Below, piece by piece: positions 1 to 64,000 of a stretch of 64,000 nt of DNA. This DNA comes from Planctomycetota bacterium. Lineage in GTDB: Bacteria > Planctomycetota > Phycisphaerae > Phycisphaerales > SM1A02. Where the stretch lies: assembly GCA_026386795.1 (NCBI GenBank), contig JAPLMU010000129.1:7497-71496 (forward strand). Reading direction: 5' to 3'. How positions within the stretch are numbered: the first letter of the stretch is position 1; the number at the start of each line of letters is the position of its first letter. The notes beneath the pieces are model-generated. The model saw nothing but the letters and a program-made list of their open reading frames with translations, did not search any database and had not been told where the DNA came from. A program made the translations under genes and the position numbers.

Positions 1-363
1 CCGTTCATGTTGGTGTTCGATGAACCCATTCCCACCACCACGGTCGGCGTGCGCAGCGTTTCGAATGTTCCCGCGCAGGGGCTCACGCTGATGAATGACC
101 CGCTGGTGCGCAGCCAGGCCGAACGCTGGGGCGCATTACTGACGGCGCGTGCGGCGGAAGCGACTCGATTGGTCACGGAGGACACTGTGCGTGGCATGTA
201 CGAGGCCGCCTATGCGCGCCCTGCCACGTCGGACGAGGTATCGAACGCGGCGGCTTTCTTGGGCGTATCGACGGAGACACTCGGCGTCGTACCCGATGCC
301 AACGCTTGGAGCGACCTCGCCCACGCGATCCTGCTGTCTGCGGAGTTCCGTTACCTGCGCTGA
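1..363 (+). CDS. DUF1553 (PSD1-type) domain protein, C-terminal fragment; 5' end lies outside the window
   Basis: The frame is open from base 1. The tail LTLMNDPLV...ILLSAEFRYLR resembles the conserved C-terminus of planctomycetal DUF1553 proteins. It is followed by the usual DUF1501 partner. Confidence 0.7.
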   Translation, partial: PFMLVFDEPIPTTTVGVRSVSNVPAQGLTLMNDPLVRSQAERWGALLTARAAEATRLVTEDTVRGMYEAAYARPATSDEVSNAAAFLGVSTETLGVVPDANAWSDLAHAILLSAEFRYLR

Positions 364-381
364 GGCGCCAACCACCATGCA

Positions 382-1806
382 TTGCGGCAAGTTCCAACCC
401 CACGCCATCTCCCGTCGCGATTTGCAGGGATGTTTGCGCAGGTGGTGCGCGCGGCAGAGGTCGCCGGGAGCGTGGGTGCGGGTGCATTCGGTGCTGCGGG
501 TGCAGCCGCTGCCGGCGCCGCGCGCATCACCGGCCCGCACTTCACACCCACCGCGCGCAGCGTGATCTTCCTCTACATGGACGGCGGTCCGTCGCAGATG
601 GACACGTTCGATCCGAAGCCCGCGCTCGCGAAGTGGAACGGCCAGCCGTTCCCCGAGAGCATGGAGCCGACGCAGTTCAACAACAACGGCGCCACGCTCA
701 GCAGCCCGTGGGAATTCGCGCGGCACGGCGAGTGCGGCCTGGAGGTCTCGACGCTCTTTCCGCACGTGGCGCGGTGCGCGGATGACCTCTGCGTGGTTCG
801 CTCCATGACCAGCAAGTTCAACGAGCACACCAACGCCAACTACTTCTTGCACACCGGCGCGGGCATCGTTGGTCGCCCGAGCATGGGCGCCTGGGTGTCT
901 TACGGACTCGGCGACGCACGCAACGACCTGCCGAACTTCGTGGTGATCAACGGCGGGTTGATCCCCCCGGGCGGGCGCGAGCTCCTCGGCAACGGGTTCC
1001 TGCCGTCGGCGTACCAGAGCAGCCTGTTCCGTCCGCAGGGCGAAGGTATGCCCAACGTGCACGGCGCGCTGGACGCGGAACGGCAGCGAAAAGTCCTTGA
1101 TTTCTCAGGCAAACTGGATGAGGCCTTCGCCGCGCGCGCCGGTCGACCCGATGCGCTTGAGGGTGCAATCCACAACGCGGAGCTGGCCTTCGCCATGCAG
1201 TCGAGCGTGCCCGACCTCATGGCACTCGATGGCGAGACGAAGGAAGTGCGCGAGCTCTACGGTCTGGACGCCGAGTACGAGCCCACGCGCATCTTTGCGC
1301 GCGAGTGCCTCTTGGCGCGTCGCATGGTGGAGCGTGGCGTGCAATTCATCGAACTGCTCTGCCCGCAGACCGGTGGCAACGATCGCTGGGACCAGCACTC
1401 GAACCTCAAGAATGGCCATGAGGAAAACGCACGCGCCGTGGACCAGCCGATCGCGGCGCTCCTCATGGACCTGAAGCGGCGCGGCCTGCTTGAGCAGACG
1501 CTCGTGGTCTGGGGCGGCGAGTTCGGTCGCACCCCGTTCGCGCAAGGCACCGACGGACGCGATCACAACCCGCACGGATTCACAGTATGGCTTGCGGGCG
1601 GCGGCATCAAGGGCGGTATGACCTACGGTTCAACCGACGAGTTCGGCTACAAGGTGGCAGAGCATCCCGTGGAGATCCACGACCTGCACGCCACGATGCT
1701 CCACTGCCTGGGCTTCGACCATCGCCTCCTCACTATGCGCTTCGGCGGGCGCGACATGCGCCTCACCGACGTGCACGGGCGAGTAATGCGGGAGTGGTTG
1801 GCGTAA
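382..1806 (+). CDS. DUF1501 domain protein (sulfatase/alkaline-phosphatase-like superfamily)
   Basis: Core motifs are FLYMDGGPSQMDTFDPKP, WGGEFGRTP and DGRDHNPHGF. The start is uncertain (TTG 382 or ATG 430). A Tat-like SRRD motif sits in another frame starting at ATG 377 (see findings). Confidence 0.85.
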   Translation: MRQVPTPRHLPSRFAGMFAQVVRAAEVAGSVGAGAFGAAGAAAAGAARITGPHFTPTARSVIFLYMDGGPSQMDTFDPKPALAKWNGQPFPESMEPTQFNNNGATLSSPWEFARHGECGLEVSTLFPHVARCADDLCVVRSMTSKFNEHTNANYFLHTGAGIVGRPSMGAWVSYGLGDARNDLPNFVVINGGLIPPGGRELLGNGFLPSAYQSSLFRPQGEGMPNVHGALDAERQRKVLDFSGKLDEAFAARAGRPDALEGAIHNAELAFAMQSSVPDLMALDGETKEVRELYGLDAEYEPTRIFARECLLARRMVERGVQFIELLCPQTGGNDRWDQHSNLKNGHEENARAVDQPIAALLMDLKRRGLLEQTLVVWGGEFGRTPFAQGTDGRDHNPHGFTVWLAGGGIKGGMTYGSTDEFGYKVAEHPVEIHDLHATMLHCLGFDHRLLTMRFGGRDMRLTDVHGRVMREWLA

Positions 1807-1841
1807 ACCGGGACAACAGGTCGACCGCGCCCCGTCACCCC

Positions 1842-1868
1842 AACACGCGGCGCACAACACGCGGCGCA
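1842..1868. repeat. tandem 13-mer AACACGCGGCGCA x2 (14-bp period), intergenic
   Basis: Copies at 1842-1854 and 1856-1868, read directly. Confidence 0.8.
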
Positions 1869-2050
1869 GGATGGCAGCGCTTGACCACGAGGCAGACAGA
1901 GATGGAAAGGGTCACGATGACTACGGAGGTACCGCAGAAGTACTCCCAACCCCATGAACGCACGCCGGAGGGTTGAGGCCGAGCGAAACTTCGCCGGATC
2001 CTTACGCAAGGCGTGCGGCTTCTTCACTGGCGTGGAGAATAATTCCCCGC

Positions 2051-2674
2051 ATGAAGTCTCTGATGCCCTGCACGCTCCTTCTCGCCCTCGGTGCCGTCCT
2101 CGGGGCGACTCTTCCTCAGACGCAGGCGCGGGCCGGGATCGTCCTCGACGAGGCGACGTTCGGGGATTTCTCAGACGATCGCATGGCGCCGACGGCGGTT
2201 ACGCTTGAGACGGGCATGAACGTCATCGCCGGATTCTCCGGTCAGTCGCTGGTGCCGGAAATGCACGATCTCGACTACGTGCAGTTCACCGTACCGGTCG
2301 GGCACGTGCTCACGCGGTTCCTGGTGCAAGACGCCTTCGTGGGAGGCGCGTTCTCGTTTGTCGGTATGCAGGCCGGGCCGGTGGTGACGATCCCCTGGGA
2401 CTGGACGAACGTCAATTCGCCGCTCCTTGGATGGTCGCACTTTGGAAGCTCGAGCATCGGGTCGGACCTACTTCCCACCATGGCAGGCTCGCCGGGCTCT
2501 GTCGGATTCGTGACTCCGTTGGGGCCCGGAACCTACACGCTGTGGATCATGGAACTCGACAACTCGCAGGTGAGCAGCTACCGGTTTGGCGTGGACGTGG
2601 TCCGGATCCCCGGACCGAGCGCCGCATGGCTCGCAGCCGCGCTCGCGCGACGCCCGCGGCGACGGGCAATGTGA
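2051..2674 (+). CDS. secreted protein with a PEP-CTERM-like C-terminal sorting tag
   Basis: ATG 2051 gives the signal peptide MKSLMPCTLLLALGAVLGATLPQTQA. The C-terminus IPGPSAAWLAAALARRPRRR has a short motif, a hydrophobic helix and an Arg cluster. Confidence 0.55.
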   Translation: MKSLMPCTLLLALGAVLGATLPQTQARAGIVLDEATFGDFSDDRMAPTAVTLETGMNVIAGFSGQSLVPEMHDLDYVQFTVPVGHVLTRFLVQDAFVGGAFSFVGMQAGPVVTIPWDWTNVNSPLLGWSHFGSSSIGSDLLPTMAGSPGSVGFVTPLGPGTYTLWIMELDNSQVSSYRFGVDVVRIPGPSAAWLAAALARRPRRRAM

Positions 2675-3828
2675 GACGAGATGGCTGACGGGCGTGGAGT
2701 TCGGATCAGGTCGTCAATACCTACCGCTTTGATTCCCTTTGCAAGCGGATAGCTCTTCGCCCCCGGATGCACGATCGTGACCTGCTTGAGGCCGAGTGCC
2801 TCTTTCGCGATGCGGATTGACGGCGTGACAGTCGGAGCGTCGGCACGCTTGACCTCAACGCCGAAGCGTTTGCCCTTATGAAACAGGACCAGGTCGATCT
2901 CGGCACCCTGATGCGTTGACCACCAGTAAGCATCGCTGTGCGGAACACGGCTGAGAATTTCTTCAACGACAAGTCCCTCCCACGATGCACCACAACGCGG
3001 ATGCGAGAGCAGCGACTTCGCCGAGTGAATGCCGAGTAATGAATGCAGCATGCCAGTGTCCCGAAAATAGAGACGCGGCGACTTCACCTGTCGCTTGCCG
3101 ATATTCTCGAACCACGGTTGCAGCTGTCGAACCAGTAGGAGTCCTGACAACAGGTCGAGATGATGACGAACAGTGGATGCTGGAGTGCCAAGGCTGGACG
3201 CAATCGATGAGTAGTTTGTGGTCTGCCCGTGATAGTGTGCGAACATCGTCCACATCCGCCGGACAAGCCCAGATGCGAGACGGGCATCGTAGAAATGGAG
3301 ATCGCGCTCAATGAGCGTCGAGATGAAGTTCGTCATCCAAGCCGATGAATCGTTGGCGCTGCGCGAAAGGAATGCGCGCGGAAATCCACCGCGAATCCAA
3401 CGTTTTTCAAGAGTGTTAGCGCCACACTCGGCAAGCGTGAACGATCCGAGTTGCACGATTTCAACACGACCGGCGAGAGACTCTGACGACTGTCGCAACA
3501 TCTCTGGGGATGCGCTGCCAAGTACGAGAAATCGAGCAGGGAGCGGTTTGCGATCCGCAAGAACTCGTAGCAGTGGAAAGAGGTCGGGAATCCGCTGTAC
3601 CTCATCAATGACGACTGTGCCACGCAGTGGCGCGAGCGCCGTCATGGGTTGACTCATGCGCGCAAGATCATCTGGTGATTCAAGATCAAAGTATGCACCG
3701 CTGTCACTGCTCACGAACGCCCGGGCGAGAGTGGTCTTACCGCACTGGCGTGGCCCAAGCAACAGCACAATCTGCGAACGCCGAAGGGCAGCGCGAATTT
3801 GAGATGTGACATTGATGCGGTCGATCAT
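2578..3828 (-). CDS. AAA+ ATPase with DUF4143 domain (COG1373-type ATP-binding protein)
   Basis: Walker A is LLLGPRQCGKTTL and Walker B-like is VVIDEVQ, in an AAA_14 plus DUF4143-like layout. The last ~40 codons run antisense into the neighbouring gene. Confidence 0.8.
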   Translation of the reverse strand: MIDRINVTSQIRAALRRSQIVLLLGPRQCGKTTLARAFVSSDSGAYFDLESPDDLARMSQPMTALAPLRGTVVIDEVQRIPDLFPLLRVLADRKPLPARFLVLGSASPEMLRQSSESLAGRVEIVQLGSFTLAECGANTLEKRWIRGGFPRAFLSRSANDSSAWMTNFISTLIERDLHFYDARLASGLVRRMWTMFAHYHGQTTNYSSIASSLGTPASTVRHHLDLLSGLLLVRQLQPWFENIGKRQVKSPRLYFRDTGMLHSLLGIHSAKSLLSHPRCGASWEGLVVEEILSRVPHSDAYWWSTHQGAEIDLVLFHKGKRFGVEVKRADAPTVTPSIRIAKEALGLKQVTIVHPGAKSYPLAKGIKAVGIDDLIRTPRPSAISSHIARRRGRRASAAASHAALGPGIRTTSTPNR

Positions 3829-3834
3829 GCAAAC

Positions 3835-3840
3835 ATAGTA
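3835..3840 (-). promoter_or_regulatory. -10-like TACTAT, 6 nt upstream of ATG 3828 (leaderless candidate)
   Basis: The reverse complement of ATAGTA is TACTAT. It lies in the AT-rich divergent region shared with the antitoxin gene. Confidence 0.4.
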
Positions 3841-3874
3841 CCATGAAAAATCATAGTTACAACTAGTAATTTAC

Positions 3875-4138
3875 ATGGTAGTAATCATCGCGGTTCACGC
3901 TCGCACCGCGCCACTGGACTGCCGGGCGACGATGTGGCCGCAACCCGCAGCAGCCGGGATGGCGCGAGGCGAACTCGCCGCGCACCTTGGCATCCAGAAG
4001 GGTGATCACCTGCACGTGCTCGTTACGCCGCGGGGCATCGAGTTGTCGCCGTTCGACCCAGCCTTGGACGAGCAACTGACCATCGGTCGATCGGTGATGA
4101 AGCGCTACCGAAGCGCCCTTCGGAAGTTGGCTGAATGA
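3875..4138 (+). CDS. SpoVT/AbrB (MazE-like) family antitoxin
   Basis: Small ORF overlapping the Doc gene by ATGA (4135-4138). LGIQKGDHLHVLVTPRGIELSP resembles swapped-hairpin antitoxins. The N-terminus is poorly conserved, so the start is uncertain. Confidence 0.55.
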   Translation: MVVIIAVHARTAPLDCRATMWPQPAAAGMARGELAAHLGIQKGDHLHVLVTPRGIELSPFDPALDEQLTIGRSVMKRYRSALRKLAE

Positions 4139-4530
4139 CCGCCGCAAAGTCTGCCCTTCGGTTTCTGTCGCGCGACGCGGTAGTGGTGTTGCACCGCGAA
4201 TCGCTTTCCGAGCACGGTGGCATCGACGGCATCCGCGACGAGGGACTGCTGCAGTCGGCGCTGGATCGCTGCGTGCATAAGTCCAACTACGAGCCGGATG
4301 CTTCGGTCATTGAACTCGCTGCCTCGCTCGCGTTTGGTCTGGCGATGAACCATGCGTTCAATGACGGAAACAAGCGGATCGCCATGATCGCTACGTTTGT
4401 ATTCTTGCAAATGAACGGCTACGTCGTTGAAGCGCCGGAGCTAGAGGCGTACACGATGTTCATCGGGCTCGCTGCGGGTGAAGTGAGAGAAGCGGAGCTG
4501 GCGGCGTGGCTGGCGGATTCATGTGCGTGA
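4135..4530 (+). CDS. doc: type II toxin, death-on-curing (Doc, Fic family)
   Basis: Fic/Doc motif HAFNDGNKRIAM. The N-terminal EHGGIDGIRDEGLLQSAL is typical of Doc toxins. Confidence 0.85.
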   Translation: MTAAKSALRFLSRDAVVVLHRESLSEHGGIDGIRDEGLLQSALDRCVHKSNYEPDASVIELAASLAFGLAMNHAFNDGNKRIAMIATFVFLQMNGYVVEAPELEAYTMFIGLAAGEVREAELAAWLADSCA

Positions 4531-5694
4531 GCGAGGCAACGCGATGTTGCTGAGATCGCCTACGCAACCCGCCGTTTCGCCAGGTAGGAAACCCACGCGA
4601 AATCCAGCGAATGCGCGGGTGTTACCCAAGTACTGGCCGAAGGGGTCGGATGCGCCCGTCGCGGACATCCAGAGTTGCCATTCCGCCGCCACCGAGATGC
4701 CACCATGCAGCTGCCGCCAGATGGGAACGTTGAGTGGATTGGGCGCGCCCGCCACGGGAGCAACAATCGTATCCGTCCACTCCACCAAGTTGCCTCCTTG
4801 ATCGAGCGTGTTCCACGGCGATGGTGACTGGCACGCGCCGACACGCGTGAGATTGCCGATGAAACCAAATGGTTCGGGGCATGCCGACGCATCGCCACCA
4901 GGACAGCTGTCCGGACACCACTCAGCAACATTGTTGTAATTCACGATTGGCGCGCTGGCCACATTCGTCACTTCGCCGCAGGCATTCACGAGCGCGGGAG
5001 TTGGAGCCTGATCACTCTTCGTTGGGTAACGCCAGTAGTGCGAACCGTTGGGTGTTGGCTCGTGCGAGTAGTGCGCGGCCTTGATCCATTCATCTTGTGA
5101 AGGGAGCACAAATCCAGTGTGCACAGTGCGTACTGCGGCAATGCCGAAAGTCGACTGATTGCGAAGGTCGTAGACGCCGATTTCTGTGTTCTGCGAAAAC
5201 CAGCAGCGGTAGTGCGCGATGTCGCCTGCAATAACCGTACGCTCATGCGTTCCGTTGTTTAACGAGTTGATGAAACGCGCGGCTCGAAAGAATTCGATCC
5301 ACCCCATTGGTCGCTGCGAAAACTCAGGTGCTGCCATTTGATAGCGGCTACCCACCGGCGCTGTCACCACACGGCGCACCGATCCATATTTCTCATCGAC
5401 CTCAGGCGACATCGCGGGTTCCCAGAGGAAACGCGCATTCGCCGCTGTGGGATCGACCGTGTTCAGAAACGCGACCCACTGGTTGACGGTGATCTCGACA
5501 CGACCGATCTCGTATTCATACGAAACCGCGCCGACGAATTCGGTCGCATTCTCGGCTGTCGGGAACGTTGGATTGAAATTGATGATCGGCAGCGCTTGAT
5601 TGCCAGGGTCGCCCACGGTCACGAGATCGAGTTCGATGTGCGCCAGGGAAGCCTGTGCCAGGGCAAGAGAAAGGAGCGCGATTAGAAAAGACAT
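4519..5694 (-). CDS. secreted formylglycine-generating-enzyme family (SUMF1/EgtB/PvdO) domain protein
   Basis: Signal peptide MSFLIALLSLALAQASLA. Family landmarks are LVTVGDPGN, YEYEIGRVEITVNQWVAFLN, GGNLVEWTD and AGFRVG. Confidence 0.65.
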   Translation of the reverse strand: MSFLIALLSLALAQASLAHIELDLVTVGDPGNQALPIINFNPTFPTAENATEFVGAVSYEYEIGRVEITVNQWVAFLNTVDPTAANARFLWEPAMSPEVDEKYGSVRRVVTAPVGSRYQMAAPEFSQRPMGWIEFFRAARFINSLNNGTHERTVIAGDIAHYRCWFSQNTEIGVYDLRNQSTFGIAAVRTVHTGFVLPSQDEWIKAAHYSHEPTPNGSHYWRYPTKSDQAPTPALVNACGEVTNVASAPIVNYNNVAEWCPDSCPGGDASACPEPFGFIGNLTRVGACQSPSPWNTLDQGGNLVEWTDTIVAPVAGAPNPLNVPIWRQLHGGISVAAEWQLWMSATGASDPFGQYLGNTRAFAGFRVGFLPGETAGCVGDLSNIALPRSRT

Positions 5695-5702
5695 GTTTTC
5701 TG

Positions 5703-5730
5703 ATTATGCACCCTTTCGAGCTGATAGCAA
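5703..5730 (-). promoter_or_regulatory. sigma70-like promoter TTGCTA-N16-CATAAT, 8 nt upstream of ATG 5694
   Basis: The reverse complement of 5725-5730 is TTGCTA and of 5703-5708 is CATAAT. TG lies immediately 5' of the -10 box. Confidence 0.45.
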
Positions 5731-5806
5731 GTCGAATTGGAAGGGATTCGCCTTTACGAGGGCCGCGGGCCTGGCAATCTCAATGAACATGGCCGCACCC
5801 CCGCCC

Positions 5807-8800
5807 TCACCCCAACACGCGACGCAACACTTCCACCGGATGCAGCGCCTCGCGCCCTGCTCCGTCGTGGATCTGGTGGCGGCAGCTTGTGCCGGGGGCG
5901 CAGACCATGGTCCCAGGGCGCGCGCGGACGGCTGGCAAGACTGCTTGCTCGGCGATCTTCATGGAGAGGTCGTAGCGCTCTTCGGTAAATCCAAAGCTGC
6001 CGGCCAAGCCGCAGCAGCCTGTTTGCAAGACTTCAAGGTCCGCGCCGAAGTACCGGCGCAGGATGGCTGCGCTTGATTCTGCGCCCCATAGTGCTTTCTG
6101 ATGGCAATGGGCGTGCAAGGCAAGCTTGCCGGGGTTGAAGGCCGGCTTCGCGGGGCGTGTTGGATGCGCGTCCCACTGCTTCTCTAAGAACTCTTCAACC
6201 ATGAAGCTCTGCGCAGCCAAGGCGCGCAACTGCTTCACATCAAGACCCGTCTTGAGTTCCAGCCAATCGTCACGAATGGCGCTCATGCAGCTTGGCTCGC
6301 AGCCGACGACGGCGACGGCGTGTTCGCGCTCCATGACTTGCATCAAACCTTCGGCAGTGGCGCGACAGGTGCGTGATGCCTCGGCAAGCATGCCGGTGGA
6401 AATGAGCGACCGCCCGCAGCAGCCGAGCGTTGGAAGTACCACGCGGTATCCGAATGCTTCAAGCAATTCGATCGCCGCGTGACCAATGCGCGGCTCGTTG
6501 TACATAGTGAAGCAGTCAGGGAACAGCACCACCGCGGGCGCACCGGGTGCTGCCTTGCTGCCGCGACGCGCGTACCAACGGTCAAGACCCTCGGCGTACA
6601 ACGGCATGGAACGGCGCGTGTCGATACCGAGCACCCAGTTCTGTACGGTGCGCACAAATGGAATGCGATTGGCAAGATTGGCAAGCGGCCACAGGCGCGA
6701 GAGCAATCGGTTGATGCCGCGCACACGCCCAAACGCGCGCGCACGGAACGGCACGCGACCGGCAGCGGCATAGCCCTGCGCGGTGTATTCGGCTTTTAAC
6801 TTGGAGATGTCAACGTTTGACGGACATTCACTCTTGCATGCTTTGCAGCTGAGGCAGAGGGAAAGTGTGTCTTGCACGTCTGGTTGGTTCCAGTCCGCGT
6901 GGGAGTGCGATGCGCCGTTGGCGCCAGGCGCGCCGCCGGTGCCAAGCGTCCCGTTTGCCCCCAGCTGCCCCGTGATCGCCAACCGCAAGTGATTTCCCCG
7001 TCCGCGCGTTGAATGTCGTTCATCAAGCGTTGCCTGATACGACGGACACATAGTGACAGTGCCCTGCAATCGTCGGCACAGCCCTGCTCCGTTACACATT
7101 TCGATCGCGTGACCGAATCCATCTTCCTTCTCATAGGTGAAGAAGGTGCTCTTTGCTTCTGGATGCACCGGAACGCCGTTTGGTGCAAGACGCAAATCTT
7201 CAATGGGCATGGCGCGGCGCGTGACATCAATCTTGATGCCCGGGTTCATGATGCCCGCCGGATCCCAAATCGCTTTCACCGCAGCAAGCGCGTTGCACAC
7301 CGTCTCGCCAAAGTATCGCAGTTGTAACGCGGTGCGCGATCGTCCCGACCCGTGCTCGCCGCTCAAGGCACCACCGTAGCGCACCACCAAGTCGGTCACT
7401 TCTTCGCCAATCTTCAGTACGCGTTCACGATCGCCGGCATCGGTGAGCGCAAGCATTGGTCGAATGTGCAAGCACCCAACGCTGGCATGCGCGTAGAAAC
7501 TGGCGTGCGTGCCGTGCCCCGCAAGAATCGCCTTGAATTCCTTGATAAAGCCAGGCAGCTTGGCAGGGTCCACCGCGGTGTCCTCTACAAATCCAAGCGG
7601 TCTTCGCAAGCCCTTCACTCCGTGCAAGAGCGGTTCGCCGGCTTTACGCAAACGCCATGCTTCAGCCATGCGCTTTGCATCCGTGTACTGCTCCATCGGC
7701 TGACTTGGAAGTCGTTCACGCAGCGCGCTCAACTTGGCTTCGACCTCTGCGAGCGTCTGTCCGAAGTACTCCACGTACATCACCGCGCCGAGTGCAACGC
7801 CTTCGGGGCGCGGCATCAATTCCACGTACTTGGCGTATTCGCGGTTACCGCGGGCAATGTCAATGATGACCTCGTCAACCATCTCAACCGCCGCAGGGCC
7901 AGTGGCAAGCATGGCATCCAACGCTGCAAGCGACGCATCCACGGACTCGAAGCCCATGATGGCGAGACCCTTTGCCTTGGGTGTCGGCACCAACTTCACT
8001 TCTGCACCAAGAATGGTGCACAGCGTTCCCTCTGAGCCGCAAACGAGGTGCGCCAGATTCACGCGGTCCATGGTTCCGGGCGTTGATTGCTCAAGACCAT
8101 CTAAGAACAGGTCAAAGTTGTAACCATCAACATGGCGAAGAATGCGCGGAAAACGGGCGCGGATTTCATCGCGGATCGGCCAGAGCACCGCGCGCATGGC
8201 TTCTGCAATGCGTCGCTGCACCGGGTCACGATCACATGCGCCCTCTTGCAAGCGATGCACGGTGCCATCAGCAAGCACTACGTCAAGCGCATAGAGATTC
8301 TCAACCGTGCGGCCGTAAATAATGCTGTGTGCGCCCGCGGAATTGTTGCCGATACAGCCGCCAATGGCGTTGTGACTACTAGTGGCTGGGTCCGGTGCGA
8401 ACATCAATCCAAGCGGCGCAAGATCCGCGTTGAACTTGTCGAGCACGACGCCCGGCTCTACCCACGCGCGACCGCGCTCTTGGTCGATTGAAAGTACGCG
8501 GCGACAATGCGCACCCATATCAAGGACCACTGCCGCGTTTACGCTCTGGCCATTCAGACTGGTGCCGCCGCCGCGCGGCAAGATGGCAATGCCCTCTCCC
8601 GCGCACCACTGCACTACGCGAATGGCTTCGTCAACATCACGAACAACAACAGCGCAGAGCGGATCGATCTGAAACGGACTTGCATCCGTGGCGTAAATCA
8701 TCCGCTCCGCGCGGTCAGCACGAACATCCGCGCAGCCAACCTGCGCAAGCCCTGCAACAATGCGAGTCCGCGCTGCATCAGCTGCGCGAACGGCGTCCAG

Positions 8801-8818
8801 TTGCGGAAGGGAAATCAC
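5807..8818 (-). CDS. FAD-binding and Fe-S-binding oxidoreductase, YdiJ-like (2-hydroxyacid dehydrogenase fused to a GlpC/HdrD-like module)
   Basis: FAD-oxidase N-terminus (ILPRGGGTSLNGQS), ferredoxin-type CLSCKACKSECP, and C-terminal Cys-rich CCG-type repeats (LGCCG, TGCCGLAG). It is about 1000 aa. The GTG start overlaps the upstream stop (GTGA). Confidence 0.8.
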   Translation of the reverse strand: MISLPQLDAVRAADAARTRIVAGLAQVGCADVRADRAERMIYATDASPFQIDPLCAVVVRDVDEAIRVVQWCAGEGIAILPRGGGTSLNGQSVNAAVVLDMGAHCRRVLSIDQERGRAWVEPGVVLDKFNADLAPLGLMFAPDPATSSHNAIGGCIGNNSAGAHSIIYGRTVENLYALDVVLADGTVHRLQEGACDRDPVQRRIAEAMRAVLWPIRDEIRARFPRILRHVDGYNFDLFLDGLEQSTPGTMDRVNLAHLVCGSEGTLCTILGAEVKLVPTPKAKGLAIMGFESVDASLAALDAMLATGPAAVEMVDEVIIDIARGNREYAKYVELMPRPEGVALGAVMYVEYFGQTLAEVEAKLSALRERLPSQPMEQYTDAKRMAEAWRLRKAGEPLLHGVKGLRRPLGFVEDTAVDPAKLPGFIKEFKAILAGHGTHASFYAHASVGCLHIRPMLALTDAGDRERVLKIGEEVTDLVVRYGGALSGEHGSGRSRTALQLRYFGETVCNALAAVKAIWDPAGIMNPGIKIDVTRRAMPIEDLRLAPNGVPVHPEAKSTFFTYEKEDGFGHAIEMCNGAGLCRRLQGTVTMCPSYQATLDERHSTRGRGNHLRLAITGQLGANGTLGTGGAPGANGASHSHADWNQPDVQDTLSLCLSCKACKSECPSNVDISKLKAEYTAQGYAAAGRVPFRARAFGRVRGINRLLSRLWPLANLANRIPFVRTVQNWVLGIDTRRSMPLYAEGLDRWYARRGSKAAPGAPAVVLFPDCFTMYNEPRIGHAAIELLEAFGYRVVLPTLGCCGRSLISTGMLAEASRTCRATAEGLMQVMEREHAVAVVGCEPSCMSAIRDDWLELKTGLDVKQLRALAAQSFMVEEFLEKQWDAHPTRPAKPAFNPGKLALHAHCHQKALWGAESSAAILRRYFGADLEVLQTGCCGLAGSFGFTEERYDLSMKIAEQAVLPAVRARPGTMVCAPGTSCRHQIHDGAGREALHPVEVLRRVLG

Positions 8819-10230
8819 TTGGTGAGGCCAGGTGCCTTGGTGCCGGAGCCCTTGGAATCAGCCGCCTTCGAATCAGGAGCGGCTGCGCCAGCATCCTTCA
8901 CCCCAAGCGCCTTGTTGACGTCCGTGGTGAGCTTGCTGACCATCTCTGGGTCGTAACCCATGTGCGAACTCACCAGCATGCCGTCCGCACCGATGATGAT
9001 GCAGGCCGGAATTCCTTGGAAGCCATACTGCATGATCAGCTTGGCCTCTGGGTCCATCGCGACATTCATCGTGAATGCCTGCTTGGTCCAGAAATCCGTC
9101 ACTTTCTTGGTGAGCTCGTCGCCCTTCTGCTGTTCCCAGACATTGACGGCATAGATGGCAACCTTGTCATTGCCCTTCATCTGATCCGCGAACGTCTGCA
9201 GAAGCGGAAGCCCCTTGCGACATGGTCCGCACCAGGTGGCCCAGAAATCAATCACCACCACCTTGCCTTTGAGCGACGCAAGGTCAAGCGTCTTGCCATC
9301 AAGCATGGTGAGCACGCCGAGCGGCGCAGCTTGTCCGTCCTTGACGGTGATGCCTGGAGCAGGCTCATCAGCAGGAGGCGTGAAGAGGTCTTCCAACTTT
9401 GCAACACTGACTCGCTTGCCGGCGTCGAAGGAAATCGGCGTCTTCAAAGCTTCTGCTGATGGCGCGCACTTCACGATGAAACCGATACGCACAGTCGCAG
9501 GCAAACCATCCGGAGTCATCTGCATGTTGAAACCGGTGATGAAATTCGTCTTGGAATCAAATGAAACCACGCCCTCCGCGGCGGTGCCACCAACAAGAAT
9601 CTCTTGCTTGCCGTCGTACTCGCGGAAGCCCTTGATGGCCACTCCACCCTTTGCGCCCATTGCGAACGCATCAGTGATTTTTGAACCGGCCGCTGGCTGA
9701 CGCATGGCCAACGCGGGCGCTGGCAGCGAGAACCCGGGCAGCATGGCGATGAGCGTGGCGTTTGCGTTGCCCTCAATCTTCTTCGAGAGGTACTTGTCCG
9801 CCGGCTGATCTGGCACAAAGTAGACCGTTCCACCTGTTGAAACAATTTGCAGGCTGCCCATCTTGATGAGCATTTCATCACCTGTGCCGAAACTCATGTC
9901 AATCACCTCGTTCTGCTCGCCGTCGGGCATGGCGATGGTGAGTTCTGTGTGATCGGTGAGATTCTTCGCAGCCTGGTAGGCCTTCTGCGCTGCTTCAAGT
10001 ACCGCGGCGCCGCGCTTACAGGCAGACTCGGTCCTGTCGGCATCGCCCCAACCGGCAGACGGCAACGGCATGGACTTCGGTCCCATAGATGGAGCGCCGG
10101 TGACCTGGTCCACTTGACCCGCCATGCGCGTCGGCGCGGGCGTGTCGCTTTGCGCGCACACACTAGCGCACATGGAAGCGGACAGAACAAGGGCGGTGCC
10201 GAAGAGACCAGTAGTGGGCGAGGTGCGCAT
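8815..10230 (-). CDS. TlpA-family thiol-disulfide oxidoreductase with a large N-terminal domain
   Basis: ATG 10230 is preceded by AGGAAA. Signal peptide MRTSPTTGLFGTALVLSASMCASVCA. Thioredoxin motif FWATWCGPCRKGLP. The ~330-aa N-domain has no motif I recognise; LolA/DUF2092-like is only a guess. Confidence 0.75.
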   Translation of the reverse strand: MRTSPTTGLFGTALVLSASMCASVCAQSDTPAPTRMAGQVDQVTGAPSMGPKSMPLPSAGWGDADRTESACKRGAAVLEAAQKAYQAAKNLTDHTELTIAMPDGEQNEVIDMSFGTGDEMLIKMGSLQIVSTGGTVYFVPDQPADKYLSKKIEGNANATLIAMLPGFSLPAPALAMRQPAAGSKITDAFAMGAKGGVAIKGFREYDGKQEILVGGTAAEGVVSFDSKTNFITGFNMQMTPDGLPATVRIGFIVKCAPSAEALKTPISFDAGKRVSVAKLEDLFTPPADEPAPGITVKDGQAAPLGVLTMLDGKTLDLASLKGKVVVIDFWATWCGPCRKGLPLLQTFADQMKGNDKVAIYAVNVWEQQKGDELTKKVTDFWTKQAFTMNVAMDPEAKLIMQYGFQGIPACIIIGADGMLVSSHMGYDPEMVSKLTTDVNKALGVKDAGAAAPDSKAADSKGSGTKAPGLTK

Positions 10231-10276
10231 GGAATTTCCTAAAGAGATGCCTGCCGAACGGTCACGCCCGAACGGC

Positions 10277-10849
10277 TCAGTCGGAACCAAAGTGTACGGG
10301 GGGTACCGCGGCAAGGCGCGCCAATTCAGGGTCAAGTTCCGCGAGTGGAAGCAGAACAAACGGGCGTTCGTGCATCCGCGGGTGCGGCACGGTGAGACCG
10401 GGGGCGTCAACGCGCAACAGGGCGTGCGGGACCGGCGCGGCGGGTGTGGCAGTTGCGGCGGGTGCGCCAGATGTAGTGGGTTTGTTTGCGCCCCAAATCA
10501 GAATGTCGAGGTCAAGGGTGCGCGGACCAAAGCGAACCTCGCGGGTACGGTCGCGACCACGCTGGCATTCGATTTCCAGAAGCGTTGCAAGGAGCGCATT
10601 CGGCGACAACTCGGTGCTGATTTCCGCAACCGCATTGAGGTACGGCCCCTGCCCCGGCGGCCCGACCGGCGCGGTCTCATGAATTGATGAGTGACGAATG
10701 AGCCGCATGCCAGCGGTTGATCCAAGTGCACGGAATGCATGTTCCATGTGCGCGGTACGATCGCCCACATTTGATCCAAGTGCTACAAATACATTCACTG
10801 GATGATGCGGATTTGCATGTGGATCAACAGTGCGCGGCTCATCCATCAC
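10277..10849 (-). CDS. folK: 2-amino-4-hydroxy-6-hydroxymethyldihydropteridine diphosphokinase (HPPK)
   Basis: VFVALGSNVGDR, PYLNAVAEI, GPRTLDLDIL and LTVPHPRMHERPFVLLPLAEL align with E. coli FolK. Confidence 0.9.
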   Translation of the reverse strand: MMDEPRTVDPHANPHHPVNVFVALGSNVGDRTAHMEHAFRALGSTAGMRLIRHSSIHETAPVGPPGQGPYLNAVAEISTELSPNALLATLLEIECQRGRDRTREVRFGPRTLDLDILIWGANKPTTSGAPAATATPAAPVPHALLRVDAPGLTVPHPRMHERPFVLLPLAELDPELARLAAVPPVHFGSD

Positions 10850-12195
10850 GCGCGCTCCCAGAGAATGGGCGCATGCTCGCCGCGTAGCAACCAGCGTGCC
10901 AATTGCAGCGCAGTCTTCGCAGCGCGATCGCGGACGATGTCACGTGCGCCAGGGAATTCGAAACGGCGCGCGTGGGTGCTCGGGCGAGCGTGAGTAGCAA
11001 CGCCGGCACCCGTGCCTGCGCTAACGCCTGCACCTGCGCCAACGCCCGCATCATGCAGGCCAATCCACACCGTTCCAACTGGTTTGTCGAGCGAACCGCC
11101 GCTTGGACCAGCAACGCCGCTCACGGAAATTGCGAACGACGCGCCGGAGCGCTCGCACGCCCCGCGCGCCATCGCCATGACGGCCTCGCGACTCACCGCC
11201 CCGTGGTGCGCAATCACCTGCGGATCAACGCCGAGTTGCGCTTCCTTCATGGCGTTGGAATAGGTGATCCAACCACCAAGAAAGACATCGCTTGAACCAG
11301 AAATTGCAGTCAACATGCTGCCAATCAGGCCTCCTGTGCAACTCTCGGCAACGGCCAAGGTGCGTCCGCGCGCGCGACATTCGTCTAAGAGCGTGGATGC
11401 GATGGTTGCATCAACGGAACCAAATCCATACGGTGCAACTGCTGCCATGCACTCCGCGACTTCCCGATCCGCACGCGCCGCAGCGTCAGCGCCGCGCGCT
11501 ACCACCTGAATTGAAACCACCGATCCACTCGCCGTGGTGCCGACCGCTGGCTCGCGACCACGGGTCATGCGCGCGCCGAGCATTTCAGCAAGCGCACTTT
11601 CACCGATACCGAACGAGCCGAGCGTTCGCTTGGCAATCATGGGAGCGCCAACTGGTCGTACTGCTGGCAGCACTTCCGCTTCAAGCATCGGAATCATTTC
11701 ACGCGGCGGACCGGGCAAGCAGAACACGCGACACGCACCAATGCTGGCTGCGAGCCCCGGGGCTGTGCCTTCCAAGTTACGAATGATGCGCGCCGAACGC
11801 GGCCGCATTGCTTGCCGAAGATTGATCGCCGCCATAGCGCGACCGCGACCAGCAAACCACGACTCAAGATCCGCGCGCGCCACTGCGTCTTCCACTTGCG
11901 GAGCATCATCATCAATGATCTGGTTCAAGGCATCGCGCGTAAGGTCGTCATCAGTTGGCCCGAGCCCGCCGGTTGAAATAACCACCGACGCATAGCCCGC
12001 AAGCACTCGAAACGCAGCAACAATTGCCGCGCGATCATCACGGACCGTGCGATGCTCAATGACATCAATTCCTGCTTCGCGCAGCGCAATGGAGAGCGCA
12101 CGCCCATTTGTATCGAGCGTGGTTCCAAGCACCAGCTCATCGCCGATAGAAAGGATGCACGCTGTTGGCGGCTGACTCTCTTGCATGGTGGTCAC
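10846..12195 (-). CDS. cinA: CinA family protein (MoCF-binding domain plus nicotinamide-nucleotide amidohydrolase PncC domain)
   Basis: ILSIGDELVLGTTLDTNG at the N-terminus. LAVAESCTGGLIG and GTVWIGL lie in the PncC-like C-terminal half. Confidence 0.9.
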   Translation of the reverse strand: MTTMQESQPPTACILSIGDELVLGTTLDTNGRALSIALREAGIDVIEHRTVRDDRAAIVAAFRVLAGYASVVISTGGLGPTDDDLTRDALNQIIDDDAPQVEDAVARADLESWFAGRGRAMAAINLRQAMRPRSARIIRNLEGTAPGLAASIGACRVFCLPGPPREMIPMLEAEVLPAVRPVGAPMIAKRTLGSFGIGESALAEMLGARMTRGREPAVGTTASGSVVSIQVVARGADAAARADREVAECMAAVAPYGFGSVDATIASTLLDECRARGRTLAVAESCTGGLIGSMLTAISGSSDVFLGGWITYSNAMKEAQLGVDPQVIAHHGAVSREAVMAMARGACERSGASFAISVSGVAGPSGGSLDKPVGTVWIGLHDAGVGAGAGVSAGTGAGVATHARPSTHARRFEFPGARDIVRDRAAKTALQLARWLLRGEHAPILWERA

Positions 12196-13739
12196 TGCGC
12201 GTGGCTCCTTGATATCTCAATGACACGCCGGAAATTCGCCGCGCACGCTTCAGTCAGAATGCGCCGCAATACATCAGCCGGCGCATCATTCGCGCCCCAA
12301 AGACCGAATTCTTTCCACTTGCCGCGCATCCATCCATCGCGCACCGTTGCAAGCGACGGCTCGTCGGCAAGGTTAAGCGTGGTGCCATTGGGGCCAGGCA
12401 CCAACGGCATCGCGTCGAACGCTTCAAGCATGGCGCGCAACGTTGGATCTTTCGCGTCGGCGGCCATGAACATACGGCCGTCGTGCGGATACTCGGGATG
12501 CGCTGCAATCAACGCCCATGCCTCGCGCAACAGCGAACGATTTTCCATGGCCATGGCAACAAAGAGTGGCACAACAAATGATCGGAAGTTGGGATTGGCA
12601 TTGGGAATCGCTTGCGCCAATTTCCAAGGATCAACCTTGTCAATGAAGCGGGCCTGATCGCTCGCATATACGGCGCGACTGATCGGCAGTCTGCGCAAAG
12701 AGAATTGCCGCGGACCTCCCTGAGAACCCGGCGGATACTGCCAGAGGCATTGCCCCTCTGGAGAAAGCACAAACTCAATGAATCGCCGCGCGGTTTCCGG
12801 ATGAGGCGCCCCGCGAAGCATGGCCACCGGATCTGGATCAATCGCGGTCTTTCCAGCCGGATCGATATAGCCAACGCGCCCCGGCGATCCGCCGTCTGCG
12901 ACCACCTGCTGCTGATAGCGACCGTAGAAATCAATGCATAGACCCTCGGCTGCATCGCCCTGCGAAACATCCATCGGGGTGCGCGGTCCGCCTGCCGAGA
13001 TGGACCGCGCGTTGGCAGAAGCGCGCCGAAGGATCGCCCATCCGCGTTGCCAACCTTCACGCAGAAGAATGGTTTCCATGGCAGATGCAATGCTGCCCGA
13101 CTGCGCAGGATTCACTAACGAAACCTGATCCTGCAAGCGCGGATCGGCAAGCGCAGACCACTCAGTTGGGTGCGCAATACCCATGCGATTGAGCATCTCC
13201 GCGTTGTAAACAATGCCGAAAGCGCTCAATGCCGTGCCGAACCACGCGCGCCCCGGGTCATAAAGCGTTCGCCCGGCAATCGAATTTTCGCCGTAGACCG
13301 CGTCGAGCCACGCTTGATCAAATTCCACCGGAACCAGCACTGTGCTGCTGCGCACTTCGCCGTTCACTTCTGTAGAGAGTGGCTTGGCCATCTGCTCAAA
13401 GTCATAACTTCCGCCGCCAAAGAGCAAGTCCGCGCTGCCGCCCGGAGGCGTGCCATCACGCAATGATGCAATAGTGCTTGCCTCAAGCATCTTTCGAATT
13501 TCAGTTGCGCCGCCCGGCATGTTCCAAATCACTTGCGCCGGTGTTCCAAACTTCGCCTGATGCCACCGAGAAAATCCTTCTGCGAACTCCACCCGGATCT
13601 GCTCATTGTTCGGTGTGACGATGATGACCGTGGCAGCATCCTTGGGCGCCTTCGCCTCTCCGCGCCGTGCAATCACTGGTACTGCGAGGAGCACAAGCAT
13701 CATCAACGCCAGCGCCGCACCCACAACGCGGCTACTCAT
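12192..13739 (-). CDS. extracellular solute-binding protein (ABC-type, type-2 periplasmic binding fold); no permease or ATPase adjacent
   Basis: N-terminal signal anchor MSSRVVGAALALMMLVLLAVPV. General resemblance to iron/polyamine-type binding proteins. The call rests on overall similarity only. Confidence 0.5.
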   Translation of the reverse strand: MSSRVVGAALALMMLVLLAVPVIARRGEAKAPKDAATVIIVTPNNEQIRVEFAEGFSRWHQAKFGTPAQVIWNMPGGATEIRKMLEASTIASLRDGTPPGGSADLLFGGGSYDFEQMAKPLSTEVNGEVRSSTVLVPVEFDQAWLDAVYGENSIAGRTLYDPGRAWFGTALSAFGIVYNAEMLNRMGIAHPTEWSALADPRLQDQVSLVNPAQSGSIASAMETILLREGWQRGWAILRRASANARSISAGGPRTPMDVSQGDAAEGLCIDFYGRYQQQVVADGGSPGRVGYIDPAGKTAIDPDPVAMLRGAPHPETARRFIEFVLSPEGQCLWQYPPGSQGGPRQFSLRRLPISRAVYASDQARFIDKVDPWKLAQAIPNANPNFRSFVVPLFVAMAMENRSLLREAWALIAAHPEYPHDGRMFMAADAKDPTLRAMLEAFDAMPLVPGPNGTTLNLADEPSLATVRDGWMRGKWKEFGLWGANDAPADVLRRILTEACAANFRRVIEISRSHAQ

Positions 13740-14650
13740 GCTCGTACGCCCAACGCAGAACCAATTTGCGTTCGAAGATCCTCCGCGGCGCGGCGCACTG
13801 CTTCATGCCACGCACGGTCCGCCGCATTGAATGCATAGATCACTGATCGACTTGCCGTCACAAGTGCCCCACGACCATCGGAACGGAAACACGGCAGCAC
13901 ATCATCAACGCCACCACCCTGCGCACCAAAGCCTGGAACCAAGAAGATTTGCTGCGGCATGCGAATGCGCAACGCGGCGGCGTCGGTTGGCTTTGTTGCA
14001 CCGACAACCGCGCCGAGTGCACTGAATCCAGCGGTTCCCACTGATGCTGCGCCGATCGACGCAACCATGTCTGCCACTGCTTCGGCCACCGTGCGCCCGT
14101 CAGCCAATCGCAATGATTGCACCGCGTCGCCCGATGGGTTTGAAGTACGCACTAATGCAAATGCTCCGTGACCCTGACCAACAAACGGTGTCAATGAATC
14201 GGCACCGAGGTATGCACTGACCGTTGTCCAATCAGCGCAATATGCATCGCGCGCACTCGCGGCGTAGTGGTCGGCACTGATTCCAATATCGCCGCGCTTG
14301 AAATCAAGAATCACTTCAAGACCGTCAACTGCGCGCGCGTGTTCAAGAACGCTTGCAAGCGCCGTCACGCCCGCCGGTCCGTGCCGCTCAAAGCATGCCG
14401 CCTGAATCTTGACCGCAGGAACGATGCCCGCGACTGCATCAATCACGCCGCGCGAGAACTCCCCAATGGCGTTCGCCGCTGCCGCGTGACCCGGCGCGGG
14501 ACGAAGGACGGCCGGCAGTTTTTCTGCCACCGGATCAAGACCCACACAGACAGGCGCGCCGGCCGCTTCGATACGGGCCAGAAGTCGATCGGCTGCGTTC
14601 GCGGGTGCGTGGGTGGTGGCGTTCGCAGAGTTGATGTTTGGGGCGGTCAT
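13736..14650 (-). CDS. pyrF: orotidine-5'-phosphate decarboxylase, type 2
   Basis: Motifs VCVGLDP, LDFKRGDIG and LVRTSNPSG. About 300 aa. Confidence 0.85.
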   Translation of the reverse strand: MTAPNINSANATTHAPANAADRLLARIEAAGAPVCVGLDPVAEKLPAVLRPAPGHAAAANAIGEFSRGVIDAVAGIVPAVKIQAACFERHGPAGVTALASVLEHARAVDGLEVILDFKRGDIGISADHYAASARDAYCADWTTVSAYLGADSLTPFVGQGHGAFALVRTSNPSGDAVQSLRLADGRTVAEAVADMVASIGAASVGTAGFSALGAVVGATKPTDAAALRIRMPQQIFLVPGFGAQGGGVDDVLPCFRSDGRGALVTASRSVIYAFNAADRAWHEAVRRAAEDLRTQIGSALGVRA

Positions 14651-14694
14651 CGCGTCCGAAGTCTAGAGCCAGCGGCGTCACTCAGCCCGCGCCG

Positions 14695-14700
14695 TAGAAT
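14695..14700 (+). promoter_or_regulatory. -10-like TAGAAT, 6 nt upstream of ATG 14707 (leaderless candidate)
   Basis: TAGAAT-caggac-ATG, with no room for a Shine-Dalgarno sequence. Confidence 0.4.
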
Positions 14701-14706
14701 CAGGAC

Positions 14707-15084
14707 ATGCACGCGGATGAATCCCACGCACCGCAGGAACAACCCCCGGCAACGCCGGCAGCGTTGGCTCCGGCACATCTTGACCTTGACCGGGAAAAAG
14801 GCCTCGGGATCACCTGGGCTGACGGCCGTGAATCGTTCTATCCGATTGCGTATCTGCGCCGCCGTAGCCCAAGCGCCGATGCAAAAGTGCTGCGCGAAGA
14901 AATGGCGCGTAACCCGCTCACGGTCCTTCCCGCCGGTCGCTCCAACGGCCCACTCACTGCGCTGGGCGCCGAACTGGTTGGGAACTACGCCGTTCGTATT
15001 CGGTTCAGCGATGGCCACTCCACTGGCATCTACAGTTGGACATACCTGCGCTCCATCGATCCCGCGCTTGAGGCGCGCACGTGA
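14707..15084 (+). CDS. DUF971 domain protein (gamma-butyrobetaine-hydroxylase-like N-terminal domain)
   Basis: LGITWADGRESFYPIAYLRRRSPSA and GNYAVRIRFSDGHSTGIYSWTYLRSI. Confidence 0.8.
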   Translation: MHADESHAPQEQPPATPAALAPAHLDLDREKGLGITWADGRESFYPIAYLRRRSPSADAKVLREEMARNPLTVLPAGRSNGPLTALGAELVGNYAVRIRFSDGHSTGIYSWTYLRSIDPALEART

Positions 15085-15599
15085 GCAGCTCGCCACTCAT
15101 TCCTGACGCAACACTCTTTCCGCCGACCGGAAGCACCATTGCGCATCCACGTCCATTTGCGATGCGGCTCGTGCCTTCAGCCGATGGAGTGAGTCGCGAA
15201 GTAGCACACATCAATAATGTGGAATACGTGCGATGGGTCGATCGCGCAGCAGAGTTGCACGCAGACTCACTTGGGCACACGCGCGAGTTCCTCTTAGCAA
15301 GCGGACGCATGTGGTTTGTTGCTCGCCATGAAGTGGACTACTGCGCGGAGGTGTTCCCTGGCGATGAACTTCATGTCTTCACATGGATTCGTTCCGTCAG
15401 CCGCGTGACATCATGGCGCGACACCACCATTCTGCGCGCGCGGGATGGCGTCGTCGTCTGTCGCGCTACTACATGCTGGGCACTGGTTGATTTGGTAACC
15501 CGAAAGCCTGCACGCATTCCGGCTGACATGCTCCTCGCATTCCAACCACTGGAGGCAGGATGCACGTCGCGCTCGTCGTCGATCCCGAACGGCTTGTAA
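15081..15599 (+). CDS. acyl-CoA thioesterase, hotdog fold (4HBT/YbgC-like)
   Basis: HINNVEYVRWVDRAAELH and the overall length fit. The start overlaps the upstream stop by 4 bp. Confidence 0.6.
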   Translation: MSSSPLIPDATLFPPTGSTIAHPRPFAMRLVPSADGVSREVAHINNVEYVRWVDRAAELHADSLGHTREFLLASGRMWFVARHEVDYCAEVFPGDELHVFTWIRSVSRVTSWRDTTILRARDGVVVCRATTCWALVDLVTRKPARIPADMLLAFQPLEAGCTSRSSSIPNGL

Positions 15600-16642
15600 C
15601 TGACGCCGCTGCAGTGCAACGCTTGGCCGTTGCACTTGCTGGCGACGGTGTTCGCGTCCGGCGCATCCTTCCGCCCGCGCGTGATGAAGCGCCGCTCTTG
15701 CGGTTGATTGCAGCTTCCACATTTGACTTTGACAGCTCGCTGCTCTTTCGACCATCGCGCCTTGGAGCGCTGAGTTCATCGCTCGAGGAAGACCCACCGG
15801 AAGTCTTTGTGAGTTTCGGCGCGCGCGCATTCATTGCTGCCGCGGAATTGGCTGATGACATGGACGCCGGCCTCGTTGCCATGGTTTCCACTTCGGATGA
15901 ACTCGATGCCACGGCGCTGAAGCGACATACCGGTCGACTCGATTTAGTGTGCGCGGCAACAGCATCCATCGCAGCCCGTGCCGCGCGTGTTGTTGGTGAA
16001 CAAATGGTCACCGTGCTACCGCTCGGCGTACCGGTGCCCTCGCGGCGCGATGCTTTCCTTGCCAGCCCGCAAAGCTTGGCGATCGCCGGAAGCGGGCGCG
16101 ACGTCGGCGCATACCGCGCGGTGTTTGCGGCGATTGCAGATGTGATGCCGGCGCTACCAGAGTTCCAAGTTGCAATTGAACTGCCACCCGGGCACGACCC
16201 ACGACTCTGGGCGCTCGCGCGCGAGTTCGGCGTACAGCGTGTTCTGAACGGGGTCTCTCGCCTCGAGATGGTGCGCCCACTTGCACTTGCGTGCGGGGTA
16301 TTCGCCTTGCCCGAAGCTGTTCATGGAGTCCGCCCGATTGTGCTTGAAGCCATGGGTCTTGGCCGAACTGTCGTGGCGATGGCTGACCCGTTCGCGGACA
16401 ACCTGATTGACGGCGTCACGGCCTTAGTAGTAGAAGAGCGCGACGCTCGCGAGTGGACAGCGCAACTGACCAAGGCCATGCTTGATCCGAAGATTGCAGG
16501 CGCGGTGGGCGCTGAGGGCGCGACCCGAACTGCAGCGGGATTCGGATCTGCGCGCTGCGCGGATCAACTTGCCGCAGCCTGCGAATCGATCCTGCGCGGA
16601 CCATCGATTCCATTCCCGGGAACGAGCACCGCAAAGGCATAG
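15560..16642 (+). CDS. glycosyltransferase (GT-B, family 1/4-like)
   Basis: The C-terminal half (FALPEAVHGVRPIVLEAMGLGRTVVA, GVTALVV) resembles GT4 nucleotide-sugar binding domains. Confidence 0.6.
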   Translation: MHVALVVDPERLVTDAAAVQRLAVALAGDGVRVRRILPPARDEAPLLRLIAASTFDFDSSLLFRPSRLGALSSSLEEDPPEVFVSFGARAFIAAAELADDMDAGLVAMVSTSDELDATALKRHTGRLDLVCAATASIAARAARVVGEQMVTVLPLGVPVPSRRDAFLASPQSLAIAGSGRDVGAYRAVFAAIADVMPALPEFQVAIELPPGHDPRLWALAREFGVQRVLNGVSRLEMVRPLALACGVFALPEAVHGVRPIVLEAMGLGRTVVAMADPFADNLIDGVTALVVEERDAREWTAQLTKAMLDPKIAGAVGAEGATRTAAGFGSARCADQLAAACESILRGPSIPFPGTSTAKA

Positions 16643-16736
16643 GTGCTGCGGTCCAGCGCGCTTGTATGCAGCGCGAAGACCGCGCGAACCAAGAACACCC
16701 CGTGCACCGCTCGCCATTTGCGGCGACAATTCGCGG

Positions 16737-18671
16737 ATGCTTCCTGCAGCCGCACTCATCGCTCTCACCATTGCCGCCACATTCAGTAGCGCCCCGCCGC
16801 GCTTTCAAGTGGACAGCACCGGACGCGCCACCGATGGCCAAGTGGTGAAGGACGGAGCCCGCCCGCGCGTGCAACGGATCGCCATCCTGCCCGACCGTAC
16901 CACCGGTCGCGCGTGGGGCATGCCGTACCTCCTTGCAGCAGTTGAAGACCTGAACATTGTTCGCCCCGACGCAGTCTTCACCGTCGGCGACATGGTGCAG
17001 GGATACACCCGCTCCACCACGCTCTGGAATTCCGAGGCAGACCAATACTTGCAAGCAGTTGGAGGACTGACGCCGGCCTTCTATCCAACCGCTGGCAATC
17101 ATGATGTCATCAGCGGAACCCGCACCGCCGGCGACGCCACGTTTGCAGAGCGATACCGGCAGCGCTTTGGACCAGTGTGGTACTCCGTTGAACTTGATCT
17201 TGCCACCGTGTTGGTGTTGTTTAGTGATGAAGGCTTGGGCGATTCCAAGATGGGCTTTAGTGACACACAAATTGCGTGGCTGTCGGGCGCGCTTGATTCC
17301 GCTGCCAAGCGTGGTCAACCAATCTTCCTTCTCATGCACCGGCCCATGTGGCGCTATCCATCAGTGAAGTGGAACGATCGCGTGCAGCCGCTTCTGGAGA
17401 AAGCGGGCGTTGATGCCGTCATTGCTGGTCACTTTCATGCGTTACAGCGCGACCCTGATGTTGGCGGCGTGCAGTATCACATCGTTGGCACTTGCGGCGG
17501 AATGATTGACCAACATCCACTTGCTGGCCAGTTACAGCATCTGACGTTTGTTGACTGCACCTCGGACGGCGCGCTCCGCGTATGGCATCAGCCAGTTGGC
17601 CTTGTGCTTCCGGAGGATTTCATAACGCGCGCCGATCAAGACCGCGTGTTCGCGCTGCGTGAACCAGTGCCCGCGGTGCATGCTGTTGGAATGCTTACGG
17701 ATCCAACAACACTCACCGCGCCCACCAAGACGATGGCGCGACTGGTAGCGAAGAACCCCACCGATGTTCCAATTCACATCACGCTTGATCCACCCGGAGT
17801 GTTGCGTAGCGCGGATGGACCCGCTGTGTGGTTTACCGCTGGTCGCGCCGGTCGTGGCACGCCAGGAACCACCGGCGGAATGAACGGCTGGACGAGTCAC
17901 ACGCTTGCGGATATTGATAACGCCAGCACCATGGCCAACAACGCACGCGCGGTGTTGCAAGTTGCGCCCGGCGCGTGCGATCGCACCATTCCAGCCAAGG
18001 GCGAGGCGACTATTGAAGTTCCCATGACACTCTTGCCGCAGTCAGGAACGGTGCTTGCACCGCAGCTTGATGTCTATGCAACATTTGTAGATAGCAAGGG
18101 GCGAACCGTTCCGATCTACCTACCAACGCGCCTCCCTATCGAGCGAACTATTCAACTCAGCGCATCGTTGCAAGACGCAACCCCGCTTCCAGTGTTGGCA
18201 TGGGACTATTCCCCGTACGACACCCGTGAAGACAATCCAACCTTGCGGTTTGCACGCTCTGAAGATGGCAAGATGTTGGTGATCGACGCGCTGGTGCCAG
18301 ATGACGTGCAATCCTCAGCGCCGCAATGGAGCGCGCCGGATCTCAAACACTTGACGGATCCTCATGCCGATGCCATCCGGATCATTGTTGACGTGCCCGG
18401 ACGTGCTTCGCCGCTTGACTTGCTCATTGAGCCGTTCACCGCCGGCTGCACTGTGCCGGATGGTGTCCGAATGCAATGCGGTACGCGCGCAGGCACGGGA
18501 TGGACGGCACATATTGAAGTGCCGCTCGCAGCCGGGGCGGCGGCAAACACCTCGATTCAAGTGGGAATTGCCGACAATGACGACACCTTCCACACGCAGT
18601 GGCGTTGGCTTGCCCCTGCCGGAGCCGCCGGTCGGTGGCGCATGGCAGAGCCACAATCGCGTTCTAAATAA
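16737..18671 (+). CDS. secreted metallophosphoesterase with a ~300-aa C-terminal domain of unknown function
   Basis: ATG 16737 gives the signal peptide MLPAAALIALTIAATFSSA. Calcineurin-like motifs are GDMVQG, AGNHDV, LMHRPMW and AGHFHA. Confidence 0.7.
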   Translation: MLPAAALIALTIAATFSSAPPRFQVDSTGRATDGQVVKDGARPRVQRIAILPDRTTGRAWGMPYLLAAVEDLNIVRPDAVFTVGDMVQGYTRSTTLWNSEADQYLQAVGGLTPAFYPTAGNHDVISGTRTAGDATFAERYRQRFGPVWYSVELDLATVLVLFSDEGLGDSKMGFSDTQIAWLSGALDSAAKRGQPIFLLMHRPMWRYPSVKWNDRVQPLLEKAGVDAVIAGHFHALQRDPDVGGVQYHIVGTCGGMIDQHPLAGQLQHLTFVDCTSDGALRVWHQPVGLVLPEDFITRADQDRVFALREPVPAVHAVGMLTDPTTLTAPTKTMARLVAKNPTDVPIHITLDPPGVLRSADGPAVWFTAGRAGRGTPGTTGGMNGWTSHTLADIDNASTMANNARAVLQVAPGACDRTIPAKGEATIEVPMTLLPQSGTVLAPQLDVYATFVDSKGRTVPIYLPTRLPIERTIQLSASLQDATPLPVLAWDYSPYDTREDNPTLRFARSEDGKMLVIDALVPDDVQSSAPQWSAPDLKHLTDPHADAIRIIVDVPGRASPLDLLIEPFTAGCTVPDGVRMQCGTRAGTGWTAHIEVPLAAGAAANTSIQVGIADNDDTFHTQWRWLAPAGAAGRWRMAEPQSRSK

Positions 18672-18698
18672 TCTTTCATGAGCGCAGGGAACCGCCCC

Positions 18699-18728
18699 TT
18701 GACGGCAAACGAACGAATCTGAGACAAT
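18699..18728 (+). promoter_or_regulatory. possible promoter TTGACG-N18-GACAAT upstream of the small lipoprotein gene
   Basis: TTGACG at 18699-18704 and GACAAT at 18723-18728, preceded by TGA. The spacing is long. Confidence 0.25.
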
Positions 18729-18822
18729 GTGCTTGCGCGGCAATCGGCCGTAAACGCCCCCGCGCTTTGGGCCGCTCGACCAAATTTCAGCACGAGCATT
18801 GAAAGGCAAACAGGCAACACTT

Positions 18823-19041
18823 ATGAAGACCCTCGCCACTGCAAGCGCCGTCGCTTTACTCTTCGTCCTCACTGGCTGCGGTGACGGCTCACCGAAGGCC
18901 AAGGCCGTGCAAGAGAATAATGCTGCTCCGGCAGCGGGTACCATCAAGAGCCCAAACGAGGGACTCAAGGACCGCATGAAGTCCACTGAAGGTACCGCGG
19001 CGGCGGCCGCTGCTAGTGCCGCCCCGAAGAAGACCCCGTGA
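18823..19041 (+). CDS. small lipoprotein
   Basis: MKTLATASAVALLFVLTGC carries a lipobox (LTGC). The alternative TTG start at 18799 is less likely. Confidence 0.6.
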   Translation: MKTLATASAVALLFVLTGCGDGSPKAKAVQENNAAPAAGTIKSPNEGLKDRMKSTEGTAAAAAASAAPKKTP

Positions 19042-19089
19042 TGATTGACTGAGTTGCGCGTCACAAGACGCACAGCACGCTGAAATAAA

Positions 19090-19127
19090 CAGGCGCCTTG
19101 GCATCATGCCAGGGCGCCTGTTCTTTG
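19090..19127. terminator. bidirectional intrinsic terminator between convergent genes
   Basis: The 14-bp stem CAGGCGCCTTGGCA/TGCCAGGGCGCCTG has one G-U pair and a 3-nt loop. It is followed by TTCTTT on the plus strand and by GTTTATTTCA on the minus strand. Confidence 0.75.
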
Positions 19128-19162
19128 AGCGTCATTGTTTCGTTAAGGATGTTCGGCGCGTC

Positions 19163-20350
19163 TCACACCGTCATTAATCCGCGCAGGATTGCCAATCCTT
19201 CTGCAAGTTTCTCGGGCTTGGCTGCGAAGCTAATTCGGAAGTGGGTATCGCGCCGGCTGAATACATTGCCAGGGATGACCAACACACGGTGAGCAATGGC
19301 CTGTTCAACAAACTCGTGACCCGTTATTCCAAGCCGCTTAGGTACCTCAACGAACGCATAGAAAGCGCCACCTGGTCGCGGAAGATTCGTAACGCCCGCG
19401 AATGCGTCCACCACCATCTGTCGACGCACTTCGTAGTCAGCAACAATCGGCGCTAGGTCGACGCCGAAACTTGGAATCACGCCCCACTGCGCCATGCTCG
19501 GTGCGCACACATAGGTGTACTGCTGGAATTTGGCGATCTCTTGCACGATTTCCTTTGGTCCCGCCACATATCCAAGGCGCCAACCAGTGCATCCGTATGT
19601 CTTGCCGAAACCACGGATCAACAGGCATTCGTCACTGAAGCGTGCCGGACTTGGGCAGTGCCCGTCTTCGCGCATGTCGCTGAAGCAGAACTCGTCGTAG
19701 ATTTCGTCGCTGATGAGAAGCACACCGCGCCGTCGGCACAGGTCAACGATGTCGCGAAGTTCTGAACCGGAGAGCACTGTTCCGCACGGGTTGCTTGGGC
19801 TGCAGATCAAGACCGCCTTGGTGCGCGGCGTCATGCAGCGCTCAATCCGTTCGGCGGTCATCCGGAAATCGGGATAGGTATCACAGCACACCATGGTGCC
19901 GCCGGTCATCTTCCCGAGTTGCGCGTACATCACAAAGTACGGATCGGGAATGATCATCTCATCACCCGCATCAAGAAGCGCCATAGCTGCGAGCACGACG
20001 CCTCCGCTGGTTCCGCTGGTGATCACCAAACTGCGATGCTCGCCGGGACCATCCCAACCGACATCAGTTCGCAGGTGATTCCACGTTGCATCGATGAGCT
20101 CGGGAATGCCCTGCGTCACCGTGTAACCGTTGCGATCGGCGTCGATAGCTGCTTTCGCAGCCTCTTTCATCACCGTAGGCACCAAGAAGTCTGGCTGACC
20201 GATCGAAAGGTTGATCGGGTCCTTCATCTTTGCCGCAAGGTCGAACACCTTGCGGATACCTGACGCGTCGATGGATCGCGCGCGCTGCGAAATGAGTGAT
20301 GAAAGAGAAAGGCGGCCCAGAGGGCCGCCCGAGGAGGTGTGCGTGGTCAT
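19163..20350 (-). CDS. pyridoxal-phosphate-dependent aminotransferase, class I/II
   Basis: SPSNPCGTV and the PLP-lysine region GFGKTYGCTGWRLGY. Confidence 0.85.
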   Translation of the reverse strand: MTTHTSSGGPLGRLSLSSLISQRARSIDASGIRKVFDLAAKMKDPINLSIGQPDFLVPTVMKEAAKAAIDADRNGYTVTQGIPELIDATWNHLRTDVGWDGPGEHRSLVITSGTSGGVVLAAMALLDAGDEMIIPDPYFVMYAQLGKMTGGTMVCCDTYPDFRMTAERIERCMTPRTKAVLICSPSNPCGTVLSGSELRDIVDLCRRRGVLLISDEIYDEFCFSDMREDGHCPSPARFSDECLLIRGFGKTYGCTGWRLGYVAGPKEIVQEIAKFQQYTYVCAPSMAQWGVIPSFGVDLAPIVADYEVRRQMVVDAFAGVTNLPRPGGAFYAFVEVPKRLGITGHEFVEQAIAHRVLVIPGNVFSRRDTHFRISFAAKPEKLAEGLAILRGLMTV

Positions 20351-20355
20351 GAGGA

Positions 20356-20661
20356 TTACTTCTTCGCGGCTGGCTTCGCGGCTGGCTTCGCGGCTGCCTT
20401 AGCGACCGGTGCTGCCGCCTTGCCTGCTGGTGCGCCCTTGGCGCCCGGCTTCGCTGCGGCATCACCCTCTTCAGCCTTCTTGGGCTTCTTGCCAGCGGCA
20501 ATCTTGATGCTGCGAACCTTCACAAGGCCAAGAGCATTGTTCTTGGCAACGTCGAAGCGCTCTTCCTCGGTGAGCTTTGCGATGCGCTCAGCGCGGGTCA
20601 GCACGTTGCGATGCTGGTTGAGGGCGCCGGACTTGGTCTTTAGGCTACGGTGAAGGCTCAT
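20356..20661 (-). CDS. PVC-type small basic protein with a Lys/Ala/Pro-rich C-terminal extension
   Basis: MSLHRSLK...HRNVLTRAERIAKL...LGLVKVR matches my recollection of the small basic protein family. The tail is GKKPKKAEEGDAAAKPGAKGAPAGKAAAPVAKAAAKPAAKPAAKK. Confidence 0.6.
   Translation of the reverse strand: MSLHRSLKTKSGALNQHRNVLTRAERIAKLTEEERFDVAKNNALGLVKVRSIKIAAGKKPKKAEEGDAAAKPGAKGAPAGKAAAPVAKAAAKPAAKPAAKK
20362..20397. repeat. three tandem 12-bp units CTTCGCGGCTGG (third copy has 1 mismatch) encoding (AAKP)n
   Basis: Read directly. The units lie in the 3' end of the small basic protein gene. Confidence 0.9.
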
Positions 20662-20756
20662 CGGGTTCTATCTTTCAACGCGGGTTCAGTTCGCCGGAGC
20701 CGCCGTCGTGACGACTCCGTTTCAGTCTCTCTTCATTCAAACTGCGTATCCGTTGC

Positions 20757-21485
20757 TCACTTGCAGCGCTCGGGAAACGCATCATCAAAGTCCTTGTTTC
20801 CGCGCGACAAGCGCTTCCACTTCTCTCCGACACTCTTGATCGTCGCTTCGAGTTGCTTTATCTCGGGCGATGATTTTTCAGTAGGGTCGCGGTAACCTGG
20901 CAGGACGATGATCTTACGATCCATTGCATTATCATCGGGAACGAGGTACGCATCAAGTCCGTTCGTTCGACAAAATGCCAGCATCTCGGCCCGGCGCTCG
21001 GCTGATGGGTGCCCGACAACGAAATAAGACACACCCTTGACGCGGGGATCGGACTTGTTATCGGGTGCAGCACGGGGCGTAACAGCTGACTTGCCAGCTG
21101 CGAGAGCACCTGCCGCGGGGGTCCCAGACTTATTTCCTGCTGCCGCGCCCGACTTGCCGGGATTCACCGGGATCGCCGGGATTGTGGGCGATGACTGTTG
21201 CGGCGCCAAAGAATTTGCATCCGATGGCTCCGACTTTGCTGCGGTGGAACCAGCGCCGGCACTCGCGCTGCCTCGCTTCACTCCAATTCCATACGCGATG
21301 CAAACGGCGACCACCACTGCAACGCCAATCACAATGGCGCGTCGAAGTGAAATTTCAAACTTAGAGGGCAGACCCGGTGCGTTGCCGACGCGCCGCGGAG
21401 TACCTGCCATCACTGGCGCAGCACCACTCGGCGCACCAGGGCGACGCATCAATTCATAAAGGGCCGGAGCAGCGCGACGTGCCAT
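20757..21485 (-). CDS. single-pass membrane protein with an Ala/Pro-rich linker and a SPOR-like C-terminal domain
   Basis: TM segment AIVIGVAVVVAVCIAYGIGV. The C-terminus YFVVGHPSAERRAEMLAFCRTNGLDAYLVPDDN...IIVLPGY follows the SPOR pattern loosely. Confidence 0.4.
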   Translation of the reverse strand: MARRAAPALYELMRRPGAPSGAAPVMAGTPRRVGNAPGLPSKFEISLRRAIVIGVAVVVAVCIAYGIGVKRGSASAGAGSTAAKSEPSDANSLAPQQSSPTIPAIPVNPGKSGAAAGNKSGTPAAGALAAGKSAVTPRAAPDNKSDPRVKGVSYFVVGHPSAERRAEMLAFCRTNGLDAYLVPDDNAMDRKIIVLPGYRDPTEKSSPEIKQLEATIKSVGEKWKRLSRGNKDFDDAFPERCK

Positions 21486-21492
21486 GAAGGGG

Positions 21493-21498
21493 AGTGTA
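21493..21498 (-). promoter_or_regulatory. -10-like TACACT, 7 nt upstream of ATG 21485
   Basis: The reverse complement of AGTGTA is TACACT. It lies inside a 24-nt intergenic gap. Confidence 0.35.
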
Positions 21499-21509
21499 GT
21501 GGAAGCGAA

Positions 21510-22349
21510 TTAGCCCGGGATCGCCCTGCTCCAGGCGTGAACTGTCGAAATGATTCCCACATGGGGATCGAGCCATTGCCGCGCGTCGATTACCGGGAAT
21601 CGCGCGAGCCCTGCCATCTCAAGGGCAACCCGGTATCCAAGCACATCGAGCCGGGATTCGCCCGCCACGCCTACCGGACCGCGCATTCCTGAGCGCAGGA
21701 GGTCAACAATCCGCGCCGATACCAAGCGCCCGCCGAGTTGCGAAATCACCTGAACCGGGTCGCCCCCTTCGGCAAGAACGGCGGCTGGGTCAAGCGAAGC
21801 ACCAACGGGTGGCCACGGCGCACCCTCTGCTCCGGAGGCATCGGCCACCGTCACGCCGGAACGCTCAGCAGCGGACGCGATGGCGCCGATCGCATCGCGT
21901 CGGCGTGCGGCTTGCGTTTCTTCGGCAGCGTTGGTTGTTTCACTCGCGGCGTGCGGCCCGGCAGCGTGCGGTCGAGCGTTGCTGCCGTGCACGCCCGCGC
22001 TGCTCGTAGCACGCGGTAATTGCAGCGTAACAGGAACACGACCAAATGCGCTCGCAAGTTCGCACGCAGCGCACGCAGCTTCGATGGCACGGTCCGCGTG
22101 TGCAGGGTCAACAAAGTGATCGCTGGGGATCCAAGCATCAATACCAGTGACAACCAATTCATAACGAGCGAGCGTGGCGCGCAGATCGCGGCGCGCACTG
22201 ACACCGAGGTCACGCGGTCGCATTGATGGATGAGTGGCACTGAGCTGCACACCCGCAATACCGTGCGACGCAACCCACGCGAGCGCGGCGGCGGTGTCGC
22301 CGAGCGCTGCGATCGTGACACCAAGGGGAACTTGCACGCGAGCATCCAT
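21510..22349 (-). CDS. xylose-isomerase-like TIM-barrel (sugar phosphate isomerase/epimerase family) protein
   Basis: Weak resemblance only (GIAGVQLSA...LVVTGIDAWIP). Confidence 0.4.
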   Translation of the reverse strand: MDARVQVPLGVTIAALGDTAAALAWVASHGIAGVQLSATHPSMRPRDLGVSARRDLRATLARYELVVTGIDAWIPSDHFVDPAHADRAIEAACAACELASAFGRVPVTLQLPRATSSAGVHGSNARPHAAGPHAASETTNAAEETQAARRRDAIGAIASAAERSGVTVADASGAEGAPWPPVGASLDPAAVLAEGGDPVQVISQLGGRLVSARIVDLLRSGMRGPVGVAGESRLDVLGYRVALEMAGLARFPVIDARQWLDPHVGIISTVHAWSRAIPG

Positions 22350-22422
22350 GTGTACAGGGTAGTGGCACGCGTGGGTGGAGATGGCATAAAGATCGGAGCA
22401 GCAGCGACAGCGCCTCGCGCAC

Positions 22423-22428
22423 TAGAAT
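22423..22428 (+). promoter_or_regulatory. -10-like TAGAAT, 6 nt upstream of ATG 22435 (leaderless candidate)
   Basis: TAGAAT-cgagca-ATG, the same geometry as at 14695. Confidence 0.4.
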
Positions 22429-22434
22429 CGAGCA

Positions 22435-23016
22435 ATGCGCACCACTGCAACAATTCTCTTCATCGCGCTCGCAGTGTGGTTTGCCGTGATCATGGGTACA
22501 GGCGCGGCCGCCATGGGCGCGTTCGGAGCACTTCCCAAGCTTGGAATCTCAGTTGCCGGGACGGAAGGGTTCTTCGCCGGCGATACCGCGGAGATGGGTC
22601 GATTCGCTGCTGGCAAGATGATGCAACCACTATTCATGGCAGGCGACTGGGTGCAATTTGCGGCGTCGGCACTCACTGTCGGCTGCACCGTGCGACTGGC
22701 GCGGCTCGGCGGCCTGAATGGAATGCGTTGGGCGCGCGCGATGCTCTTTGCTTGCGTCGCAGGTGCAGCGCTGATTCTTGCATGGCGCGCGTGGAGTGGA
22801 CCGGCAATGACTTTCGATCTTCTTGCCTACTGGGATGCTGTCGCTGCCAATGATCGCGAAGCTGCGACCGCCGCGCGCGCGCGGTTCGACTCCGCACATG
22901 TAGTGGCTGATGCTGGGTTCAAGGTGCAACTGGTATGTGTGTTCGGCGCATTGCTGTGTCTGGTACCTGCGTTGCTCGCAGCTCCAGTGCGAAAGGCAGG
23001 ACGCGGTGACTGGTGA
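22435..23016 (+). CDS. integral membrane protein, unknown function
   Basis: Four or more hydrophobic segments. No motif recognised. Confidence 0.5.
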   Translation: MRTTATILFIALAVWFAVIMGTGAAAMGAFGALPKLGISVAGTEGFFAGDTAEMGRFAAGKMMQPLFMAGDWVQFAASALTVGCTVRLARLGGLNGMRWARAMLFACVAGAALILAWRAWSGPAMTFDLLAYWDAVAANDREAATAARARFDSAHVVADAGFKVQLVCVFGALLCLVPALLAAPVRKAGRGDW

Positions 23017-23707
23017 AGCACTCTGGCCAACCATTGAGTTCAAACTTCCGCGCAAGAGTCCGAAGCAACGCACGCGCGCGCTGAAACTTCTTGCAGCGCT
23101 TGATGCGCGCTACCCGAATGCAAAGTGCCGCCTCGACTGGAAATTACCGCACGAACTTCTCATCGCCACCATCTTGAGTGCGCAAGCAACTGACGAGGGC
23201 GTGAATGCGGCAACCCCTGCACTCTTTGCACACTTTCCAACGCCACAAGATTTCGCCGCTTCATCTGCCGATGAAATTGCGCCCTTTATCCGCACTATTG
23301 GATTGTGGCGCAACAAGGCGCGCGCGGTGCATGAATCGATGCGCGCGTTGGTCGACCACCACGGCGGGAAGGTTCCCGCTGACATGAAGTCCCTTCTAGC
23401 ACTCCGTGGCGTTGCACGCAAGACTGCCAACGTGGTGTTAGGAAATTGCTTCGGGATCCAGGCGGGAGTTGTGGTCGATACGCATGTTGGAAGACTTTCC
23501 GAGCGTCTCGGGCTTTCTGAACACACTGATCCCGTCAAGGTCGAGCGCGACTTGATGGTGCTCTTTCCCCGCGAACGTTGGTGTGATCTCAGTCACCTGC
23601 TGATCTTTCACGGACGCGCAGTGTGCAAGGCGCGTGGGAACACCTGTAGCAGCGATGCAATATGCGGCGAATTCTGTGCGCTTGCAGCAGCCGCTTCGAA
23701 GGACTGA
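23006..23707 (+). CDS. nth: endonuclease III
   Basis: ILSAQATDEGVN, the HhH-GPD region LLALRGVARKTANVVLG, VDTHVGRLSERLGL, and the Fe-S cluster CKARGNTCSSDAICGEFC. A GTG start at 23006 is chosen; the ORF is open from 22910. Confidence 0.85.
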   Translation: MTGEALWPTIEFKLPRKSPKQRTRALKLLAALDARYPNAKCRLDWKLPHELLIATILSAQATDEGVNAATPALFAHFPTPQDFAASSADEIAPFIRTIGLWRNKARAVHESMRALVDHHGGKVPADMKSLLALRGVARKTANVVLGNCFGIQAGVVVDTHVGRLSERLGLSEHTDPVKVERDLMVLFPRERWCDLSHLLIFHGRAVCKARGNTCSSDAICGEFCALAAAASKD

Positions 23708-25339
23708 TTACTTCACATCGCCGCGGCCAGTGAAGACGGGCGAATCGCCGATCGCCACCTGCTTCAACAGCATGAAGCCGCCGTGCAATGAAACCAGCGA
23801 ACCGCCGCCACCAAGCCGCTCTGGATAGATGAAGAGCACCGGTCCTTCAAAGCGCCAAGAACGGATCGGGCTGATCTTTCCAACAAATACTCGAACTGGC
23901 TTGCCATTTTCATCAAGCGCGGGTTTCTTAGGCTTTGGAGCGGCGCCAGCGGCAGCAGCGGCGGCGGCAGCTTCCGGGTCCGTGTCTTCAGGCTCAAGCA
24001 CTTCGATCCGGCGCAATACATCAAGTCCGTGTTCATGACCGACCCACAGATCGCCGTCTATAAATTCAATGGCGGTGATATGCGGAGATCCATCCGGCTC
24101 ATAGCGTTCGACGGCACCGTCGTGTTTGATTTCAACACACTTGCCGATCGCAATGCCGTCGGCGCCCTTCTCCTCGACAATGCGCGCTGAGCCCCAAGCG
24201 GCACTCCGCTCGGCGCCCATCACGGTGGTGAGATCTGTGGTCTTGTCGGTGATCGTTGGCTCGCCACCAATGCGCCACAGCCAGAATCCTTCGCGCCCGC
24301 CAGCAAGCACGCGCCGACCATCGGTCACCGCAACTTCAAGCAGACCGGGTTGGCGTTCAACGTTGTAAAACGTGTCACCAATGTGGCGATCTTCGGTGCG
24401 ATGGCGGTACATGGCGCGGCCAAAGGTGCCAGCGACCGCATAGTGATTGGGACGAATGATGTCGATGTCGCGACCACCCTTGAGGGGAATTTCTTCGGGG
24501 TCAACCAACTTCAATCCATCAACACGCCAAGTGAACAAGAACTTGTCCGTGACTGCAAAGAGGCGATCTCCGCACATGCGGATACGCCGAACGCGTGCTG
24601 GAATTGCCGCTTGGTCGGTTTCAGCAAAGACCGCGGTCATGACGCCTACGGAAGCGCCGTTCTGTCCCTGCAATAGGAACGCGAACCCGCCCGGCGTTCC
24701 GACTCCTGATGGCAAGGGCACCAGCGAACTTGCTGCGCCGAGGTAGCGCCCGTCTTCAAGGGTCACGATCTTTCGTCCCGTGCATGTCACCGGACCACCA
24801 GCGGTTGCGACAACATGTGCGGGTGATTGACCCTCAAGGAACAACTTGCGGTCACTGATGCGCACCACACCGCCTTTGCCGCTGACATAGATTTCTTTGC
24901 TGACGTGGGAAACCATGCGCGGTTCGATGCCGAGCTCTTCGGCAGTGATTGCCGAAACTCGCTTGGGCGCAGAATTGTCGGAGACATCGAATGTGATGAG
25001 TGAAGTGAGATCAGAGATCGCCCACGCGGAATCGCCAGAAACTGCCAGGTCGACAAGCGAACCTCCTTCACCGAAGGTCACACCATCGGCGCGTCCAAGT
25101 TCGCGACCATTAGTGATGTCGATCGATAGCAGTTCGTTGCCAAATGTCTGGAACCAGCGCCCGTTGTCGACCACCGTGGCGTGATGCGTTCCGCCGGTGT
25201 GCTGCTGTATCCGGAGTTCCTTGTCGCGGCGATCGGTGCGGTCCTCGTTTACATATTGAGGAGTGCACGAAGACAGCACGGCCGCGAGACCAACGGTCAC
25301 AAGGGCGATGAGTGCGGAACGCGCGGGAAGTGAGCGCAT
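23708..25339 (-). CDS. lipoprotein, probable beta-propeller-like repeat protein, unknown function
   Basis: ATG 25339 gives MRSLPARSALIALVTVGLAAVLSSC (lipobox). The sequence is repetitive and beta-rich, with a poly-Ala/Lys-Pro linker near the C-terminus. Confidence 0.5.
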   Translation of the reverse strand: MRSLPARSALIALVTVGLAAVLSSCTPQYVNEDRTDRRDKELRIQQHTGGTHHATVVDNGRWFQTFGNELLSIDITNGRELGRADGVTFGEGGSLVDLAVSGDSAWAISDLTSLITFDVSDNSAPKRVSAITAEELGIEPRMVSHVSKEIYVSGKGGVVRISDRKLFLEGQSPAHVVATAGGPVTCTGRKIVTLEDGRYLGAASSLVPLPSGVGTPGGFAFLLQGQNGASVGVMTAVFAETDQAAIPARVRRIRMCGDRLFAVTDKFLFTWRVDGLKLVDPEEIPLKGGRDIDIIRPNHYAVAGTFGRAMYRHRTEDRHIGDTFYNVERQPGLLEVAVTDGRRVLAGGREGFWLWRIGGEPTITDKTTDLTTVMGAERSAAWGSARIVEEKGADGIAIGKCVEIKHDGAVERYEPDGSPHITAIEFIDGDLWVGHEHGLDVLRRIEVLEPEDTDPEAAAAAAAAGAAPKPKKPALDENGKPVRVFVGKISPIRSWRFEGPVLFIYPERLGGGGSLVSLHGGFMLLKQVAIGDSPVFTGRGDVK

Positions 25340-25366
25340 GCGAGCAGCGTATCCGGATGTGATAGT

Positions 25367-25714
25367 TTGCCGCGGATGCAACCTGGGCCAAACGACCCCG
25401 CCACCACGCCGCGCCTTGCGCAGTTGTTGAAACTGCACGCCTCGGAGCCTGCCGACCCATTCTGTATGTACGGCATTGCGCAGGAACATGCCCGCGCGGG
25501 GCGGCATCTTGAGGCGCTCGGCTGGTACGACCAAACCATCGCCGCCGACTCTGGATACTGCTACGCCTATTACCACAAGGCGCGATCATTAGAAGACCTC
25601 GAACGCATTGATGAAGCATGCGAGGTGCTGCGCGCCGGTTTAGAAGCCGCCAAACGCGCGGCGGACAGTCACGCGCTCGCTGAGATTCGCGGATATCTCG
25701 ACCAACTCACCTAA
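25367..25714 (+). CDS. tetratricopeptide repeat protein
   Basis: TPR-like helical pairs (MYGIAQEHARAGRHLEALGWYDQTIAADSGYCYAYYHKARSLEDL). The start may be TTG 25367 or ATG 25376. Confidence 0.6.
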   Translation: MPRMQPGPNDPATTPRLAQLLKLHASEPADPFCMYGIAQEHARAGRHLEALGWYDQTIAADSGYCYAYYHKARSLEDLERIDEACEVLRAGLEAAKRAADSHALAEIRGYLDQLT

Positions 25715-25728
25715 AGGACGAATACGCC

Positions 25729-26364
25729 ATGGCGAAGGTTCAACGCAAGAAGAAGGTTCCAATTGATGCATTGCGCGCATTGGCAGTAGACCCCAATCAA
25801 GTGGAGGTGCGGGTCGGCGGGCGGACCGTTGCAACAATCGGACGGCAGCGCGCCGAGGAACTTGGACTTGTAGAAGGAGGAGCGTGGACCCCGGCGTTGG
25901 CCGCGCGCGTTGACGCTGCAGCCGCGGAATCGTTGGCCCGCGAAGCGGCGCTTGCATTCCTTGCCAAGCGCGCATGGAGTGCAGCGGCGCTCGAGGAACG
26001 ACTTGTGAAGGCCGGTCATGTTGCGCGTGCGGCACGGAGTGCGATCCGCGCGTTGTTGGCCGATGGATGGCTTGACGACCACGCATTCGCAACGGGCCGC
26101 GTGGAGCATCATCGCCGCCGCGGATCGCTGTCTGAGGAAGCGCTTTCCGAGCTCTTGCAGGCGGACGGGGTCGGCGAAAAAGACGCTGCAGAAGTCGCCC
26201 GAACCGGCGCCGCCACTGAAAGCGAACTGCGACTTGAGGTTCGCCGTGCCAAGAAGGCCGGAGAAACTGCCAAGCGCGTGGCGGCCAAGCTGGCGCGGCG
26301 CGGATTCGACCCGGATACGATCCAAGATGCACTTGAGCACGCCGGATACGCGCTTGACGAATGA
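25729..26364 (+). CDS. recX: RecX-like regulatory protein
   Basis: Three-helix repeats (AREAALAFLAKRAWSAAALEERLVKAG, LLADGWLDDHAFA, AAKLARRGFDPDTIQDAL). AAGGA lies 8 nt upstream of the ATG. Confidence 0.6.
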   Translation: MAKVQRKKKVPIDALRALAVDPNQVEVRVGGRTVATIGRQRAEELGLVEGGAWTPALAARVDAAAAESLAREAALAFLAKRAWSAAALEERLVKAGHVARAARSAIRALLADGWLDDHAFATGRVEHHRRRGSLSEEALSELLQADGVGEKDAAEVARTGAATESELRLEVRRAKKAGETAKRVAAKLARRGFDPDTIQDALEHAGYALDE

Positions 26365-26945
26365 GTTCTCCGATGCACCCCGCTAGAAACGCCCTCATCC
26401 TCTTTACCGCCACGCTGGCTGCCACGGGCTGCCAGAACCCGAGTGCCACGCTCACTCACGCGGGTGATGATCCGATTCCGGATCTTGCAGCACCGGCGTT
26501 TGTGCCGATCGCGCGCGATGGTGGGCCGACGACCCTTGATGGCAAGGCGTTTGTTGCAAGCGCCCCGACTGCGCCGTCTGCCACCACGCTTGATCGCTCC
26601 GCATGGACAGAGACCGCCGTGCATCAGCCGCGCGGCCAAGTTGAAGTGCAGCCAAAGTACTACACGCTGTTTGAAGGGTTCTCAAAGGATCCGCGGGCGA
26701 CCGGCGCCTATCCGACCACCGCCACCGCACTCGCAACTGGCGGCGAAAGCGGCACCGCAGTGCAAGACTTGGCTGCACAACCAGCGATCAGCATGTTCTG
26801 GTTGGCAACGACGCCGGGTCAGATTATCTTTATGCCGCCGTGGGTCACGGTGCAACGCGAACCGATCGATGGCATCGAATGGATGCCGCCGAAATCAACA
26901 CCCGCGCCAGCCGCGCCAGTCGCGCCAACGGCGCCAAAGGAATGA
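26361..26945 (+). CDS. lipoprotein, unknown function
   Basis: MSSPMHPARNALILFTATLAATGC carries a lipobox. The start overlaps the recX stop by 4 bp. Confidence 0.55.
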   Translation: MSSPMHPARNALILFTATLAATGCQNPSATLTHAGDDPIPDLAAPAFVPIARDGGPTTLDGKAFVASAPTAPSATTLDRSAWTETAVHQPRGQVEVQPKYYTLFEGFSKDPRATGAYPTTATALATGGESGTAVQDLAAQPAISMFWLATTPGQIIFMPPWVTVQREPIDGIEWMPPKSTPAPAAPVAPTAPKE

Positions 26946-27322
26946 CTGTGCAGACGCTTGATGATCGTGGACTTCCTGCGGGCTACCCTTTCAATCCGGA
27001 CTGGGAAATTACGCCACGTGAATTTGTTCGCCGCCGTGATGCGGGCGAGATCATCGTTCTCCTCGATTGCCGTACCGCTTCTGAGCGTGACCTCGCCTCC
27101 ATTGACGGCGCCACGCATGTGCCGATGCACGAACTGAGCGCGCGGCTCGAAGGTCTGCGTTCGCACGAAGCCACGCCCGTAGTGGTTCACTGCCATCACG
27201 GCGCCCGGAGCCTGCAGGTGACGGCGGCCCTCCGCCAAGCGGGATTTGATGATGTCCGCAGCATGGCGGGCGGAATCCACCTGTGGTCGCTCGACATCGA
27301 CCCATCGGTTGCGGTCTACTGA
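26942..27322 (+). CDS. rhodanese-like domain protein
   Basis: IVLLDCRTASERD and the active-site loop VVVHCHHGARS. ATG 26942 overlaps the upstream stop (ATGA). Confidence 0.8.
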   Translation: MTVQTLDDRGLPAGYPFNPDWEITPREFVRRRDAGEIIVLLDCRTASERDLASIDGATHVPMHELSARLEGLRSHEATPVVVHCHHGARSLQVTAALRQAGFDDVRSMAGGIHLWSLDIDPSVAVY

Positions 27323-27326
27323 CGCC

Positions 27327-28220
27327 GTGCTCCGCCAACGACTCGTCACCGGAATTCTTCTGATCGTCGGACTCATTGTTGTTCTTTGGGGCGACGATCG
27401 TCTGTCCGATGCGCTCCGCCAGTCTGATGGCATTCGAAACATGATCGGCACCTCTGACGGTGTGCTGCTCATGGCGCTTGCCATATTGGCACTGGCACCA
27501 TTGCTCGCGCGCGAGCTGGCGGTGATGCTCCGCGGCGCGGGGATTGCGGCACCAACGGCGCTCACCGTGCTTGCTGCAGTGAGCGGCGTTATCGCGGTGC
27601 GGATGGCGCCGGCCTTTGATTCGGGAGTCACTGCAGTTGCGGTGACGGTCACCGCGCTGTGGGCGGTGTTCTCGTGCGCCATCATTGTGCATAGTCGCGA
27701 CGCGCAGATTGCAGGGGTTGTGGCAGCAACGGGAGGCACGCTCCTGTCATTTTCGTACATCGGGGTGCTGCTCGGCGCGTGGCTCTTAGTGCGCTGCCAA
27801 GTTGGTCCATGGGTGCTTGTTGGCGCGGTGCTCACTGTGAAGGCCAGCGACATCGGCGCATACTTCACGGGCATGTCTATTGGCAGGCACAAGATGATTC
27901 CGTGGCTCAGTCCCGCCAAGAGTTGGGAGGGGCTGTTCGGAGGAATTGCGTTCGCCGCCGTCATTGGAGGATTGCTCAGTTGGTGGAGCGACGCGCTCCC
28001 CGACCCGCGCGACCATATTCCGGTACTCCTCGGCACTGCCACCGGAGCGGTTCTCGGCGTGGTGGGAACCTTCGGCGATCTTGTCGAAAGCCTTCTGAAA
28101 CGCAGCGCGGGAGTGAAGGATTCCGGACAAGTGCTCCCCGGGATGGGCGGCGTGTTCGACGTAGTTGACAGCCCCCTGCTTGCCGGCCCCGTCGTCTGGT
28201 GGGCGCTGCATCTGCGCTGA
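27327..28220 (+). CDS. cdsA: phosphatidate cytidylyltransferase
   Basis: SDIGAYFTGMSIGRHKM, SPAKSWEG and GDLVESLLKRSAGVKDSG. A GTG start at 27327 lies just after the rhodanese stop. Confidence 0.9.
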   Translation: MLRQRLVTGILLIVGLIVVLWGDDRLSDALRQSDGIRNMIGTSDGVLLMALAILALAPLLARELAVMLRGAGIAAPTALTVLAAVSGVIAVRMAPAFDSGVTAVAVTVTALWAVFSCAIIVHSRDAQIAGVVAATGGTLLSFSYIGVLLGAWLLVRCQVGPWVLVGAVLTVKASDIGAYFTGMSIGRHKMIPWLSPAKSWEGLFGGIAFAAVIGGLLSWWSDALPDPRDHIPVLLGTATGAVLGVVGTFGDLVESLLKRSAGVKDSGQVLPGMGGVFDVVDSPLLAGPVVWWALHLR

Positions 28221-28296
28221 AATACCGGGGAATCTTCCGTATGCGCTGCAGAACCATGTACGATGCGCCCCCCGCGCCCGGCGCGGCAACCAACCT

Positions 28297-29097
28297 ATGA
28301 GTCTCATCGCCCACCTCCGCGCGCTCCACACCGTCGACAGCCAAGTCCGCGGAATCAAAACTCGATTCGAAAATGCAGAGGACGCCCTCAAGCGCAACCA
28401 GACGCAGCTTGAGGTGGTCTCCGGGAAGCGACGTGACCTTGAAGGGCAGTCCCGCCAAGTGCAGGCGATGATTTCCAACCTTGAACTCGAAGACAGCACT
28501 TTCAAAGAGCGCCTCGAGAACCTGCGCACGGAACTGAATACGTCTTCGAACACCAAGATCTACAACGCGTTGCGAGACGAGTTGAAAGTGGTCGAAGGCA
28601 AGCGCGACGAACTCGCCGAGCGAATCTTGGCGCAGATGGAGAACCTTGAGAAGTTGAAGAGGGAACTGACCACTACGGACACTCCGTCACAGGATCGCAC
28701 GCGCTTGCGCGATATGGCTCAGGCCACGCTCGCTGAAGCGAAGTCCGAGCTCGGCGGCCGACTGGCTGAACTTGAAGCCCAGCGCGGTCGCGCGGCTGAC
28801 CTCTTGAAGGAAGATGTCCGCGAAGCATTCGACGAAGCAGCAGACCGCAATGATGGCGAGGCGCTCGCCGAAGTGACCGTCGTCAGCCTGCGGCACCGCG
28901 AATTCGCGTGCGGCGGATGCAATGCCGAACTCCCGCTCGATGCCTACAGCCGCGTTGCGGCGCAGGCCGATCAGTTGGTGACTTGCCTGACCTGCGGGCG
29001 AATCCTCTACATGGATCAGATTCCTGATCGCCCAGGCGCAAAGAAGACCAAGGCCGCAGCAAAGGAAGCTGCGCTCGACCCCGATCAACTCGGCTGA
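28297..29097 (+). CDS. coiled-coil protein with C4 zinc ribbon (COG1579/DUF164-like)
   Basis: Long heptad-rich N-terminal part, then CGGCNAELP...CLTCGRILY. Confidence 0.7.
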   Translation: MSLIAHLRALHTVDSQVRGIKTRFENAEDALKRNQTQLEVVSGKRRDLEGQSRQVQAMISNLELEDSTFKERLENLRTELNTSSNTKIYNALRDELKVVEGKRDELAERILAQMENLEKLKRELTTTDTPSQDRTRLRDMAQATLAEAKSELGGRLAELEAQRGRAADLLKEDVREAFDEAADRNDGEALAEVTVVSLRHREFACGGCNAELPLDAYSRVAAQADQLVTCLTCGRILYMDQIPDRPGAKKTKAAAKEAALDPDQLG

Positions 29098-29162
29098 TGA
29101 TGCTGCTGATTGCGGGTTGTTGAAACATTGAGCGGCTTGGTCATCTGAACACGGAAGTTCGC

Positions 29163-30158
29163 ATGAGTCTCACACACAATCGAATCAATGATGTTTCTGC
29201 CCGGGGCTCCGCTGATCGCACGGCTCTGCCGGTGACGCAAGAGGATCACGCTGCACGAGCGAATGCCGCAATGCAGGCACAACGCCTGCGCGACCTCTGG
29301 TGCCAATCACGCGACCGAGCACGAACTGCGCCGGTTGGCTCGCCAGCATTCGCGCGCGTTGCCGATCTTGCCGCGTCCTTCGCAGCTATGGCGGTGCGAG
29401 CAGAGCAGCCCGCACAAGCAAGGGTTGTTGTTGGCGACGCGCTCACAACACTTCGCGCGGCCTGCTTGGCTGAAGACAAAGATGCGGCACGTCACTTGGC
29501 GTTCGCGCGGACACTTGAACTTGCAGCCGCGTATGAAGTAGCGGGCGGCGACGCGCGCGCTGCGTTCGATGCATTGCGTGCAGCCATCACAACCATCGGA
29601 CCGTTCAGCGCGGCCCTGCGGGAACCTGCCACGGACCCGCTCATGCGCATGTCGATCGCCAACGGATTGATGCGACCGATCACGACCGCAGCGCGCATGC
29701 TGAACGATGCCGAACAACGCACCATGGCTTTCCGACAGGTATGGGAAGAATCGCGCGCATGGGCCAAGGCTGCCCGAGGCGCGAGCGACCACGCCGCTGC
29801 GATTGAGATGGCTGTAGTTGCTGCATTCGAACTTGCCGTCGAGGAGCATGTGGATTCGGCAAGCGGGTGTCTTGAGCGCTGCGAGCAGTTGCGTCGACAC
29901 ATTGAGTCACTGCAAAAACTGCGTGGAGACGACGCCGTTGTACGCACGCATCGCGCGGCGTTTGCACGCCTTTCAGCGGATGCGTGGCAACGCCTTGGCG
30001 ACACTGCCGAGGCGGAACGTCTACTGAACGAAGCCGCTCGACACCTGAGCGAAGCTGCAACGAAGCCGGACGCCGATCAGCGCGAGTTGACCAAGCAGCG
30101 GGCTGCGCTGAGTGCGCAACGAATACGTCTCGCCGAGCGGTCAAGCGCGGCGGGCTGA
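29163..30158 (+). CDS. hypothetical all-alpha protein
   Basis: Coding-like composition and position inside a co-directional gene run. No motif recognised. Confidence 0.4.
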   Translation: MSLTHNRINDVSARGSADRTALPVTQEDHAARANAAMQAQRLRDLWCQSRDRARTAPVGSPAFARVADLAASFAAMAVRAEQPAQARVVVGDALTTLRAACLAEDKDAARHLAFARTLELAAAYEVAGGDARAAFDALRAAITTIGPFSAALREPATDPLMRMSIANGLMRPITTAARMLNDAEQRTMAFRQVWEESRAWAKAARGASDHAAAIEMAVVAAFELAVEEHVDSASGCLERCEQLRRHIESLQKLRGDDAVVRTHRAAFARLSADAWQRLGDTAEAERLLNEAARHLSEAATKPDADQRELTKQRAALSAQRIRLAERSSAAG

Positions 30159-30177
30159 TTTCCGTAGACTTGCAATC

Positions 30178-31110
30178 ATGGCAGCACCTGACGCCTGCAT
30201 TCGAACCCGTCTCGCTGGCGTGGAACTGACGTCGCCGATTGTGGCGGCGGCTGGAACGTGCGGCTATGTCGATGAGTTAGCCGACGCGTTCGACCTGCGC
30301 TGGTTGGGAGCGGTGACCACCAAGAGCATCACACCGGAAGAACGCGCGGGAAACGACCCGTGGCGCATCATTGATGTTCCGGGCGGAATGATGAACGCGA
30401 TTGGCCTTGCGAATGTTGGGCTCGGAAGATTTCTTGCCGAGAAGGTTCCGCACGCCGCGGGAGTCCCCTGCCCTGTGTTCGGTTCTGTGGCCGGCCACTC
30501 GGTAGCGGACTATGTTCGTGTGGCGGCTGCGTTCGATGCGAACACTGCATTCCCGATCATTGAATTGAATGTCAGTTGTCCGAACACTGCCACCGGTCTG
30601 CAATTTGGTGATGACCCCGCTGCGCTGAAGTCTTTGCTTGCCGAAGTGCGCCCGGTGGTGAAGCGTGCCAAGTTGTTTGTGAAGGTCAGTCCAAATGCGG
30701 ACGTAGTGAAACTCTCCGGTGCCGCAGTGGATGCGGGTGCGGATGGCTTGACGCTTGTGAACACAGTGACAGCCATGAGTATTGATGTGCACACGCGCCG
30801 TCCGCGCTTGTCACGCGGGCGCGGGGGGCTCAGCGGGCCGGCGATCCACCCGATTGCGGTACGAATGGTGCATGATGTTTATCGCGCGGTGGCCAAGCCT
30901 GCCGGCGTGCCGATCATCGGTCTTGGCGGCGTCTTGCGCTGGGAAGACGCGGCAGAATTCATACTTGTGGGTGCCAGCGCGGTGGGCGTTGGCACTGCGC
31001 TCTTTGTGGATCCACGAATTCCGGTAGCGCTCGCAAAGGGTCTTGCGAGTTGGGTGCGGGCACAAAAAGTGGCTTCAATCACAGACCTCGTTGGCGCTAT
31101 GGAAGGCTGA
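30178..31110 (+). CDS. pyrD: dihydroorotate dehydrogenase, class 1
   Basis: LTSPIVAAAGTCGY, MMNAIGLANVG, IELNVSCPNT and GGLSGPAIHPIA. Confidence 0.9.
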   Translation: MAAPDACIRTRLAGVELTSPIVAAAGTCGYVDELADAFDLRWLGAVTTKSITPEERAGNDPWRIIDVPGGMMNAIGLANVGLGRFLAEKVPHAAGVPCPVFGSVAGHSVADYVRVAAAFDANTAFPIIELNVSCPNTATGLQFGDDPAALKSLLAEVRPVVKRAKLFVKVSPNADVVKLSGAAVDAGADGLTLVNTVTAMSIDVHTRRPRLSRGRGGLSGPAIHPIAVRMVHDVYRAVAKPAGVPIIGLGGVLRWEDAAEFILVGASAVGVGTALFVDPRIPVALAKGLASWVRAQKVASITDLVGAMEG

Positions 31111-31111
31111 C

Positions 31112-31534
31112 ATGGTGCAAAAAGAACGCGAGCGGTTCGACGCATTGTTCGAAGATGTACTGAGTGCACTGCCGCCTGCGTTACACGCCATGCTCGAAGA
31201 GGTTCCGGTGGTCTTAGAAGATCACCCAACGCGTGGACTACTTGAAGAGTTAGGAATTGACCCCGCAGACCGCGCGAGTGTGTGCGGGTTGCACAGCGGC
31301 ACACCACTCACCGAACGAAGCGTGGAACACGGCGCCCTCCCGGATGTGATCACACTCTTCCGCGAAGGAATTGTGGACGAAGCCGGTGGATGGGAACCAT
31401 GGACGGACGAGGACGGCACGCAACTTGGTGGACCAGAACACGTCCACCGCGAAATCCGAATCACGCTGCTCCACGAAATCGGCCACCACTTCGGCCTCGA
31501 AGAAGACGACTTAGACCGCCTCGGATATGCGTAA
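31112..31534 (+). CDS. zincin-like metallopeptidase family protein (DUF1025-like)
   Basis: HEIGHHFGLEEDDL carries an HExxH motif. About 140 aa. Confidence 0.8.
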   Translation: MVQKERERFDALFEDVLSALPPALHAMLEEVPVVLEDHPTRGLLEELGIDPADRASVCGLHSGTPLTERSVEHGALPDVITLFREGIVDEAGGWEPWTDEDGTQLGGPEHVHREIRITLLHEIGHHFGLEEDDLDRLGYA

Positions 31535-31554
31535 ACGGAAGCGCCCCGCAAAGT

Positions 31555-31596
31555 GCATGCATGCATGCATGCATGCACGCACGCACGCACGCACGC
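31555..31596. repeat. compound tetranucleotide microsatellite (GCAT)5(GCAC)5GC
   Basis: Read directly from the sequence. Positions 31553-31578 form a perfect 26-bp palindrome, and 31553-31596 strictly alternate purine and pyrimidine. Confidence 0.95.
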
Positions 31597-31600
31597 CCAA

Positions 31601-31712
31601 CCTGGCCGCACTCGCCGGAGAGGACAGGGCCGCGCTCAGCGGCCGTCCTCGTAAGGCGATTGCGGGCCAGTAAGAGCGCCGGTTTGCCAACCCGCTCACC
31701 CTGGCCGCACTC
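31601..31712. repeat. 13-bp direct repeat CCTGGCCGCACTC at 31601-31613 and 31700-31712
   Basis: Exact 13-mer occurring twice, 99 bp apart. The match extends to 18/20 with the upstream 7 nt. The two copies flank the 31620-31650 hairpin. Confidence 0.9.
31620..31650. terminator. GC-rich stem-loop in a convergent intergenic region (candidate terminator without a U tract)
   Basis: GAGGAC/GTCCTC and GGCCGC/GCGGCC stems are separated by a 2-nt bulge, with a 5-nt loop. Confidence 0.3.
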
Positions 31713-31718
31713 AGTTGC

Positions 31719-32351
31719 TTACTTCAGGTCCGCGTCCACGCCGAGGTACTCGCGCATGTGCTGCTCGTACGTCTCTTGATCCTTATCACGGCTGAAATCA
31801 AGGCGCAGTTCATTGATGACCTTGGTCCCCTGCCCAATCCACTGCTTCCAAGTTTCCGCGCTGATGTTCTCAAAGATCCACTGTCCAACGGGACCACGGA
31901 ACGGCGGTTCCGCGAGCTTGTTCCCCGGCCGCCCTGTTCGCTGGCAAATGAATGTTCCAGAAGCCTTGAGACGCTCCGCAGCAGCGTCCACTTCCGCGGC
32001 AAGCTTCGGAGGCTCGCGACCGATCGATCGCAGAAGTTCGGCCATTGCGTTGCGCGGCATCATGTCGCCCTTGCGGGCGGCAGTTTCGTAGCCACGCGTC
32101 AGGACGTCAACCGCGCGGTCAGCCCAGCCCGCGCCGATCATTGCTTGACCCGCGAGTTGAAATGCCTTGCTCATGTCCGGAGCCAATTCCACGCACCGCT
32201 CGAAGCTGCGAGCAGCCTCCGCGTGTCGACCAGAATCAAGGTACGCCTTGCCGAGTGAGAAGTGCGCCATCTCGTTGGTCGGATCGGCTGATGCCATCTT
32301 CTCAAACTGGGCGATGCGGTCAACGGATTGGGGTGCGCCTGCGGTGCTCAT
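31719..32351 (-). CDS. TPR domain fused to a YggX-type Fe(2+)-trafficking domain
   Basis: N-terminal TPR (HFSLGKAYLDSGRHAEAARSFERCVELAPD). The C-terminus FICQRTGRPGNKLAEPPFRGPVGQWIFENISAETWKQWIGQGTKVINELRL aligns with E. coli YggX. Confidence 0.8.
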   Translation of the reverse strand: MSTAGAPQSVDRIAQFEKMASADPTNEMAHFSLGKAYLDSGRHAEAARSFERCVELAPDMSKAFQLAGQAMIGAGWADRAVDVLTRGYETAARKGDMMPRNAMAELLRSIGREPPKLAAEVDAAAERLKASGTFICQRTGRPGNKLAEPPFRGPVGQWIFENISAETWKQWIGQGTKVINELRLDFSRDKDQETYEQHMREYLGVDADLK

Positions 32352-34447
32352 GAACGGATCATAGGAGCGATAGCGCCAAGCGGTCGCACGGGTTTAGCAC
32401 CGCGCGCGGGACGAATCCAGTTTTTTCTGTGATACGCCCACCACTCAAGAACAAGCAATACAAGTGCGGCGGCTAACGCAAAGGGCCAGAGATCGCTCAG
32501 CGACCCGCCCTCGCTTCCTGTACCGAGTACTACCTGCGCCCCTACCGAAAGTTGATCAGCCGCAGCGATGCGGCCTTCACCCTCGGCTGTGTTCACCGCG
32601 AACATACGCCGCTGTTCTCCGCGATCATCTGTCCATCGGAACTCGTACGTGCCCGAGCGAACGAGCGGTCCATAGGTCACCGATCCCTCGCGCGCCTGCA
32701 ACGGCTGCGTTGTTCCGTCAGGAAGCGTCAGCATCGCCTCCTTCACCCCTGCCGCAGTGCGCACCGAAAGCGTTTCGCCAGGATGGTGCTCTTCCTGCAC
32801 TGCGGCCTGATCGAGTGCGCCGAGCCACTCCACCGCGTTCGCAATGAATGTCACGAAGCCGCGCTGAAATGGCCAGTTGGAATCCAGCGGCTCGAATGTT
32901 GTGATGACGGCCGCCACCGGACCACGCCGCGCGACAACTACGAGCGGCACATCCGGGCCTTCAACGATTGACTCAACATCCGAAGCAGGCGCGATCGCCG
33001 TTGCCCGAGCGATAAAGAGGTCATCGAGATTCACCGCATGCAGCAACGGATGCTCGCTGCGCTGCGAGCGCACCGAGAGTTTCTCCTTGCCTCCATACGG
33101 GTTGAGCCCTTCAATTCCCGCAGGAACGCCGAGCACTAAATAGCGGCCAGGCGGCAACTGCGCGGGAAGCGCAGCGGGCGTAGCGACGACTACGTCAAAC
33201 TCATCGCTCTTCACCCCGCGCGTTGCAAACTCGGCGGCGCTGAGAAACTCAACTTTCTCTGCAGGAATTGCCGTCACCACATTCTTCGTGGCGAAATCGA
33301 TCGAGCCGACAACCGCAATGCGCAAGCGCCGCGGCGCACTGACTGCAATGGACGCGCGATTGTCAGCGATCATCGAATCCGCACGCACCAATGAAACTGA
33401 AATCACTCCCGCGCGCGGCTGAATGATGGGCGGAAATGTCACGCGTTCGTAGCCTGGTTTATAAGGGGCCGACGCAGACCCGGCAGCCGTTGCGCTCACT
33501 GATGCGCCGCCCGTTCCCGCGAGCCCGTTACTCGCAGCGGGCACTTTCACCGGCTTCGGCGTCACTGATCGACGCACTCCGTCGATCGCCAACTCAAGGT
33601 CTGTCTCAATTGCCTCCGGACCGTCGTTGCGAACGGTGACAAACACCTGAATCACGCCGGGTTCCGTAGCGCTTCGCTCAGCGGCAATTCCTTCGATGCC
33701 AACATTCGCCCCGTCAGCACGACCGCACACGTGATAGGCAACCGTTTCTCCAGGACGAATCGCCTCCGCCGCGAGGTCCGCGATCCGACCATCAGACCAC
33801 AGTTCAAGCGAAGCCCCCTCACTTGGCGTGGCCCCCTGCGTCTCCGGGTTTACCACGGTCGCAAATGCGCGAGCGAGTGACAGCGCATCACCGATTCGAC
33901 TTCCTCCATCAGTCTGCTCAATGCGATCAACGGCGCGCTTCAAGTCACCACTTGAACGCGTGAAGGGCTGCATGATCTTGGCGGTGTCGGAAAAACTGAT
34001 GACCATCGTCTCGCCAGGAATCGTCGAGAACAACCCGCCTGCGAACAATTGGTCGATGCGTTCCTTCGCTTGCGTCTTCGCAATCGCAAGGCGAGACTTC
34101 TCGCCGTCGAGGTCCGTTGCCGACATCGATGCCGACGCGTCAATGATGATGACCGTTCGTCCACTCGATGACAGCCCAAGATCCATCCGCGGCTGCATCA
34201 GCGCAAATGCAACAAATGCAAGAAGTCCAAGTTGCAAGAAGAGCAACACGCTCGGACGCAAGCGCTGAAACGGCGTGTTTGCGCGCACATCTTCAACGCT
34301 GCGTTTCCAAAGCAATGTGCTGGGGACCGCCGTCGCTCGACGCCGCAACTTGAGAAAATACAGAGCGACGAGCAGCGGCACCAACACGGCGGCAATGGCG
34401 GCACCAATCAATGGCGTCATCCAGACAATGGCGAGCATTGCACTCAT
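32348..34447 (-). CDS. BatA-type membrane protein: N-terminal double-TM aerotolerance-regulator domain plus VWA domain
   Basis: LVPLLVALYFLKLRRR...PSTLLW at the N-terminus, VWA MIDAS-like VIIIDASASMS, and a C-terminal TM. Confidence 0.75.
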   Translation of the reverse strand: MSAMLAIVWMTPLIGAAIAAVLVPLLVALYFLKLRRRATAVPSTLLWKRSVEDVRANTPFQRLRPSVLLFLQLGLLAFVAFALMQPRMDLGLSSSGRTVIIIDASASMSATDLDGEKSRLAIAKTQAKERIDQLFAGGLFSTIPGETMVISFSDTAKIMQPFTRSSGDLKRAVDRIEQTDGGSRIGDALSLARAFATVVNPETQGATPSEGASLELWSDGRIADLAAEAIRPGETVAYHVCGRADGANVGIEGIAAERSATEPGVIQVFVTVRNDGPEAIETDLELAIDGVRRSVTPKPVKVPAASNGLAGTGGASVSATAAGSASAPYKPGYERVTFPPIIQPRAGVISVSLVRADSMIADNRASIAVSAPRRLRIAVVGSIDFATKNVVTAIPAEKVEFLSAAEFATRGVKSDEFDVVVATPAALPAQLPPGRYLVLGVPAGIEGLNPYGGKEKLSVRSQRSEHPLLHAVNLDDLFIARATAIAPASDVESIVEGPDVPLVVVARRGPVAAVITTFEPLDSNWPFQRGFVTFIANAVEWLGALDQAAVQEEHHPGETLSVRTAAGVKEAMLTLPDGTTQPLQAREGSVTYGPLVRSGTYEFRWTDDRGEQRRMFAVNTAEGEGRIAAADQLSVGAQVVLGTGSEGGSLSDLWPFALAAALVLLVLEWWAYHRKNWIRPARGAKPVRPLGAIAPMIRS

Positions 34448-35382
34448 TGCACGAGCCCTCGCTGGCGCAGGTATTCCAAGAGAAGCGCGTCGATTTCGGT
34501 GGAAGTGTCAACCACCATATGCATAATTGAGCGCCGAATTGCAAAGTCGCGTAGCCCCGCGCACCAAGCACCGAGATTCGCCCGATACTGTTCAACCAAT
34601 CCCGGGCTTGCCGTGACTTCGGCTTCGTCGCGGTCTTCCGCGTCAGTCAAACGCCAATCGCCAACAAGCCCATGTGCGCCGGGATCAATTTCCTGGGGCG
34701 CAAGCGTCTGCATGCACCAAAGGTCATAGCCGCGCCCTGCAACATAGCGAAGGCCTTTTTCGTACCCATCTTTGATCAAGAAGTCACTGACAACCACCAT
34801 CACGCCGCGCCCCTGCCGAGCGAGGGCGAGTGCCTTCATTGATTCTTCAAATGATCCGGTACCGCCGGACTTGAGATTCAAGATCCACTTGCCCATCTCT
34901 GATGTCTTGCGACGTCCACGCAGATTGGAAATCTTCTGCATGCCGCCCTCGCCGCCAAACGCAGCGATCGTCACGCGATTGTGATTGACAAGGCCGATGT
35001 AGCCAAGTGCCATTGCCAATCGCTGCGCAAACACCATTTTGTTTGGGTCGCCCCAATCCATGGATGCGCTTGTGTCAATGGCAATGACGAGCGAAAGATC
35101 CTCCTCTTCAAGAAAGATCTTGAGGAAGAGCCGATCAAGGCGTCCAAAAATGTTCCAGTCGATGAAGCGCAGGTCGTCACCGTGAACGTAGGGGCGGAAG
35201 TCAGCAAATTCAACGCTCTGACCGCGGCGCTTGGAACGGCGTTCGCCCTGAATCTTGCCAGTGAATATCTTGCGACTCACCACATCAAGTTGTCCGATGC
35301 GCGCCATCAATGCTGCATCAATGAGGTCATCAACGCGTTCTGGACGCTTGCGACTCGGTTGTCCCTGGAAGAACAAGCTCAT
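34444..35382 (-). CDS. DUF58 domain protein
   Basis: FADFRPYVHGDDLRFIDWN is the family hallmark. It sits directly downstream of MoxR. Confidence 0.9.
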   Translation of the reverse strand: MSLFFQGQPSRKRPERVDDLIDAALMARIGQLDVVSRKIFTGKIQGERRSKRRGQSVEFADFRPYVHGDDLRFIDWNIFGRLDRLFLKIFLEEEDLSLVIAIDTSASMDWGDPNKMVFAQRLAMALGYIGLVNHNRVTIAAFGGEGGMQKISNLRGRRKTSEMGKWILNLKSGGTGSFEESMKALALARQGRGVMVVVSDFLIKDGYEKGLRYVAGRGYDLWCMQTLAPQEIDPGAHGLVGDWRLTDAEDRDEAEVTASPGLVEQYRANLGAWCAGLRDFAIRRSIMHMVVDTSTEIDALLLEYLRQRGLVQ

Positions 35383-36455
35383 TGCGCGTCCTCCGGAACC
35401 TGACGCTTCAAGCGAGTAATGATCCCGCTCACGATGCGGTCGGAGTCGATCCCGTCAGCCTCCGCTTCGAAACTTGGAGCGATGCGATGGCGCAAAGCAC
35501 TTGCTGCCACTGCATGCACATCGGCAATCGAGACATGAAACCGACCATCAAGAAGTGCCCGCACCTTAGCCGTGGTCACGATGGCCTGCGCAGCACGCGG
35601 GCTCGCGCCCACCGAAATCTCGCGGCCCGCGTTGACGTCTGCGTACTCCCCACCCGGATGCGTCGCCAGGACCAATCGAATCACATAGTCCTGTACCGGA
35701 TCGGCAATCACAATGCGGCGCGCCAATCGCTGCGCCTGCAGAATGCGATCTGCGTCAAGAATCGGCGTCACCGGCGATTCCGTTGTCGTCGTGGTTCTAC
35801 GCAAGATCTCTTGCAAATCAGCCCGTTCAACTGATGGAACGGCGATTTTCAATAGAAATCGATCGAGCTGCGCTTCCGGCAGCGGGTACGTGCCTTCTTG
35901 CTCAATTGGATTCTGAGTGGCAAGCACAAGAAACGGAGCGCGCAGCCGATGCGTCTCGCCGCCCACCGTCACTGATCGCTCCTGCATTGCTTCGAGCAAC
36001 GCGGACTGGCTCTTGGGGCTTGCGCGGTTCACTTCATCAGCAAGCAGAATCTGTGTGAAGATCGGCCCCGGTCGAAACTGCATCACGCGATGCCCTGCAT
36101 CATCGTCCATGAGTATTTGCGTGCCGACGATGTCGGCTGGCATCAAATCCGGAGTGAACTGGATGCGGCTGAATTCAAGGTGCAGGGCATCGCCGAGCGT
36201 GCGAACCAAGAGTGTCTTGCCAAGACCCGGGACGCCTTCGAGCAACACATGCCCACCAGCGAAGAGTGCCCACAGCGTTTGATCGACGACTGACTGCTGC
36301 CCCACCACTCGCTTTCCAATTGCTTCCCGCAATCGCAGAGCAACCGATCGAAATGACGCACAGCGCTCGCGGGCGATGTCCTCGTTCTCAATGCCCGCAT
36401 CGAATGCCGGCAGTCGCGCGATATCGCCAGGAAGTTGGGGTGACCTAACACTCAT
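35379..36455 (-). CDS. MoxR-family AAA+ ATPase
   Basis: VLLEGVPGLGKTLLVRTL, FSRIQFTPDLMPADIVG and ILLADEVNRASPKSQSALLEAMQE. Confidence 0.9.
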   Translation of the reverse strand: MSVRSPQLPGDIARLPAFDAGIENEDIARERCASFRSVALRLREAIGKRVVGQQSVVDQTLWALFAGGHVLLEGVPGLGKTLLVRTLGDALHLEFSRIQFTPDLMPADIVGTQILMDDDAGHRVMQFRPGPIFTQILLADEVNRASPKSQSALLEAMQERSVTVGGETHRLRAPFLVLATQNPIEQEGTYPLPEAQLDRFLLKIAVPSVERADLQEILRRTTTTTESPVTPILDADRILQAQRLARRIVIADPVQDYVIRLVLATHPGGEYADVNAGREISVGASPRAAQAIVTTAKVRALLDGRFHVSIADVHAVAASALRHRIAPSFEAEADGIDSDRIVSGIITRLKRQVPEDAQ

Positions 36456-39400
36456 GCTCCGCCACCACCTTGGTCACCGGTACCACCGCCGCCGTTTCCC
36501 GTGCCGCCCGTGCCACCATTTCGATCGCCGTCGGTCTGATCTTGCGCACGACGGCGCGCAGCGCGCAACCGCGCGAGCGGATCACCTTGATCTGCTGGTG
36601 AATCCGGCGCCGTGGGCTTGGCTGGCGCACCGGGTCGGGCTCGGTCTGAATCACCTGCTGCAAGGTCGCGCGCATCCACTTTCGGCGCATCCGCGCCCGC
36701 TTCAAAGCGCGTTGCTGCAGGCGCACCACCCGAACTCGCCGTACCGGACGCTCCACCGGCAGCGCCGCCTCGACCTGCATTCGTTCGATCGACGCCCGCA
36801 CCTTCGCGCGCCCGACGAAGTGCATCAACGCCGCCGGTGCCCATGCTCGCTGCGCCGCCCGTCACGCGCGCTGCAAGTTCCTGCGCGTCGCGGCGATCAA
36901 AGGCAATGCGTCGCCACGCGACGTCGAGCAAGATCAATACCGCTGCCAGAATTGCTGCCAACTGCCACAGCGCGCGGGCTGTCCGTGATGAGCCTAAGTC
37001 GGAGCGATCAAACAACTCCCATGTCTTTGCATCCGCAAGACGCAACACGCGCCCGCCAGTGCGCTCCGCGATGGTTCGCAGCAATGCTGCGTTGTCGCGA
37101 ATGGCGCGGTATTCCGCCGGATAGGGAACGCTGATTGCGGCCTGCACGCTGCCAGCCCGCGCGGCACCATCGCCGGTACCGGCGCGCGCGAATGCAACAT
37201 TCGCCAAGTACGCGCCCGCCTGTTGCGCGTCAAACTCGCCGGTGAATCGCCCCGGACCAACTTGGCGCAGCGGTAGTTCCATCACTCGACCATCCGGAGT
37301 CACAAGCCGCGCCTCCGCTCGTGTCTCGGCCGCGAATCCGCTCTGCGCTTGTTCGCGCGTCTCAACCTCAATGAACGCGCGGTCGCCATCAATCCGGGTT
37401 GCGATACTGACATCTTGCGGCATCGCCGGGCGCATCACCCAACGCATCGATTGCTCCCAGAACGCACCGAAGCGCGCCCACTTACTCCACGCAGAACCCC
37501 AGCGGCCACTCACGTCGCTTGCAAATGCAATGCTGCGTCCGAGACCGTAATTCCAGTTGGCATAGAACGGATCGGTCCCGTCCTTATTCTTGACGATTGC
37601 GGGCACCTGCGCCAATCCTTCGCGCGGAACAGTGAGTACATAGCCGCGCACCGGCGGCAGCGAATCAAATCCCGCAAGCGGACCAGCAACCCCCGGCGCC
37701 ACTTGCGGCTGGAAGTCGCCCTCAACAATCAAGGAGCGAGATACCACCGTCGCCTCCTGAATGAATATCTGCGGCAACTTGCGCGGATTCTCAACGCGAT
37801 AGAAACGCCCGCCGGTCTTCGTTGCAATCGCCTGCATCTTGCGATGATCTTCAGGGCCACCATGACCAAGACTCGAACTGCCGCTACCCGCAAGAAGCAC
37901 AGTGGTGATCGTGATCTTCGCTGCTTTGAAATCATTCAGAAGTTCTGGAGGCGGCGCGCCTGGATCGCCATCAGAAATAACGATGACATGCTTCTGTCCA
38001 GCACGGACTTTCACCATGTCATCCAAGATCATTTCTAACGGCGTTGTAAAACTGGGCATATCCCCAACCACCATCTTCTTGGCCGCATCCTTCGCTCGCG
38101 CTTTGTCGCCGATGATCTGCAGAGGAAATCCCCAACCGTACCCGTCCTTGGTTGCGGCTCCGCCACCATAGCCAGCGCCACCAAGAGAGATCAGACCCGC
38201 GTAATCCTGGCTCGAAAGCGCATCAATTGCTGAATTGGCAACCTGCACGCCCCAGAAGTTTCCTTCAGGCATTTCACAACTGTGAAGAAGCATGGCAAGC
38301 GCGCCGCGCAAGATTTGTCGCGTCTGCGGCGGATCAAGCTTCACCGGAAGAGTCTTCTCGGTTTCCGACCCAAGCCAACCACCGGCACCGAAACTTTCCG
38401 GGCCGCCCAGCATGACCAATCCACCGCCGAGGTCATGAACATAGGAATGCAAGCCACGATCAAACTCGTTGTCGAACGACCACCGCGGGAGATTTGCAAT
38501 GATGACTGCGTCAAATCCGGCAAGGAACGCCAACCCGCGCCCCATCGCGTTTTCCGGTTGAACGCGTTCAACTTCGATCTTTCCCTCGCGCAGCGCAGTT
38601 GCCAATGCGTCGCACTCCGCCCCACCGCCCGGCTCAATGATCAGAACGCGTCCAGTGCCACCAACAAACACCACCGCTGCACCTGTGTTGTTCTGCTGAA
38701 CGGAATCCATTGCTGGATCCGTTGCCTCAAATACCGCGCGGAATCGCTGCGCACCAGTCCCGTCCGCAACAACAGGCAGTGTCACCAGATTGGCGCCAGG
38801 CTGCAGATCCACTGCGTATCCGAGACTGTCGCTCGCAGGATCAAGATCGATCGGTTCGTCGTTCTGCCACAGCAAAATGCGCCCCGTTGCTGGACGCTGG
38901 CTTCGAATAGAGATTCGCAGATCAATTGATTGACCCTCGCGCGCCCGTGTCGGCGCGCGCAGTGACTCAATGAGCACCTCACTGGTGTGCTGGTACTCAA
39001 GCGGCACAACATCAATCGGAACGCCCGCCGCTTTGGCGAGCGCAGCGGCGTCTTCCAAACTTCCCGCGGTCTGATTGCCATCAGAAAGAAGCAGAATGCG
39101 CGCGGTGGTATCGCCGGGCTGCGTTGCAAGCGCCATGCGCACTCCCGCCGCCAAGTCCGTCGCCTGCATGTCGCCGACGTGACCAGTGAGAGTGATCTCG
39201 CCAGCGTTTGCTGGCATGGCCGCGATCACTGCATCGCGTGCAACAGTAACAGCACCGACGCGATCATCAGAACGCTCTTTACGACCAACCGCATCGCGAA
39301 CCGCTTTCTCAGCTTGCGTGCGCAGCGCCAGCGGCACGCTGTCGCTGGAGTCCGCCACCACGAGCACGCTCATGGCGTCCGTCTCGCGCACGATGCTCGG

Positions 39401-39568
39401 GCGCGCAACGGCACATGTCAAGCAGAGCAGCACCAAGATGCGCAGCGCCAAACCGCCCCACGACTTCCATCGTCCAAGCACCGGAACGCTGCGCCAAGAC
39501 ATCCACCAGAACGGTAAAGCGAGCGCCAAGATCGCGAGTGCCAAGGGATGTTCGAAGGTCACATTCAT
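36452..39568 (-). CDS. large membrane protein: BatA_N-like anchor, VWA, class-I-glutamine-amidotransferase-like domain, second VWA, C-terminal TM and Gly-rich tail
   Basis: VLVVADSSDSV and VIVISDGDPG (VWA). VLIIEPGG...FDAVIIANLP...GGGLVMLGG (GATase-like). TM WQLAAILAAVLILLDVAW. Confidence 0.7.
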   Translation of the reverse strand: MNVTFEHPLALAILALALPFWWMSWRSVPVLGRWKSWGGLALRILVLLCLTCAVARPSIVRETDAMSVLVVADSSDSVPLALRTQAEKAVRDAVGRKERSDDRVGAVTVARDAVIAAMPANAGEITLTGHVGDMQATDLAAGVRMALATQPGDTTARILLLSDGNQTAGSLEDAAALAKAAGVPIDVVPLEYQHTSEVLIESLRAPTRAREGQSIDLRISIRSQRPATGRILLWQNDEPIDLDPASDSLGYAVDLQPGANLVTLPVVADGTGAQRFRAVFEATDPAMDSVQQNNTGAAVVFVGGTGRVLIIEPGGGAECDALATALREGKIEVERVQPENAMGRGLAFLAGFDAVIIANLPRWSFDNEFDRGLHSYVHDLGGGLVMLGGPESFGAGGWLGSETEKTLPVKLDPPQTRQILRGALAMLLHSCEMPEGNFWGVQVANSAIDALSSQDYAGLISLGGAGYGGGAATKDGYGWGFPLQIIGDKARAKDAAKKMVVGDMPSFTTPLEMILDDMVKVRAGQKHVIVISDGDPGAPPPELLNDFKAAKITITTVLLAGSGSSSLGHGGPEDHRKMQAIATKTGGRFYRVENPRKLPQIFIQEATVVSRSLIVEGDFQPQVAPGVAGPLAGFDSLPPVRGYVLTVPREGLAQVPAIVKNKDGTDPFYANWNYGLGRSIAFASDVSGRWGSAWSKWARFGAFWEQSMRWVMRPAMPQDVSIATRIDGDRAFIEVETREQAQSGFAAETRAEARLVTPDGRVMELPLRQVGPGRFTGEFDAQQAGAYLANVAFARAGTGDGAARAGSVQAAISVPYPAEYRAIRDNAALLRTIAERTGGRVLRLADAKTWELFDRSDLGSSRTARALWQLAAILAAVLILLDVAWRRIAFDRRDAQELAARVTGGAASMGTGGVDALRRAREGAGVDRTNAGRGGAAGGASGTASSGGAPAATRFEAGADAPKVDARDLAAGDSDRARPGAPAKPTAPDSPADQGDPLARLRAARRRAQDQTDGDRNGGTGGTGNGGGGTGDQGGGGA

Positions 39569-39586
39569 GAATACTCATGCTCCACG

Positions 39587-42163
39587 CTACCCCACCGGCA
39601 CCTCATGCGGGACGGTCTGCGCGAGCGGCGCGCACAATGAATCAAGCGGCGTCACCAAAACCCGCGAATGTCCAGAATCCAGGATGAATGCCTCCTTGCC
39701 GCGCACTCCGATCGCCCACGGAAATCGCAGCGCATTTTCACCGCTCGGAACCGATCGAACCCGGTCTCCGTCGATGACGTGAAGTACGAGCGGAGTGGGC
39801 GCGCCCGACACCGCGCGCACCGTTCCGAGCGACCGTCCGTCGGCGGCGTTAAACCGCTGCACGCGGTGGTTCCCGAACTCCGTGACGAGGATCGTTCCGT
39901 CTGGAACAACTTCGAGACCATAGGGATACGCCATCTGTCCGTCATCCGGACCAGCGCTTCCGAATGAACGCACCGGCACACCTTCGATCGTGAGAACTTG
40001 AATCCGGTGGTTGCACGCGTCAGCCACATACACCTCACGGCCATCAAGCGAGAATCCAATTGACTGCGGTCGATCAAACTGCCCTGGCCCACGACCGTTG
40101 CCGCCAATCGATCTCAGAAACTTCCCCTCCGGCGTGAATACTTGGATGCGATCATTGCCTCCAAATTCACAGACCCATACTGTTCCATCGGGCGCAATCT
40201 CAACATCGCATGGATAGATGAACTGCCCGGGCCCCGTTCCGTATTCGCCGAAGCGCAACAACTCTTTGCCATCTGGCGACCAACAGATGACGCGGTGATA
40301 GTGCGTGTCAGCAACCCACACGCGGCCATCTGGACCGACACCAATTCCGGTTGGCTTTCCGAGCGATTTTTCCGGCATCGACCATTCTGCAATGAAGCTT
40401 CCATCTGGGGCAAACCGTTGAACGCGTGCTTGACGATCAACCACCAAGACTGTTCCATCACGCGGATCAATGTCCATCGCACGCGGGTATTCAAATTGTC
40501 CACGACCACGACCCGGCGCTCCAAACCAACGCACCGCTTGAACATGCGGACCGCTTGGCGGAACCGGCGTTTCGCGACATCCTGCAACGACCAGCGCCAA
40601 AAGTAGGATCGCCGCCATTCCGCGCAGACGCTCTCCGCGTGCGCACAGCATTGCCACTACAGCTCCAGCACCCGAAGCCACCACGAGCAGCGCGAGCAAT
40701 GATCCAAGCACTGTTGCCGGCTGCTGATAGTGAATGGCATTCAAGAGCGTCGATGCCGACCACGCCCAACCGGGCGGCTCGACTCGCGCGGCCGCTACCA
40801 CTTCACCCGCCGCAAGCGTTGTTCCAACAAGTGCTGCGGCAATAGCGGCGCCGCGCAATTCCGGCAACAGCGCCTGTAGCAGTCCGCGCGAATCTCCTCC
40901 GTCAAGTGCGCGCAATTCCCGGCGTTCGCGCGGTTCGCGCAGTGCTGCCATGCGTCCAAGCCATGCGCCCACTACGCCAAATCGACCAAGATGCGAGAGG
41001 ACCACCACGGCCGGCGTGTCGTAGATCCACGGCCCGATTGCATCGAGATTCCAGGCTGCAACAAGCGACACCGCCGCCACTGTTGCCGGAACAAGCGCAG
41101 CGATCATCCAGCCGGCAAGCATCACCCGTTCCGCAAGCCGCGCGTACTGCGCCCCGCGCGAAGAAGCCACCCCGCGTGCCGCAAGTACTAGGTGCCCGCA
41201 CGCCACCACGCCAATGAGAAGACCTGCAACCACGGCCGCACTGAGCGTGCCCGCAGCGCCGCGCACACTTGTCGCCATGAATCGGTCGAGTGCACCATGA
41301 GTCACAAGCGCATATGCAAGCGTTGCGAGCGGCGCAACAAGCGTGCACAGCAGCACTCCCCACGCAATGCCGCCCCTGCCGCGCCGCACCGCCGCGGGAC
41401 CATCATCACGTGGCGTAATTGGCCAGCACGCAAATATAACGGCACCGACGCACGCAAAGACAACTACCGGCCACGCCGCGCGCAACACCACACTCGCTGC
41501 TGTTCCCTGCACATCGAGGGTGCGCAATTCAAATCCAAACGTGAGTACTTGCGCTAAGTCAAATGCGATGGTCGATCCAGCAATCACCACCACGAGCGCT
41601 CCGAACGCGAGTGCCAACGCGCCACGGTCGGTGCGCCACGCGCGACGCATTCGGTCGGTCACGCCTTCGGCATCAACGGCTCCGACCTCTCGCTCAACTG
41701 ATTCTGCCCCCGCGGGACGCGCTGCAACGATCCATGCAGCAAGTGGCCACGCCCATGAAGTAAGCCCGACCATCAAGAGCGTCGTCCGCAAGGATTCCGA
41801 GTGGCCGTTGGTCGCACACCAATCCCCGAGCATTGATCCGGGGCCAGCCGCCTGCCACCATGTCCAGAAGACCGCATAGGGAGGAAGCGCGGCCGTCACC
41901 ACGGAAAGTGCGATCAGCAAATTCCCATTGCGCGCCGAACGAATCGCACGACCAACGGGCCAACCAACCGCCGTTGCGCATGCACCCGCGGCGCACGACC
42001 AACCGAACGTCGTCCACAGCGTTCGAGCACCGTTGAACGTTGCGGGGATTTCTCCACCAATTGCCAAGAGCCGTGCGCCCGCGATCATCGGCCACGCTAC
42101 AGCGACACCGAAGAGCAGCAGTGCTGCAACCGCAAACATGCGCGCACCAAATCCCCCTGACAC
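39587..42163 (-). CDS. ABC-type (MetI-like, two-domain) permease fused in frame to a six-bladed NHL-repeat domain
   Basis: N-terminal ~515 aa are polytopic, with degenerate EAA-like loops (LRALDGGDSRGLLQALLPEL). The C-terminal ~340 aa carry repeated NHL units (GQFxxPxxIxxxxDGxxxVxDxxNHRIQxF). There is an internal MAAILLLALVVAGC at residue 516. Confidence 0.7.
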   Translation of the reverse strand: MSGGFGARMFAVAALLLFGVAVAWPMIAGARLLAIGGEIPATFNGARTLWTTFGWSCAAGACATAVGWPVGRAIRSARNGNLLIALSVVTAALPPYAVFWTWWQAAGPGSMLGDWCATNGHSESLRTTLLMVGLTSWAWPLAAWIVAARPAGAESVEREVGAVDAEGVTDRMRRAWRTDRGALALAFGALVVVIAGSTIAFDLAQVLTFGFELRTLDVQGTAASVVLRAAWPVVVFACVGAVIFACWPITPRDDGPAAVRRGRGGIAWGVLLCTLVAPLATLAYALVTHGALDRFMATSVRGAAGTLSAAVVAGLLIGVVACGHLVLAARGVASSRGAQYARLAERVMLAGWMIAALVPATVAAVSLVAAWNLDAIGPWIYDTPAVVVLSHLGRFGVVGAWLGRMAALREPRERRELRALDGGDSRGLLQALLPELRGAAIAAALVGTTLAAGEVVAAARVEPPGWAWSASTLLNAIHYQQPATVLGSLLALLVVASGAGAVVAMLCARGERLRGMAAILLLALVVAGCRETPVPPSGPHVQAVRWFGAPGRGRGQFEYPRAMDIDPRDGTVLVVDRQARVQRFAPDGSFIAEWSMPEKSLGKPTGIGVGPDGRVWVADTHYHRVICWSPDGKELLRFGEYGTGPGQFIYPCDVEIAPDGTVWVCEFGGNDRIQVFTPEGKFLRSIGGNGRGPGQFDRPQSIGFSLDGREVYVADACNHRIQVLTIEGVPVRSFGSAGPDDGQMAYPYGLEVVPDGTILVTEFGNHRVQRFNAADGRSLGTVRAVSGAPTPLVLHVIDGDRVRSVPSGENALRFPWAIGVRGKEAFILDSGHSRVLVTPLDSLCAPLAQTVPHEVPVG

Positions 42164-43228
42164 TTACTTCGTCTCCTCAACCGCGCGCATGGCAGCGAAG
42201 AATGATTCAACGGCCTCGTCTGAATGTGCGGCGACTGCTCGCGCGTCAATGAGTATCGGATCTGGAACGACAAAGTCGGTCACACTTGCTGCGTACACGA
42301 GTGGCGCATGTTTCGATGGCATCTCCGCCAGTTGCCGCGCGGTCTCCGGCGAGAGCATGAACTCAACAAACATTCGCGCGGCTGCTGGATGCGGCGCGCC
42401 GCTCACCACTCCAACGGTGTTGGGAATGAAATACGTTCCGCCCCCAGCATTCGTTGCATCATGCGCGTGTCGCGGAAGGACCATCGCCAATTTCAGGCCG
42501 CGTGCCTGCGCTGCAAAGACATCGTCGCTGTCAGTGAGCCCAATGTCCGCCTCGCCACGCGCGACCGCATCAACTACGCCGGAATTGCCAGAAGTAAGCA
42601 CCTTTGGATGGTTCTCCGCAAGGCCCTCGATGAACGCCTCGTAATAGCCAGCCATCGCGTAGGTGTCCCAATAAGCCTTCATCGCACCAAGGTGACTGCG
42701 AGTCGTACCGAAGCGTGGATCCGCCATGGCGATCTTGCCGTTCCAGCGCGGCGCAATCAGGCCGGTCCATTCACTCGGCGGCATCGCCACACGGTCAGGC
42801 GCGTAGACGATGACGCGCGCGCGCCCCGCAAGTGCAAACCAACGTCCTTGTGAATCGCGCCATGCTGCGGGCCATTGTGCGGCGAAAGACTGCGGTGCGC
42901 CATCAGTGGCAGCAGCGGATGTCGCACCAGCAACGAGCAGCGGCTCCGTGATGCCGTCAGCCGCAAGCGCTACCTGCGCGGCTTGTTCGTTTGACCAGAA
43001 GACATCAGCGCGCGGGCGGTCATGTTCGGCGCGCAGCGTGTTCGCGAGCCCGGTGGTCTTGGTGGCCTCGGTATCAAACTTCGCATCAACGCGAATGCCC
43101 GTCTCTTTCTCAAACCGTTCGAACACGGGGCGCGCCACGGATTCATCTGCACTCGCGTAGACGGTCACGCTCGGGGTGCGATCACATCCGCCCGCGACGA
43201 GAGCGAATAGGGATGCAGAAGCCGTCAT
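42164..43228 (-). CDS. ABC transporter substrate-binding lipoprotein, Fe(III)/thiamine type
   Basis: ATG 43228 gives MTASASLFALVAGGC (lipobox). VTVYASADESVARPVFERFEKETGIRVDAKFD is typical of FbpA/AfuA-like binding proteins. Confidence 0.7.
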   Translation of the reverse strand: MTASASLFALVAGGCDRTPSVTVYASADESVARPVFERFEKETGIRVDAKFDTEATKTTGLANTLRAEHDRPRADVFWSNEQAAQVALAADGITEPLLVAGATSAAATDGAPQSFAAQWPAAWRDSQGRWFALAGRARVIVYAPDRVAMPPSEWTGLIAPRWNGKIAMADPRFGTTRSHLGAMKAYWDTYAMAGYYEAFIEGLAENHPKVLTSGNSGVVDAVARGEADIGLTDSDDVFAAQARGLKLAMVLPRHAHDATNAGGGTYFIPNTVGVVSGAPHPAAARMFVEFMLSPETARQLAEMPSKHAPLVYAASVTDFVVPDPILIDARAVAAHSDEAVESFFAAMRAVEETK

Positions 43229-43268
43229 GCATGCTGTTGCGAGGCGCTGACCTGCTGCCAGACCCCGA

Positions 43269-45197
43269 CTACTTGCCACTCGCGCCTCCAACTGGAGCGC
43301 CAGCCGCTGGCTTCGCCGCCTCCACTCCGCGTTCCTCGAACTTCTTGCGGAGGTCACCGAAGTAACGCTTATGAACATCACGCAAGTGCGCGGGCACCGG
43401 GTCGTCCTCTGATCCACGCTCGTACCCCGTGGCAATCGTGCCGGCGACTTCCTGTAATCCAACGCGGCTCTCGCCGACTGGCGACTGACCCGCAACAAGT
43501 TGCCGCGCAATCACATCGCCCTCCTGCTTCTGGCCTTTTTCCTTCTGGAGTTTCGTGCCGAATCCTGTTTCGCGGAAGGCGCGGTCACCGCCGCCTGCCT
43601 CGGCGCGGTTTCCAGTGGAACCCTGCTTCTTTCCGCCGCCTTTGCCGTTCTTCGCACTTTCGGCACTCGCACTCAGCGCGCTATCCGCCTCCGCGTCGCT
43701 CATGCTCTCCGATTGCTGACCGCCTTGGCTTTGACTGTTCGCACTATCCGCCGCCATTGCCATCTGCCGGTCAGACTCTGCTTCGTCAAGCATCTTTGAC
43801 ATGTCGCCGCCATCCTTGCCGGACTTGTCGCCCTGACCGGACTGCTGTTGCGATTCACTGCCCTTCTCGCCCTTCTCACCCTTCTCGCCGCTCTGACCCT
43901 TCTGACCCTGCTCACCCTTCTGACCTTGCTGCCCCTGTTGACCAGGACTCTTGCATTGCGAAGCCATCTGATCCATCTGCTGGCTCATCTGCCCAAGCTT
44001 CGATTGCGCGTCCTTCACAGACTGAGCCATCTTTTGCAGCGACTCTTTCTGCGATTCGTTTAAATCCTTTGACTGCGCAATTGCCTGCTGCAATGCCAAC
44101 GGATTGTTGGCAAGCGCCGGATCCATGCCGGCACTTCGCAGCGCCTCCGCCATCTTGGCCGGATCCTTCGAAAGTGTTTCCAGTTGCTTCGCCGTGTTCT
44201 CGAGTGCCTTCGCTAACTTCTCTCGATCTTCCTTTGAGAGTTCGCTGCCCGCCGCCGCCTTCTTCAACTCTTCGACCGCTTTCTTGGCAGCCTCAAAGTC
44301 ACCACGCTTGAGCGCTTCAGCAAGATCGCGTGCGGCATTCTCGTCCTTCGGCAAGTCCAACTTTGCAAGTGAATCCCGCAGTTCCCGCGATGCCTTGGAT
44401 TCTTTGCTGTCAGCTACTTCCGCCAAACGCTCCTGTAATTCAGCCATGCGCTTCAAACTCTCGCGCGCGGCGTCATCGGGGCTGCGGACGGGACCATTGG
44501 CTGCCTCGTCAAGCGTGCGTCGCGCCGTCTCCAACTCTGCGTCGAGCTTCGCTGCAAGTTCCGGCGACTGCTCGACCTTCTTGAGTAGATCTTCGAGTCG
44601 TTTCTCTTCCGGACTCTTGGGACGTTCAGCAGCAAGCGCAGCATCGGGAGCCTTCACCGCACTGTCCGCAGATATGCGCTGCGGCACAAACCACCATGCC
44701 GCAATCACCGCCGCGAGTAACGCCGGCGCCGCCCACCAACGATCTGAAAGTCGAACGGGAAACACCGCGCGAATGCAACCAAGAAGATCAGGATCCTTTG
44801 CGAACGCAACTGCATCGGCAATCGCTGCGCGCGCAAACGCATCACGTGCAACCGAGTCATCCGCGTCAAGTGCCAACGCCGTCGAGAACCGCTCGCCGGA
44901 ATGAATCCGAGCATCAAGTTCCAACGCTGCCTGGTCCATGGTGAGTTGGCGTGCACGCACCCGGAGCCAACCAACGAGCGTCGCCAAGCCACAAGCGAGC
45001 GCGATCGATCCGACCAACCACATCGCGCTGCGGCTTGGAACATTCAGCGCCGCAGATGCACCAAGCAACCGCCGCTCAAGAATGGACAGCAGTACTAATC
45101 CCAGCAGAAACGACACCACCGTCCAGGAGGCAAGAACCCAGTCCTGAAATAGCAGTCGGATGCGCGCGAGCGCCACGAGTGATCGAATCCGGTCCAT
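43269..45197 (-). CDS. membrane-anchored E/K/Q-rich coiled-coil low-complexity protein (DUF4175-like by architecture)
   Basis: ATG 45197 is preceded by GAGGA. N-terminal TM segments, a long charged helical region, ten GXY triplets, and a C-terminal PVPAHLRDVHKRYFGDL motif. Confidence 0.45.
   Translation of the reverse strand: MDRIRSLVALARIRLLFQDWVLASWTVVSFLLGLVLLSILERRLLGASAALNVPSRSAMWLVGSIALACGLATLVGWLRVRARQLTMDQAALELDARIHSGERFSTALALDADDSVARDAFARAAIADAVAFAKDPDLLGCIRAVFPVRLSDRWWAAPALLAAVIAAWWFVPQRISADSAVKAPDAALAAERPKSPEEKRLEDLLKKVEQSPELAAKLDAELETARRTLDEAANGPVRSPDDAARESLKRMAELQERLAEVADSKESKASRELRDSLAKLDLPKDENAARDLAEALKRGDFEAAKKAVEELKKAAAGSELSKEDREKLAKALENTAKQLETLSKDPAKMAEALRSAGMDPALANNPLALQQAIAQSKDLNESQKESLQKMAQSVKDAQSKLGQMSQQMDQMASQCKSPGQQGQQGQKGEQGQKGQSGEKGEKGEKGSESQQQSGQGDKSGKDGGDMSKMLDEAESDRQMAMAADSANSQSQGGQQSESMSDAEADSALSASAESAKNGKGGGKKQGSTGNRAEAGGGDRAFRETGFGTKLQKEKGQKQEGDVIARQLVAGQSPVGESRVGLQEVAGTIATGYERGSEDDPVPAHLRDVHKRYFGDLRKKFEERGVEAAKPAAGAPVGGASGK
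43854..43943. repeat. 9-bp-periodic coding repeat giving ten consecutive Gly-X-Y triplets
   Basis: Residues 440-469 are GQQGQQGQKGEQGQKGQSGEKGEKGEKGSE. Confidence 0.8.
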
Positions 45198-45216
45198 GCG
45201 GGGGTCCTCTGTGCAG

Positions 45217-45222
45217 AGTGTA
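45217..45222 (-). promoter_or_regulatory. -10-like TACACT upstream of the first gene of the MoxR/Bat-like operon
   Basis: The reverse complement of AGTGTA is TACACT, 19 nt upstream of ATG 45197. GAGGA lies in between. Confidence 0.35.
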
Positions 45223-45313
45223 TTCGGGCTGCCGGGCAGAGTGCTACAGAATGCCGGCAATTACTGCCCGGAGATGCGACCGCGACCCCCCGCGATCGCC
45301 TCTCCGCACCCGT

Positions 45314-45319
45314 TATGAT
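45314..45319 (+). promoter_or_regulatory. -10-like TATGAT, 9 nt upstream of ATG 45329
   Basis: GTTATGAT-gagtccact-ATG. Confidence 0.3.
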
Positions 45320-45328
45320 GAGTCCACT

Positions 45329-46180
45329 ATGCGCCTGACGCAGTCCGCCCTCATCGTTTCGTCGCTCACCATCGCAACCCTGACCACGGTGCCCGCGGCC
45401 CATGCTGCTGACCCCGCCGCACTGGCTCACGCAAGCGCCACGGCACAAACAGCAACTGGGGAGTCGATGAGTGACCTCCGCCAGGAAATCGACCGACTGC
45501 GCCTTGAGTTGGCGAAGAAACAAGCGGACCTCGATGCAGCCCTGCAACGTATCAAGGCCCTCGAGAGTGGCACAACGACGAGCACAGCACCTCCGGCGAC
45601 CACAACGAAACCCACACCGGCCACCACTGCCGCGCCGAAGCCACTCGTTCGCGTTCTTCCGCCTGCGCCGATGCCCGACCCCATTCCTGCCGACCCAAGC
45701 ATCGGACCTGGTGGATTGCAGGCATCGTTGCAGGCTGATTACCTCGGAGCATTTCCAACAGTCCCCAACGCGAGTGATTCAAAGCAACTTGCTCTGCACT
45801 TGCGAGCATTGGCAAGTTGGTGCGCCAAGGCCAACCACGAGGGAACAAAGCAGTACATCTGGGTTGGTCGCGTTGATCAAGACACCGTGACGAAGGTTGG
45901 CAAGAATGTGAGCTTTATGGTGACCTTCGTGAATAGCAACAAAGTGTTCAAGGTCCCGGTCACCGTTGATCAAAGCCTGCTGACAAACGTCCTGAGCCGC
46001 GCCGGTATCAATAATGGCGATCTTGCTTTCAGTGGCATTGTGCGACCGCGCTTGCGAGTGAACGACGCGCGTCCAGCACCGAGCGTCTTTGAGGTTCCGC
46101 CGATGATTGCGCCCTATCTTGAGTACTTCTTCAGTTTCAATGTGAAGAGCATTGTTCCTGCCGCCGGTCCGCCCCGCTGA
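45329..46180 (+). CDS. secreted protein with a coiled-coil and a Thr/Pro linker, unknown function
   Basis: ATG 45329 gives the signal peptide MRLTQSALIVSSLTIATLTTVPAAHA. Confidence 0.5.
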   Translation: MRLTQSALIVSSLTIATLTTVPAAHAADPAALAHASATAQTATGESMSDLRQEIDRLRLELAKKQADLDAALQRIKALESGTTTSTAPPATTTKPTPATTAAPKPLVRVLPPAPMPDPIPADPSIGPGGLQASLQADYLGAFPTVPNASDSKQLALHLRALASWCAKANHEGTKQYIWVGRVDQDTVTKVGKNVSFMVTFVNSNKVFKVPVTVDQSLLTNVLSRAGINNGDLAFSGIVRPRLRVNDARPAPSVFEVPPMIAPYLEYFFSFNVKSIVPAAGPPR

Positions 46181-46210
46181 TGCAATGCGCCGACCACGGC
46201 GCGCTGATCA

Positions 46211-46510
46211 ATGAACCCAGATGACCATGTCTGCCTCTGCTTCCGAGTCAGCCAGCGCAAGCTGGTGAACTTCATGGAGCGGGAGAAGCCACGAGTGGCG
46301 AGCCAACTCTCGGAATGCCTTGGCGCGGGTACCGGATGTCAGTGGTGTGTTCCGTTTCTCAAGAAATTGCATGCGCAGTGGGAGCGCGGAGACGTGCCGC
46401 AGCTCACTGTGGCCCCCGCGGAGTACGCCGCGCGGCGAAGCCAGTACCGAAGTACCGGCGTTCGCCCGGATCCCGACAACCCCGAATCTGAGCCCCAAAG
46501 CCCCCAGTGA
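46211..46510 (+). CDS. BFD-like [2Fe-2S]-binding domain protein
   Basis: Cys pattern VCLCF...CLGAGTGCQWC. Confidence 0.7.
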   Translation: MNPDDHVCLCFRVSQRKLVNFMEREKPRVASQLSECLGAGTGCQWCVPFLKKLHAQWERGDVPQLTVAPAEYAARRSQYRSTGVRPDPDNPESEPQSPQ

Positions 46511-46530
46511 CGTTGCAGTTGAGACTCAGT

Positions 46531-46545
46531 CGCAATATCATTGCG
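46531..46545. promoter_or_regulatory. perfect 6-3-6 palindrome CGCAAT-ATC-ATTGCG, 12 nt upstream of feoA
   Basis: Read directly. It has an AT-rich core in GC-rich DNA and is a candidate metalloregulator operator. Confidence 0.3.
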
Positions 46546-46556
46546 GTTGCGAAGCC

Positions 46557-46859
46557 ATGTCAGTACCCACCGACCGTTCCCAGCCAGTGCGCATCCCCCT
46601 GACCCAGCTTCGGCGCGGCCAGCGGGCGATTGTTGATTGCTCGGAACTGACTGATTTGCCGGAGGGCGACCGCTGCCTACTCCATGCGATGGGAATGCAT
46701 CACGAATGCGAGGTGCGCGTCTGCCGCCCGGGCACGCCGTGCATTGTCCAGATTGACAGCACGCGCTTGGGAATCTCCGGTGAGGTTGCTCGCAAGATCT
46801 TGGTGACGCCGATCGAAGATTCCCCGGGCAAGCCGGGCGCCCCGGAACGCCGCGCGTGA
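46557..46859 (+). CDS. feoA: ferrous iron transport protein A
   Basis: FeoA-type SH3-like sequence (PLTQLRRGQRAIV...LLHAMGMHHECEVRV). The stop overlaps the feoB start. Confidence 0.8.
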   Translation: MSVPTDRSQPVRIPLTQLRRGQRAIVDCSELTDLPEGDRCLLHAMGMHHECEVRVCRPGTPCIVQIDSTRLGISGEVARKILVTPIEDSPGKPGAPERRA

Positions 46860-48793
46860 ACGCCAGTGCCACCGCAACCGGCGCAGGTGACAGCGCAGGA
46901 ATCCCGCGCATTGCGGTTCTCGGAAATCCGAACACTGGCAAGACAACTCTCTTCAACCGTTTGTGCGGCATGCGTGCTCGCACAGCAAACTTTCCTGGAT
47001 CCACCGTTGAAGGACGGATCGGCACGCACCGCGCGCCGGACGGCCGCGTTGAACTGCAATTGGTGGATCTTCCGGGCACCTACTCCCTCTCCATCGATGT
47101 GCCCGAAGCGCGCGTCTGTCGCGATTGCCTGAGCGGATCGCTTGATGGCATTGAACCAAACGCCATGCTCGTGGTTGTCGATGCCACCAACTTGCGGCGC
47201 AACCTGCAATTTGCAGCACAGGTACTGCTGCACCGACATCCCGCGGTCATAGCGCTCAATATGTGGGATGTTGCGCGCACGCGCACCTCACGCGTTGATC
47301 CTGCCGAACTTGCGCGCCGACTCGGATGCCCGGTTGTTGCCGTTTCTGGTCGCACCGGCGAAGGGCTTGCGGCACTTGATGTCGCGCTCGATACCGTCAC
47401 CAACCTGCCCTTTGGAAGCGATGCACTCATTGCCCGCTTGCAGAAATTGCCTCCCGCTGAAACGACGCCCGCCGCGCTTGCCGCGTGGTCCGATGGCGTC
47501 GTTCGCGCAGCAACTACTGAAACCGCCTCGATTGACGAAAGTCGCGATGCACTCATCGATCGCATCGATGCTGCACTCACGCATCCACTCTTAGGAATTG
47601 GGATCTTTCTTGCCATCATGGCCGCGCTCTTTGCGGCGATCTTCTTGGTGGCATCGGTGCCGATGGACCTCATTGACTTTCTGTTCGGTCGCGTTGCCGA
47701 AGGCGTGCGCGCTGCGCTACCGCACGGCATCCTTGCTGACCTCCTCGCCGACGGCGTACTTTGTGGCATCGGTGGAGTACTGGTGTTCCTGCCGCAAATC
47801 TGCTTACTGTTCTTTCTGGTTTCGCTTCTTGAGGATTCTGGATACCTCGCGCGTGCTGCGTTTGCGGTTGACCGCGTGATGCGCCGCTTCGGGCTCAGCG
47901 GACTGTCATTCGTTCCGCTTCTCTCGAGCCACGCCTGCGCGTTGCCCGGCATCATGAGTACGCGACTTATCCGTGATGATCGCGAACGCCTCGCAACGAT
48001 CTTGGTGGCGCCGTTCATGAGTTGCAGCGCGCGACTGCCGGTGTATGTGCTACTGATCGGGATCCTCTCGATCGGCAAGCCCGCCTGGTTTGCCGGTGTT
48101 GCATTCGCGGGTTGCTACGCACTCGGCGCGGCAGCTGGTCTCCTGAGTGCACTTATTGCCCGACGCACCATTCTGCGCGGACCCGCGCGTGCGCTCGTTC
48201 TTGAACTACCGCCCTACCGCATCCCAAGTATTCGAAATGCCGCGTTAGTGACTTGGGACCGCGCGAATGTCTTCATCCGCAATGCCGGAACCACGATCTT
48301 GGCAATCTCCATTGTCATGTGGTGGCTCAGCGCGTTTCCACGCGTGGATGGCGACGCGCGCCTGCAACAGGCCCAGAGCTTTGCTGGACGGATTGGCGAA
48401 ACGCTTCAGCCGGTCTTCGCACCACTCGGATTTGACAGTCAACTGACCGTCGGCGTGATGACGAGCTTCATGGCCCGCGAAGTCTTTGTCAGCACCATGG
48501 GCGTGCTTGCGGGTGCCGGTCGCGGTGCCGATACCGGCGACCAACGCGTGTTGGAACAGGTGGCCGGGATGGCTCGTACTGATGGGACCCCCGTCTTCGA
48601 CCCAGCAACATCGGCGGCTGCGCTTGTCTTCTTTGTGCTTGCCATGCAATGCCTGCCAACGCTGGCCGTCACTCGACGCGAGACGGGATCATGGAAATGG
48701 CCGGCGCTACAGTTTGGATGGATGACGGTGGTTGCCTACAGCGCGGCGCTCATCACTCACGCAGCGGTCAGCATGACCCTAGGAGTCCACTAA
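46856..48793 (+). CDS. feoB: ferrous iron transporter B
   Basis: G-domain IAVLGNPNTGKTTLFNRLCG and DLPGTYSL, followed by the polytopic gate/nucleoside-recognition membrane domains. Confidence 0.95.
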   Translation: MNASATATGAGDSAGIPRIAVLGNPNTGKTTLFNRLCGMRARTANFPGSTVEGRIGTHRAPDGRVELQLVDLPGTYSLSIDVPEARVCRDCLSGSLDGIEPNAMLVVVDATNLRRNLQFAAQVLLHRHPAVIALNMWDVARTRTSRVDPAELARRLGCPVVAVSGRTGEGLAALDVALDTVTNLPFGSDALIARLQKLPPAETTPAALAAWSDGVVRAATTETASIDESRDALIDRIDAALTHPLLGIGIFLAIMAALFAAIFLVASVPMDLIDFLFGRVAEGVRAALPHGILADLLADGVLCGIGGVLVFLPQICLLFFLVSLLEDSGYLARAAFAVDRVMRRFGLSGLSFVPLLSSHACALPGIMSTRLIRDDRERLATILVAPFMSCSARLPVYVLLIGILSIGKPAWFAGVAFAGCYALGAAAGLLSALIARRTILRGPARALVLELPPYRIPSIRNAALVTWDRANVFIRNAGTTILAISIVMWWLSAFPRVDGDARLQQAQSFAGRIGETLQPVFAPLGFDSQLTVGVMTSFMAREVFVSTMGVLAGAGRGADTGDQRVLEQVAGMARTDGTPVFDPATSAAALVFFVLAMQCLPTLAVTRRETGSWKWPALQFGWMTVVAYSAALITHAAVSMTLGVH

Positions 48794-48982
48794 ATGCCCT
48801 GGAACGACTGGCAATTCCTCGTTGCTACTGCAGGCGCGGCGATCGCCCTGGCATTCATGATCAAGCCGCTCTTGGCGCGCAGAAAGAATGCCGCGTGCGG
48901 CGGATGCGGCCCAACACCCGCAAACCGTCCGAAGCGCGCAACACTCACGATAGGCAACACGGAACGCGATCAACCGCGCTGA
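48794..48982 (+). CDS. FeoB-associated Cys-rich small membrane protein
   Basis: One TM (FLVATAGAAIALAFMI) followed by ACGGCGP. The ATG abuts the feoB stop. Confidence 0.6.
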   Translation: MPWNDWQFLVATAGAAIALAFMIKPLLARRKNAACGGCGPTPANRPKRATLTIGNTERDQPR

Positions 48983-49024
48983 CGTTTCCTTTGCACAGCG
49001 CATCATTACAAGCGCCGCGTCCAA

Positions 49025-49786
49025 TCACTTCTTCAGTAGCGCGCGCACCATCACAAGATCTGCCGGCGTCGTCACTTTGATATTGCGCGGATCGCCATCC
49101 ACCACAATGACCTCTGCACCCAGGCGTTCCACCAGCATGGCATCGTCGGTGGCTCCATTGAGCCCCGGCTGCGCGTAGGCGCGGCGCAGCAATTCGGCAC
49201 GAAAGATCTGCGGCGTCTGCACCGCCACCAGGCGTTCGCGCGGAATGGTGCCGACGACTTTGCGACCACGGACTTTGGTTGAATCAGAAATCTCGCCCAA
49301 AATCATGTCGGAAATTGCGTCAGCCTCCTCGGCGTCCACCGCATCTTCAGAGACCTGCTTGAGCGTGGAAGTGATTGGGTCGCCAGGAATCACCGCATCA
49401 TGAACGCGCGCTGCATCAAAGACTCGAGCAATGAGTTCCTCACTCGCCATTGGTCGAGCGCCATCGTGAACGGCTACATGCGTGCAATCTGCGGGCACCT
49501 CAGCGAGTGCGTTTCGAACGGTTTCCCAGCGCTCCACGGTGCCACCCGCCACCACCTTCGCTCCGTGAAATCCCAACTGATTGCCGTAACGATCACGGAA
49601 TGCATCCACTTCATCGGGCGGTGCGGCAACGATAATGACCGCCACATCTTCGCGCCGCGTAAAGAGTTCAACGGTTCGTAGGATCATGGGGCGACCGCCA
49701 ACATCTTGGGCAAGTTTGTCAACACCGCCGAAGCGGCTGCTCCGTCCTGCAGCGGGAATAATGACGGCAACACGAAATGCACTCAT
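49025..49786 (-). CDS. ispD: 2-C-methyl-D-erythritol 4-phosphate cytidylyltransferase
   Basis: VAVIIPAAGRSSRFGGVDKL and VAVHDGARP. ATG 49786 overlaps the upstream stop (ATGA). ATG 49798 is an alternative start. Confidence 0.85.
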   Translation of the reverse strand: MSAFRVAVIIPAAGRSSRFGGVDKLAQDVGGRPMILRTVELFTRREDVAVIIVAAPPDEVDAFRDRYGNQLGFHGAKVVAGGTVERWETVRNALAEVPADCTHVAVHDGARPMASEELIARVFDAARVHDAVIPGDPITSTLKQVSEDAVDAEEADAISDMILGEISDSTKVRGRKVVGTIPRERLVAVQTPQIFRAELLRRAYAQPGLNGATDDAMLVERLGAEVIVVDGDPRNIKVTTPADLVMVRALLKK

Positions 49787-51015
49787 TTGCTGCTCCATTC
49801 GGCCGGCGCCGGAAATTGTGGGCGTTGTAGTGCCATGAGCGTCATGGCGGTACCAAAGTTGCGCGTGCGCGGAAAGACGCGGTCGTCCCATGTGCCGTCG
49901 GCATCACGTACCGCAAAGAGTAATTGCTCAAACTGCCGGCGATATTCCGCTCGCTCTGCAACGGGCAGCAACTCAATGGCGTCACATGCGTTGTAGAAGC
50001 CAAAGAAGAAGTAATACGGCGCCACGCTGTACGGTCCAACGTGCGTACCGGTCTTCTTGCGGCGAATTTCTAGCTGCCGCCAGTTGGCGATGAATGCATC
50101 AAGTGCACGCCGAATACTGGCGACATCGGAGCGCCCCGCGCGCATCAATACGCTTTCGCTGCACACCATCCGACCGATCGCGCCAGGAATGGAACGCGCT
50201 GGCTCGTGCGTCTGACGCTGCGCGCTGTAAGCGAAGTTCCCGTCCGGCGTACGACATCGTTCCAATGCGTCGAGCGCGCGCGTTACCACAGCGGCGTCCA
50301 CAGGCAATCCCTGTGCCTTTGCCTCAAACAGCACTTGCAGGCACGGCGGAGTCATGAATGGCGATGCAGGCGAGGGAGTCTCAATACCAGGCTGCCGTGC
50401 GTAGTTCCACCCGCCAACTTCTGGGATTTCAGTCTTCTGCATGGCATCCAAGTACCAGCGAAGTGCGGCGTCTGTTTCAGCTTTCATACCCGCCGGCACG
50501 GCCTTCGCCGCGCGCAGCACCAACAGGAAGCGCGCGCCGTAGCAGTAGCCCCAACCGCGCACGTCGTAGCCGCCTTCGTACACGGGGTTCATGAGCGGTT
50601 CGCGGATTCCTGCACAGATGTAGGTGCACGCGCGGCGGACTGCTTCTTGACGAGCCGCATCTGCGCTGTACCCAGGCGTACGCACCAAGCATTCGCCGAC
50701 GATTCCCGTTCCACCGACGCGGTAACCAACGGGAATCTCGCCACCCACGCGGTACACGCCTTCATATGGCCATTGCGCTTTGGGCGTGCCCTCCTGAGCG
50801 GAAAGGAGAAATGCAATTCCTTCGCGCACTGCGGACTCAATTGCCGCGGCGTCAGGCGGAGTTGGCGGCCCAACGAGCGCAACAGTTGCTGGTTCCGTAC
50901 CCGCCACGAGCACCGGCGCAGCCACCAACCCATCCGCCGTCACGCGCACATGCAGCGAACTCGCAGTCACAACGCACGCAATCAATGCAATGCGATTGAA
51001 TGCGGCATGCTTCAT
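49783..51015 (-). CDS. secreted alpha/alpha-toroid protein (prenyltransferase/squalene-oxidase-repeat-like, tentative)
   Basis: Signal peptide MKHAAFNRIALIACVVTASS. IAFLLSAQEG...WPYEG resembles planctomycetal prenyltransferase-repeat proteins. The call is tentative. Confidence 0.45.
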   Translation of the reverse strand: MKHAAFNRIALIACVVTASSLHVRVTADGLVAAPVLVAGTEPATVALVGPPTPPDAAAIESAVREGIAFLLSAQEGTPKAQWPYEGVYRVGGEIPVGYRVGGTGIVGECLVRTPGYSADAARQEAVRRACTYICAGIREPLMNPVYEGGYDVRGWGYCYGARFLLVLRAAKAVPAGMKAETDAALRWYLDAMQKTEIPEVGGWNYARQPGIETPSPASPFMTPPCLQVLFEAKAQGLPVDAAVVTRALDALERCRTPDGNFAYSAQRQTHEPARSIPGAIGRMVCSESVLMRAGRSDVASIRRALDAFIANWRQLEIRRKKTGTHVGPYSVAPYYFFFGFYNACDAIELLPVAERAEYRRQFEQLLFAVRDADGTWDDRVFPRTRNFGTAMTLMALQRPQFPAPAEWSSK

Positions 51016-51620
51016 GTTGGTTCCTCGGCGGTTTCATCAAGCTGCGCGGGTACAGCACCAGCGCCCGGCGAATAAAGATGCACATGCATGTCACCGAAAG
51101 AGCGAATTTCTGGACCGTTGAACCCGACAATCGTGCGTTCATCACCTTCCAAGACATATGGCAAGCGCAGGACCATCCAGCCGCGGTCGCCCATGGCGCT
51201 GCGCAGGCGCGCGCACTGATCCAAGATCCGCCGCTTGCCACTCGACTGCTCTGCGATCGGATACGGTGGATCAACAAACACCACGTCGATGACTTCCTTC
51301 AGTTCTGCAAGCAAAGCGGGCGCAAGCGCATCCGCCTGAAGCGCCTGAGACCGTGCCCCCACCCCGAGCATGTCGATGTTCTTGCGCATGCAGTCATAGA
51401 CGCCGCGGTCACGCTCTACAAAGATCGCAAGTCGGGCGCCGCGACTCAAAGCCTCAAGACCCATCGTTCCAACGCCGGCGAAGAGGTCAAGCACAACCGC
51501 GTCTTCGAACCAGCCACGCAGAATGTTGAAGATGCTCTCCTTCACCCGCCCGGTCATCGGCCGCGTCACTTCCTCACCCGGCGGCGTATGAAGAATCCGC
51601 GATCGATGCTCGCCGCCCAT
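51012..51620 (-). CDS. rsmD: 16S rRNA (guanine966-N2)-methyltransferase
   Basis: RPMTGRVKESIFNIL, VLDLFAGVGTMGLEALSRGA and VFVDPPY. Confidence 0.8.
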   Translation of the reverse strand: MGGEHRSRILHTPPGEEVTRPMTGRVKESIFNILRGWFEDAVVLDLFAGVGTMGLEALSRGARLAIFVERDRGVYDCMRKNIDMLGVGARSQALQADALAPALLAELKEVIDVVFVDPPYPIAEQSSGKRRILDQCARLRSAMGDRGWMVLRLPYVLEGDERTIVGFNGPEIRSFGDMHVHLYSPGAGAVPAQLDETAEEPT

Positions 51621-51622
51621 GA

Positions 51623-52474
51623 TTGTTACGCGTGAGTACACGGTCTGAGGATACGTCCTGCTACATTTCCACGCGCGTGCCGCAGCCATTCCACCAACTT
51701 CCAGCGAGCGCCCTTGCTATCTCGCGTTCCGTGCGCCTTGCGGGCGGAACTGTGCCCGCGCTCTTGGTGCACCCATACTTTGACCGCAGCTCCGGCAAAG
51801 TGTTGCGCCCCGCGCCAGTACTGATTTGGATGCATGGACGAACTGTCACCAAGGAACTCGACCCTGGCCGCTACCTTCGACTTGCACGGGCAGGTATTGC
51901 CACCTGTACTGTTGATCTACCCGGTCACGGCGAACGCCTTGACGCCCCGCGGCAAGCGCCAGAGCAAACGCTCGGCGTGGTTGAGCAGATGGTCAATGAA
52001 CTTGATGCTGTCCTTGCAGATATTGATTCATCCGGCGAACACGCTGGCTGCAAACGCGCACTGGGCGGAATGAGCGCGGGTGGAATGGCAGCCCTGGTGC
52101 GATTGACCCGCCCACACTCCTTTGATGCTGCGGTGGTGGAATGCACAACCGGAAGTTGGCACTGGCAACAGCACCGCGCGATGTTTGATGCGGTCCGTGT
52201 CGCGGCCATGAATCCCATTGACCACCTGACGGATTGGCGCGATATTCCGTTCCTCGCACTGCATAATTCCGCGGACGAGTGGATACCCGTTGAGGGCCAG
52301 CGCGAGTTCATTGAAGCACTCCGGACTCGCGCAATCAGTCCAGAACATGTGCAATTCCATGTGTATGGCCCAACCGGCGCTCCGTTTGAGCATGCCGGGT
52401 TTGGACGTATGGCCTCGGACGCCAAGGAGCGAGTAACGGCGTTCCTGACCCATTCCCTCACCGCAGGGCCATGA
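51623..52474 (+). CDS. alpha/beta hydrolase (dienelactone hydrolase / S9 peptidase-like)
   Basis: Nucleophile elbow LGGMSAGG, HG box VLIWMHGRT, and a C-terminal His region. The start is uncertain (TTG 51623; GTG options lie downstream). Confidence 0.6.
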   Translation: MLRVSTRSEDTSCYISTRVPQPFHQLPASALAISRSVRLAGGTVPALLVHPYFDRSSGKVLRPAPVLIWMHGRTVTKELDPGRYLRLARAGIATCTVDLPGHGERLDAPRQAPEQTLGVVEQMVNELDAVLADIDSSGEHAGCKRALGGMSAGGMAALVRLTRPHSFDAAVVECTTGSWHWQQHRAMFDAVRVAAMNPIDHLTDWRDIPFLALHNSADEWIPVEGQREFIEALRTRAISPEHVQFHVYGPTGAPFEHAGFGRMASDAKERVTAFLTHSLTAGP

Positions 52475-52541
52475 CGAGTCGGTAGATTTTCAGCGATTCA
52501 AGGCGGGATGCTCTCGGAAATGCCGTATCGTCTAGACAGCC

Positions 52542-53615
52542 ATGCCTCAGCCGATTCATACGCCGACGACGATCTCCAAGCGCACCCTCCGCTCACCGGA
52601 TCCGCGCGCATTCACGATCGTTGAACTTCTAGTTGTGGTGGGCATCATCGCGCTACTCATGGGCATCTTGGTGACTGGCGTTCGCGGCGCTATCGGCAGC
52701 GCGCGCAAGACCCGTGAACTCAACGGTCTGCGCGGCGTCTACGCGGCGTGGTACCAGTACGCAAATACCTACGAAGAGCAACTGCTTCCAGGCTTCCTTG
52801 ATGAAGCGACGCAGGTGAACTGGAAGGTCAAATACACGAACATGTCGTCGGCGAACCTCAATTCGTCACTGACACAGACATACCCGTGGCGGCTCGCACG
52901 CTTCATGGATGATCCGTACGGAGTCATGATCAGTTACATCGAAGCAGAGAGTGCCGATGCCAACAGCAATGCCAGCGGCGAGTGGGATGGAGCTCCCGAC
53001 CACCCAAGCTGGATGGCAACTGCGTTCGGCGCTCCGGGTAGCACTTTGGCTCTGCAGCCAGCGTTCGCATACAACGCTTTCTACATTGGGGGTTGGTACA
53101 AGACCGCCAACAACGTTTCGTCGCCCACATACGCCGACGCCGGATGGACCACTGCCGACGGCAGCGCAGTCACCGGTCGCTTGGTGTGCACGCGGCTTGC
53201 AAATATCTCGCGCACCTCAGATGTCATCGTCTTTGCGTCAAGCAGCCTGCGCGCGCCCGGCAACTATCGACCTGGTCTGAACCCCGAGGATCGCATCCCG
53301 GGTAATTCATGGATCGTGCCACCGATGCTTGGCTCCATCGCTGTCTGGGAGCCGTTCATGGGAACGCAACAAAGCATCACGATGGCAGATTCCGAGGGCG
53401 GAACCGCGGCCTTCATGCATCAGTCAGGCATGACTGATTCCGGTGTTCTTCAGGTGAATGTCGCGCAGGGCGTTCCGGTGCGCCGACACAATCGGCTTGT
53501 GGCAACAGTCAAGGCTGACGGAAGCACGGAAAGTGCGAGCGTCGGAGCGCTGATGGATATGCGCGTCTGGATCGACGCCGCCGATCGCAGCGATTTCATA
53601 CACGCTGACAATTGA
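52542..53615 (+). CDS. prepilin-type N-terminal cleavage/methylation domain protein with H-X9-DG motif (DUF1559 family)
   Basis: RAFTIVELLVVVGIIALLMGIL at the N-terminus. The C-terminal HNRLVATVKADG fits H-X9-DG exactly. Confidence 0.85.
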   Translation: MPQPIHTPTTISKRTLRSPDPRAFTIVELLVVVGIIALLMGILVTGVRGAIGSARKTRELNGLRGVYAAWYQYANTYEEQLLPGFLDEATQVNWKVKYTNMSSANLNSSLTQTYPWRLARFMDDPYGVMISYIEAESADANSNASGEWDGAPDHPSWMATAFGAPGSTLALQPAFAYNAFYIGGWYKTANNVSSPTYADAGWTTADGSAVTGRLVCTRLANISRTSDVIVFASSSLRAPGNYRPGLNPEDRIPGNSWIVPPMLGSIAVWEPFMGTQQSITMADSEGGTAAFMHQSGMTDSGVLQVNVAQGVPVRRHNRLVATVKADGSTESASVGALMDMRVWIDAADRSDFIHADN

Positions 53616-53647
53616 ATTTCGAAACCGTCTCGCTGCGCCCCCACCAC

Positions 53648-54343
53648 TTACACCTGCTGCGGAACGCCGATCTCTGCGGGAGCACGCTCGTGGGTGTGAT
53701 TCGCGTCGGTTGACGGCTCATGATGTGGGCGCGGCGGAGGGGCAGTTCCCAAAGTGAGCTGCGCAACAGCGATCATGGTTTCAAGGCGACCGAGCGTGTT
53801 CTCACGCTGCGCGCCGTAGCCCATGAATGGGAACAGGGAAATCAGTGCAACAACCAGACCAGAGGCGGTTGCGACGAGTGCCTCGCCGATACCACCCGAG
53901 ATAGCGCGCGGGTCGACCATCGCGCCACCGCCGCCGAGCAACTCAAAGCTACGGATGATTCCCGTGACGGTTCCCAGAATTCCAAGCATCGGCGCGGCGG
54001 TGATGATGGTGGAGAGCGTCGCCATGAAACGATCCATGTGAATGCGCTCGGCTTCCACCGAACCGACTGCCACCGCGTCGCTCGCGCCATCGTTGAGGAG
54101 CGAAGTGGCAACCCGCGAGTACACCGTGTCGCTCGTCTCGGCCAACGCAGAGACGCGCATGCGGTCTCCGCGGCGAAACGAATCCATGAGCAGCACGAAA
54201 CCGCGCTTGGCCGACGGACCATTCTGCCGGATCCAATAGACCCCGCGCTCGAACGACACGGCAACGGAAACGACGCTGAGAACAAAGAGCGGCCACATGA
54301 CTGGGCCGCCGCGGTGCATGAGTGATAGGAACGTCTGGATCAT
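53648..54343 (-). CDS. MotA/TolQ/ExbB proton-channel family protein
   Basis: ATG 54343 gives MIQTFLSLMHRGGPVMWPLFVLSVVSV. AAPMLGILGTVTGIIRSF and IGEALVATASGLVVA. Confidence 0.85.
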   Translation of the reverse strand: MIQTFLSLMHRGGPVMWPLFVLSVVSVAVSFERGVYWIRQNGPSAKRGFVLLMDSFRRGDRMRVSALAETSDTVYSRVATSLLNDGASDAVAVGSVEAERIHMDRFMATLSTIITAAPMLGILGTVTGIIRSFELLGGGGAMVDPRAISGGIGEALVATASGLVVALISLFPFMGYGAQRENTLGRLETMIAVAQLTLGTAPPPRPHHEPSTDANHTHERAPAEIGVPQQV

Positions 54344-54380
54344 TGTGGGGGCTTCGCGCGGAATTTGCGTCGAGCGAAGA

Positions 54381-54386
54381 ATCATA
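54381..54386 (-). promoter_or_regulatory. -10-like TATGAT for the exbB-like gene
   Basis: The reverse complement of ATCATA is TATGAT, 37 nt upstream of ATG 54343. It sits back to back with the ispA box. Confidence 0.3.
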
Positions 54387-54396
54387 CGGAGTCCGC

Positions 54397-54402
54397 TACA
54401 CT
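54397..54402 (+). promoter_or_regulatory. -10-like TACACT, 7 nt upstream of ATG 54410 (ispA)
   Basis: CGCTACACT-ctgccga-ATG. Confidence 0.4.
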
Positions 54403-54409
54403 CTGCCGA

Positions 54410-55285
54410 ATGACCGCGCTCGGCACTCACGTAACGGATTCCCAGCTCATTAATGAGGTTGAAACCGCCCTGAATCAGGCGCTGGCTGGCCACCTCTTGG
54501 CACCCAAATTGCGTGAGGCGATGCAGTACGCAGTCCTCGGAGGAGGCAAGCGCGTCCGCCCAGTCATGACCCTTCGCGCCTGCGAGGCCGTGGGTGGTCG
54601 CCGCCAACACGCCATTCCTGCCGCTATCGCCCTCGAAATGATCCACTGCTTCAGTTTGGTGCATGACGATCTACCGGCCCTCGACAATGATGACCTGCGC
54701 CGTGGCTGCCCCACCACTCACAAGGCTCACGGAGAAGCGCTGGCCATCCTGGCTGGCGACGCGCTGACGTCCGTAGCCATGGAAATCGCGCTTGATTCAC
54801 CGGTGCGCGCTGCGGACATTGCTCGGGAGTTGGCCGCAGCGACGACTGCCATGATCACCGGGCAGGTCTACGACACACTTGCTGGATTCCCGGGAAACCT
54901 TGCCGCCGCCGAACGCCTGCGCCTCGTGCATGACAACAAGACCGGCGCGCTGATCCGGTGCGCGTGCCGGATGGGTGCGCTGTGCGGCACACCGGATGAA
55001 TCGCGCCTTCAGGCCCTGACCACCTACGGCGAATCCATGGGACTCATGTTCCAAGTGGTCGACGACATTCTTGACGAAACCCAGTCCACCGAGCACCTCG
55101 GCAAGGCTGCCGGCAAGGACCGCGACGCAGGAAAGCTCACTTATCCGAGCATCTTTGGCATCGACGAAAGCCATCGCCATGTGGCACATCTGTTGGAAAT
55201 CGCCCTCAGCGCCCTCCAACCGTTGGGGAGTGCGGCAGAACCGCTGCGTTTGACGGCCCACGCGCTCGCAACTCGGACTCGATAA
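54410..55285 (+). CDS. ispA: polyprenyl diphosphate synthase (farnesyl/geranylgeranyl diphosphate synthase)
   Basis: First DDxxD region LVHDDLPALDNDDLRRG and second FQVVDDILD. It sits directly upstream of dxs, as in the E. coli ispA-dxs arrangement. Confidence 0.8.
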   Translation: MTALGTHVTDSQLINEVETALNQALAGHLLAPKLREAMQYAVLGGGKRVRPVMTLRACEAVGGRRQHAIPAAIALEMIHCFSLVHDDLPALDNDDLRRGCPTTHKAHGEALAILAGDALTSVAMEIALDSPVRAADIARELAAATTAMITGQVYDTLAGFPGNLAAAERLRLVHDNKTGALIRCACRMGALCGTPDESRLQALTTYGESMGLMFQVVDDILDETQSTEHLGKAAGKDRDAGKLTYPSIFGIDESHRHVAHLLEIALSALQPLGSAAEPLRLTAHALATRTR

Positions 55286-55297
55286 CCACCGCCGCGC

Positions 55298-55303
55298 TAC
55301 ACT
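55298..55303 (+). promoter_or_regulatory. -10-like TACACT between ispA and dxs
   Basis: CGCTACACT lies 13 nt after the ispA stop and about 90 nt upstream of the dxs ATG. Confidence 0.3.
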
Positions 55304-55392
55304 TTCCCACCGCTCGCAAATGCCCCGTGGGCACAAGAGCGGAGCGCCCTGCTGACTATGGTCGAGCGCTGACAGGCACCCAAGACTCCCCC

Positions 55393-57369
55393 ATGAAGCT
55401 CCTCCCATCGATCGCCGGTCCCGCCGACCTCAAGAAACTCTCCATCGAACAACTGCCGCAACTTGCGGCTGAGGTTCGTCAAGCAATCTGCGACCAAGTA
55501 GCCAAGTCCGGCGGGCACCTTGCTCCCAATCTTGGCGTTGTCGATCTCACGATCGCCATGCACTATGTCTTTGACTTCGGTCACGATCGTCTGCTGTGGG
55601 ACGTTGGCCACCAGTGCTACACGCACAAACTCCTCACCGGGCGGCAGCACCTCTTTGGAAAGTTGCGTCAACGCGGCGGCATGTCGGGCTTCCCTGAGCC
55701 ACGCGAGTCAAACTTCGATCTCTTCTCCGTCGGTCACGCTGGAACAGGCATCTCCACCGCAGTCGGTGTTGCGCGCGGCGATACGCTCGGCGGCGAGGGC
55801 TGGACCGCAGACAATGCTGATGGTCGCCGCGTTGCGGTGGTCATTGGTGATGCAAGCATCGTGAACGGCGTTGCAATGGAAGGCCTGAACAATGCGGGCA
55901 CACTGCACCGCCAGTTCTTGGTGGTGCTCAATGACAACGGCATGTCGATCGCCAAGCCGCAAGGCGCGGTCGCTGCGTACTTTGATCATGTCCGTCTGAG
56001 CCAGGGCTACAGCGAGTTCAAGAAGACCGCGCGCGAGTTCGCCAAGCACATGCCGGGCGGCAGCACACTGGCTGAGATCTACCACCGTTTGGGCGAAGTC
56101 TCCAAGAATTTGGCGCATGAAGTGCACACCAGCGGCTGGTTCGAGCACTTCAATCTCGTCACCGTCGGACCCGTCGATGGCCATGACATTAAGGCCTTGG
56201 TGGATGTCCTGAATGAAGCCAAGGAATTCGATCGCCCCATGGTTCTCCACGTGAAGACCGTCAAGGGCAAGGGCTTCGAATTTGCCGAGAAAGACAGCTG
56301 TACCTTCCACTCCCCGAGCCCGTTCAGCATGCTCGACGACATGGAGAACGAAGGCTGCCGCGTTGAACTGAAGAAGAGCGGACGCTCGTTCACCGCAGCG
56401 TTCGGCGAAGCGATGACCGACCTGATGGCGCGTGATCCGAAGGTGGTGGCGTGCACCGCCGCCATGCCAGACGGCACGGGCATCTCAAAGGTGCAAGCCA
56501 AGTTCCCCAATCGCGTGTGGGACACCGGCATCTGCGAAAGCCATGCCGCTGACATGATGTGCGGTCTTGCCAAGACTGGTTGGAAGCCGTTCATGGCCGT
56601 GTACAGCACGTTCCTGCAGCGCGCGTTTGATCAGTGCTTCCAGGAAGCTGCGCTGCAAGGTCTGCCACTGCGTCTCTGCCTCGATCGCGCCGGACTGGTT
56701 GGCGGCGACGGCGCAGTGCATCACGGCTTCTGCGATATCGCCATGCTTTCCGTGCTTCCCAACGCTGTCATCATGGGCGCACTTGATGAGCCGAGCATGA
56801 AGGCCGCGTTGGAGTTCATGGCCAACTACGACGCTGGGATCACCAGTCTCCGCTATCCGCGCGAGGCAGTGATCGATCGATTCACGAACACCGCTTGCCC
56901 ACCGTTTGAACTCGGCAAGTCGCGCGCACTGCTCCGCAATGCGCGGCCAGATGTCGCCATCGTTGCATTCGGAACCATGGCGCATGAATCCGCTGAAGCG
57001 ATTGCGCTCCTCGGCGAGTACACCGTGGACCTCTACGACGCGCGATTCGCGAAGCCGATTGACGTTGCGCTTCTCAAGGATCTGCTCGGACGCGGCATTC
57101 CGGTGGTGACCATTGAAGATCACTCGATCCGCGGTGGCTTCGGCGCCTGCGTGCTGGAGGCATGCAACGAACACGGCCTCGATACGCGCCTCGTCACTCG
57201 CTTGGCGATTCCAGATTTCTGGATCCACCACGGCGAGCGCAAGGAGCAATTGGTCGATTGCGGGCTCGATCCAGCCGCAATTGCTCGGACCATCCGTGCG
57301 ATGATCGAAGGCCGATCCACCCCGACAACCGTCGGCAACGCATCCCCGCGTTCGGTCAGCAAAGTCTGA
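55393..57369 (+). CDS. dxs: 1-deoxy-D-xylulose-5-phosphate synthase
   Basis: MKLLPSIAGPADLKKLSIEQL, GGHLAPNLGVVDLT, the ThDP motif IGDASIVNGVAMEGLN, and ICESHA. Confidence 0.95.
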   Translation: MKLLPSIAGPADLKKLSIEQLPQLAAEVRQAICDQVAKSGGHLAPNLGVVDLTIAMHYVFDFGHDRLLWDVGHQCYTHKLLTGRQHLFGKLRQRGGMSGFPEPRESNFDLFSVGHAGTGISTAVGVARGDTLGGEGWTADNADGRRVAVVIGDASIVNGVAMEGLNNAGTLHRQFLVVLNDNGMSIAKPQGAVAAYFDHVRLSQGYSEFKKTAREFAKHMPGGSTLAEIYHRLGEVSKNLAHEVHTSGWFEHFNLVTVGPVDGHDIKALVDVLNEAKEFDRPMVLHVKTVKGKGFEFAEKDSCTFHSPSPFSMLDDMENEGCRVELKKSGRSFTAAFGEAMTDLMARDPKVVACTAAMPDGTGISKVQAKFPNRVWDTGICESHAADMMCGLAKTGWKPFMAVYSTFLQRAFDQCFQEAALQGLPLRLCLDRAGLVGGDGAVHHGFCDIAMLSVLPNAVIMGALDEPSMKAALEFMANYDAGITSLRYPREAVIDRFTNTACPPFELGKSRALLRNARPDVAIVAFGTMAHESAEAIALLGEYTVDLYDARFAKPIDVALLKDLLGRGIPVVTIEDHSIRGGFGACVLEACNEHGLDTRLVTRLAIPDFWIHHGERKEQLVDCGLDPAAIARTIRAMIEGRSTPTTVGNASPRSVSKV

Positions 57370-57408
57370 TCCAACATTCCTAGCCTGTCAGCCCCCGCGA
57401 GAACCACG

Positions 57409-58158
57409 ATGGCCATCCTTGTCATCCAACATTCCAAGATCAGTGACCCGGGACTCCTGGGCAATTCGCTCCGTTCACATGGACAGCGCGTGAAGATCGT
57501 GCGCGTTGACCTTGGTCAGCCGCTGCCGAATGACCTTGATGATGTGCACGGCTTGATCTCGCTCGGCGGTCCACAGTCCGCCAATGGCAATGATCCGTGG
57601 GTGAAACCTGAGCTCGAACTCATGCGCGAGGCGCACGCTCGCCAAGTCCCGGTGCTTGGCGTGTGCCTCGGTGCACAGATGCTCGCCAAGGCACTCGGCG
57701 GCGAAGTGACCACCATGACCAAGCCGGAACTCGGTTGGGTCGCTGTACGCGCCGCAGGTATCGGCGTTGAAGACGTGCTGCATGCCGGCATCGGCTGGAC
57801 GCAGTACGTCTTTGAGAGCCACGGCGAACATGTTTCGAAGTTGCCCGAAGGCGCGACGGTTGTCATGAAGGGCGACGCATGTCCCGTGCAAGCGTTCCGT
57901 GTTGGTGCACTGAGCTACGGCACTCAGTACCACCCGGAGTGGACGCGCGAGACGATCCTTGGCGAAATTGATTCTGCGACCGACGCGGAACTTGCGGTCG
58001 TTGGCACGACGAAGGCAAACCTGCGCCAAGCCACCGCCGAGCACTACCCCGCCGCCGAGCGCAACGCGAACCGCGTCTTTGAACTGGCTAATTTGCTGCT
58101 ATTCCCGGCTGGTCGCCAGCAAACTGGATTGGTTGCGCCAGGCTGGGTGCATCACTAA
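57409..58158 (+). CDS. class I glutamine amidotransferase-like protein
   Basis: VLGVCLGAQMLAKALGG (nucleophile Cys) and YGTQYHPE. Confidence 0.8.
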   Translation: MAILVIQHSKISDPGLLGNSLRSHGQRVKIVRVDLGQPLPNDLDDVHGLISLGGPQSANGNDPWVKPELELMREAHARQVPVLGVCLGAQMLAKALGGEVTTMTKPELGWVAVRAAGIGVEDVLHAGIGWTQYVFESHGEHVSKLPEGATVVMKGDACPVQAFRVGALSYGTQYHPEWTRETILGEIDSATDAELAVVGTTKANLRQATAEHYPAAERNANRVFELANLLLFPAGRQQTGLVAPGWVHH

Positions 58159-58195
58159 AAAATGCACTGCCATTCCGCCCAATAGTCGGGCACTC

Positions 58196-58221
58196 GCGGC
58201 GAGCGCTCATACGCTCGCCGC
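58196..58221 (+). terminator. 10-bp GC stem-loop GCGGCGAGCG-ctcata-CGCTCGCCGC ending at the yraN start codon
   Basis: Perfect complementarity. It lies 37 nt after the upstream stop and has no U tract. Confidence 0.35.
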
Positions 58222-58614
58222 ATGGATCTCAATAGCAACTCATTGTCGCGCGCTGAAATCGGCGCCGCTGGCGAACGCGCCGCTGCTCAGCACTTAGCTG
58301 ATCGCGGCTACACCATCATGGAACGCAACCTCCGTATCGGCGATGACGAAGCGGACATCGTTGCCCTTGCCCCGGGCGGCGCGGTGGCGATTGTTGAAGT
58401 CAAGACGCGGCGTGGACCATGGAACCCGGAGGAGCGCGTCGATGCAGTGAAGCAAGGGAATCTTGTGCGACTTGCAGCAACGCTCCATGAGCGCCCCGAA
58501 TTCCATGACCGGATGTTTCAGTTTGATGTGGTGGCAGTATCGGTAGAAGCTGAAGGAACCATCACAGTCATGCATTGGCCGCACGCGTTCGATGCCAGCG
58601 GAAGCCCGTGGTAG
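58222..58614 (+). CDS. yraN: YraN family (UPF0102) endonuclease-like protein
   Basis: GERAAAQHLADRGYTIMERNLR, EADIVAL and AIVEVKTRR. Confidence 0.8.
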   Translation: MDLNSNSLSRAEIGAAGERAAAQHLADRGYTIMERNLRIGDDEADIVALAPGGAVAIVEVKTRRGPWNPEERVDAVKQGNLVRLAATLHERPEFHDRMFQFDVVAVSVEAEGTITVMHWPHAFDASGSPW

Positions 58615-58624
58615 GCGGCGAATC

Positions 58625-59986
58625 TCAGTGCGCCGGCCCCTGTTGCGCACCCTTCATCGGTCGCAATGGATCCAAGTACCGCTCGCGCGCAATCTGCACG
58701 AGGCGAATTTCCATCTTGGTGATACTTGCACCCAGCCAGCGCTTCTGCAGCGACTGGATGTAGCGAGCCTGCTCGAGTCGCTCTTGGGTTCCCTGTAACT
58801 CTCCACGCAAGGAGAGCTGCAAATCCGTGTCGAAGATCGACATGCGCGGCGGGGTTTCTTCGCTGATCACTGCAAACCAGGTCATAGAAGTGCGCGCATC
58901 AAGTGGCTCAGAAATCATTCCCGGCTGCAGTGGCGCAATCAGTTTCTGCAGATCATTGGTCATGTCCGAAACCATCATCTTGCCGTCAGCCACGGTGACT
59001 GCGCGCCACATTCCATGCTCAGGAGTGCCCACCGCATCGGCGATCTCCGTGAAGGTCTTCTTCTCGGTAATCATGCGTTTCACAACTTCAATCTTGTCTG
59101 CCTGCTGTTCCTTGGCCAGGCGAATGCGCCCGAGGCGATAGATCGGATCAGGCTCATATGCAGCGTGGCGCTGTCGATACAAACGCTCGACATCGCGCCA
59201 ACTCACCACCACGCGCGGCTCGACTTTGCGCCGAAGAATATCGCGCGTCAGCTCTGCATTCTTTCGGAATGTCACGAACTCCTCAACGGACATCTGCATC
59301 TCATCGCGGAGTGCCTCTTCGGCACTGGCACGGTTACCGCCGCGCTGCGCAATCGTGGTCTCTTGCAAATCACGAAGCCAACCGAGCAATCCGACTTTCA
59401 TCTCTGGCGAAAGCCTGCTCTCCGCTTCGGCGAGAATCAATTCAGATTCCACCTGCTGTCGGAATGCGCGACGCACCAACGCGTCAACCTGCGTGCGCGC
59501 CGATTCTGGATTGGGGTCCTGCGAAGCCAACAGTACGGCTGCCTCGATCTGCTTAAAGATCTCTTCTGCAAAGATCGGCCGACCATTGATCTGCCCGATC
59601 AGACTTTCAACAAGCCAGCGCTGACCAACACGCAGCGTGCGCTGACTGCCCTCGTCAATGAACTGACTTGCTTCTTTCTCCGTCGTCGGATCGACCGCCG
59701 TGATCACTTCTTCCTTGCGAATGACCTTTGTGCCATCAGCAAGGGTGACGGTGCGTTCAATGTCCGTGACGCCGGGCGGTTCTACTTGCGGCAGCGGCGT
59801 TGACACCACCTCCGGTAACGGACCCTTCGGGGGCGCAGAGAACGCGCTGATATCGACATCGCGCACCGTCTGTTCCACCTCGGGGGATGGCGTGCAGCCA
59901 ACCACCACAGTGACGGCCATTGCGGAAATCGCCGCCAGTATTCGGCGGTATGTGTCGATTGGGCGCGTGCAGATCGGGTGAAGCAT
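58625..59986 (-). CDS. SurA-like periplasmic chaperone / peptidyl-prolyl isomerase family lipoprotein
   Basis: Lipobox AVTVVVGC. SurA_N-like INGRPIFAEEIFKQIEAAV. The rotamase-like C-terminal half is weak. Confidence 0.5.
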   Translation of the reverse strand: MLHPICTRPIDTYRRILAAISAMAVTVVVGCTPSPEVEQTVRDVDISAFSAPPKGPLPEVVSTPLPQVEPPGVTDIERTVTLADGTKVIRKEEVITAVDPTTEKEASQFIDEGSQRTLRVGQRWLVESLIGQINGRPIFAEEIFKQIEAAVLLASQDPNPESARTQVDALVRRAFRQQVESELILAEAESRLSPEMKVGLLGWLRDLQETTIAQRGGNRASAEEALRDEMQMSVEEFVTFRKNAELTRDILRRKVEPRVVVSWRDVERLYRQRHAAYEPDPIYRLGRIRLAKEQQADKIEVVKRMITEKKTFTEIADAVGTPEHGMWRAVTVADGKMMVSDMTNDLQKLIAPLQPGMISEPLDARTSMTWFAVISEETPPRMSIFDTDLQLSLRGELQGTQERLEQARYIQSLQKRWLGASITKMEIRLVQIARERYLDPLRPMKGAQQGPAH

Positions 59987-59997
59987 CGGGCGGGCGG

Positions 59998-60003
59998 AGT
60001 GTA
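59998..60003 (-). promoter_or_regulatory. -10-like TACACT, 11 nt upstream of ATG 59986
   Basis: The reverse complement of AGTGTA is TACACT. Confidence 0.3.
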
Positions 60004-60017
60004 CGCCGGGGGCGACC

Positions 60018-60023
60018 TATACT
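60018..60023 (+). promoter_or_regulatory. -10-like TATACT upstream of the DUF1844 gene
   Basis: TATACT lies 24 nt upstream of ATG 60048, with AAGGA in the leader. Confidence 0.3.
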
Positions 60024-60047
60024 CACTCCTTCCCCAAAGGACCACAC

Positions 60048-60557
60048 ATGATCGACCCGAACAGCCAACACTCGTCCGACGCGCCCGCCCCGAGCATCCA
60101 TGTGGACAGCGACTGGAAGGCACAGGCAGAAGCTGAGCGCACCCGCTTGGCCGCCAAGGATGCAGCGATGGATGCACGCGCTGCCGAGGCAGGAAACGAA
60201 CAACTGCCACCCGCGGAGTTCCGAAGTCTGGTTGGCTTGCTTGCGTCACAGGCTGTGATGGGTCTCGGCACGATGGCCGACCCGCAAGGCCGCGTGGTGG
60301 TCGACCTCGAAGGTTCGAAATTTGCCATGGACCTCTTGCAAGTCCTGCACGACAAGACCAAGGGCAACCTCACTCCCGAGGAGGCCGGCGAACTCGACGA
60401 AGTACTGCGCGAGCTCGGCATGCGATTCGGAGCGATCGCCCGCATGGTGGCTGAACAGATGCGCACCGCGCCCGGCTCCGTTGTCGCCGGTGCACCAGCC
60501 ATGGCGCCACCAGCCGCGGCAGCTCAGAAGCCTGTCAGCAAGTTGATTATTCCGTAA
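60048..60557 (+). CDS. DUF1844 domain protein
   Basis: FRSLVGLLASQAVMGLG...AMDLLQVLHDKTKGNLTPEE. AAGGA lies 8 nt upstream of the ATG. Confidence 0.7.
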   Translation: MIDPNSQHSSDAPAPSIHVDSDWKAQAEAERTRLAAKDAAMDARAAEAGNEQLPPAEFRSLVGLLASQAVMGLGTMADPQGRVVVDLEGSKFAMDLLQVLHDKTKGNLTPEEAGELDEVLRELGMRFGAIARMVAEQMRTAPGSVVAGAPAMAPPAAAAQKPVSKLIIP

Positions 60558-60592
60558 GAGCAGCCAAGGTCGCTTTTCAGCCAAGGTCGCTT

Positions 60593-61936
60593 TTAGCTGA
60601 ATACTGGCAGCAAGTAGTCAAGCGTGGAAATTGTCGCCTGCGCTCCTGCAAGGAGCAGCGCGCCGAGTACTGCACGTCCCGCTGAGTGCGGCCGCGTGCG
60701 GTCGATACCAAGTGACACAAGCCAAGCGAGCGATACCAGTACCGCGGGGTCAAAGTAGCGCTGCCACACTTGAGAATTGCCGACCTGGACCACCATCAGT
60801 GCCAAGAGCGCAACAAGCACAATGGTTGCCTGCCGTCCCCGACGAATCTCAGCAGCCCGAATCCAGAGAACCGCGGCGAGCACCGCGCCCACCGCGGCAG
60901 CTGAAACGATGACAATTGATCGCCCGCCGATCGATGGGAATGCTTTCACAATCATCCAATGCGACCCGCCCCAACGGCCCTGCTCCACTGACCAGGTGCT
61001 CTCCGCTACCGTGGCGGCTACGAATCCAAGCAGCGCAATGACCCCAAGCCCCAACCAATGGCGTCGAACGGTCTGCGCCACTTCAGGCATAAGTGGCAAA
61101 AGTGCGATGCTCGCCCATGTCCCCATGAGCGCCATTCCATAGGCGGGCGCCACAGGGCTCAACCCGTTGTCATGCATCGAACGGAACGTGGCGGGCATCA
61201 ATCCGCCCCAGAGTTTCATGAGCGCCAAAAGCAATAACGCACCGGGAACAAGTGCGAAGCACGCCGCGGCAAGGCGGCTCCATGAACGCGGCTCGTCGCC
61301 GCTCCACTGCTCCGCGTCGGACGCTGATCGACCAAGAGGCGAGCCAAGAATGCCCGCTGCCAACACAGGTGCCGCCAAGAACACGTTTGTCTGCCGCACC
61401 GCAAGCGCGGCAACAAAGAGCACTGCAAGCGTGAGAAATGTGCGAGTTGTGGGCATCCACCAAGCGGAAACGGCAACCATAGCGGAGCCGATCAGCACCG
61501 AAAGCACATCGGTCGTGAGCCACGCGGATCCACTCAATATGTATGTCGAACAGAGGAGCGGCAATGCCAGCGCCAACCCGACCACCGGACCCGCGGCGCG
61601 TGCCGCCATACGCCACACCAAGAGCACAAGCGCTAGCCCGGCAAGCGATCCAATGATTCGAAGGCCATGAACACCCACGCCAAGCCGTGCCGGAATGGCC
61701 ATCAGTAAGTGATATCCCGGACCGGTGGCGCTTGGATAATCGTGCAGATCCGGCGTTGGCAATTGCGCGGCAAACTGCATGACGGTGGGCAGATGCGCTG
61801 TTGCTTCGTCCGACGCTTCGCTCGTGGAATCACTTCCAAAGAGGATCACTGGTAGCACAGCGAGCGCAAAGAGAAGCGCCAACACACCGGGCGCAACTAT
61901 CCACCATCTGCGATTGCTGTGAGTCAGTGTGTCCAC
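60593..61936 (-). CDS. GT-C fold membrane glycosyltransferase (ArnT/PMT/GT39-like)
   Basis: Ten or more hydrophobic segments. An acidic DE motif lies in the first extracytoplasmic loop (SDEATAHLP). It is adjacent to a polyprenyl-phosphate sugar donor enzyme. Confidence 0.55.
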   Translation of the reverse strand: MDTLTHSNRRWWIVAPGVLALLFALAVLPVILFGSDSTSEASDEATAHLPTVMQFAAQLPTPDLHDYPSATGPGYHLLMAIPARLGVGVHGLRIIGSLAGLALVLLVWRMAARAAGPVVGLALALPLLCSTYILSGSAWLTTDVLSVLIGSAMVAVSAWWMPTTRTFLTLAVLFVAALAVRQTNVFLAAPVLAAGILGSPLGRSASDAEQWSGDEPRSWSRLAAACFALVPGALLLLALMKLWGGLMPATFRSMHDNGLSPVAPAYGMALMGTWASIALLPLMPEVAQTVRRHWLGLGVIALLGFVAATVAESTWSVEQGRWGGSHWMIVKAFPSIGGRSIVIVSAAAVGAVLAAVLWIRAAEIRRGRQATIVLVALLALMVVQVGNSQVWQRYFDPAVLVSLAWLVSLGIDRTRPHSAGRAVLGALLLAGAQATISTLDYLLPVFS

Positions 61937-61945
61937 GCGTTCAAC

Positions 61946-62893
61946 TTACTTGAAGAGTGCGGCAAGTGCGGCTTCAGCGGGCGGCCAGAAGAGGACCACG
62001 AGCACCCCGATCGCAAAGAGGAGTGATGCCGCACGCGCACTGCGGTCAGACAACACAACGATCACCGGACTCTCCGCACGTCCCGAATTTGCCCGTAAAT
62101 ACAAGCGATGAACCACCACGAACACCAGCGGCGCAAGCAGTGCGAAACCCGTGGCGCGAACGCCAAAGATGGTGCGCGCGTGATCGCTCAGCGCGTAGAC
62201 CAGATAGGCCATCATGGTGACGGCACCCGTAGTAGAAAGGAGCCAGTTGAGATCCTCGGCGCTGTCGTAACCAGCGCGGGGCTTCCAATCCGTGCTGTCG
62301 CCTTGAGCGCGAGCGAGATCAGCAGCCCGTAGGTCACCGAGCCGCTTCACAAATCCCAAGAACAGGGTGAGCGCAAACACCACCACCACCAGCCATGTGG
62401 AGACAGCGATTCCCAGAGCGAGGGCGCCAGCCATTGCACGCAAGACGAATCCACTGGCAACCGTCACGACATCAAGGAGCCGCACCCGCTTCAACTTCAC
62501 GTTGTATGCCACCTGCAGCACAATGTAAGTACCGATCACCGCAAGGACTGCTGGTCGCACGCACCATGCCACCGCAACGGAGCCAATGATGAGTGCAACG
62601 CCGAGTGCCGTTGCAAACCCCGGTGTGACGGCACCAGATGCAACCGGTCGGCGTCGCTTGGTTGGATGCTTGCGATCTTCACTGCAATCGAGTGCATCGT
62701 TGATGGCATAGAAACCACTGCCTGCCATTGAGAATGCAATCACCGTGAGGGCAACCCGCCACAGTTGCTCGTTGACAACTTCTGACGCGGCACCACGCCC
62801 TTCACCAGCAAGCCAGAAGACGAGCGGAACCAGAACGAAGACGTTCTTGGCCCAGTCGCCGGGTCGAAGGAGTTTGAGGGGAGCGGGAAGCAT
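61946..62893 (-). CDS. decaprenyl-phosphate phosphoribosyltransferase-like UbiA family enzyme
   Basis: LRPGDWAKNVFVLVPLVF and YAINDALDCSEDRKHPTKRRRPVASG match the Rv3806c-type DPPR synthase signature. Confidence 0.85.
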   Translation of the reverse strand: MLPAPLKLLRPGDWAKNVFVLVPLVFWLAGEGRGAASEVVNEQLWRVALTVIAFSMAGSGFYAINDALDCSEDRKHPTKRRRPVASGAVTPGFATALGVALIIGSVAVAWCVRPAVLAVIGTYIVLQVAYNVKLKRVRLLDVVTVASGFVLRAMAGALALGIAVSTWLVVVVFALTLFLGFVKRLGDLRAADLARAQGDSTDWKPRAGYDSAEDLNWLLSTTGAVTMMAYLVYALSDHARTIFGVRATGFALLAPLVFVVVHRLYLRANSGRAESPVIVVLSDRSARAASLLFAIGVLVVLFWPPAEAALAALFK

Positions 62894-63047
62894 GCCACAT
62901 CAGTATCGGAATCTGCGGTCGGTTTCATTCCCAAAGTTCCTTAGGAAGCGGCGACTTCTAGTAGAAACTCATCCAAATAGACCCTCCGGACGCGAAATGG
63001 CGGGGTTACGCAGGCATATGCGCCCGCCTGGGGACCCTCAAGCCGCG

Positions 63048-64000
63048 TCACACCAAACGCGCAAGCACCGTATTCGCCACCATCATGCCCCGCGCCGTGA
63101 AGCGCAGCGCACCGTCACGATGCTCCATCATTCCTTCAGCAACGGCGTCCGCGATCGCGCGCGCCCGCTCCGCCCCGCGTTCACCAAGCTGCAGAATCTC
63201 CGCAAGCTCTCCTTCCGGAACGCCCGCGTGCAGGCGCAGTCCCATCATGAGCCGCTCACCAGCGCGCATGTCCGGCGTCACTCGCTCCACATCGACCGCG
63301 GGGCTTGCGCCCTCGGCTGCAAGCCAGTCGCCAAGGCGCGGCACATTCTTCCATCGAACACCCTGCGCGTGACCCGATGCACTTGGTCCAATTGCCAGCC
63401 AATCGCGATTGCGCCAATAGAGCAGGTTGTGGCGGCACTCCTCGGCGTGCGGATCGCCCGCGCGAACGCGGCCCCAATTGCTAACTTCGTAATGCGCGAA
63501 GCCCGCTTCGCGCAATACATCGGCTGCGCGCTCAAGCATCGATGCTTCCAATCCGTCATCGCACGGCTCGAACTCGCCGCGCTCCATGCGCACCGTCATG
63601 GCCGTGTTCGCTTCATACGTCAAGCCATAGCAACTGAGATGATCAGTTCCAAGGTCAAGCGCAGAACGTAGGTCTGATTCCCACTCTGCGAGCGTCCCGC
63701 CGGGAATTCCAAAGATCAAATCGACATTGATGCGCCCGATGCCGGCCGCGCGCAGAAATCCAATCGCGCGCGCAACACTCGCTGGATCGTGCCAACGCTC
63801 GAGCGTCTTCAAATGCCGTTCGTTGAAACTCTGCGCGCCAAGCGAAACACGGTTCACGCCGCTTTCAACAAGTGCATCGGCCACCTCTGCGGTGACGGTT
63901 TCTGGATTCGCTTCCACCGTCCACTCCGCGCCTGCAGCGAGTGGTAATCGCGAACGAATGGAACCAAGGACGGTGCGTAGCACTGGCGGTCGCAACAGCG
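63048..64000 (-). CDS. hemW: radical SAM heme chaperone HemW (HemN-like), N-terminus outside the window
   Basis: VNRVSLGAQSF, AGFAHYEVSNWGR and CRHNLLYWRNRDWLAIGPSASGH. The frame is open to the window end. Confidence 0.85.
   Translation of the reverse strand, partial: LLRPPVLRTVLGSIRSRLPLAAGAEWTVEANPETVTAEVADALVESGVNRVSLGAQSFNERHLKTLERWHDPASVARAIGFLRAAGIGRINVDLIFGIPGGTLAEWESDLRSALDLGTDHLSCYGLTYEANTAMTVRMERGEFEPCDDGLEASMLERAADVLREAGFAHYEVSNWGRVRAGDPHAEECRHNLLYWRNRDWLAIGPSASGHAQGVRWKNVPRLGDWLAAEGASPAVDVERVTPDMRAGERLMMGLRLHAGVPEGELAEILQLGERGAERARAIADAVAEGMMEHRDGALRFTARGMMVANTVLARLV

What the first reader, a model, noticed from the sequence alone, without database searches (positions are those of the whole stretch)
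31719..45197. Eight-gene MoxR-DUF58-BatA/VWA operon that embeds an iron-type ABC binding protein, a permease-NHL fusion and ends in a TPR-YggX fusion
Seen in sequence: eight minus-strand ORFs run from 45197 down to 31719. The junctions are 40 bp (43269/43228), 0 bp (42164/42163) and 18 bp (39587/39568), plus four 4-bp start/stop overlaps (36455/36452, 35382/35379, 34447/34444, 32351/32348). This looks like one coupled unit. The gene order is:
- a membrane-anchored E/K/Q-rich coiled-coil protein;
- an Fe(III)/thiamine-type binding lipoprotein;
- a polytopic MetI-like permease fused to an NHL propeller;
- a 1038-aa BatA_N/VWA/GATase-like/VWA protein;
- a MoxR AAA+ ATPase;
- a DUF58 protein;
- a BatA_N/VWA protein;
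- a TPR::YggX fusion.
Established knowledge: MoxR AAA+ ATPases act with VWA partners as maturation or metal-insertion chaperones. Bacteroides Bat (aerotolerance) operons share the MoxR-DUF58-BatA/B-TPR layout, and their mechanism is unknown. YggX is an Fe(II)-trafficking and oxidative-damage protein.
Inference: the Bat-like core appears wired to iron handling here, through the binding protein, the permease and YggX. The Feo locus starts about 1 kb away on the other strand. The binding-protein/permease pair has no nucleotide-binding subunit anywhere in the window. I do not know of a described system that couples a MoxR/VWA envelope module to an ATPase-less ABC half-transporter and an NHL propeller.
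Basis: partly seen in the sequence, partly recalled or inferred. Interest (0 to 1): 0.7.

Follow-up and report, generated by a model that had tools for sequence, protein, structure and literature searches.

The report
MoxR/VWA operon with orphan ABC permease
A seven-gene envelope operon, conserved in hundreds of Phycisphaerales-type planctomycete species, joins a MoxR/DUF58/VWA chaperone set to an ABC-importer-derived membrane protein, a beta-propeller lipoprotein and a remodelled iron-binding-type lipoprotein, with no ABC ATPase nearby; it hands the poorly understood "Bat-like" MoxR systems a candidate client in cis.

Summary
The eight minus-strand ORFs, their junctions and nearly all domain calls are real. 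Seven of them (g1-g7, 32348-45197) form a conserved unit. In GTDB species genomes, g4-g7 follow g3 in 54/54 loci and g1-g2 precede it in 56/57.

- **g3:** a diverged FbpB-type double ABC permease (profile hit to PDB 9j4r, E=5e-19). It is fused through an invariant internal lipobox Cys to an NHL propeller. In sister lineages the permease and the NHL lipoprotein are separate adjacent genes in the same MoxR operon, often without the binding protein.
- **ABC ATPase:** none lies within 10 kb in any of the 86 motif-scanned loci (or L087-L089), or in the window.
- **g2:** FbpA-like by sequence, but the Fe3+ ligand positions His9, Tyr195 and Tyr196 are invariant Asp. A classical ferric-iron binder is unlikely.
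- **TPR-YggX (g8):** a frequent neighbour (40/50) but usually on the opposite strand, and it tracks pyrD.
- **Feo:** adjacent in only about 40% of loci.

The "iron-wired" reading is therefore only partly supported. My best mechanism is Mxa-like: a MoxR/DUF58/VWA machine that loads or remodels the periplasmic propeller, with the permease as docking platform. No paper in the searched library describes this. I rate it a new variant of a known kind.

The parts
43269..45197 (-). g1: membrane protein, 642 aa, with two N-terminal TM helices, a long E/K/Q-rich helical region and a conserved C-terminal motif. It belongs to no known family.
   Evidence: ORF. TM segments 21-39 and 58-76. No Pfam, NCBIfam or PDB match beyond coiled-coil noise. 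It precedes g2-g3 in 56/57 loci and is absent upstream in sister-lineage loci L087 and L089-L091.
42164..43228 (-). g2: FbpA-family (cluster D) substrate-binding lipoprotein with lipobox Cys15. Its pocket is lined by invariant carboxylates instead of the ferric-iron ligands.
   Evidence: Pfam SBP_bac_11/8/1/6. Best PDB matches are all Fe3+-binding proteins (7w3w at 6e-20). It is 27% identical to H. influenzae FbpA 1D9V. His9, Tyr195 and Tyr196 align to D28, D235 and D236, and Glu57 aligns to position 80 next to E81; D28, D235 and D236 are 72/72 and E81 is 69/72 in orthologues.
42521..42535 (-). Codons for the invariant T-D-[ST]-D-D motif of g2 (residues 232-236). It replaces the N-N-Y-Y iron-ligand motif of FbpA.
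40637..42163 (-). g3, residues 1-509: diverged FbpB-type ABC importer membrane domain made of two fused permease modules, with recognisable EAA-like motifs in both halves.
   Evidence: A profile of 29 orthologues hits PDB 9j4r_A 'Iron ABC transporter permease' over its full length at E=4.7e-19. BPD_transp_1 is reached by only 1 of 29 members. AF2 model pLDDT is 85. EAA-like '[DE]LxALDG' appears at 159-165 and 416-422, while the inferred periplasmic loops FDLAQ (201-205) and LNAxHYQxP (474-482) are the best conserved parts.
40577..40618 (-). g3, residues 516-529: internal lipoprotein-type signal anchor ending in lipobox Cys529. It marks the junction between the permease and the propeller.
   Evidence: Cys is present in 74/74 orthologues and the -1 residue is G/A/S in 73/74, the same lipobox style as the g2 signal peptide. 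In L087-L091 the permease and NHL protein are separate genes; the three NHL N-termini read (L087, L088, L089) carry a lipobox.
39629..40546 (-). g3, residues 540-845: six-bladed NHL beta-propeller, predicted to be periplasmic.
   Evidence: Pfam NHL 3.7e-27 and SGL 9.6e-15. Foldseek top hits are NHL domains of Thin, TRIM71 and TRIM2 (E down to 4.5e-20, TM-score about 0.88 on the target) and PAL 3fvz.
36452..39568 (-). g4: 1038-aa membrane protein. It has two N-terminal TM helices, a VWA domain with MIDAS DSSDS, beta-sandwiches, a GATase1-like domain, a second VWA, a C-terminal TM helix (866-884) and a disordered tail.
   Evidence: Pfam. TM segments and MIDAS. AF2 pLDDT 75. Foldseek finds VWA proteins, including the B. 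fragilis aerotolerance-related protein 4jdu, the GATase1-like protein 2gk3 (TM-score 0.73 on the target) and CARDB. It follows g3 in 54/54 loci.
35379..36455 (-). g5: MoxR-type AAA+ ATPase.
   Evidence: AAA_3 8e-63 and AAA_lid_2 1.8e-16. Walker A GVPGLGKT. Present in 54/54 loci.
34444..35382 (-). g6: DUF58 protein (VWA-like, MIDAS DTSAS). No TM segment was found.
   Evidence: DUF58 1.2e-25. MIDAS and absence of TM segments. Present in 54/54 loci.
32348..34447 (-). g7: BatA_N plus VWA membrane protein (MIDAS DASAS) with a C-terminal TM helix at 649-667.
   Evidence: BatA 1.2e-08 and VWA_2 8e-14. TM segments and MIDAS. Present in 54/54 loci.
31719..32351 (-). g8: TPR::YggX (Iron_traffic) fusion. 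It is co-transcribed here by position, but it is only a variable neighbour of the operon elsewhere.
   Evidence: Iron_traffic 1.7e-16 and TPR_2 1e-07. Of 50 loci it is on the same strand in 14, the opposite strand in 26 and absent in 10; it co-occurs with pyrD in 34/40.
45198..45328 (.). 131-bp divergent intergenic region between g1 and orfX. It is the likely shared promoter region.
   Evidence: Sequence. No Fur-box-like site and no informative promoter match.
45329..46180 (+). orfX: secreted 283-aa protein with a signal peptide, a coiled coil, a P/T-rich linker and a C-terminal domain. It belongs to no family and is the first gene of the divergent Feo operon.
   Evidence: It is detectable and divergent from g1 in 22/50 loci, in some of them without Feo.
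46211..48793 (+). BFD-like [2Fe-2S] protein (46211-46510), FeoA (46557-46859) and FeoB (46856-48793).
   Evidence: Fer2_BFD 5.4e-08. FeoA 4e-09 and FeoB_N 1.4e-43. FeoB lies upstream of the operon in 18/45 loci.

Best explanation
Genes g1-g7 encode one inner-membrane and periplasmic assembly that has been inherited vertically in Phycisphaerales-type planctomycetes.

**Shown**
- The deep core is an ABC-importer-derived double permease, an NHL-propeller lipoprotein (fused to the permease in this lineage), a large VWA/GATase1-like membrane protein, a MoxR AAA+ ATPase, DUF58 and a BatA-type VWA membrane protein.
- In the window's clade, an FbpA-derived lipoprotein and a membrane-anchored coiled-coil protein also belong to the unit.

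**Inferred mechanism**
The system works like the Mxa accessory system of methanol dehydrogenase. There, MxaR (MoxR), MxaS (DUF58) and the proteins MxaA, C, K and L (of which MxaC and MxaL carry VWA domains) insert Ca2+ into a periplasmic beta-propeller enzyme, and the binding-protein-like MxaJ acts as a chaperone. By analogy:
1. Cytoplasmic MoxR and DUF58 use ATP to remodel the membrane VWA proteins g4 and g7.
2. Their extracytoplasmic domains act on the NHL propeller, loading a cation or cofactor or switching its state.
3. The binding lipoprotein g2, whose pocket is lined by invariant Asp/Glu, supplies or senses a cationic ligand by docking on the periplasmic face of the permease.
4. The permease serves mainly as a docking platform or conduit rather than a conventional ATP-driven ferric-iron importer.

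TPR-YggX and the Feo operon are neighbours, not core parts.
For: **Conserved unit**
- g4-g7 follow g3 in 54/54 loci and g1-g2 precede it in 56/57.
- 4-bp overlaps recur in independently called genes of L001, L002 and L005.

**Deep core without the binding protein**
- L089, L090 and L091 carry permease, NHL lipoprotein and g4, continuing in L089 with MoxR, DUF58 and g7. No SBP or g1 lies in the upstream sequence held: 10 kb in L089, 3.7 kb in L090 and 1.8 kb in L091.
- L087 carries the binding protein but has separate permease and NHL genes.

**Permease**
- It is an FbpB homologue.
- Its family is small and separate: only 449 representatives at E<=1e-3 among 1.84 billion proteins.
- Its best conserved parts are the loops inferred to face the periplasm.

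**No ABC ATPase in cis**
- None was found in the window or in 89 loci (L001-L089).

**Binding protein**
- The Fe3+ ligand positions His9, Tyr195 and Tyr196 are replaced by invariant Asp.

**VWA and localisation**
- MIDAS motifs are intact in g4, g6 and g7.
- The VWA domain of the BatA-like protein BB0173 is periplasmic (PMC5700661).

**Precedent**
- MxaR, MxaS and MxaA/C/K/L are all required for Ca2+ incorporation into the periplasmic propeller MDH, and MxaJ is a binding-protein-like chaperone (PMC12276312).
- MoxR/VWA pairs as metal-insertion machines: NorQD (abstracts listed).
Against: - No catalytic or metal-binding site can be identified in the NHL domain. Its invariant residues are those of the generic NHL repeat.
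- The Mxa system has no ABC-type membrane domain, and MxaJ belongs to a different binding-protein family.
- The EAA-like coupling motifs are recognisably retained in both halves, in fused and unfused family members alike: D164 in 73/74, G165 in 54/74, D421/G422 in 56/74 and 49/74, and R418 in 52/55 and G422 in 45/55 of the unfused members. This is what one expects if a cytoplasmic partner such as an ABC ATPase encoded elsewhere still docks.
- Whether the VWA domains of g4 and g7 are periplasmic is inferred from BB0173, not tested here.
- No expression, interaction or phenotype data exist.
Confidence: 0.4

Rival explanations
1. g2 and g3 form a conventional binding-protein-dependent ABC importer for an unknown cationic or zwitterionic solute. 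Its ATPase is encoded elsewhere and may be shared with other transporters. The NHL domain would be an extra receptor or enzyme fused to the permease, as substrate-binding domains are fused in OpuA/GlnPQ-type importers. The MoxR/DUF58/VWA genes would be a co-transcribed Bat-like envelope module that assembles or regulates the transporter, or does something separate.
For: - FbpA and FbpB homology.
- EAA-like coupling motifs are kept in both permease halves across fused and unfused members.
- The binding pocket is invariant, which implies a specific ligand.
- ABC importers whose ATPase is encoded elsewhere are known, for example the shared MsiK-type ATPases of actinobacteria. Planctomycete genomes are known for scattered gene organisation. 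Both points are from my own knowledge.
Against: - No ABC ATPase lies within 10 kb in 89 loci (L001-L089) or in the window.
- Sister-lineage operons keep permease, NHL and g4 (L089 also MoxR, DUF58 and g7) but have no binding protein in the upstream sequence held. This is hard to square with a binding-protein-dependent importer as the primary function.
- The permease is always next to the NHL protein and g4.
- The permease family is tiny and sharply separated from canonical FbpB.
Confidence: 0.3
2. One reading: an iron-handling system. The Bat-like core would be wired to iron uptake or trafficking through the FbpA-type binding protein, the FbpB-type permease, TPR-YggX and the divergently transcribed BFD-FeoAB operon, for example to load iron into envelope proteins or protect them from oxidative damage.
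For: - The closest solved relatives of g2 are all ferric-binding proteins, and the closest of g3 is an iron ABC permease.
- A YggX domain is encoded within 10 kb in 40/50 loci, usually directly after g7.
- The BFD-FeoA-FeoB operon starts 131 bp from g1 on the other strand. A Feo operon upstream on the other strand recurs in relatives whose g3 is only 35-39% identical.
- MoxR/VWA pairs insert iron in NorQD (abstracts listed).
Against: - The ferric ligands Tyr195 and Tyr196 and His9 are replaced by invariant Asp.
- FeoB is adjacent in only 18/45 loci.
- g8 is on the opposite strand in 26/50 loci and absent in 10/50, and it travels with pyrD.
- Housekeeping neighbours (pyrD, ispD) are conserved to a similar degree, so neighbourhood alone is weak evidence.
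- There is no Fur-box-like site, and the palindrome upstream of feoA is not conserved.
Confidence: 0.15
3. The MoxR/DUF58 module has taken over the role of the ABC ATPase. It would dock on the retained EAA-like coupling helices and gate or energise the permease.
For: - EAA-like motifs are conserved although no ABC ATPase is ever encoded in cis.
- MoxR and DUF58 are always in cis in loci that extend far enough.
Against: - I know of no precedent.
- MoxR hexamers and ABC ATPase dimers have unrelated geometries.
- The evidence is purely circumstantial.
Confidence: 0.1
4. Chance juxtaposition of an ABC half-transporter and a Bat-like operon, or a mobile conflict or defence system of the MoxR-vWA ternary type.
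For: g5 also matches the bpMoxR model, at 3.2e-14.
Against: - The gene order is fixed across dozens of species-level genomes.
- No VMAP, iSTAND or effector domains were found.
- No PADLOC hit.
- AAA_3 scores far higher than bpMoxR (8e-63).
- The flanks are housekeeping genes, not mobile elements.
Confidence: 0.02

Closest known systems
Mxa accessory system of PQQ methanol dehydrogenase (MxaR, MxaS, MxaA/C/K/L and MxaJ acting on MxaF)
   Same: - A MoxR ATPase, a DUF58 protein and membrane VWA proteins are encoded together with a periplasmic binding-protein-like protein and a periplasmic beta-propeller.
- All of MxaR, S, A, C, K and L are needed for cation (Ca2+) incorporation into the propeller, and MxaJ is a chaperone (PMC12276312).
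   Different: - The propeller here is a 6-bladed NHL domain, not an 8-bladed PQQ enzyme.
- The binding protein is FbpA-type, not the MxaJ family.
- An ABC-type double permease and a coiled-coil membrane protein are present, and they have no Mxa counterpart.
- g4 is far larger and carries a GATase1-like domain.
- No cofactor is known.
Bat (Bacteroides aerotolerance) and spirochaete bat/BB0170-BB0176 clusters; MoxR (AAA_3)-DUF58-VWA clusters in general
   Same: - MoxR (AAA_3), DUF58 and BatA_N+VWA membrane proteins, with a TPR protein nearby.
- The function is unresolved. The Leptospira bat deletion had no oxidative-stress phenotype (PMC3557215). The BB0173 VWA domain is periplasmic (PMC5700661).
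- The g4 model matches a B. fragilis aerotolerance-related VWA structure, 4jdu.
   Different: - No Pfam match to any BatD-type family was returned for g1-g8.
- The TPR protein is fused to YggX and is not a fixed member.
- The conserved insertion of SBP, permease and NHL propeller, plus g1, is not a feature of the described Bat operons.
FbpABC / HitABC / SfuABC ferric-iron ABC importers
   Same: - g2 is 27% identical to H. influenzae FbpA, and its top PDB hits are all ferric-binding proteins.
- A profile of g3's membrane domain aligns over the full length with an iron ABC permease, 9j4r.
- Both have the two-module permease architecture.
   Different: - The Fe3+ ligand residues are not conserved.
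- There is no FbpC ATPase in cis in any locus.
- The permease is fused or adjacent to an NHL lipoprotein.
- The family is small and well separated from canonical FbpB.
NorQ/NorD, CbbQ/CbbO and RavA/ViaA (MoxR-class AAA+ with a VWA partner)
   Same: An ATP-driven MoxR hexamer works with a MIDAS-containing VWA adaptor to remodel a client, and in NorQD to insert a metal (abstracts listed).
   Different: - Those are two-component cytoplasmic systems acting on a defined enzyme.
- Here there are three VWA-type proteins, two of them membrane-anchored with large predicted extracytoplasmic parts, and the client is only inferred.
NosDFY-NosL assembly machinery for N2O reductase, and OpuA/GlnPQ-type importers with a receptor domain fused to the permease (both from my own knowledge, not tested here)
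   Same: - In Nos, an ABC-type membrane complex and a lipoprotein chaperone serve maturation of a periplasmic beta-propeller enzyme.
- In OpuA/GlnPQ, an extracytoplasmic domain is tethered to a permease by an extra TM anchor.
   Different: - Those systems have their ABC ATPase, and they have no MoxR/VWA module.
- NosY is an exporter-type membrane domain.

Membership tests
MoxR (AAA_3)-DUF58-VWA / Bat-like operon | MoxR-class AAA+ ATPase of the AAA_3 type | tested here: met
   g5: AAA_3 8e-63 (210.6 bits against a cut-off of 27) and AAA_lid_2 1.8e-16.
MoxR (AAA_3)-DUF58-VWA / Bat-like operon | DUF58 gene directly next to moxR | tested here: met
   g6: DUF58 1.2e-25, with a 4-bp overlap with g5. 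Present in 54/54 loci.
MoxR (AAA_3)-DUF58-VWA / Bat-like operon | BatA_N double-TM anchor plus a VWA domain with a MIDAS motif | tested here: met
   g7: BatA 1.2e-08, VWA_2 8e-14, MIDAS DASAS. g4: two N-terminal TM helices, VWA, MIDAS DSSDS, but no BatA Pfam hit.
MoxR (AAA_3)-DUF58-VWA / Bat-like operon | BatC/BatE-type TPR proteins and BatD as operon members | tested here: not met
   g8's TPR gives only 17.9 bits to the Leptospira BatC model (cut-off 175). No BatD-type family was returned for g1-g8. g8 is on the opposite strand or absent in 36/50 loci.
MoxR (AAA_3)-DUF58-VWA / Bat-like operon | Aerotolerance or stress phenotype | not testable with these tools
   This needs genetics in a cultured Phycisphaerales strain.
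FbpABC-type ferric-iron ABC importer | Cluster-D binding protein homologous to FbpA | tested here: met
   PDB 7w3w at 6e-20, and 1D9V at 27% identity with E=2e-18.
FbpABC-type ferric-iron ABC importer | Fe3+-coordinating Tyr-Tyr pair (Tyr195/Tyr196 of hFbpA), with His9 and Glu57 in that class | tested here: not met
   These positions align to D235/D236, D28 and N80 (with E81 adjacent). D28, D235 and D236 are 72/72 in orthologues. The ligand identities of hFbpA are from established knowledge.
FbpABC-type ferric-iron ABC importer | Two-module type-I importer permease (FbpB) | tested here: met
   Profile A2 against 9j4r_A: E=4.7e-19, positions 24-490 aligned to 25-490. Pfam BPD_transp_1 is reached by only 1 of 29 members, at 6.3e-06.
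FbpABC-type ferric-iron ABC importer | EAA coupling motif for docking the ATPase | tested here: inconclusive
   '[DE]LxALDG' is recognisable in both halves, but the regions are no better conserved than the membrane domain on average (0.38-0.42 against 0.44). The inferred periplasmic loops reach 0.62-0.66.
FbpABC-type ferric-iron ABC importer | ABC ATPase (FbpC) in the operon | tested here: not met
   No ORF with Walker A plus the ABC signature occurs in the window (ORFs of 150 aa or more) or in loci L001-L089 (ORFs of 60 aa or more). An ATPase elsewhere in the genome could not be tested.
Mxa-type MoxR/VWA cation-insertion system | MoxR, DUF58 and membrane VWA proteins encoded with a periplasmic beta-propeller and a binding-protein-like partner | tested here: met
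   Gene content, compared with PMC12276312. This is a resemblance of architecture only.
Mxa-type MoxR/VWA cation-insertion system | The client is a PQQ/Ca2+ (or lanthanide) 8-bladed dehydrogenase, with an MxaJ-family partner | tested here: not met
   The propeller is a 6-bladed NHL domain with no PQQ-family hit. g2 is FbpA-type. So this is not a member, only a functional analogue.
MoxR-vWA ternary conflict systems (Kaur et al. 2020) | A VMAP, iSTAND, FtsH or dedicated propeller third component; variable effector domains; mobile neighbourhoods | tested here: not met
   No such domains were found. The synteny is fixed, with housekeeping flanks. No PADLOC hit. The definition is taken from PMC7159879.
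YggX (Fe2+-trafficking / oxidative damage protection protein) | Iron_traffic domain | tested here: met
   g8 residues 134-204: PF04362 1.7e-16, 60.2 bits (cut-off 27). NCBIfam PRK05408 gives 60.9 bits, below its cut-off of 74. The domain is fused to an N-terminal TPR region.

The most novel reading that the evidence does not exclude
An ABC-importer-type membrane domain has permanently lost its ABC ATPase. It is instead gated or energised by a MoxR AAA+/DUF58/VWA machine, and forms a new kind of envelope device that moves or inserts a cationic ligand into a periplasmic propeller lipoprotein. That lipoprotein would be released from a permease-propeller precursor by signal peptidase II cleavage at an internal lipobox.
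Probability: 0.12. Interest if true: 0.9.

Novelty: new variant of a known kind. Interest (0 to 1): 0.62.

Why it matters
MoxR-DUF58-VWA ("Bat-like") operons are among the most widespread bacterial gene clusters of unknown mechanism. For most of them no client is known. This variant encodes a candidate client (an NHL propeller lipoprotein), a candidate ligand carrier with an invariant, testable pocket, and a membrane platform, all in cis. It is fixed in at least 576 matched stretches in species-representative genomes of an environmentally abundant clade. That makes three questions directly testable:
- What do these MoxR systems act on?
- How does a cytoplasmic AAA+ ATPase reach a periplasmic target?
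- Can an ABC importer membrane domain work without a cognate ATPase, and in sister lineages without a binding protein?

It is also a warning for annotation. Similarity would label g2 and g3 "iron(III) ABC transporter", yet g2 lacks the iron ligands.

Tried and rejected
- **g1 as a DUF4175/TIGR02302-type protein** (the partner in alphaproteobacterial MoxR operons, from memory). Pfam, NCBIfam and PDB scans of 27 orthologues gave only coiled-coil noise. The idea is unsupported.
- **Fur box.** The best match to the E. coli consensus is 12/19, spread at random across the window. The palindrome CGCAATATCATTGCG upstream of feoA is not found upstream of feoA in any related locus, including the close relatives L007 and L011.
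- **Promoter and terminator scan of 31000-47000.** Fewer sites than in shuffled sequence, so it is uninformative.
- **Foldseek with the whole g3 model.** The propeller dominated the hit list and hid the membrane domain. The profile search against PDB sequences solved this instead.
- **Homologue search with g4, to find out-of-clade operons.** The 120 hits listed are all 44% identical or more, so it did not reach outside the clade. The representative search with the g3 membrane domain did.
- **g4 model.** It gave only generic VWA, GATase1-like and beta-sandwich matches.
- **PADLOC**, **Rfam** and **tRNA** scans: nothing found.
- **Conflict-system reading.** Rejected.
- **A catalytic site in the NHL domain.** The invariant residues are the generic NHL repeat positions, so there is no evidence either way.

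Full report
**1.

The junctions are 40, 0 and 18 bp plus four 4-bp overlaps. Pfam confirms the domain calls:
- a solute-binding protein (g2);
- an NHL propeller at the C-terminus of g3;
- VWA_2, VWA and GATase1_like in g4;
- a MoxR AAA_3 ATPase (g5, 8e-63);
- DUF58 (g6);
- BatA_N plus VWA (g7);
- TPR plus Iron_traffic/YggX (g8, 1.7e-16).

g1 has two N-terminal TM helices followed by a long charged helical region, and it matches no family. g2 starts with a lipoprotein signal (lipobox Cys15). No ORF of 150 aa or more in the 64-kb window has an ABC signature, and the only Walker A belongs to MoxR. FeoA and FeoB are present on the other strand.

**2. The surroundings**

On the plus strand, a secreted 283-aa protein of no known family (orfX, 45329-46180) starts 131 bp from the g1 start codon. 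It is followed by a BFD-like [2Fe-2S] protein (46211-46510, Fer2_BFD 5.4e-08), then feoA (46557-46859) and feoB. Downstream of g8 lie a Zincin_1 gene and pyrD, which converge on it.

**3. Conservation of the unit**

Homologues of g3 are full-length permease-NHL proteins from Planctomycetota MAGs. The 80 best loci that were kept are nearly all labelled Planctomycetota, mostly Phycisphaerales. I located homologues of every window gene in these 80 loci with phmmer:
- g4, g5, g6 and g7 follow g3, on the same strand and in the same order, in 54 of 54 loci with enough downstream sequence.
- g2 and g1 precede g3 in 56 of 57.
- Independent gene calls in L001, L002 and L005 show the same 4-bp overlaps.

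So g1-g7 are one conserved, probably translationally coupled unit.

g8 behaves differently:
- It lies within 10 kb downstream in 40 of 50 loci.
- It is co-directional in only 14 of them, including all the close relatives of this window. It is on the opposite strand in 26 and absent in 10.
- It co-occurs with pyrD in 34 of its 40 occurrences, and pyrD never appears without it.

FeoB is upstream in 18 of 45 loci. orfX is detectable and divergent from g1 in 22 of 50, sometimes without Feo. Housekeeping genes (pyrD, ispD) are conserved neighbours to a similar degree, so general synteny in this clade must be discounted.

**4. What g3 is**

Pfam does not recognise g3's N-terminal 510 residues. A profile of 29 orthologues, however, matches PDB 9j4r chain A, "Iron ABC transporter permease", over its whole length at E=4.7e-19. 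One orthologue reaches BPD_transp_1 at 6e-06. The domain is therefore a diverged FbpB-type double permease. The AF2 model is confident (pLDDT 85, pTM 0.82). Its propeller matches NHL domains of Thin and TRIM71 at TM-score about 0.88 on the target, and also PAL.

Between the last permease helix and the propeller lies a segment that looks exactly like a lipoprotein signal peptide: a basic stretch, a hydrophobic helix, and L-V-V-A-G-C. The Cys is present in 74/74 orthologues and the -1 residue is G/A/S in 73/74. This is the same lipobox style as in the bona fide lipoprotein g2.

An all-against-library HMMER search with the membrane domain alone found only 449 representatives at E<=1e-3 among 1.84 billion proteins. 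Of the best 150, 71 are fused-length and 54 are about 500-580 aa. I looked at the context of five of the short ones:
- **L087:** SBP, permease (528 aa), NHL lipoprotein (305 aa, signal ending LTGC), g4, MoxR, DUF58, g7.
- **L089:** permease, NHL lipoprotein, g4, MoxR, DUF58, g7, with no binding protein, no g1 and no ABC ATPase within 10 kb.
- **L090 and L091:** an aminopeptidase gene, then permease, NHL and g4.
- **L088:** an FG-GAP protein gene, then permease and NHL.

Two conclusions follow:
- g3 is a fusion of a permease gene with the lipoprotein gene that follows it, and the junction keeps the lipoprotein signal.
- The deepest conserved set is permease, NHL lipoprotein, g4, MoxR, DUF58 and g7. 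The binding protein and g1 either belong to the window's clade only or were lost in the sister lineage.

**5. Is the permease still a transporter half?**

No ORF with Walker A plus the ABC signature occurs in any of the 89 loci scanned (L001-L089). On the other hand, both halves keep an EAA-like motif, "[DE]-L-x-A-L-D-G":
- D164 in 73/74 and G165 in 54/74;
- D421 in 56/74 and G422 in 49/74;
- in the unfused members, R418 in 52/55 and G422 in 45/55.

The best conserved parts are the two loops after the post-EAA helices, FDLAQ at 201-205 and LNAxHYQxP at 474-482, where H478 is invariant. By homology with type-I importers these loops face the periplasm. Their mean column conservation is 0.62-0.66, against 0.44 for the whole membrane domain and 0.38-0.42 for the EAA regions.

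This evidence is mixed. The periplasmic face is under the strongest constraint, but something probably still docks on the cytoplasmic coupling helices.

**6. What g2 is**

All the top PDB matches are ferric-binding proteins (7w3w at 6e-20, Thermus FbpA, H. influenzae FbpA). I checked my recalled hFbpA sequence against 1D9V and the alignment shows every residue identical. I then aligned it to g2: 27% identity, E=2e-18.

| hFbpA iron ligand | g2 position | Conservation in 72 orthologues |
|---|---|---|
| His9 | D28 | 72/72 |
| Glu57 | N80, next to E81 | position 80 is S/N/G; E81 69/72 |
| Tyr195 | D235 | 72/72 |
| Tyr196 | D236 | 72/72 |

The ligand identities of hFbpA are established knowledge. 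The same DD-for-YY replacement shows in the HMMER alignments to 7w3w and 3wae. T232, D233, F173-G174-T175-T176, H179 and G214-N215 are also invariant or nearly so. The pocket is therefore specific and conserved, but it is not the tyrosinate ferric site that defines FbpA. Its carboxylate lining suggests a cation or an amine-bearing ligand. That last step is an inference.

**7. The other components**

g4, g6 and g7 all keep the first MIDAS motif: DSSDS, DTSAS and DASAS. g4 and g7 each have N-terminal TM helices and one C-terminal TM helix. This would place their large middle parts on one side of the membrane. In the Borrelia BatA-like protein BB0173 the VWA domain is periplasmic (PMC5700661).

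The g4 model (pLDDT 75) matches VWA proteins, including a B. fragilis aerotolerance-related protein (4jdu). It also matches a GATase1-like protein (2gk3) and CARDB-type sandwiches. MoxR and DUF58 have no TM segments.

Nothing matches defence-system models. The hallmarks of the MoxR-vWA conflict systems are variable effectors, VMAP or iSTAND components and mobility, and all of them are absent.

**8. Mechanism**

The best documented system with the same parts list is the mxa cluster. MxaR (MoxR), MxaS (DUF58) and MxaA/C/K/L (with VWA domains in MxaC and MxaL) are each required for Ca2+ incorporation into the periplasmic beta-propeller methanol dehydrogenase. The binding-protein-like MxaJ is a chaperone that holds the propeller open for cofactor loading (PMC12276312). 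NorQD shows the same MoxR/VWA logic for iron insertion (abstracts listed).

By analogy, I propose that MoxR/DUF58 drive the membrane VWA proteins g4 and g7 to load or remodel the NHL propeller. g2 would deliver or sense a cationic ligand at the periplasmic face of the permease, and the permease would act as platform or conduit. I give this about 0.4.

The rivals are:
- **A conventional importer whose ATPase is encoded elsewhere (0.3).** It is favoured by the retained EAA motifs. It is disfavoured by the sister operons without a binding protein and by the universal absence of an ATPase in cis.
- **MoxR replacing the ABC ATPase (0.1).**
- **Chance juxtaposition or a conflict system (about 0.02).**

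**9. Novelty**

Full-text searches returned nothing that describes this arrangement. The term sets were MoxR/DUF58/BatA, aerotolerance/MoxR/von Willebrand, Phycisphaerae/MoxR, NHL repeat/MoxR and Planctomycetes/DUF58. The parts are all of known kinds and the core is a known kind of operon. What is new is:
- the fixed combination;
- the ATPase-less, and sometimes binding-protein-less, ABC membrane domain;
- the internal lipobox fusion;
- the remodelled FbpA pocket.

I therefore rate it a new variant of a known kind, with interest 0.62.

Noticed in passing
window 45329-48793 (+): A divergent four-gene operon lies 131 bp from g1. It encodes a secreted coiled-coil protein of no known family (orfX, 283 aa), a BFD-like [2Fe-2S] protein, FeoA and FeoB. 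orfX is found divergent from g1 in relatives that lack Feo at that position, so it may belong with the g1-g7 unit rather than with Feo.
   Followed up: partly
window 40577-40618 (-), g3 residues 516-529: An internal lipoprotein-type signal with an invariant lipobox Cys sits inside a polytopic membrane protein. The NHL propeller may be lipidated and cleaved off by signal peptidase II. In L087, L088 and L089 the read N-terminus of the separate NHL protein carries the same kind of signal.
   Followed up: yes
L089:10001-19849, L090:3691-9508, L091:1826-7234: A sister lineage carries permease, NHL lipoprotein and g4, continuing in L089 with MoxR, DUF58 and g7. There is no binding protein or g1 in cis. 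In L089 the upstream neighbours are accB/accC-type genes and a BioY gene follows.
   Followed up: partly
L024:12751-16419: Two extra same-strand genes (568 and 584 aa) are inserted between g3 and g4. Both have weak C-terminal dockerin/EF-hand-like (Ca2+-binding type) matches, E about 1e-3.
   Followed up: partly
L038:3985-12430: This is the one locus of 57 in which g3 is not preceded by g1 and g2. A MoaA-like radical-SAM gene and two ORFs of no known family lie upstream instead. It could be a rearrangement or an assembly artefact.
   Followed up: partly
window 46527-46541: A near-perfect palindrome, CGCAATA-T-CATTGCG, lies between the BFD-like gene and feoA. It is not found upstream of feoA in any related locus, so it is probably not a shared regulatory site.
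   Followed up: yes
L001:4030-4776, L004:2335-3312, L005:4612-5490: In more distant relatives a PilZ-domain gene sits next to feoA, between it and the g1 end of the locus (in L001 and L005 between the BFD-like gene and feoA). The window has no such gene.
   Followed up: no
window 43269-43950 approx. (g1 residues about 415-470) and 36452-36870 (g4 residues about 900-1038): g1 contains a collagen-like G-x-x run (GQQGQQGQKGEQGQKGQSGEKGEKGEKG; Pfam Collagen E=0.003). g4 ends in a roughly 140-residue Gly/Asp/Ala-rich tail predicted to be disordered (pLDDT below 50). Both are low-complexity regions of unknown role.
   Followed up: no
window 1-64000: There is no tRNA gene and no Rfam family at gathering threshold anywhere in the 64-kb window.
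   Followed up: yes
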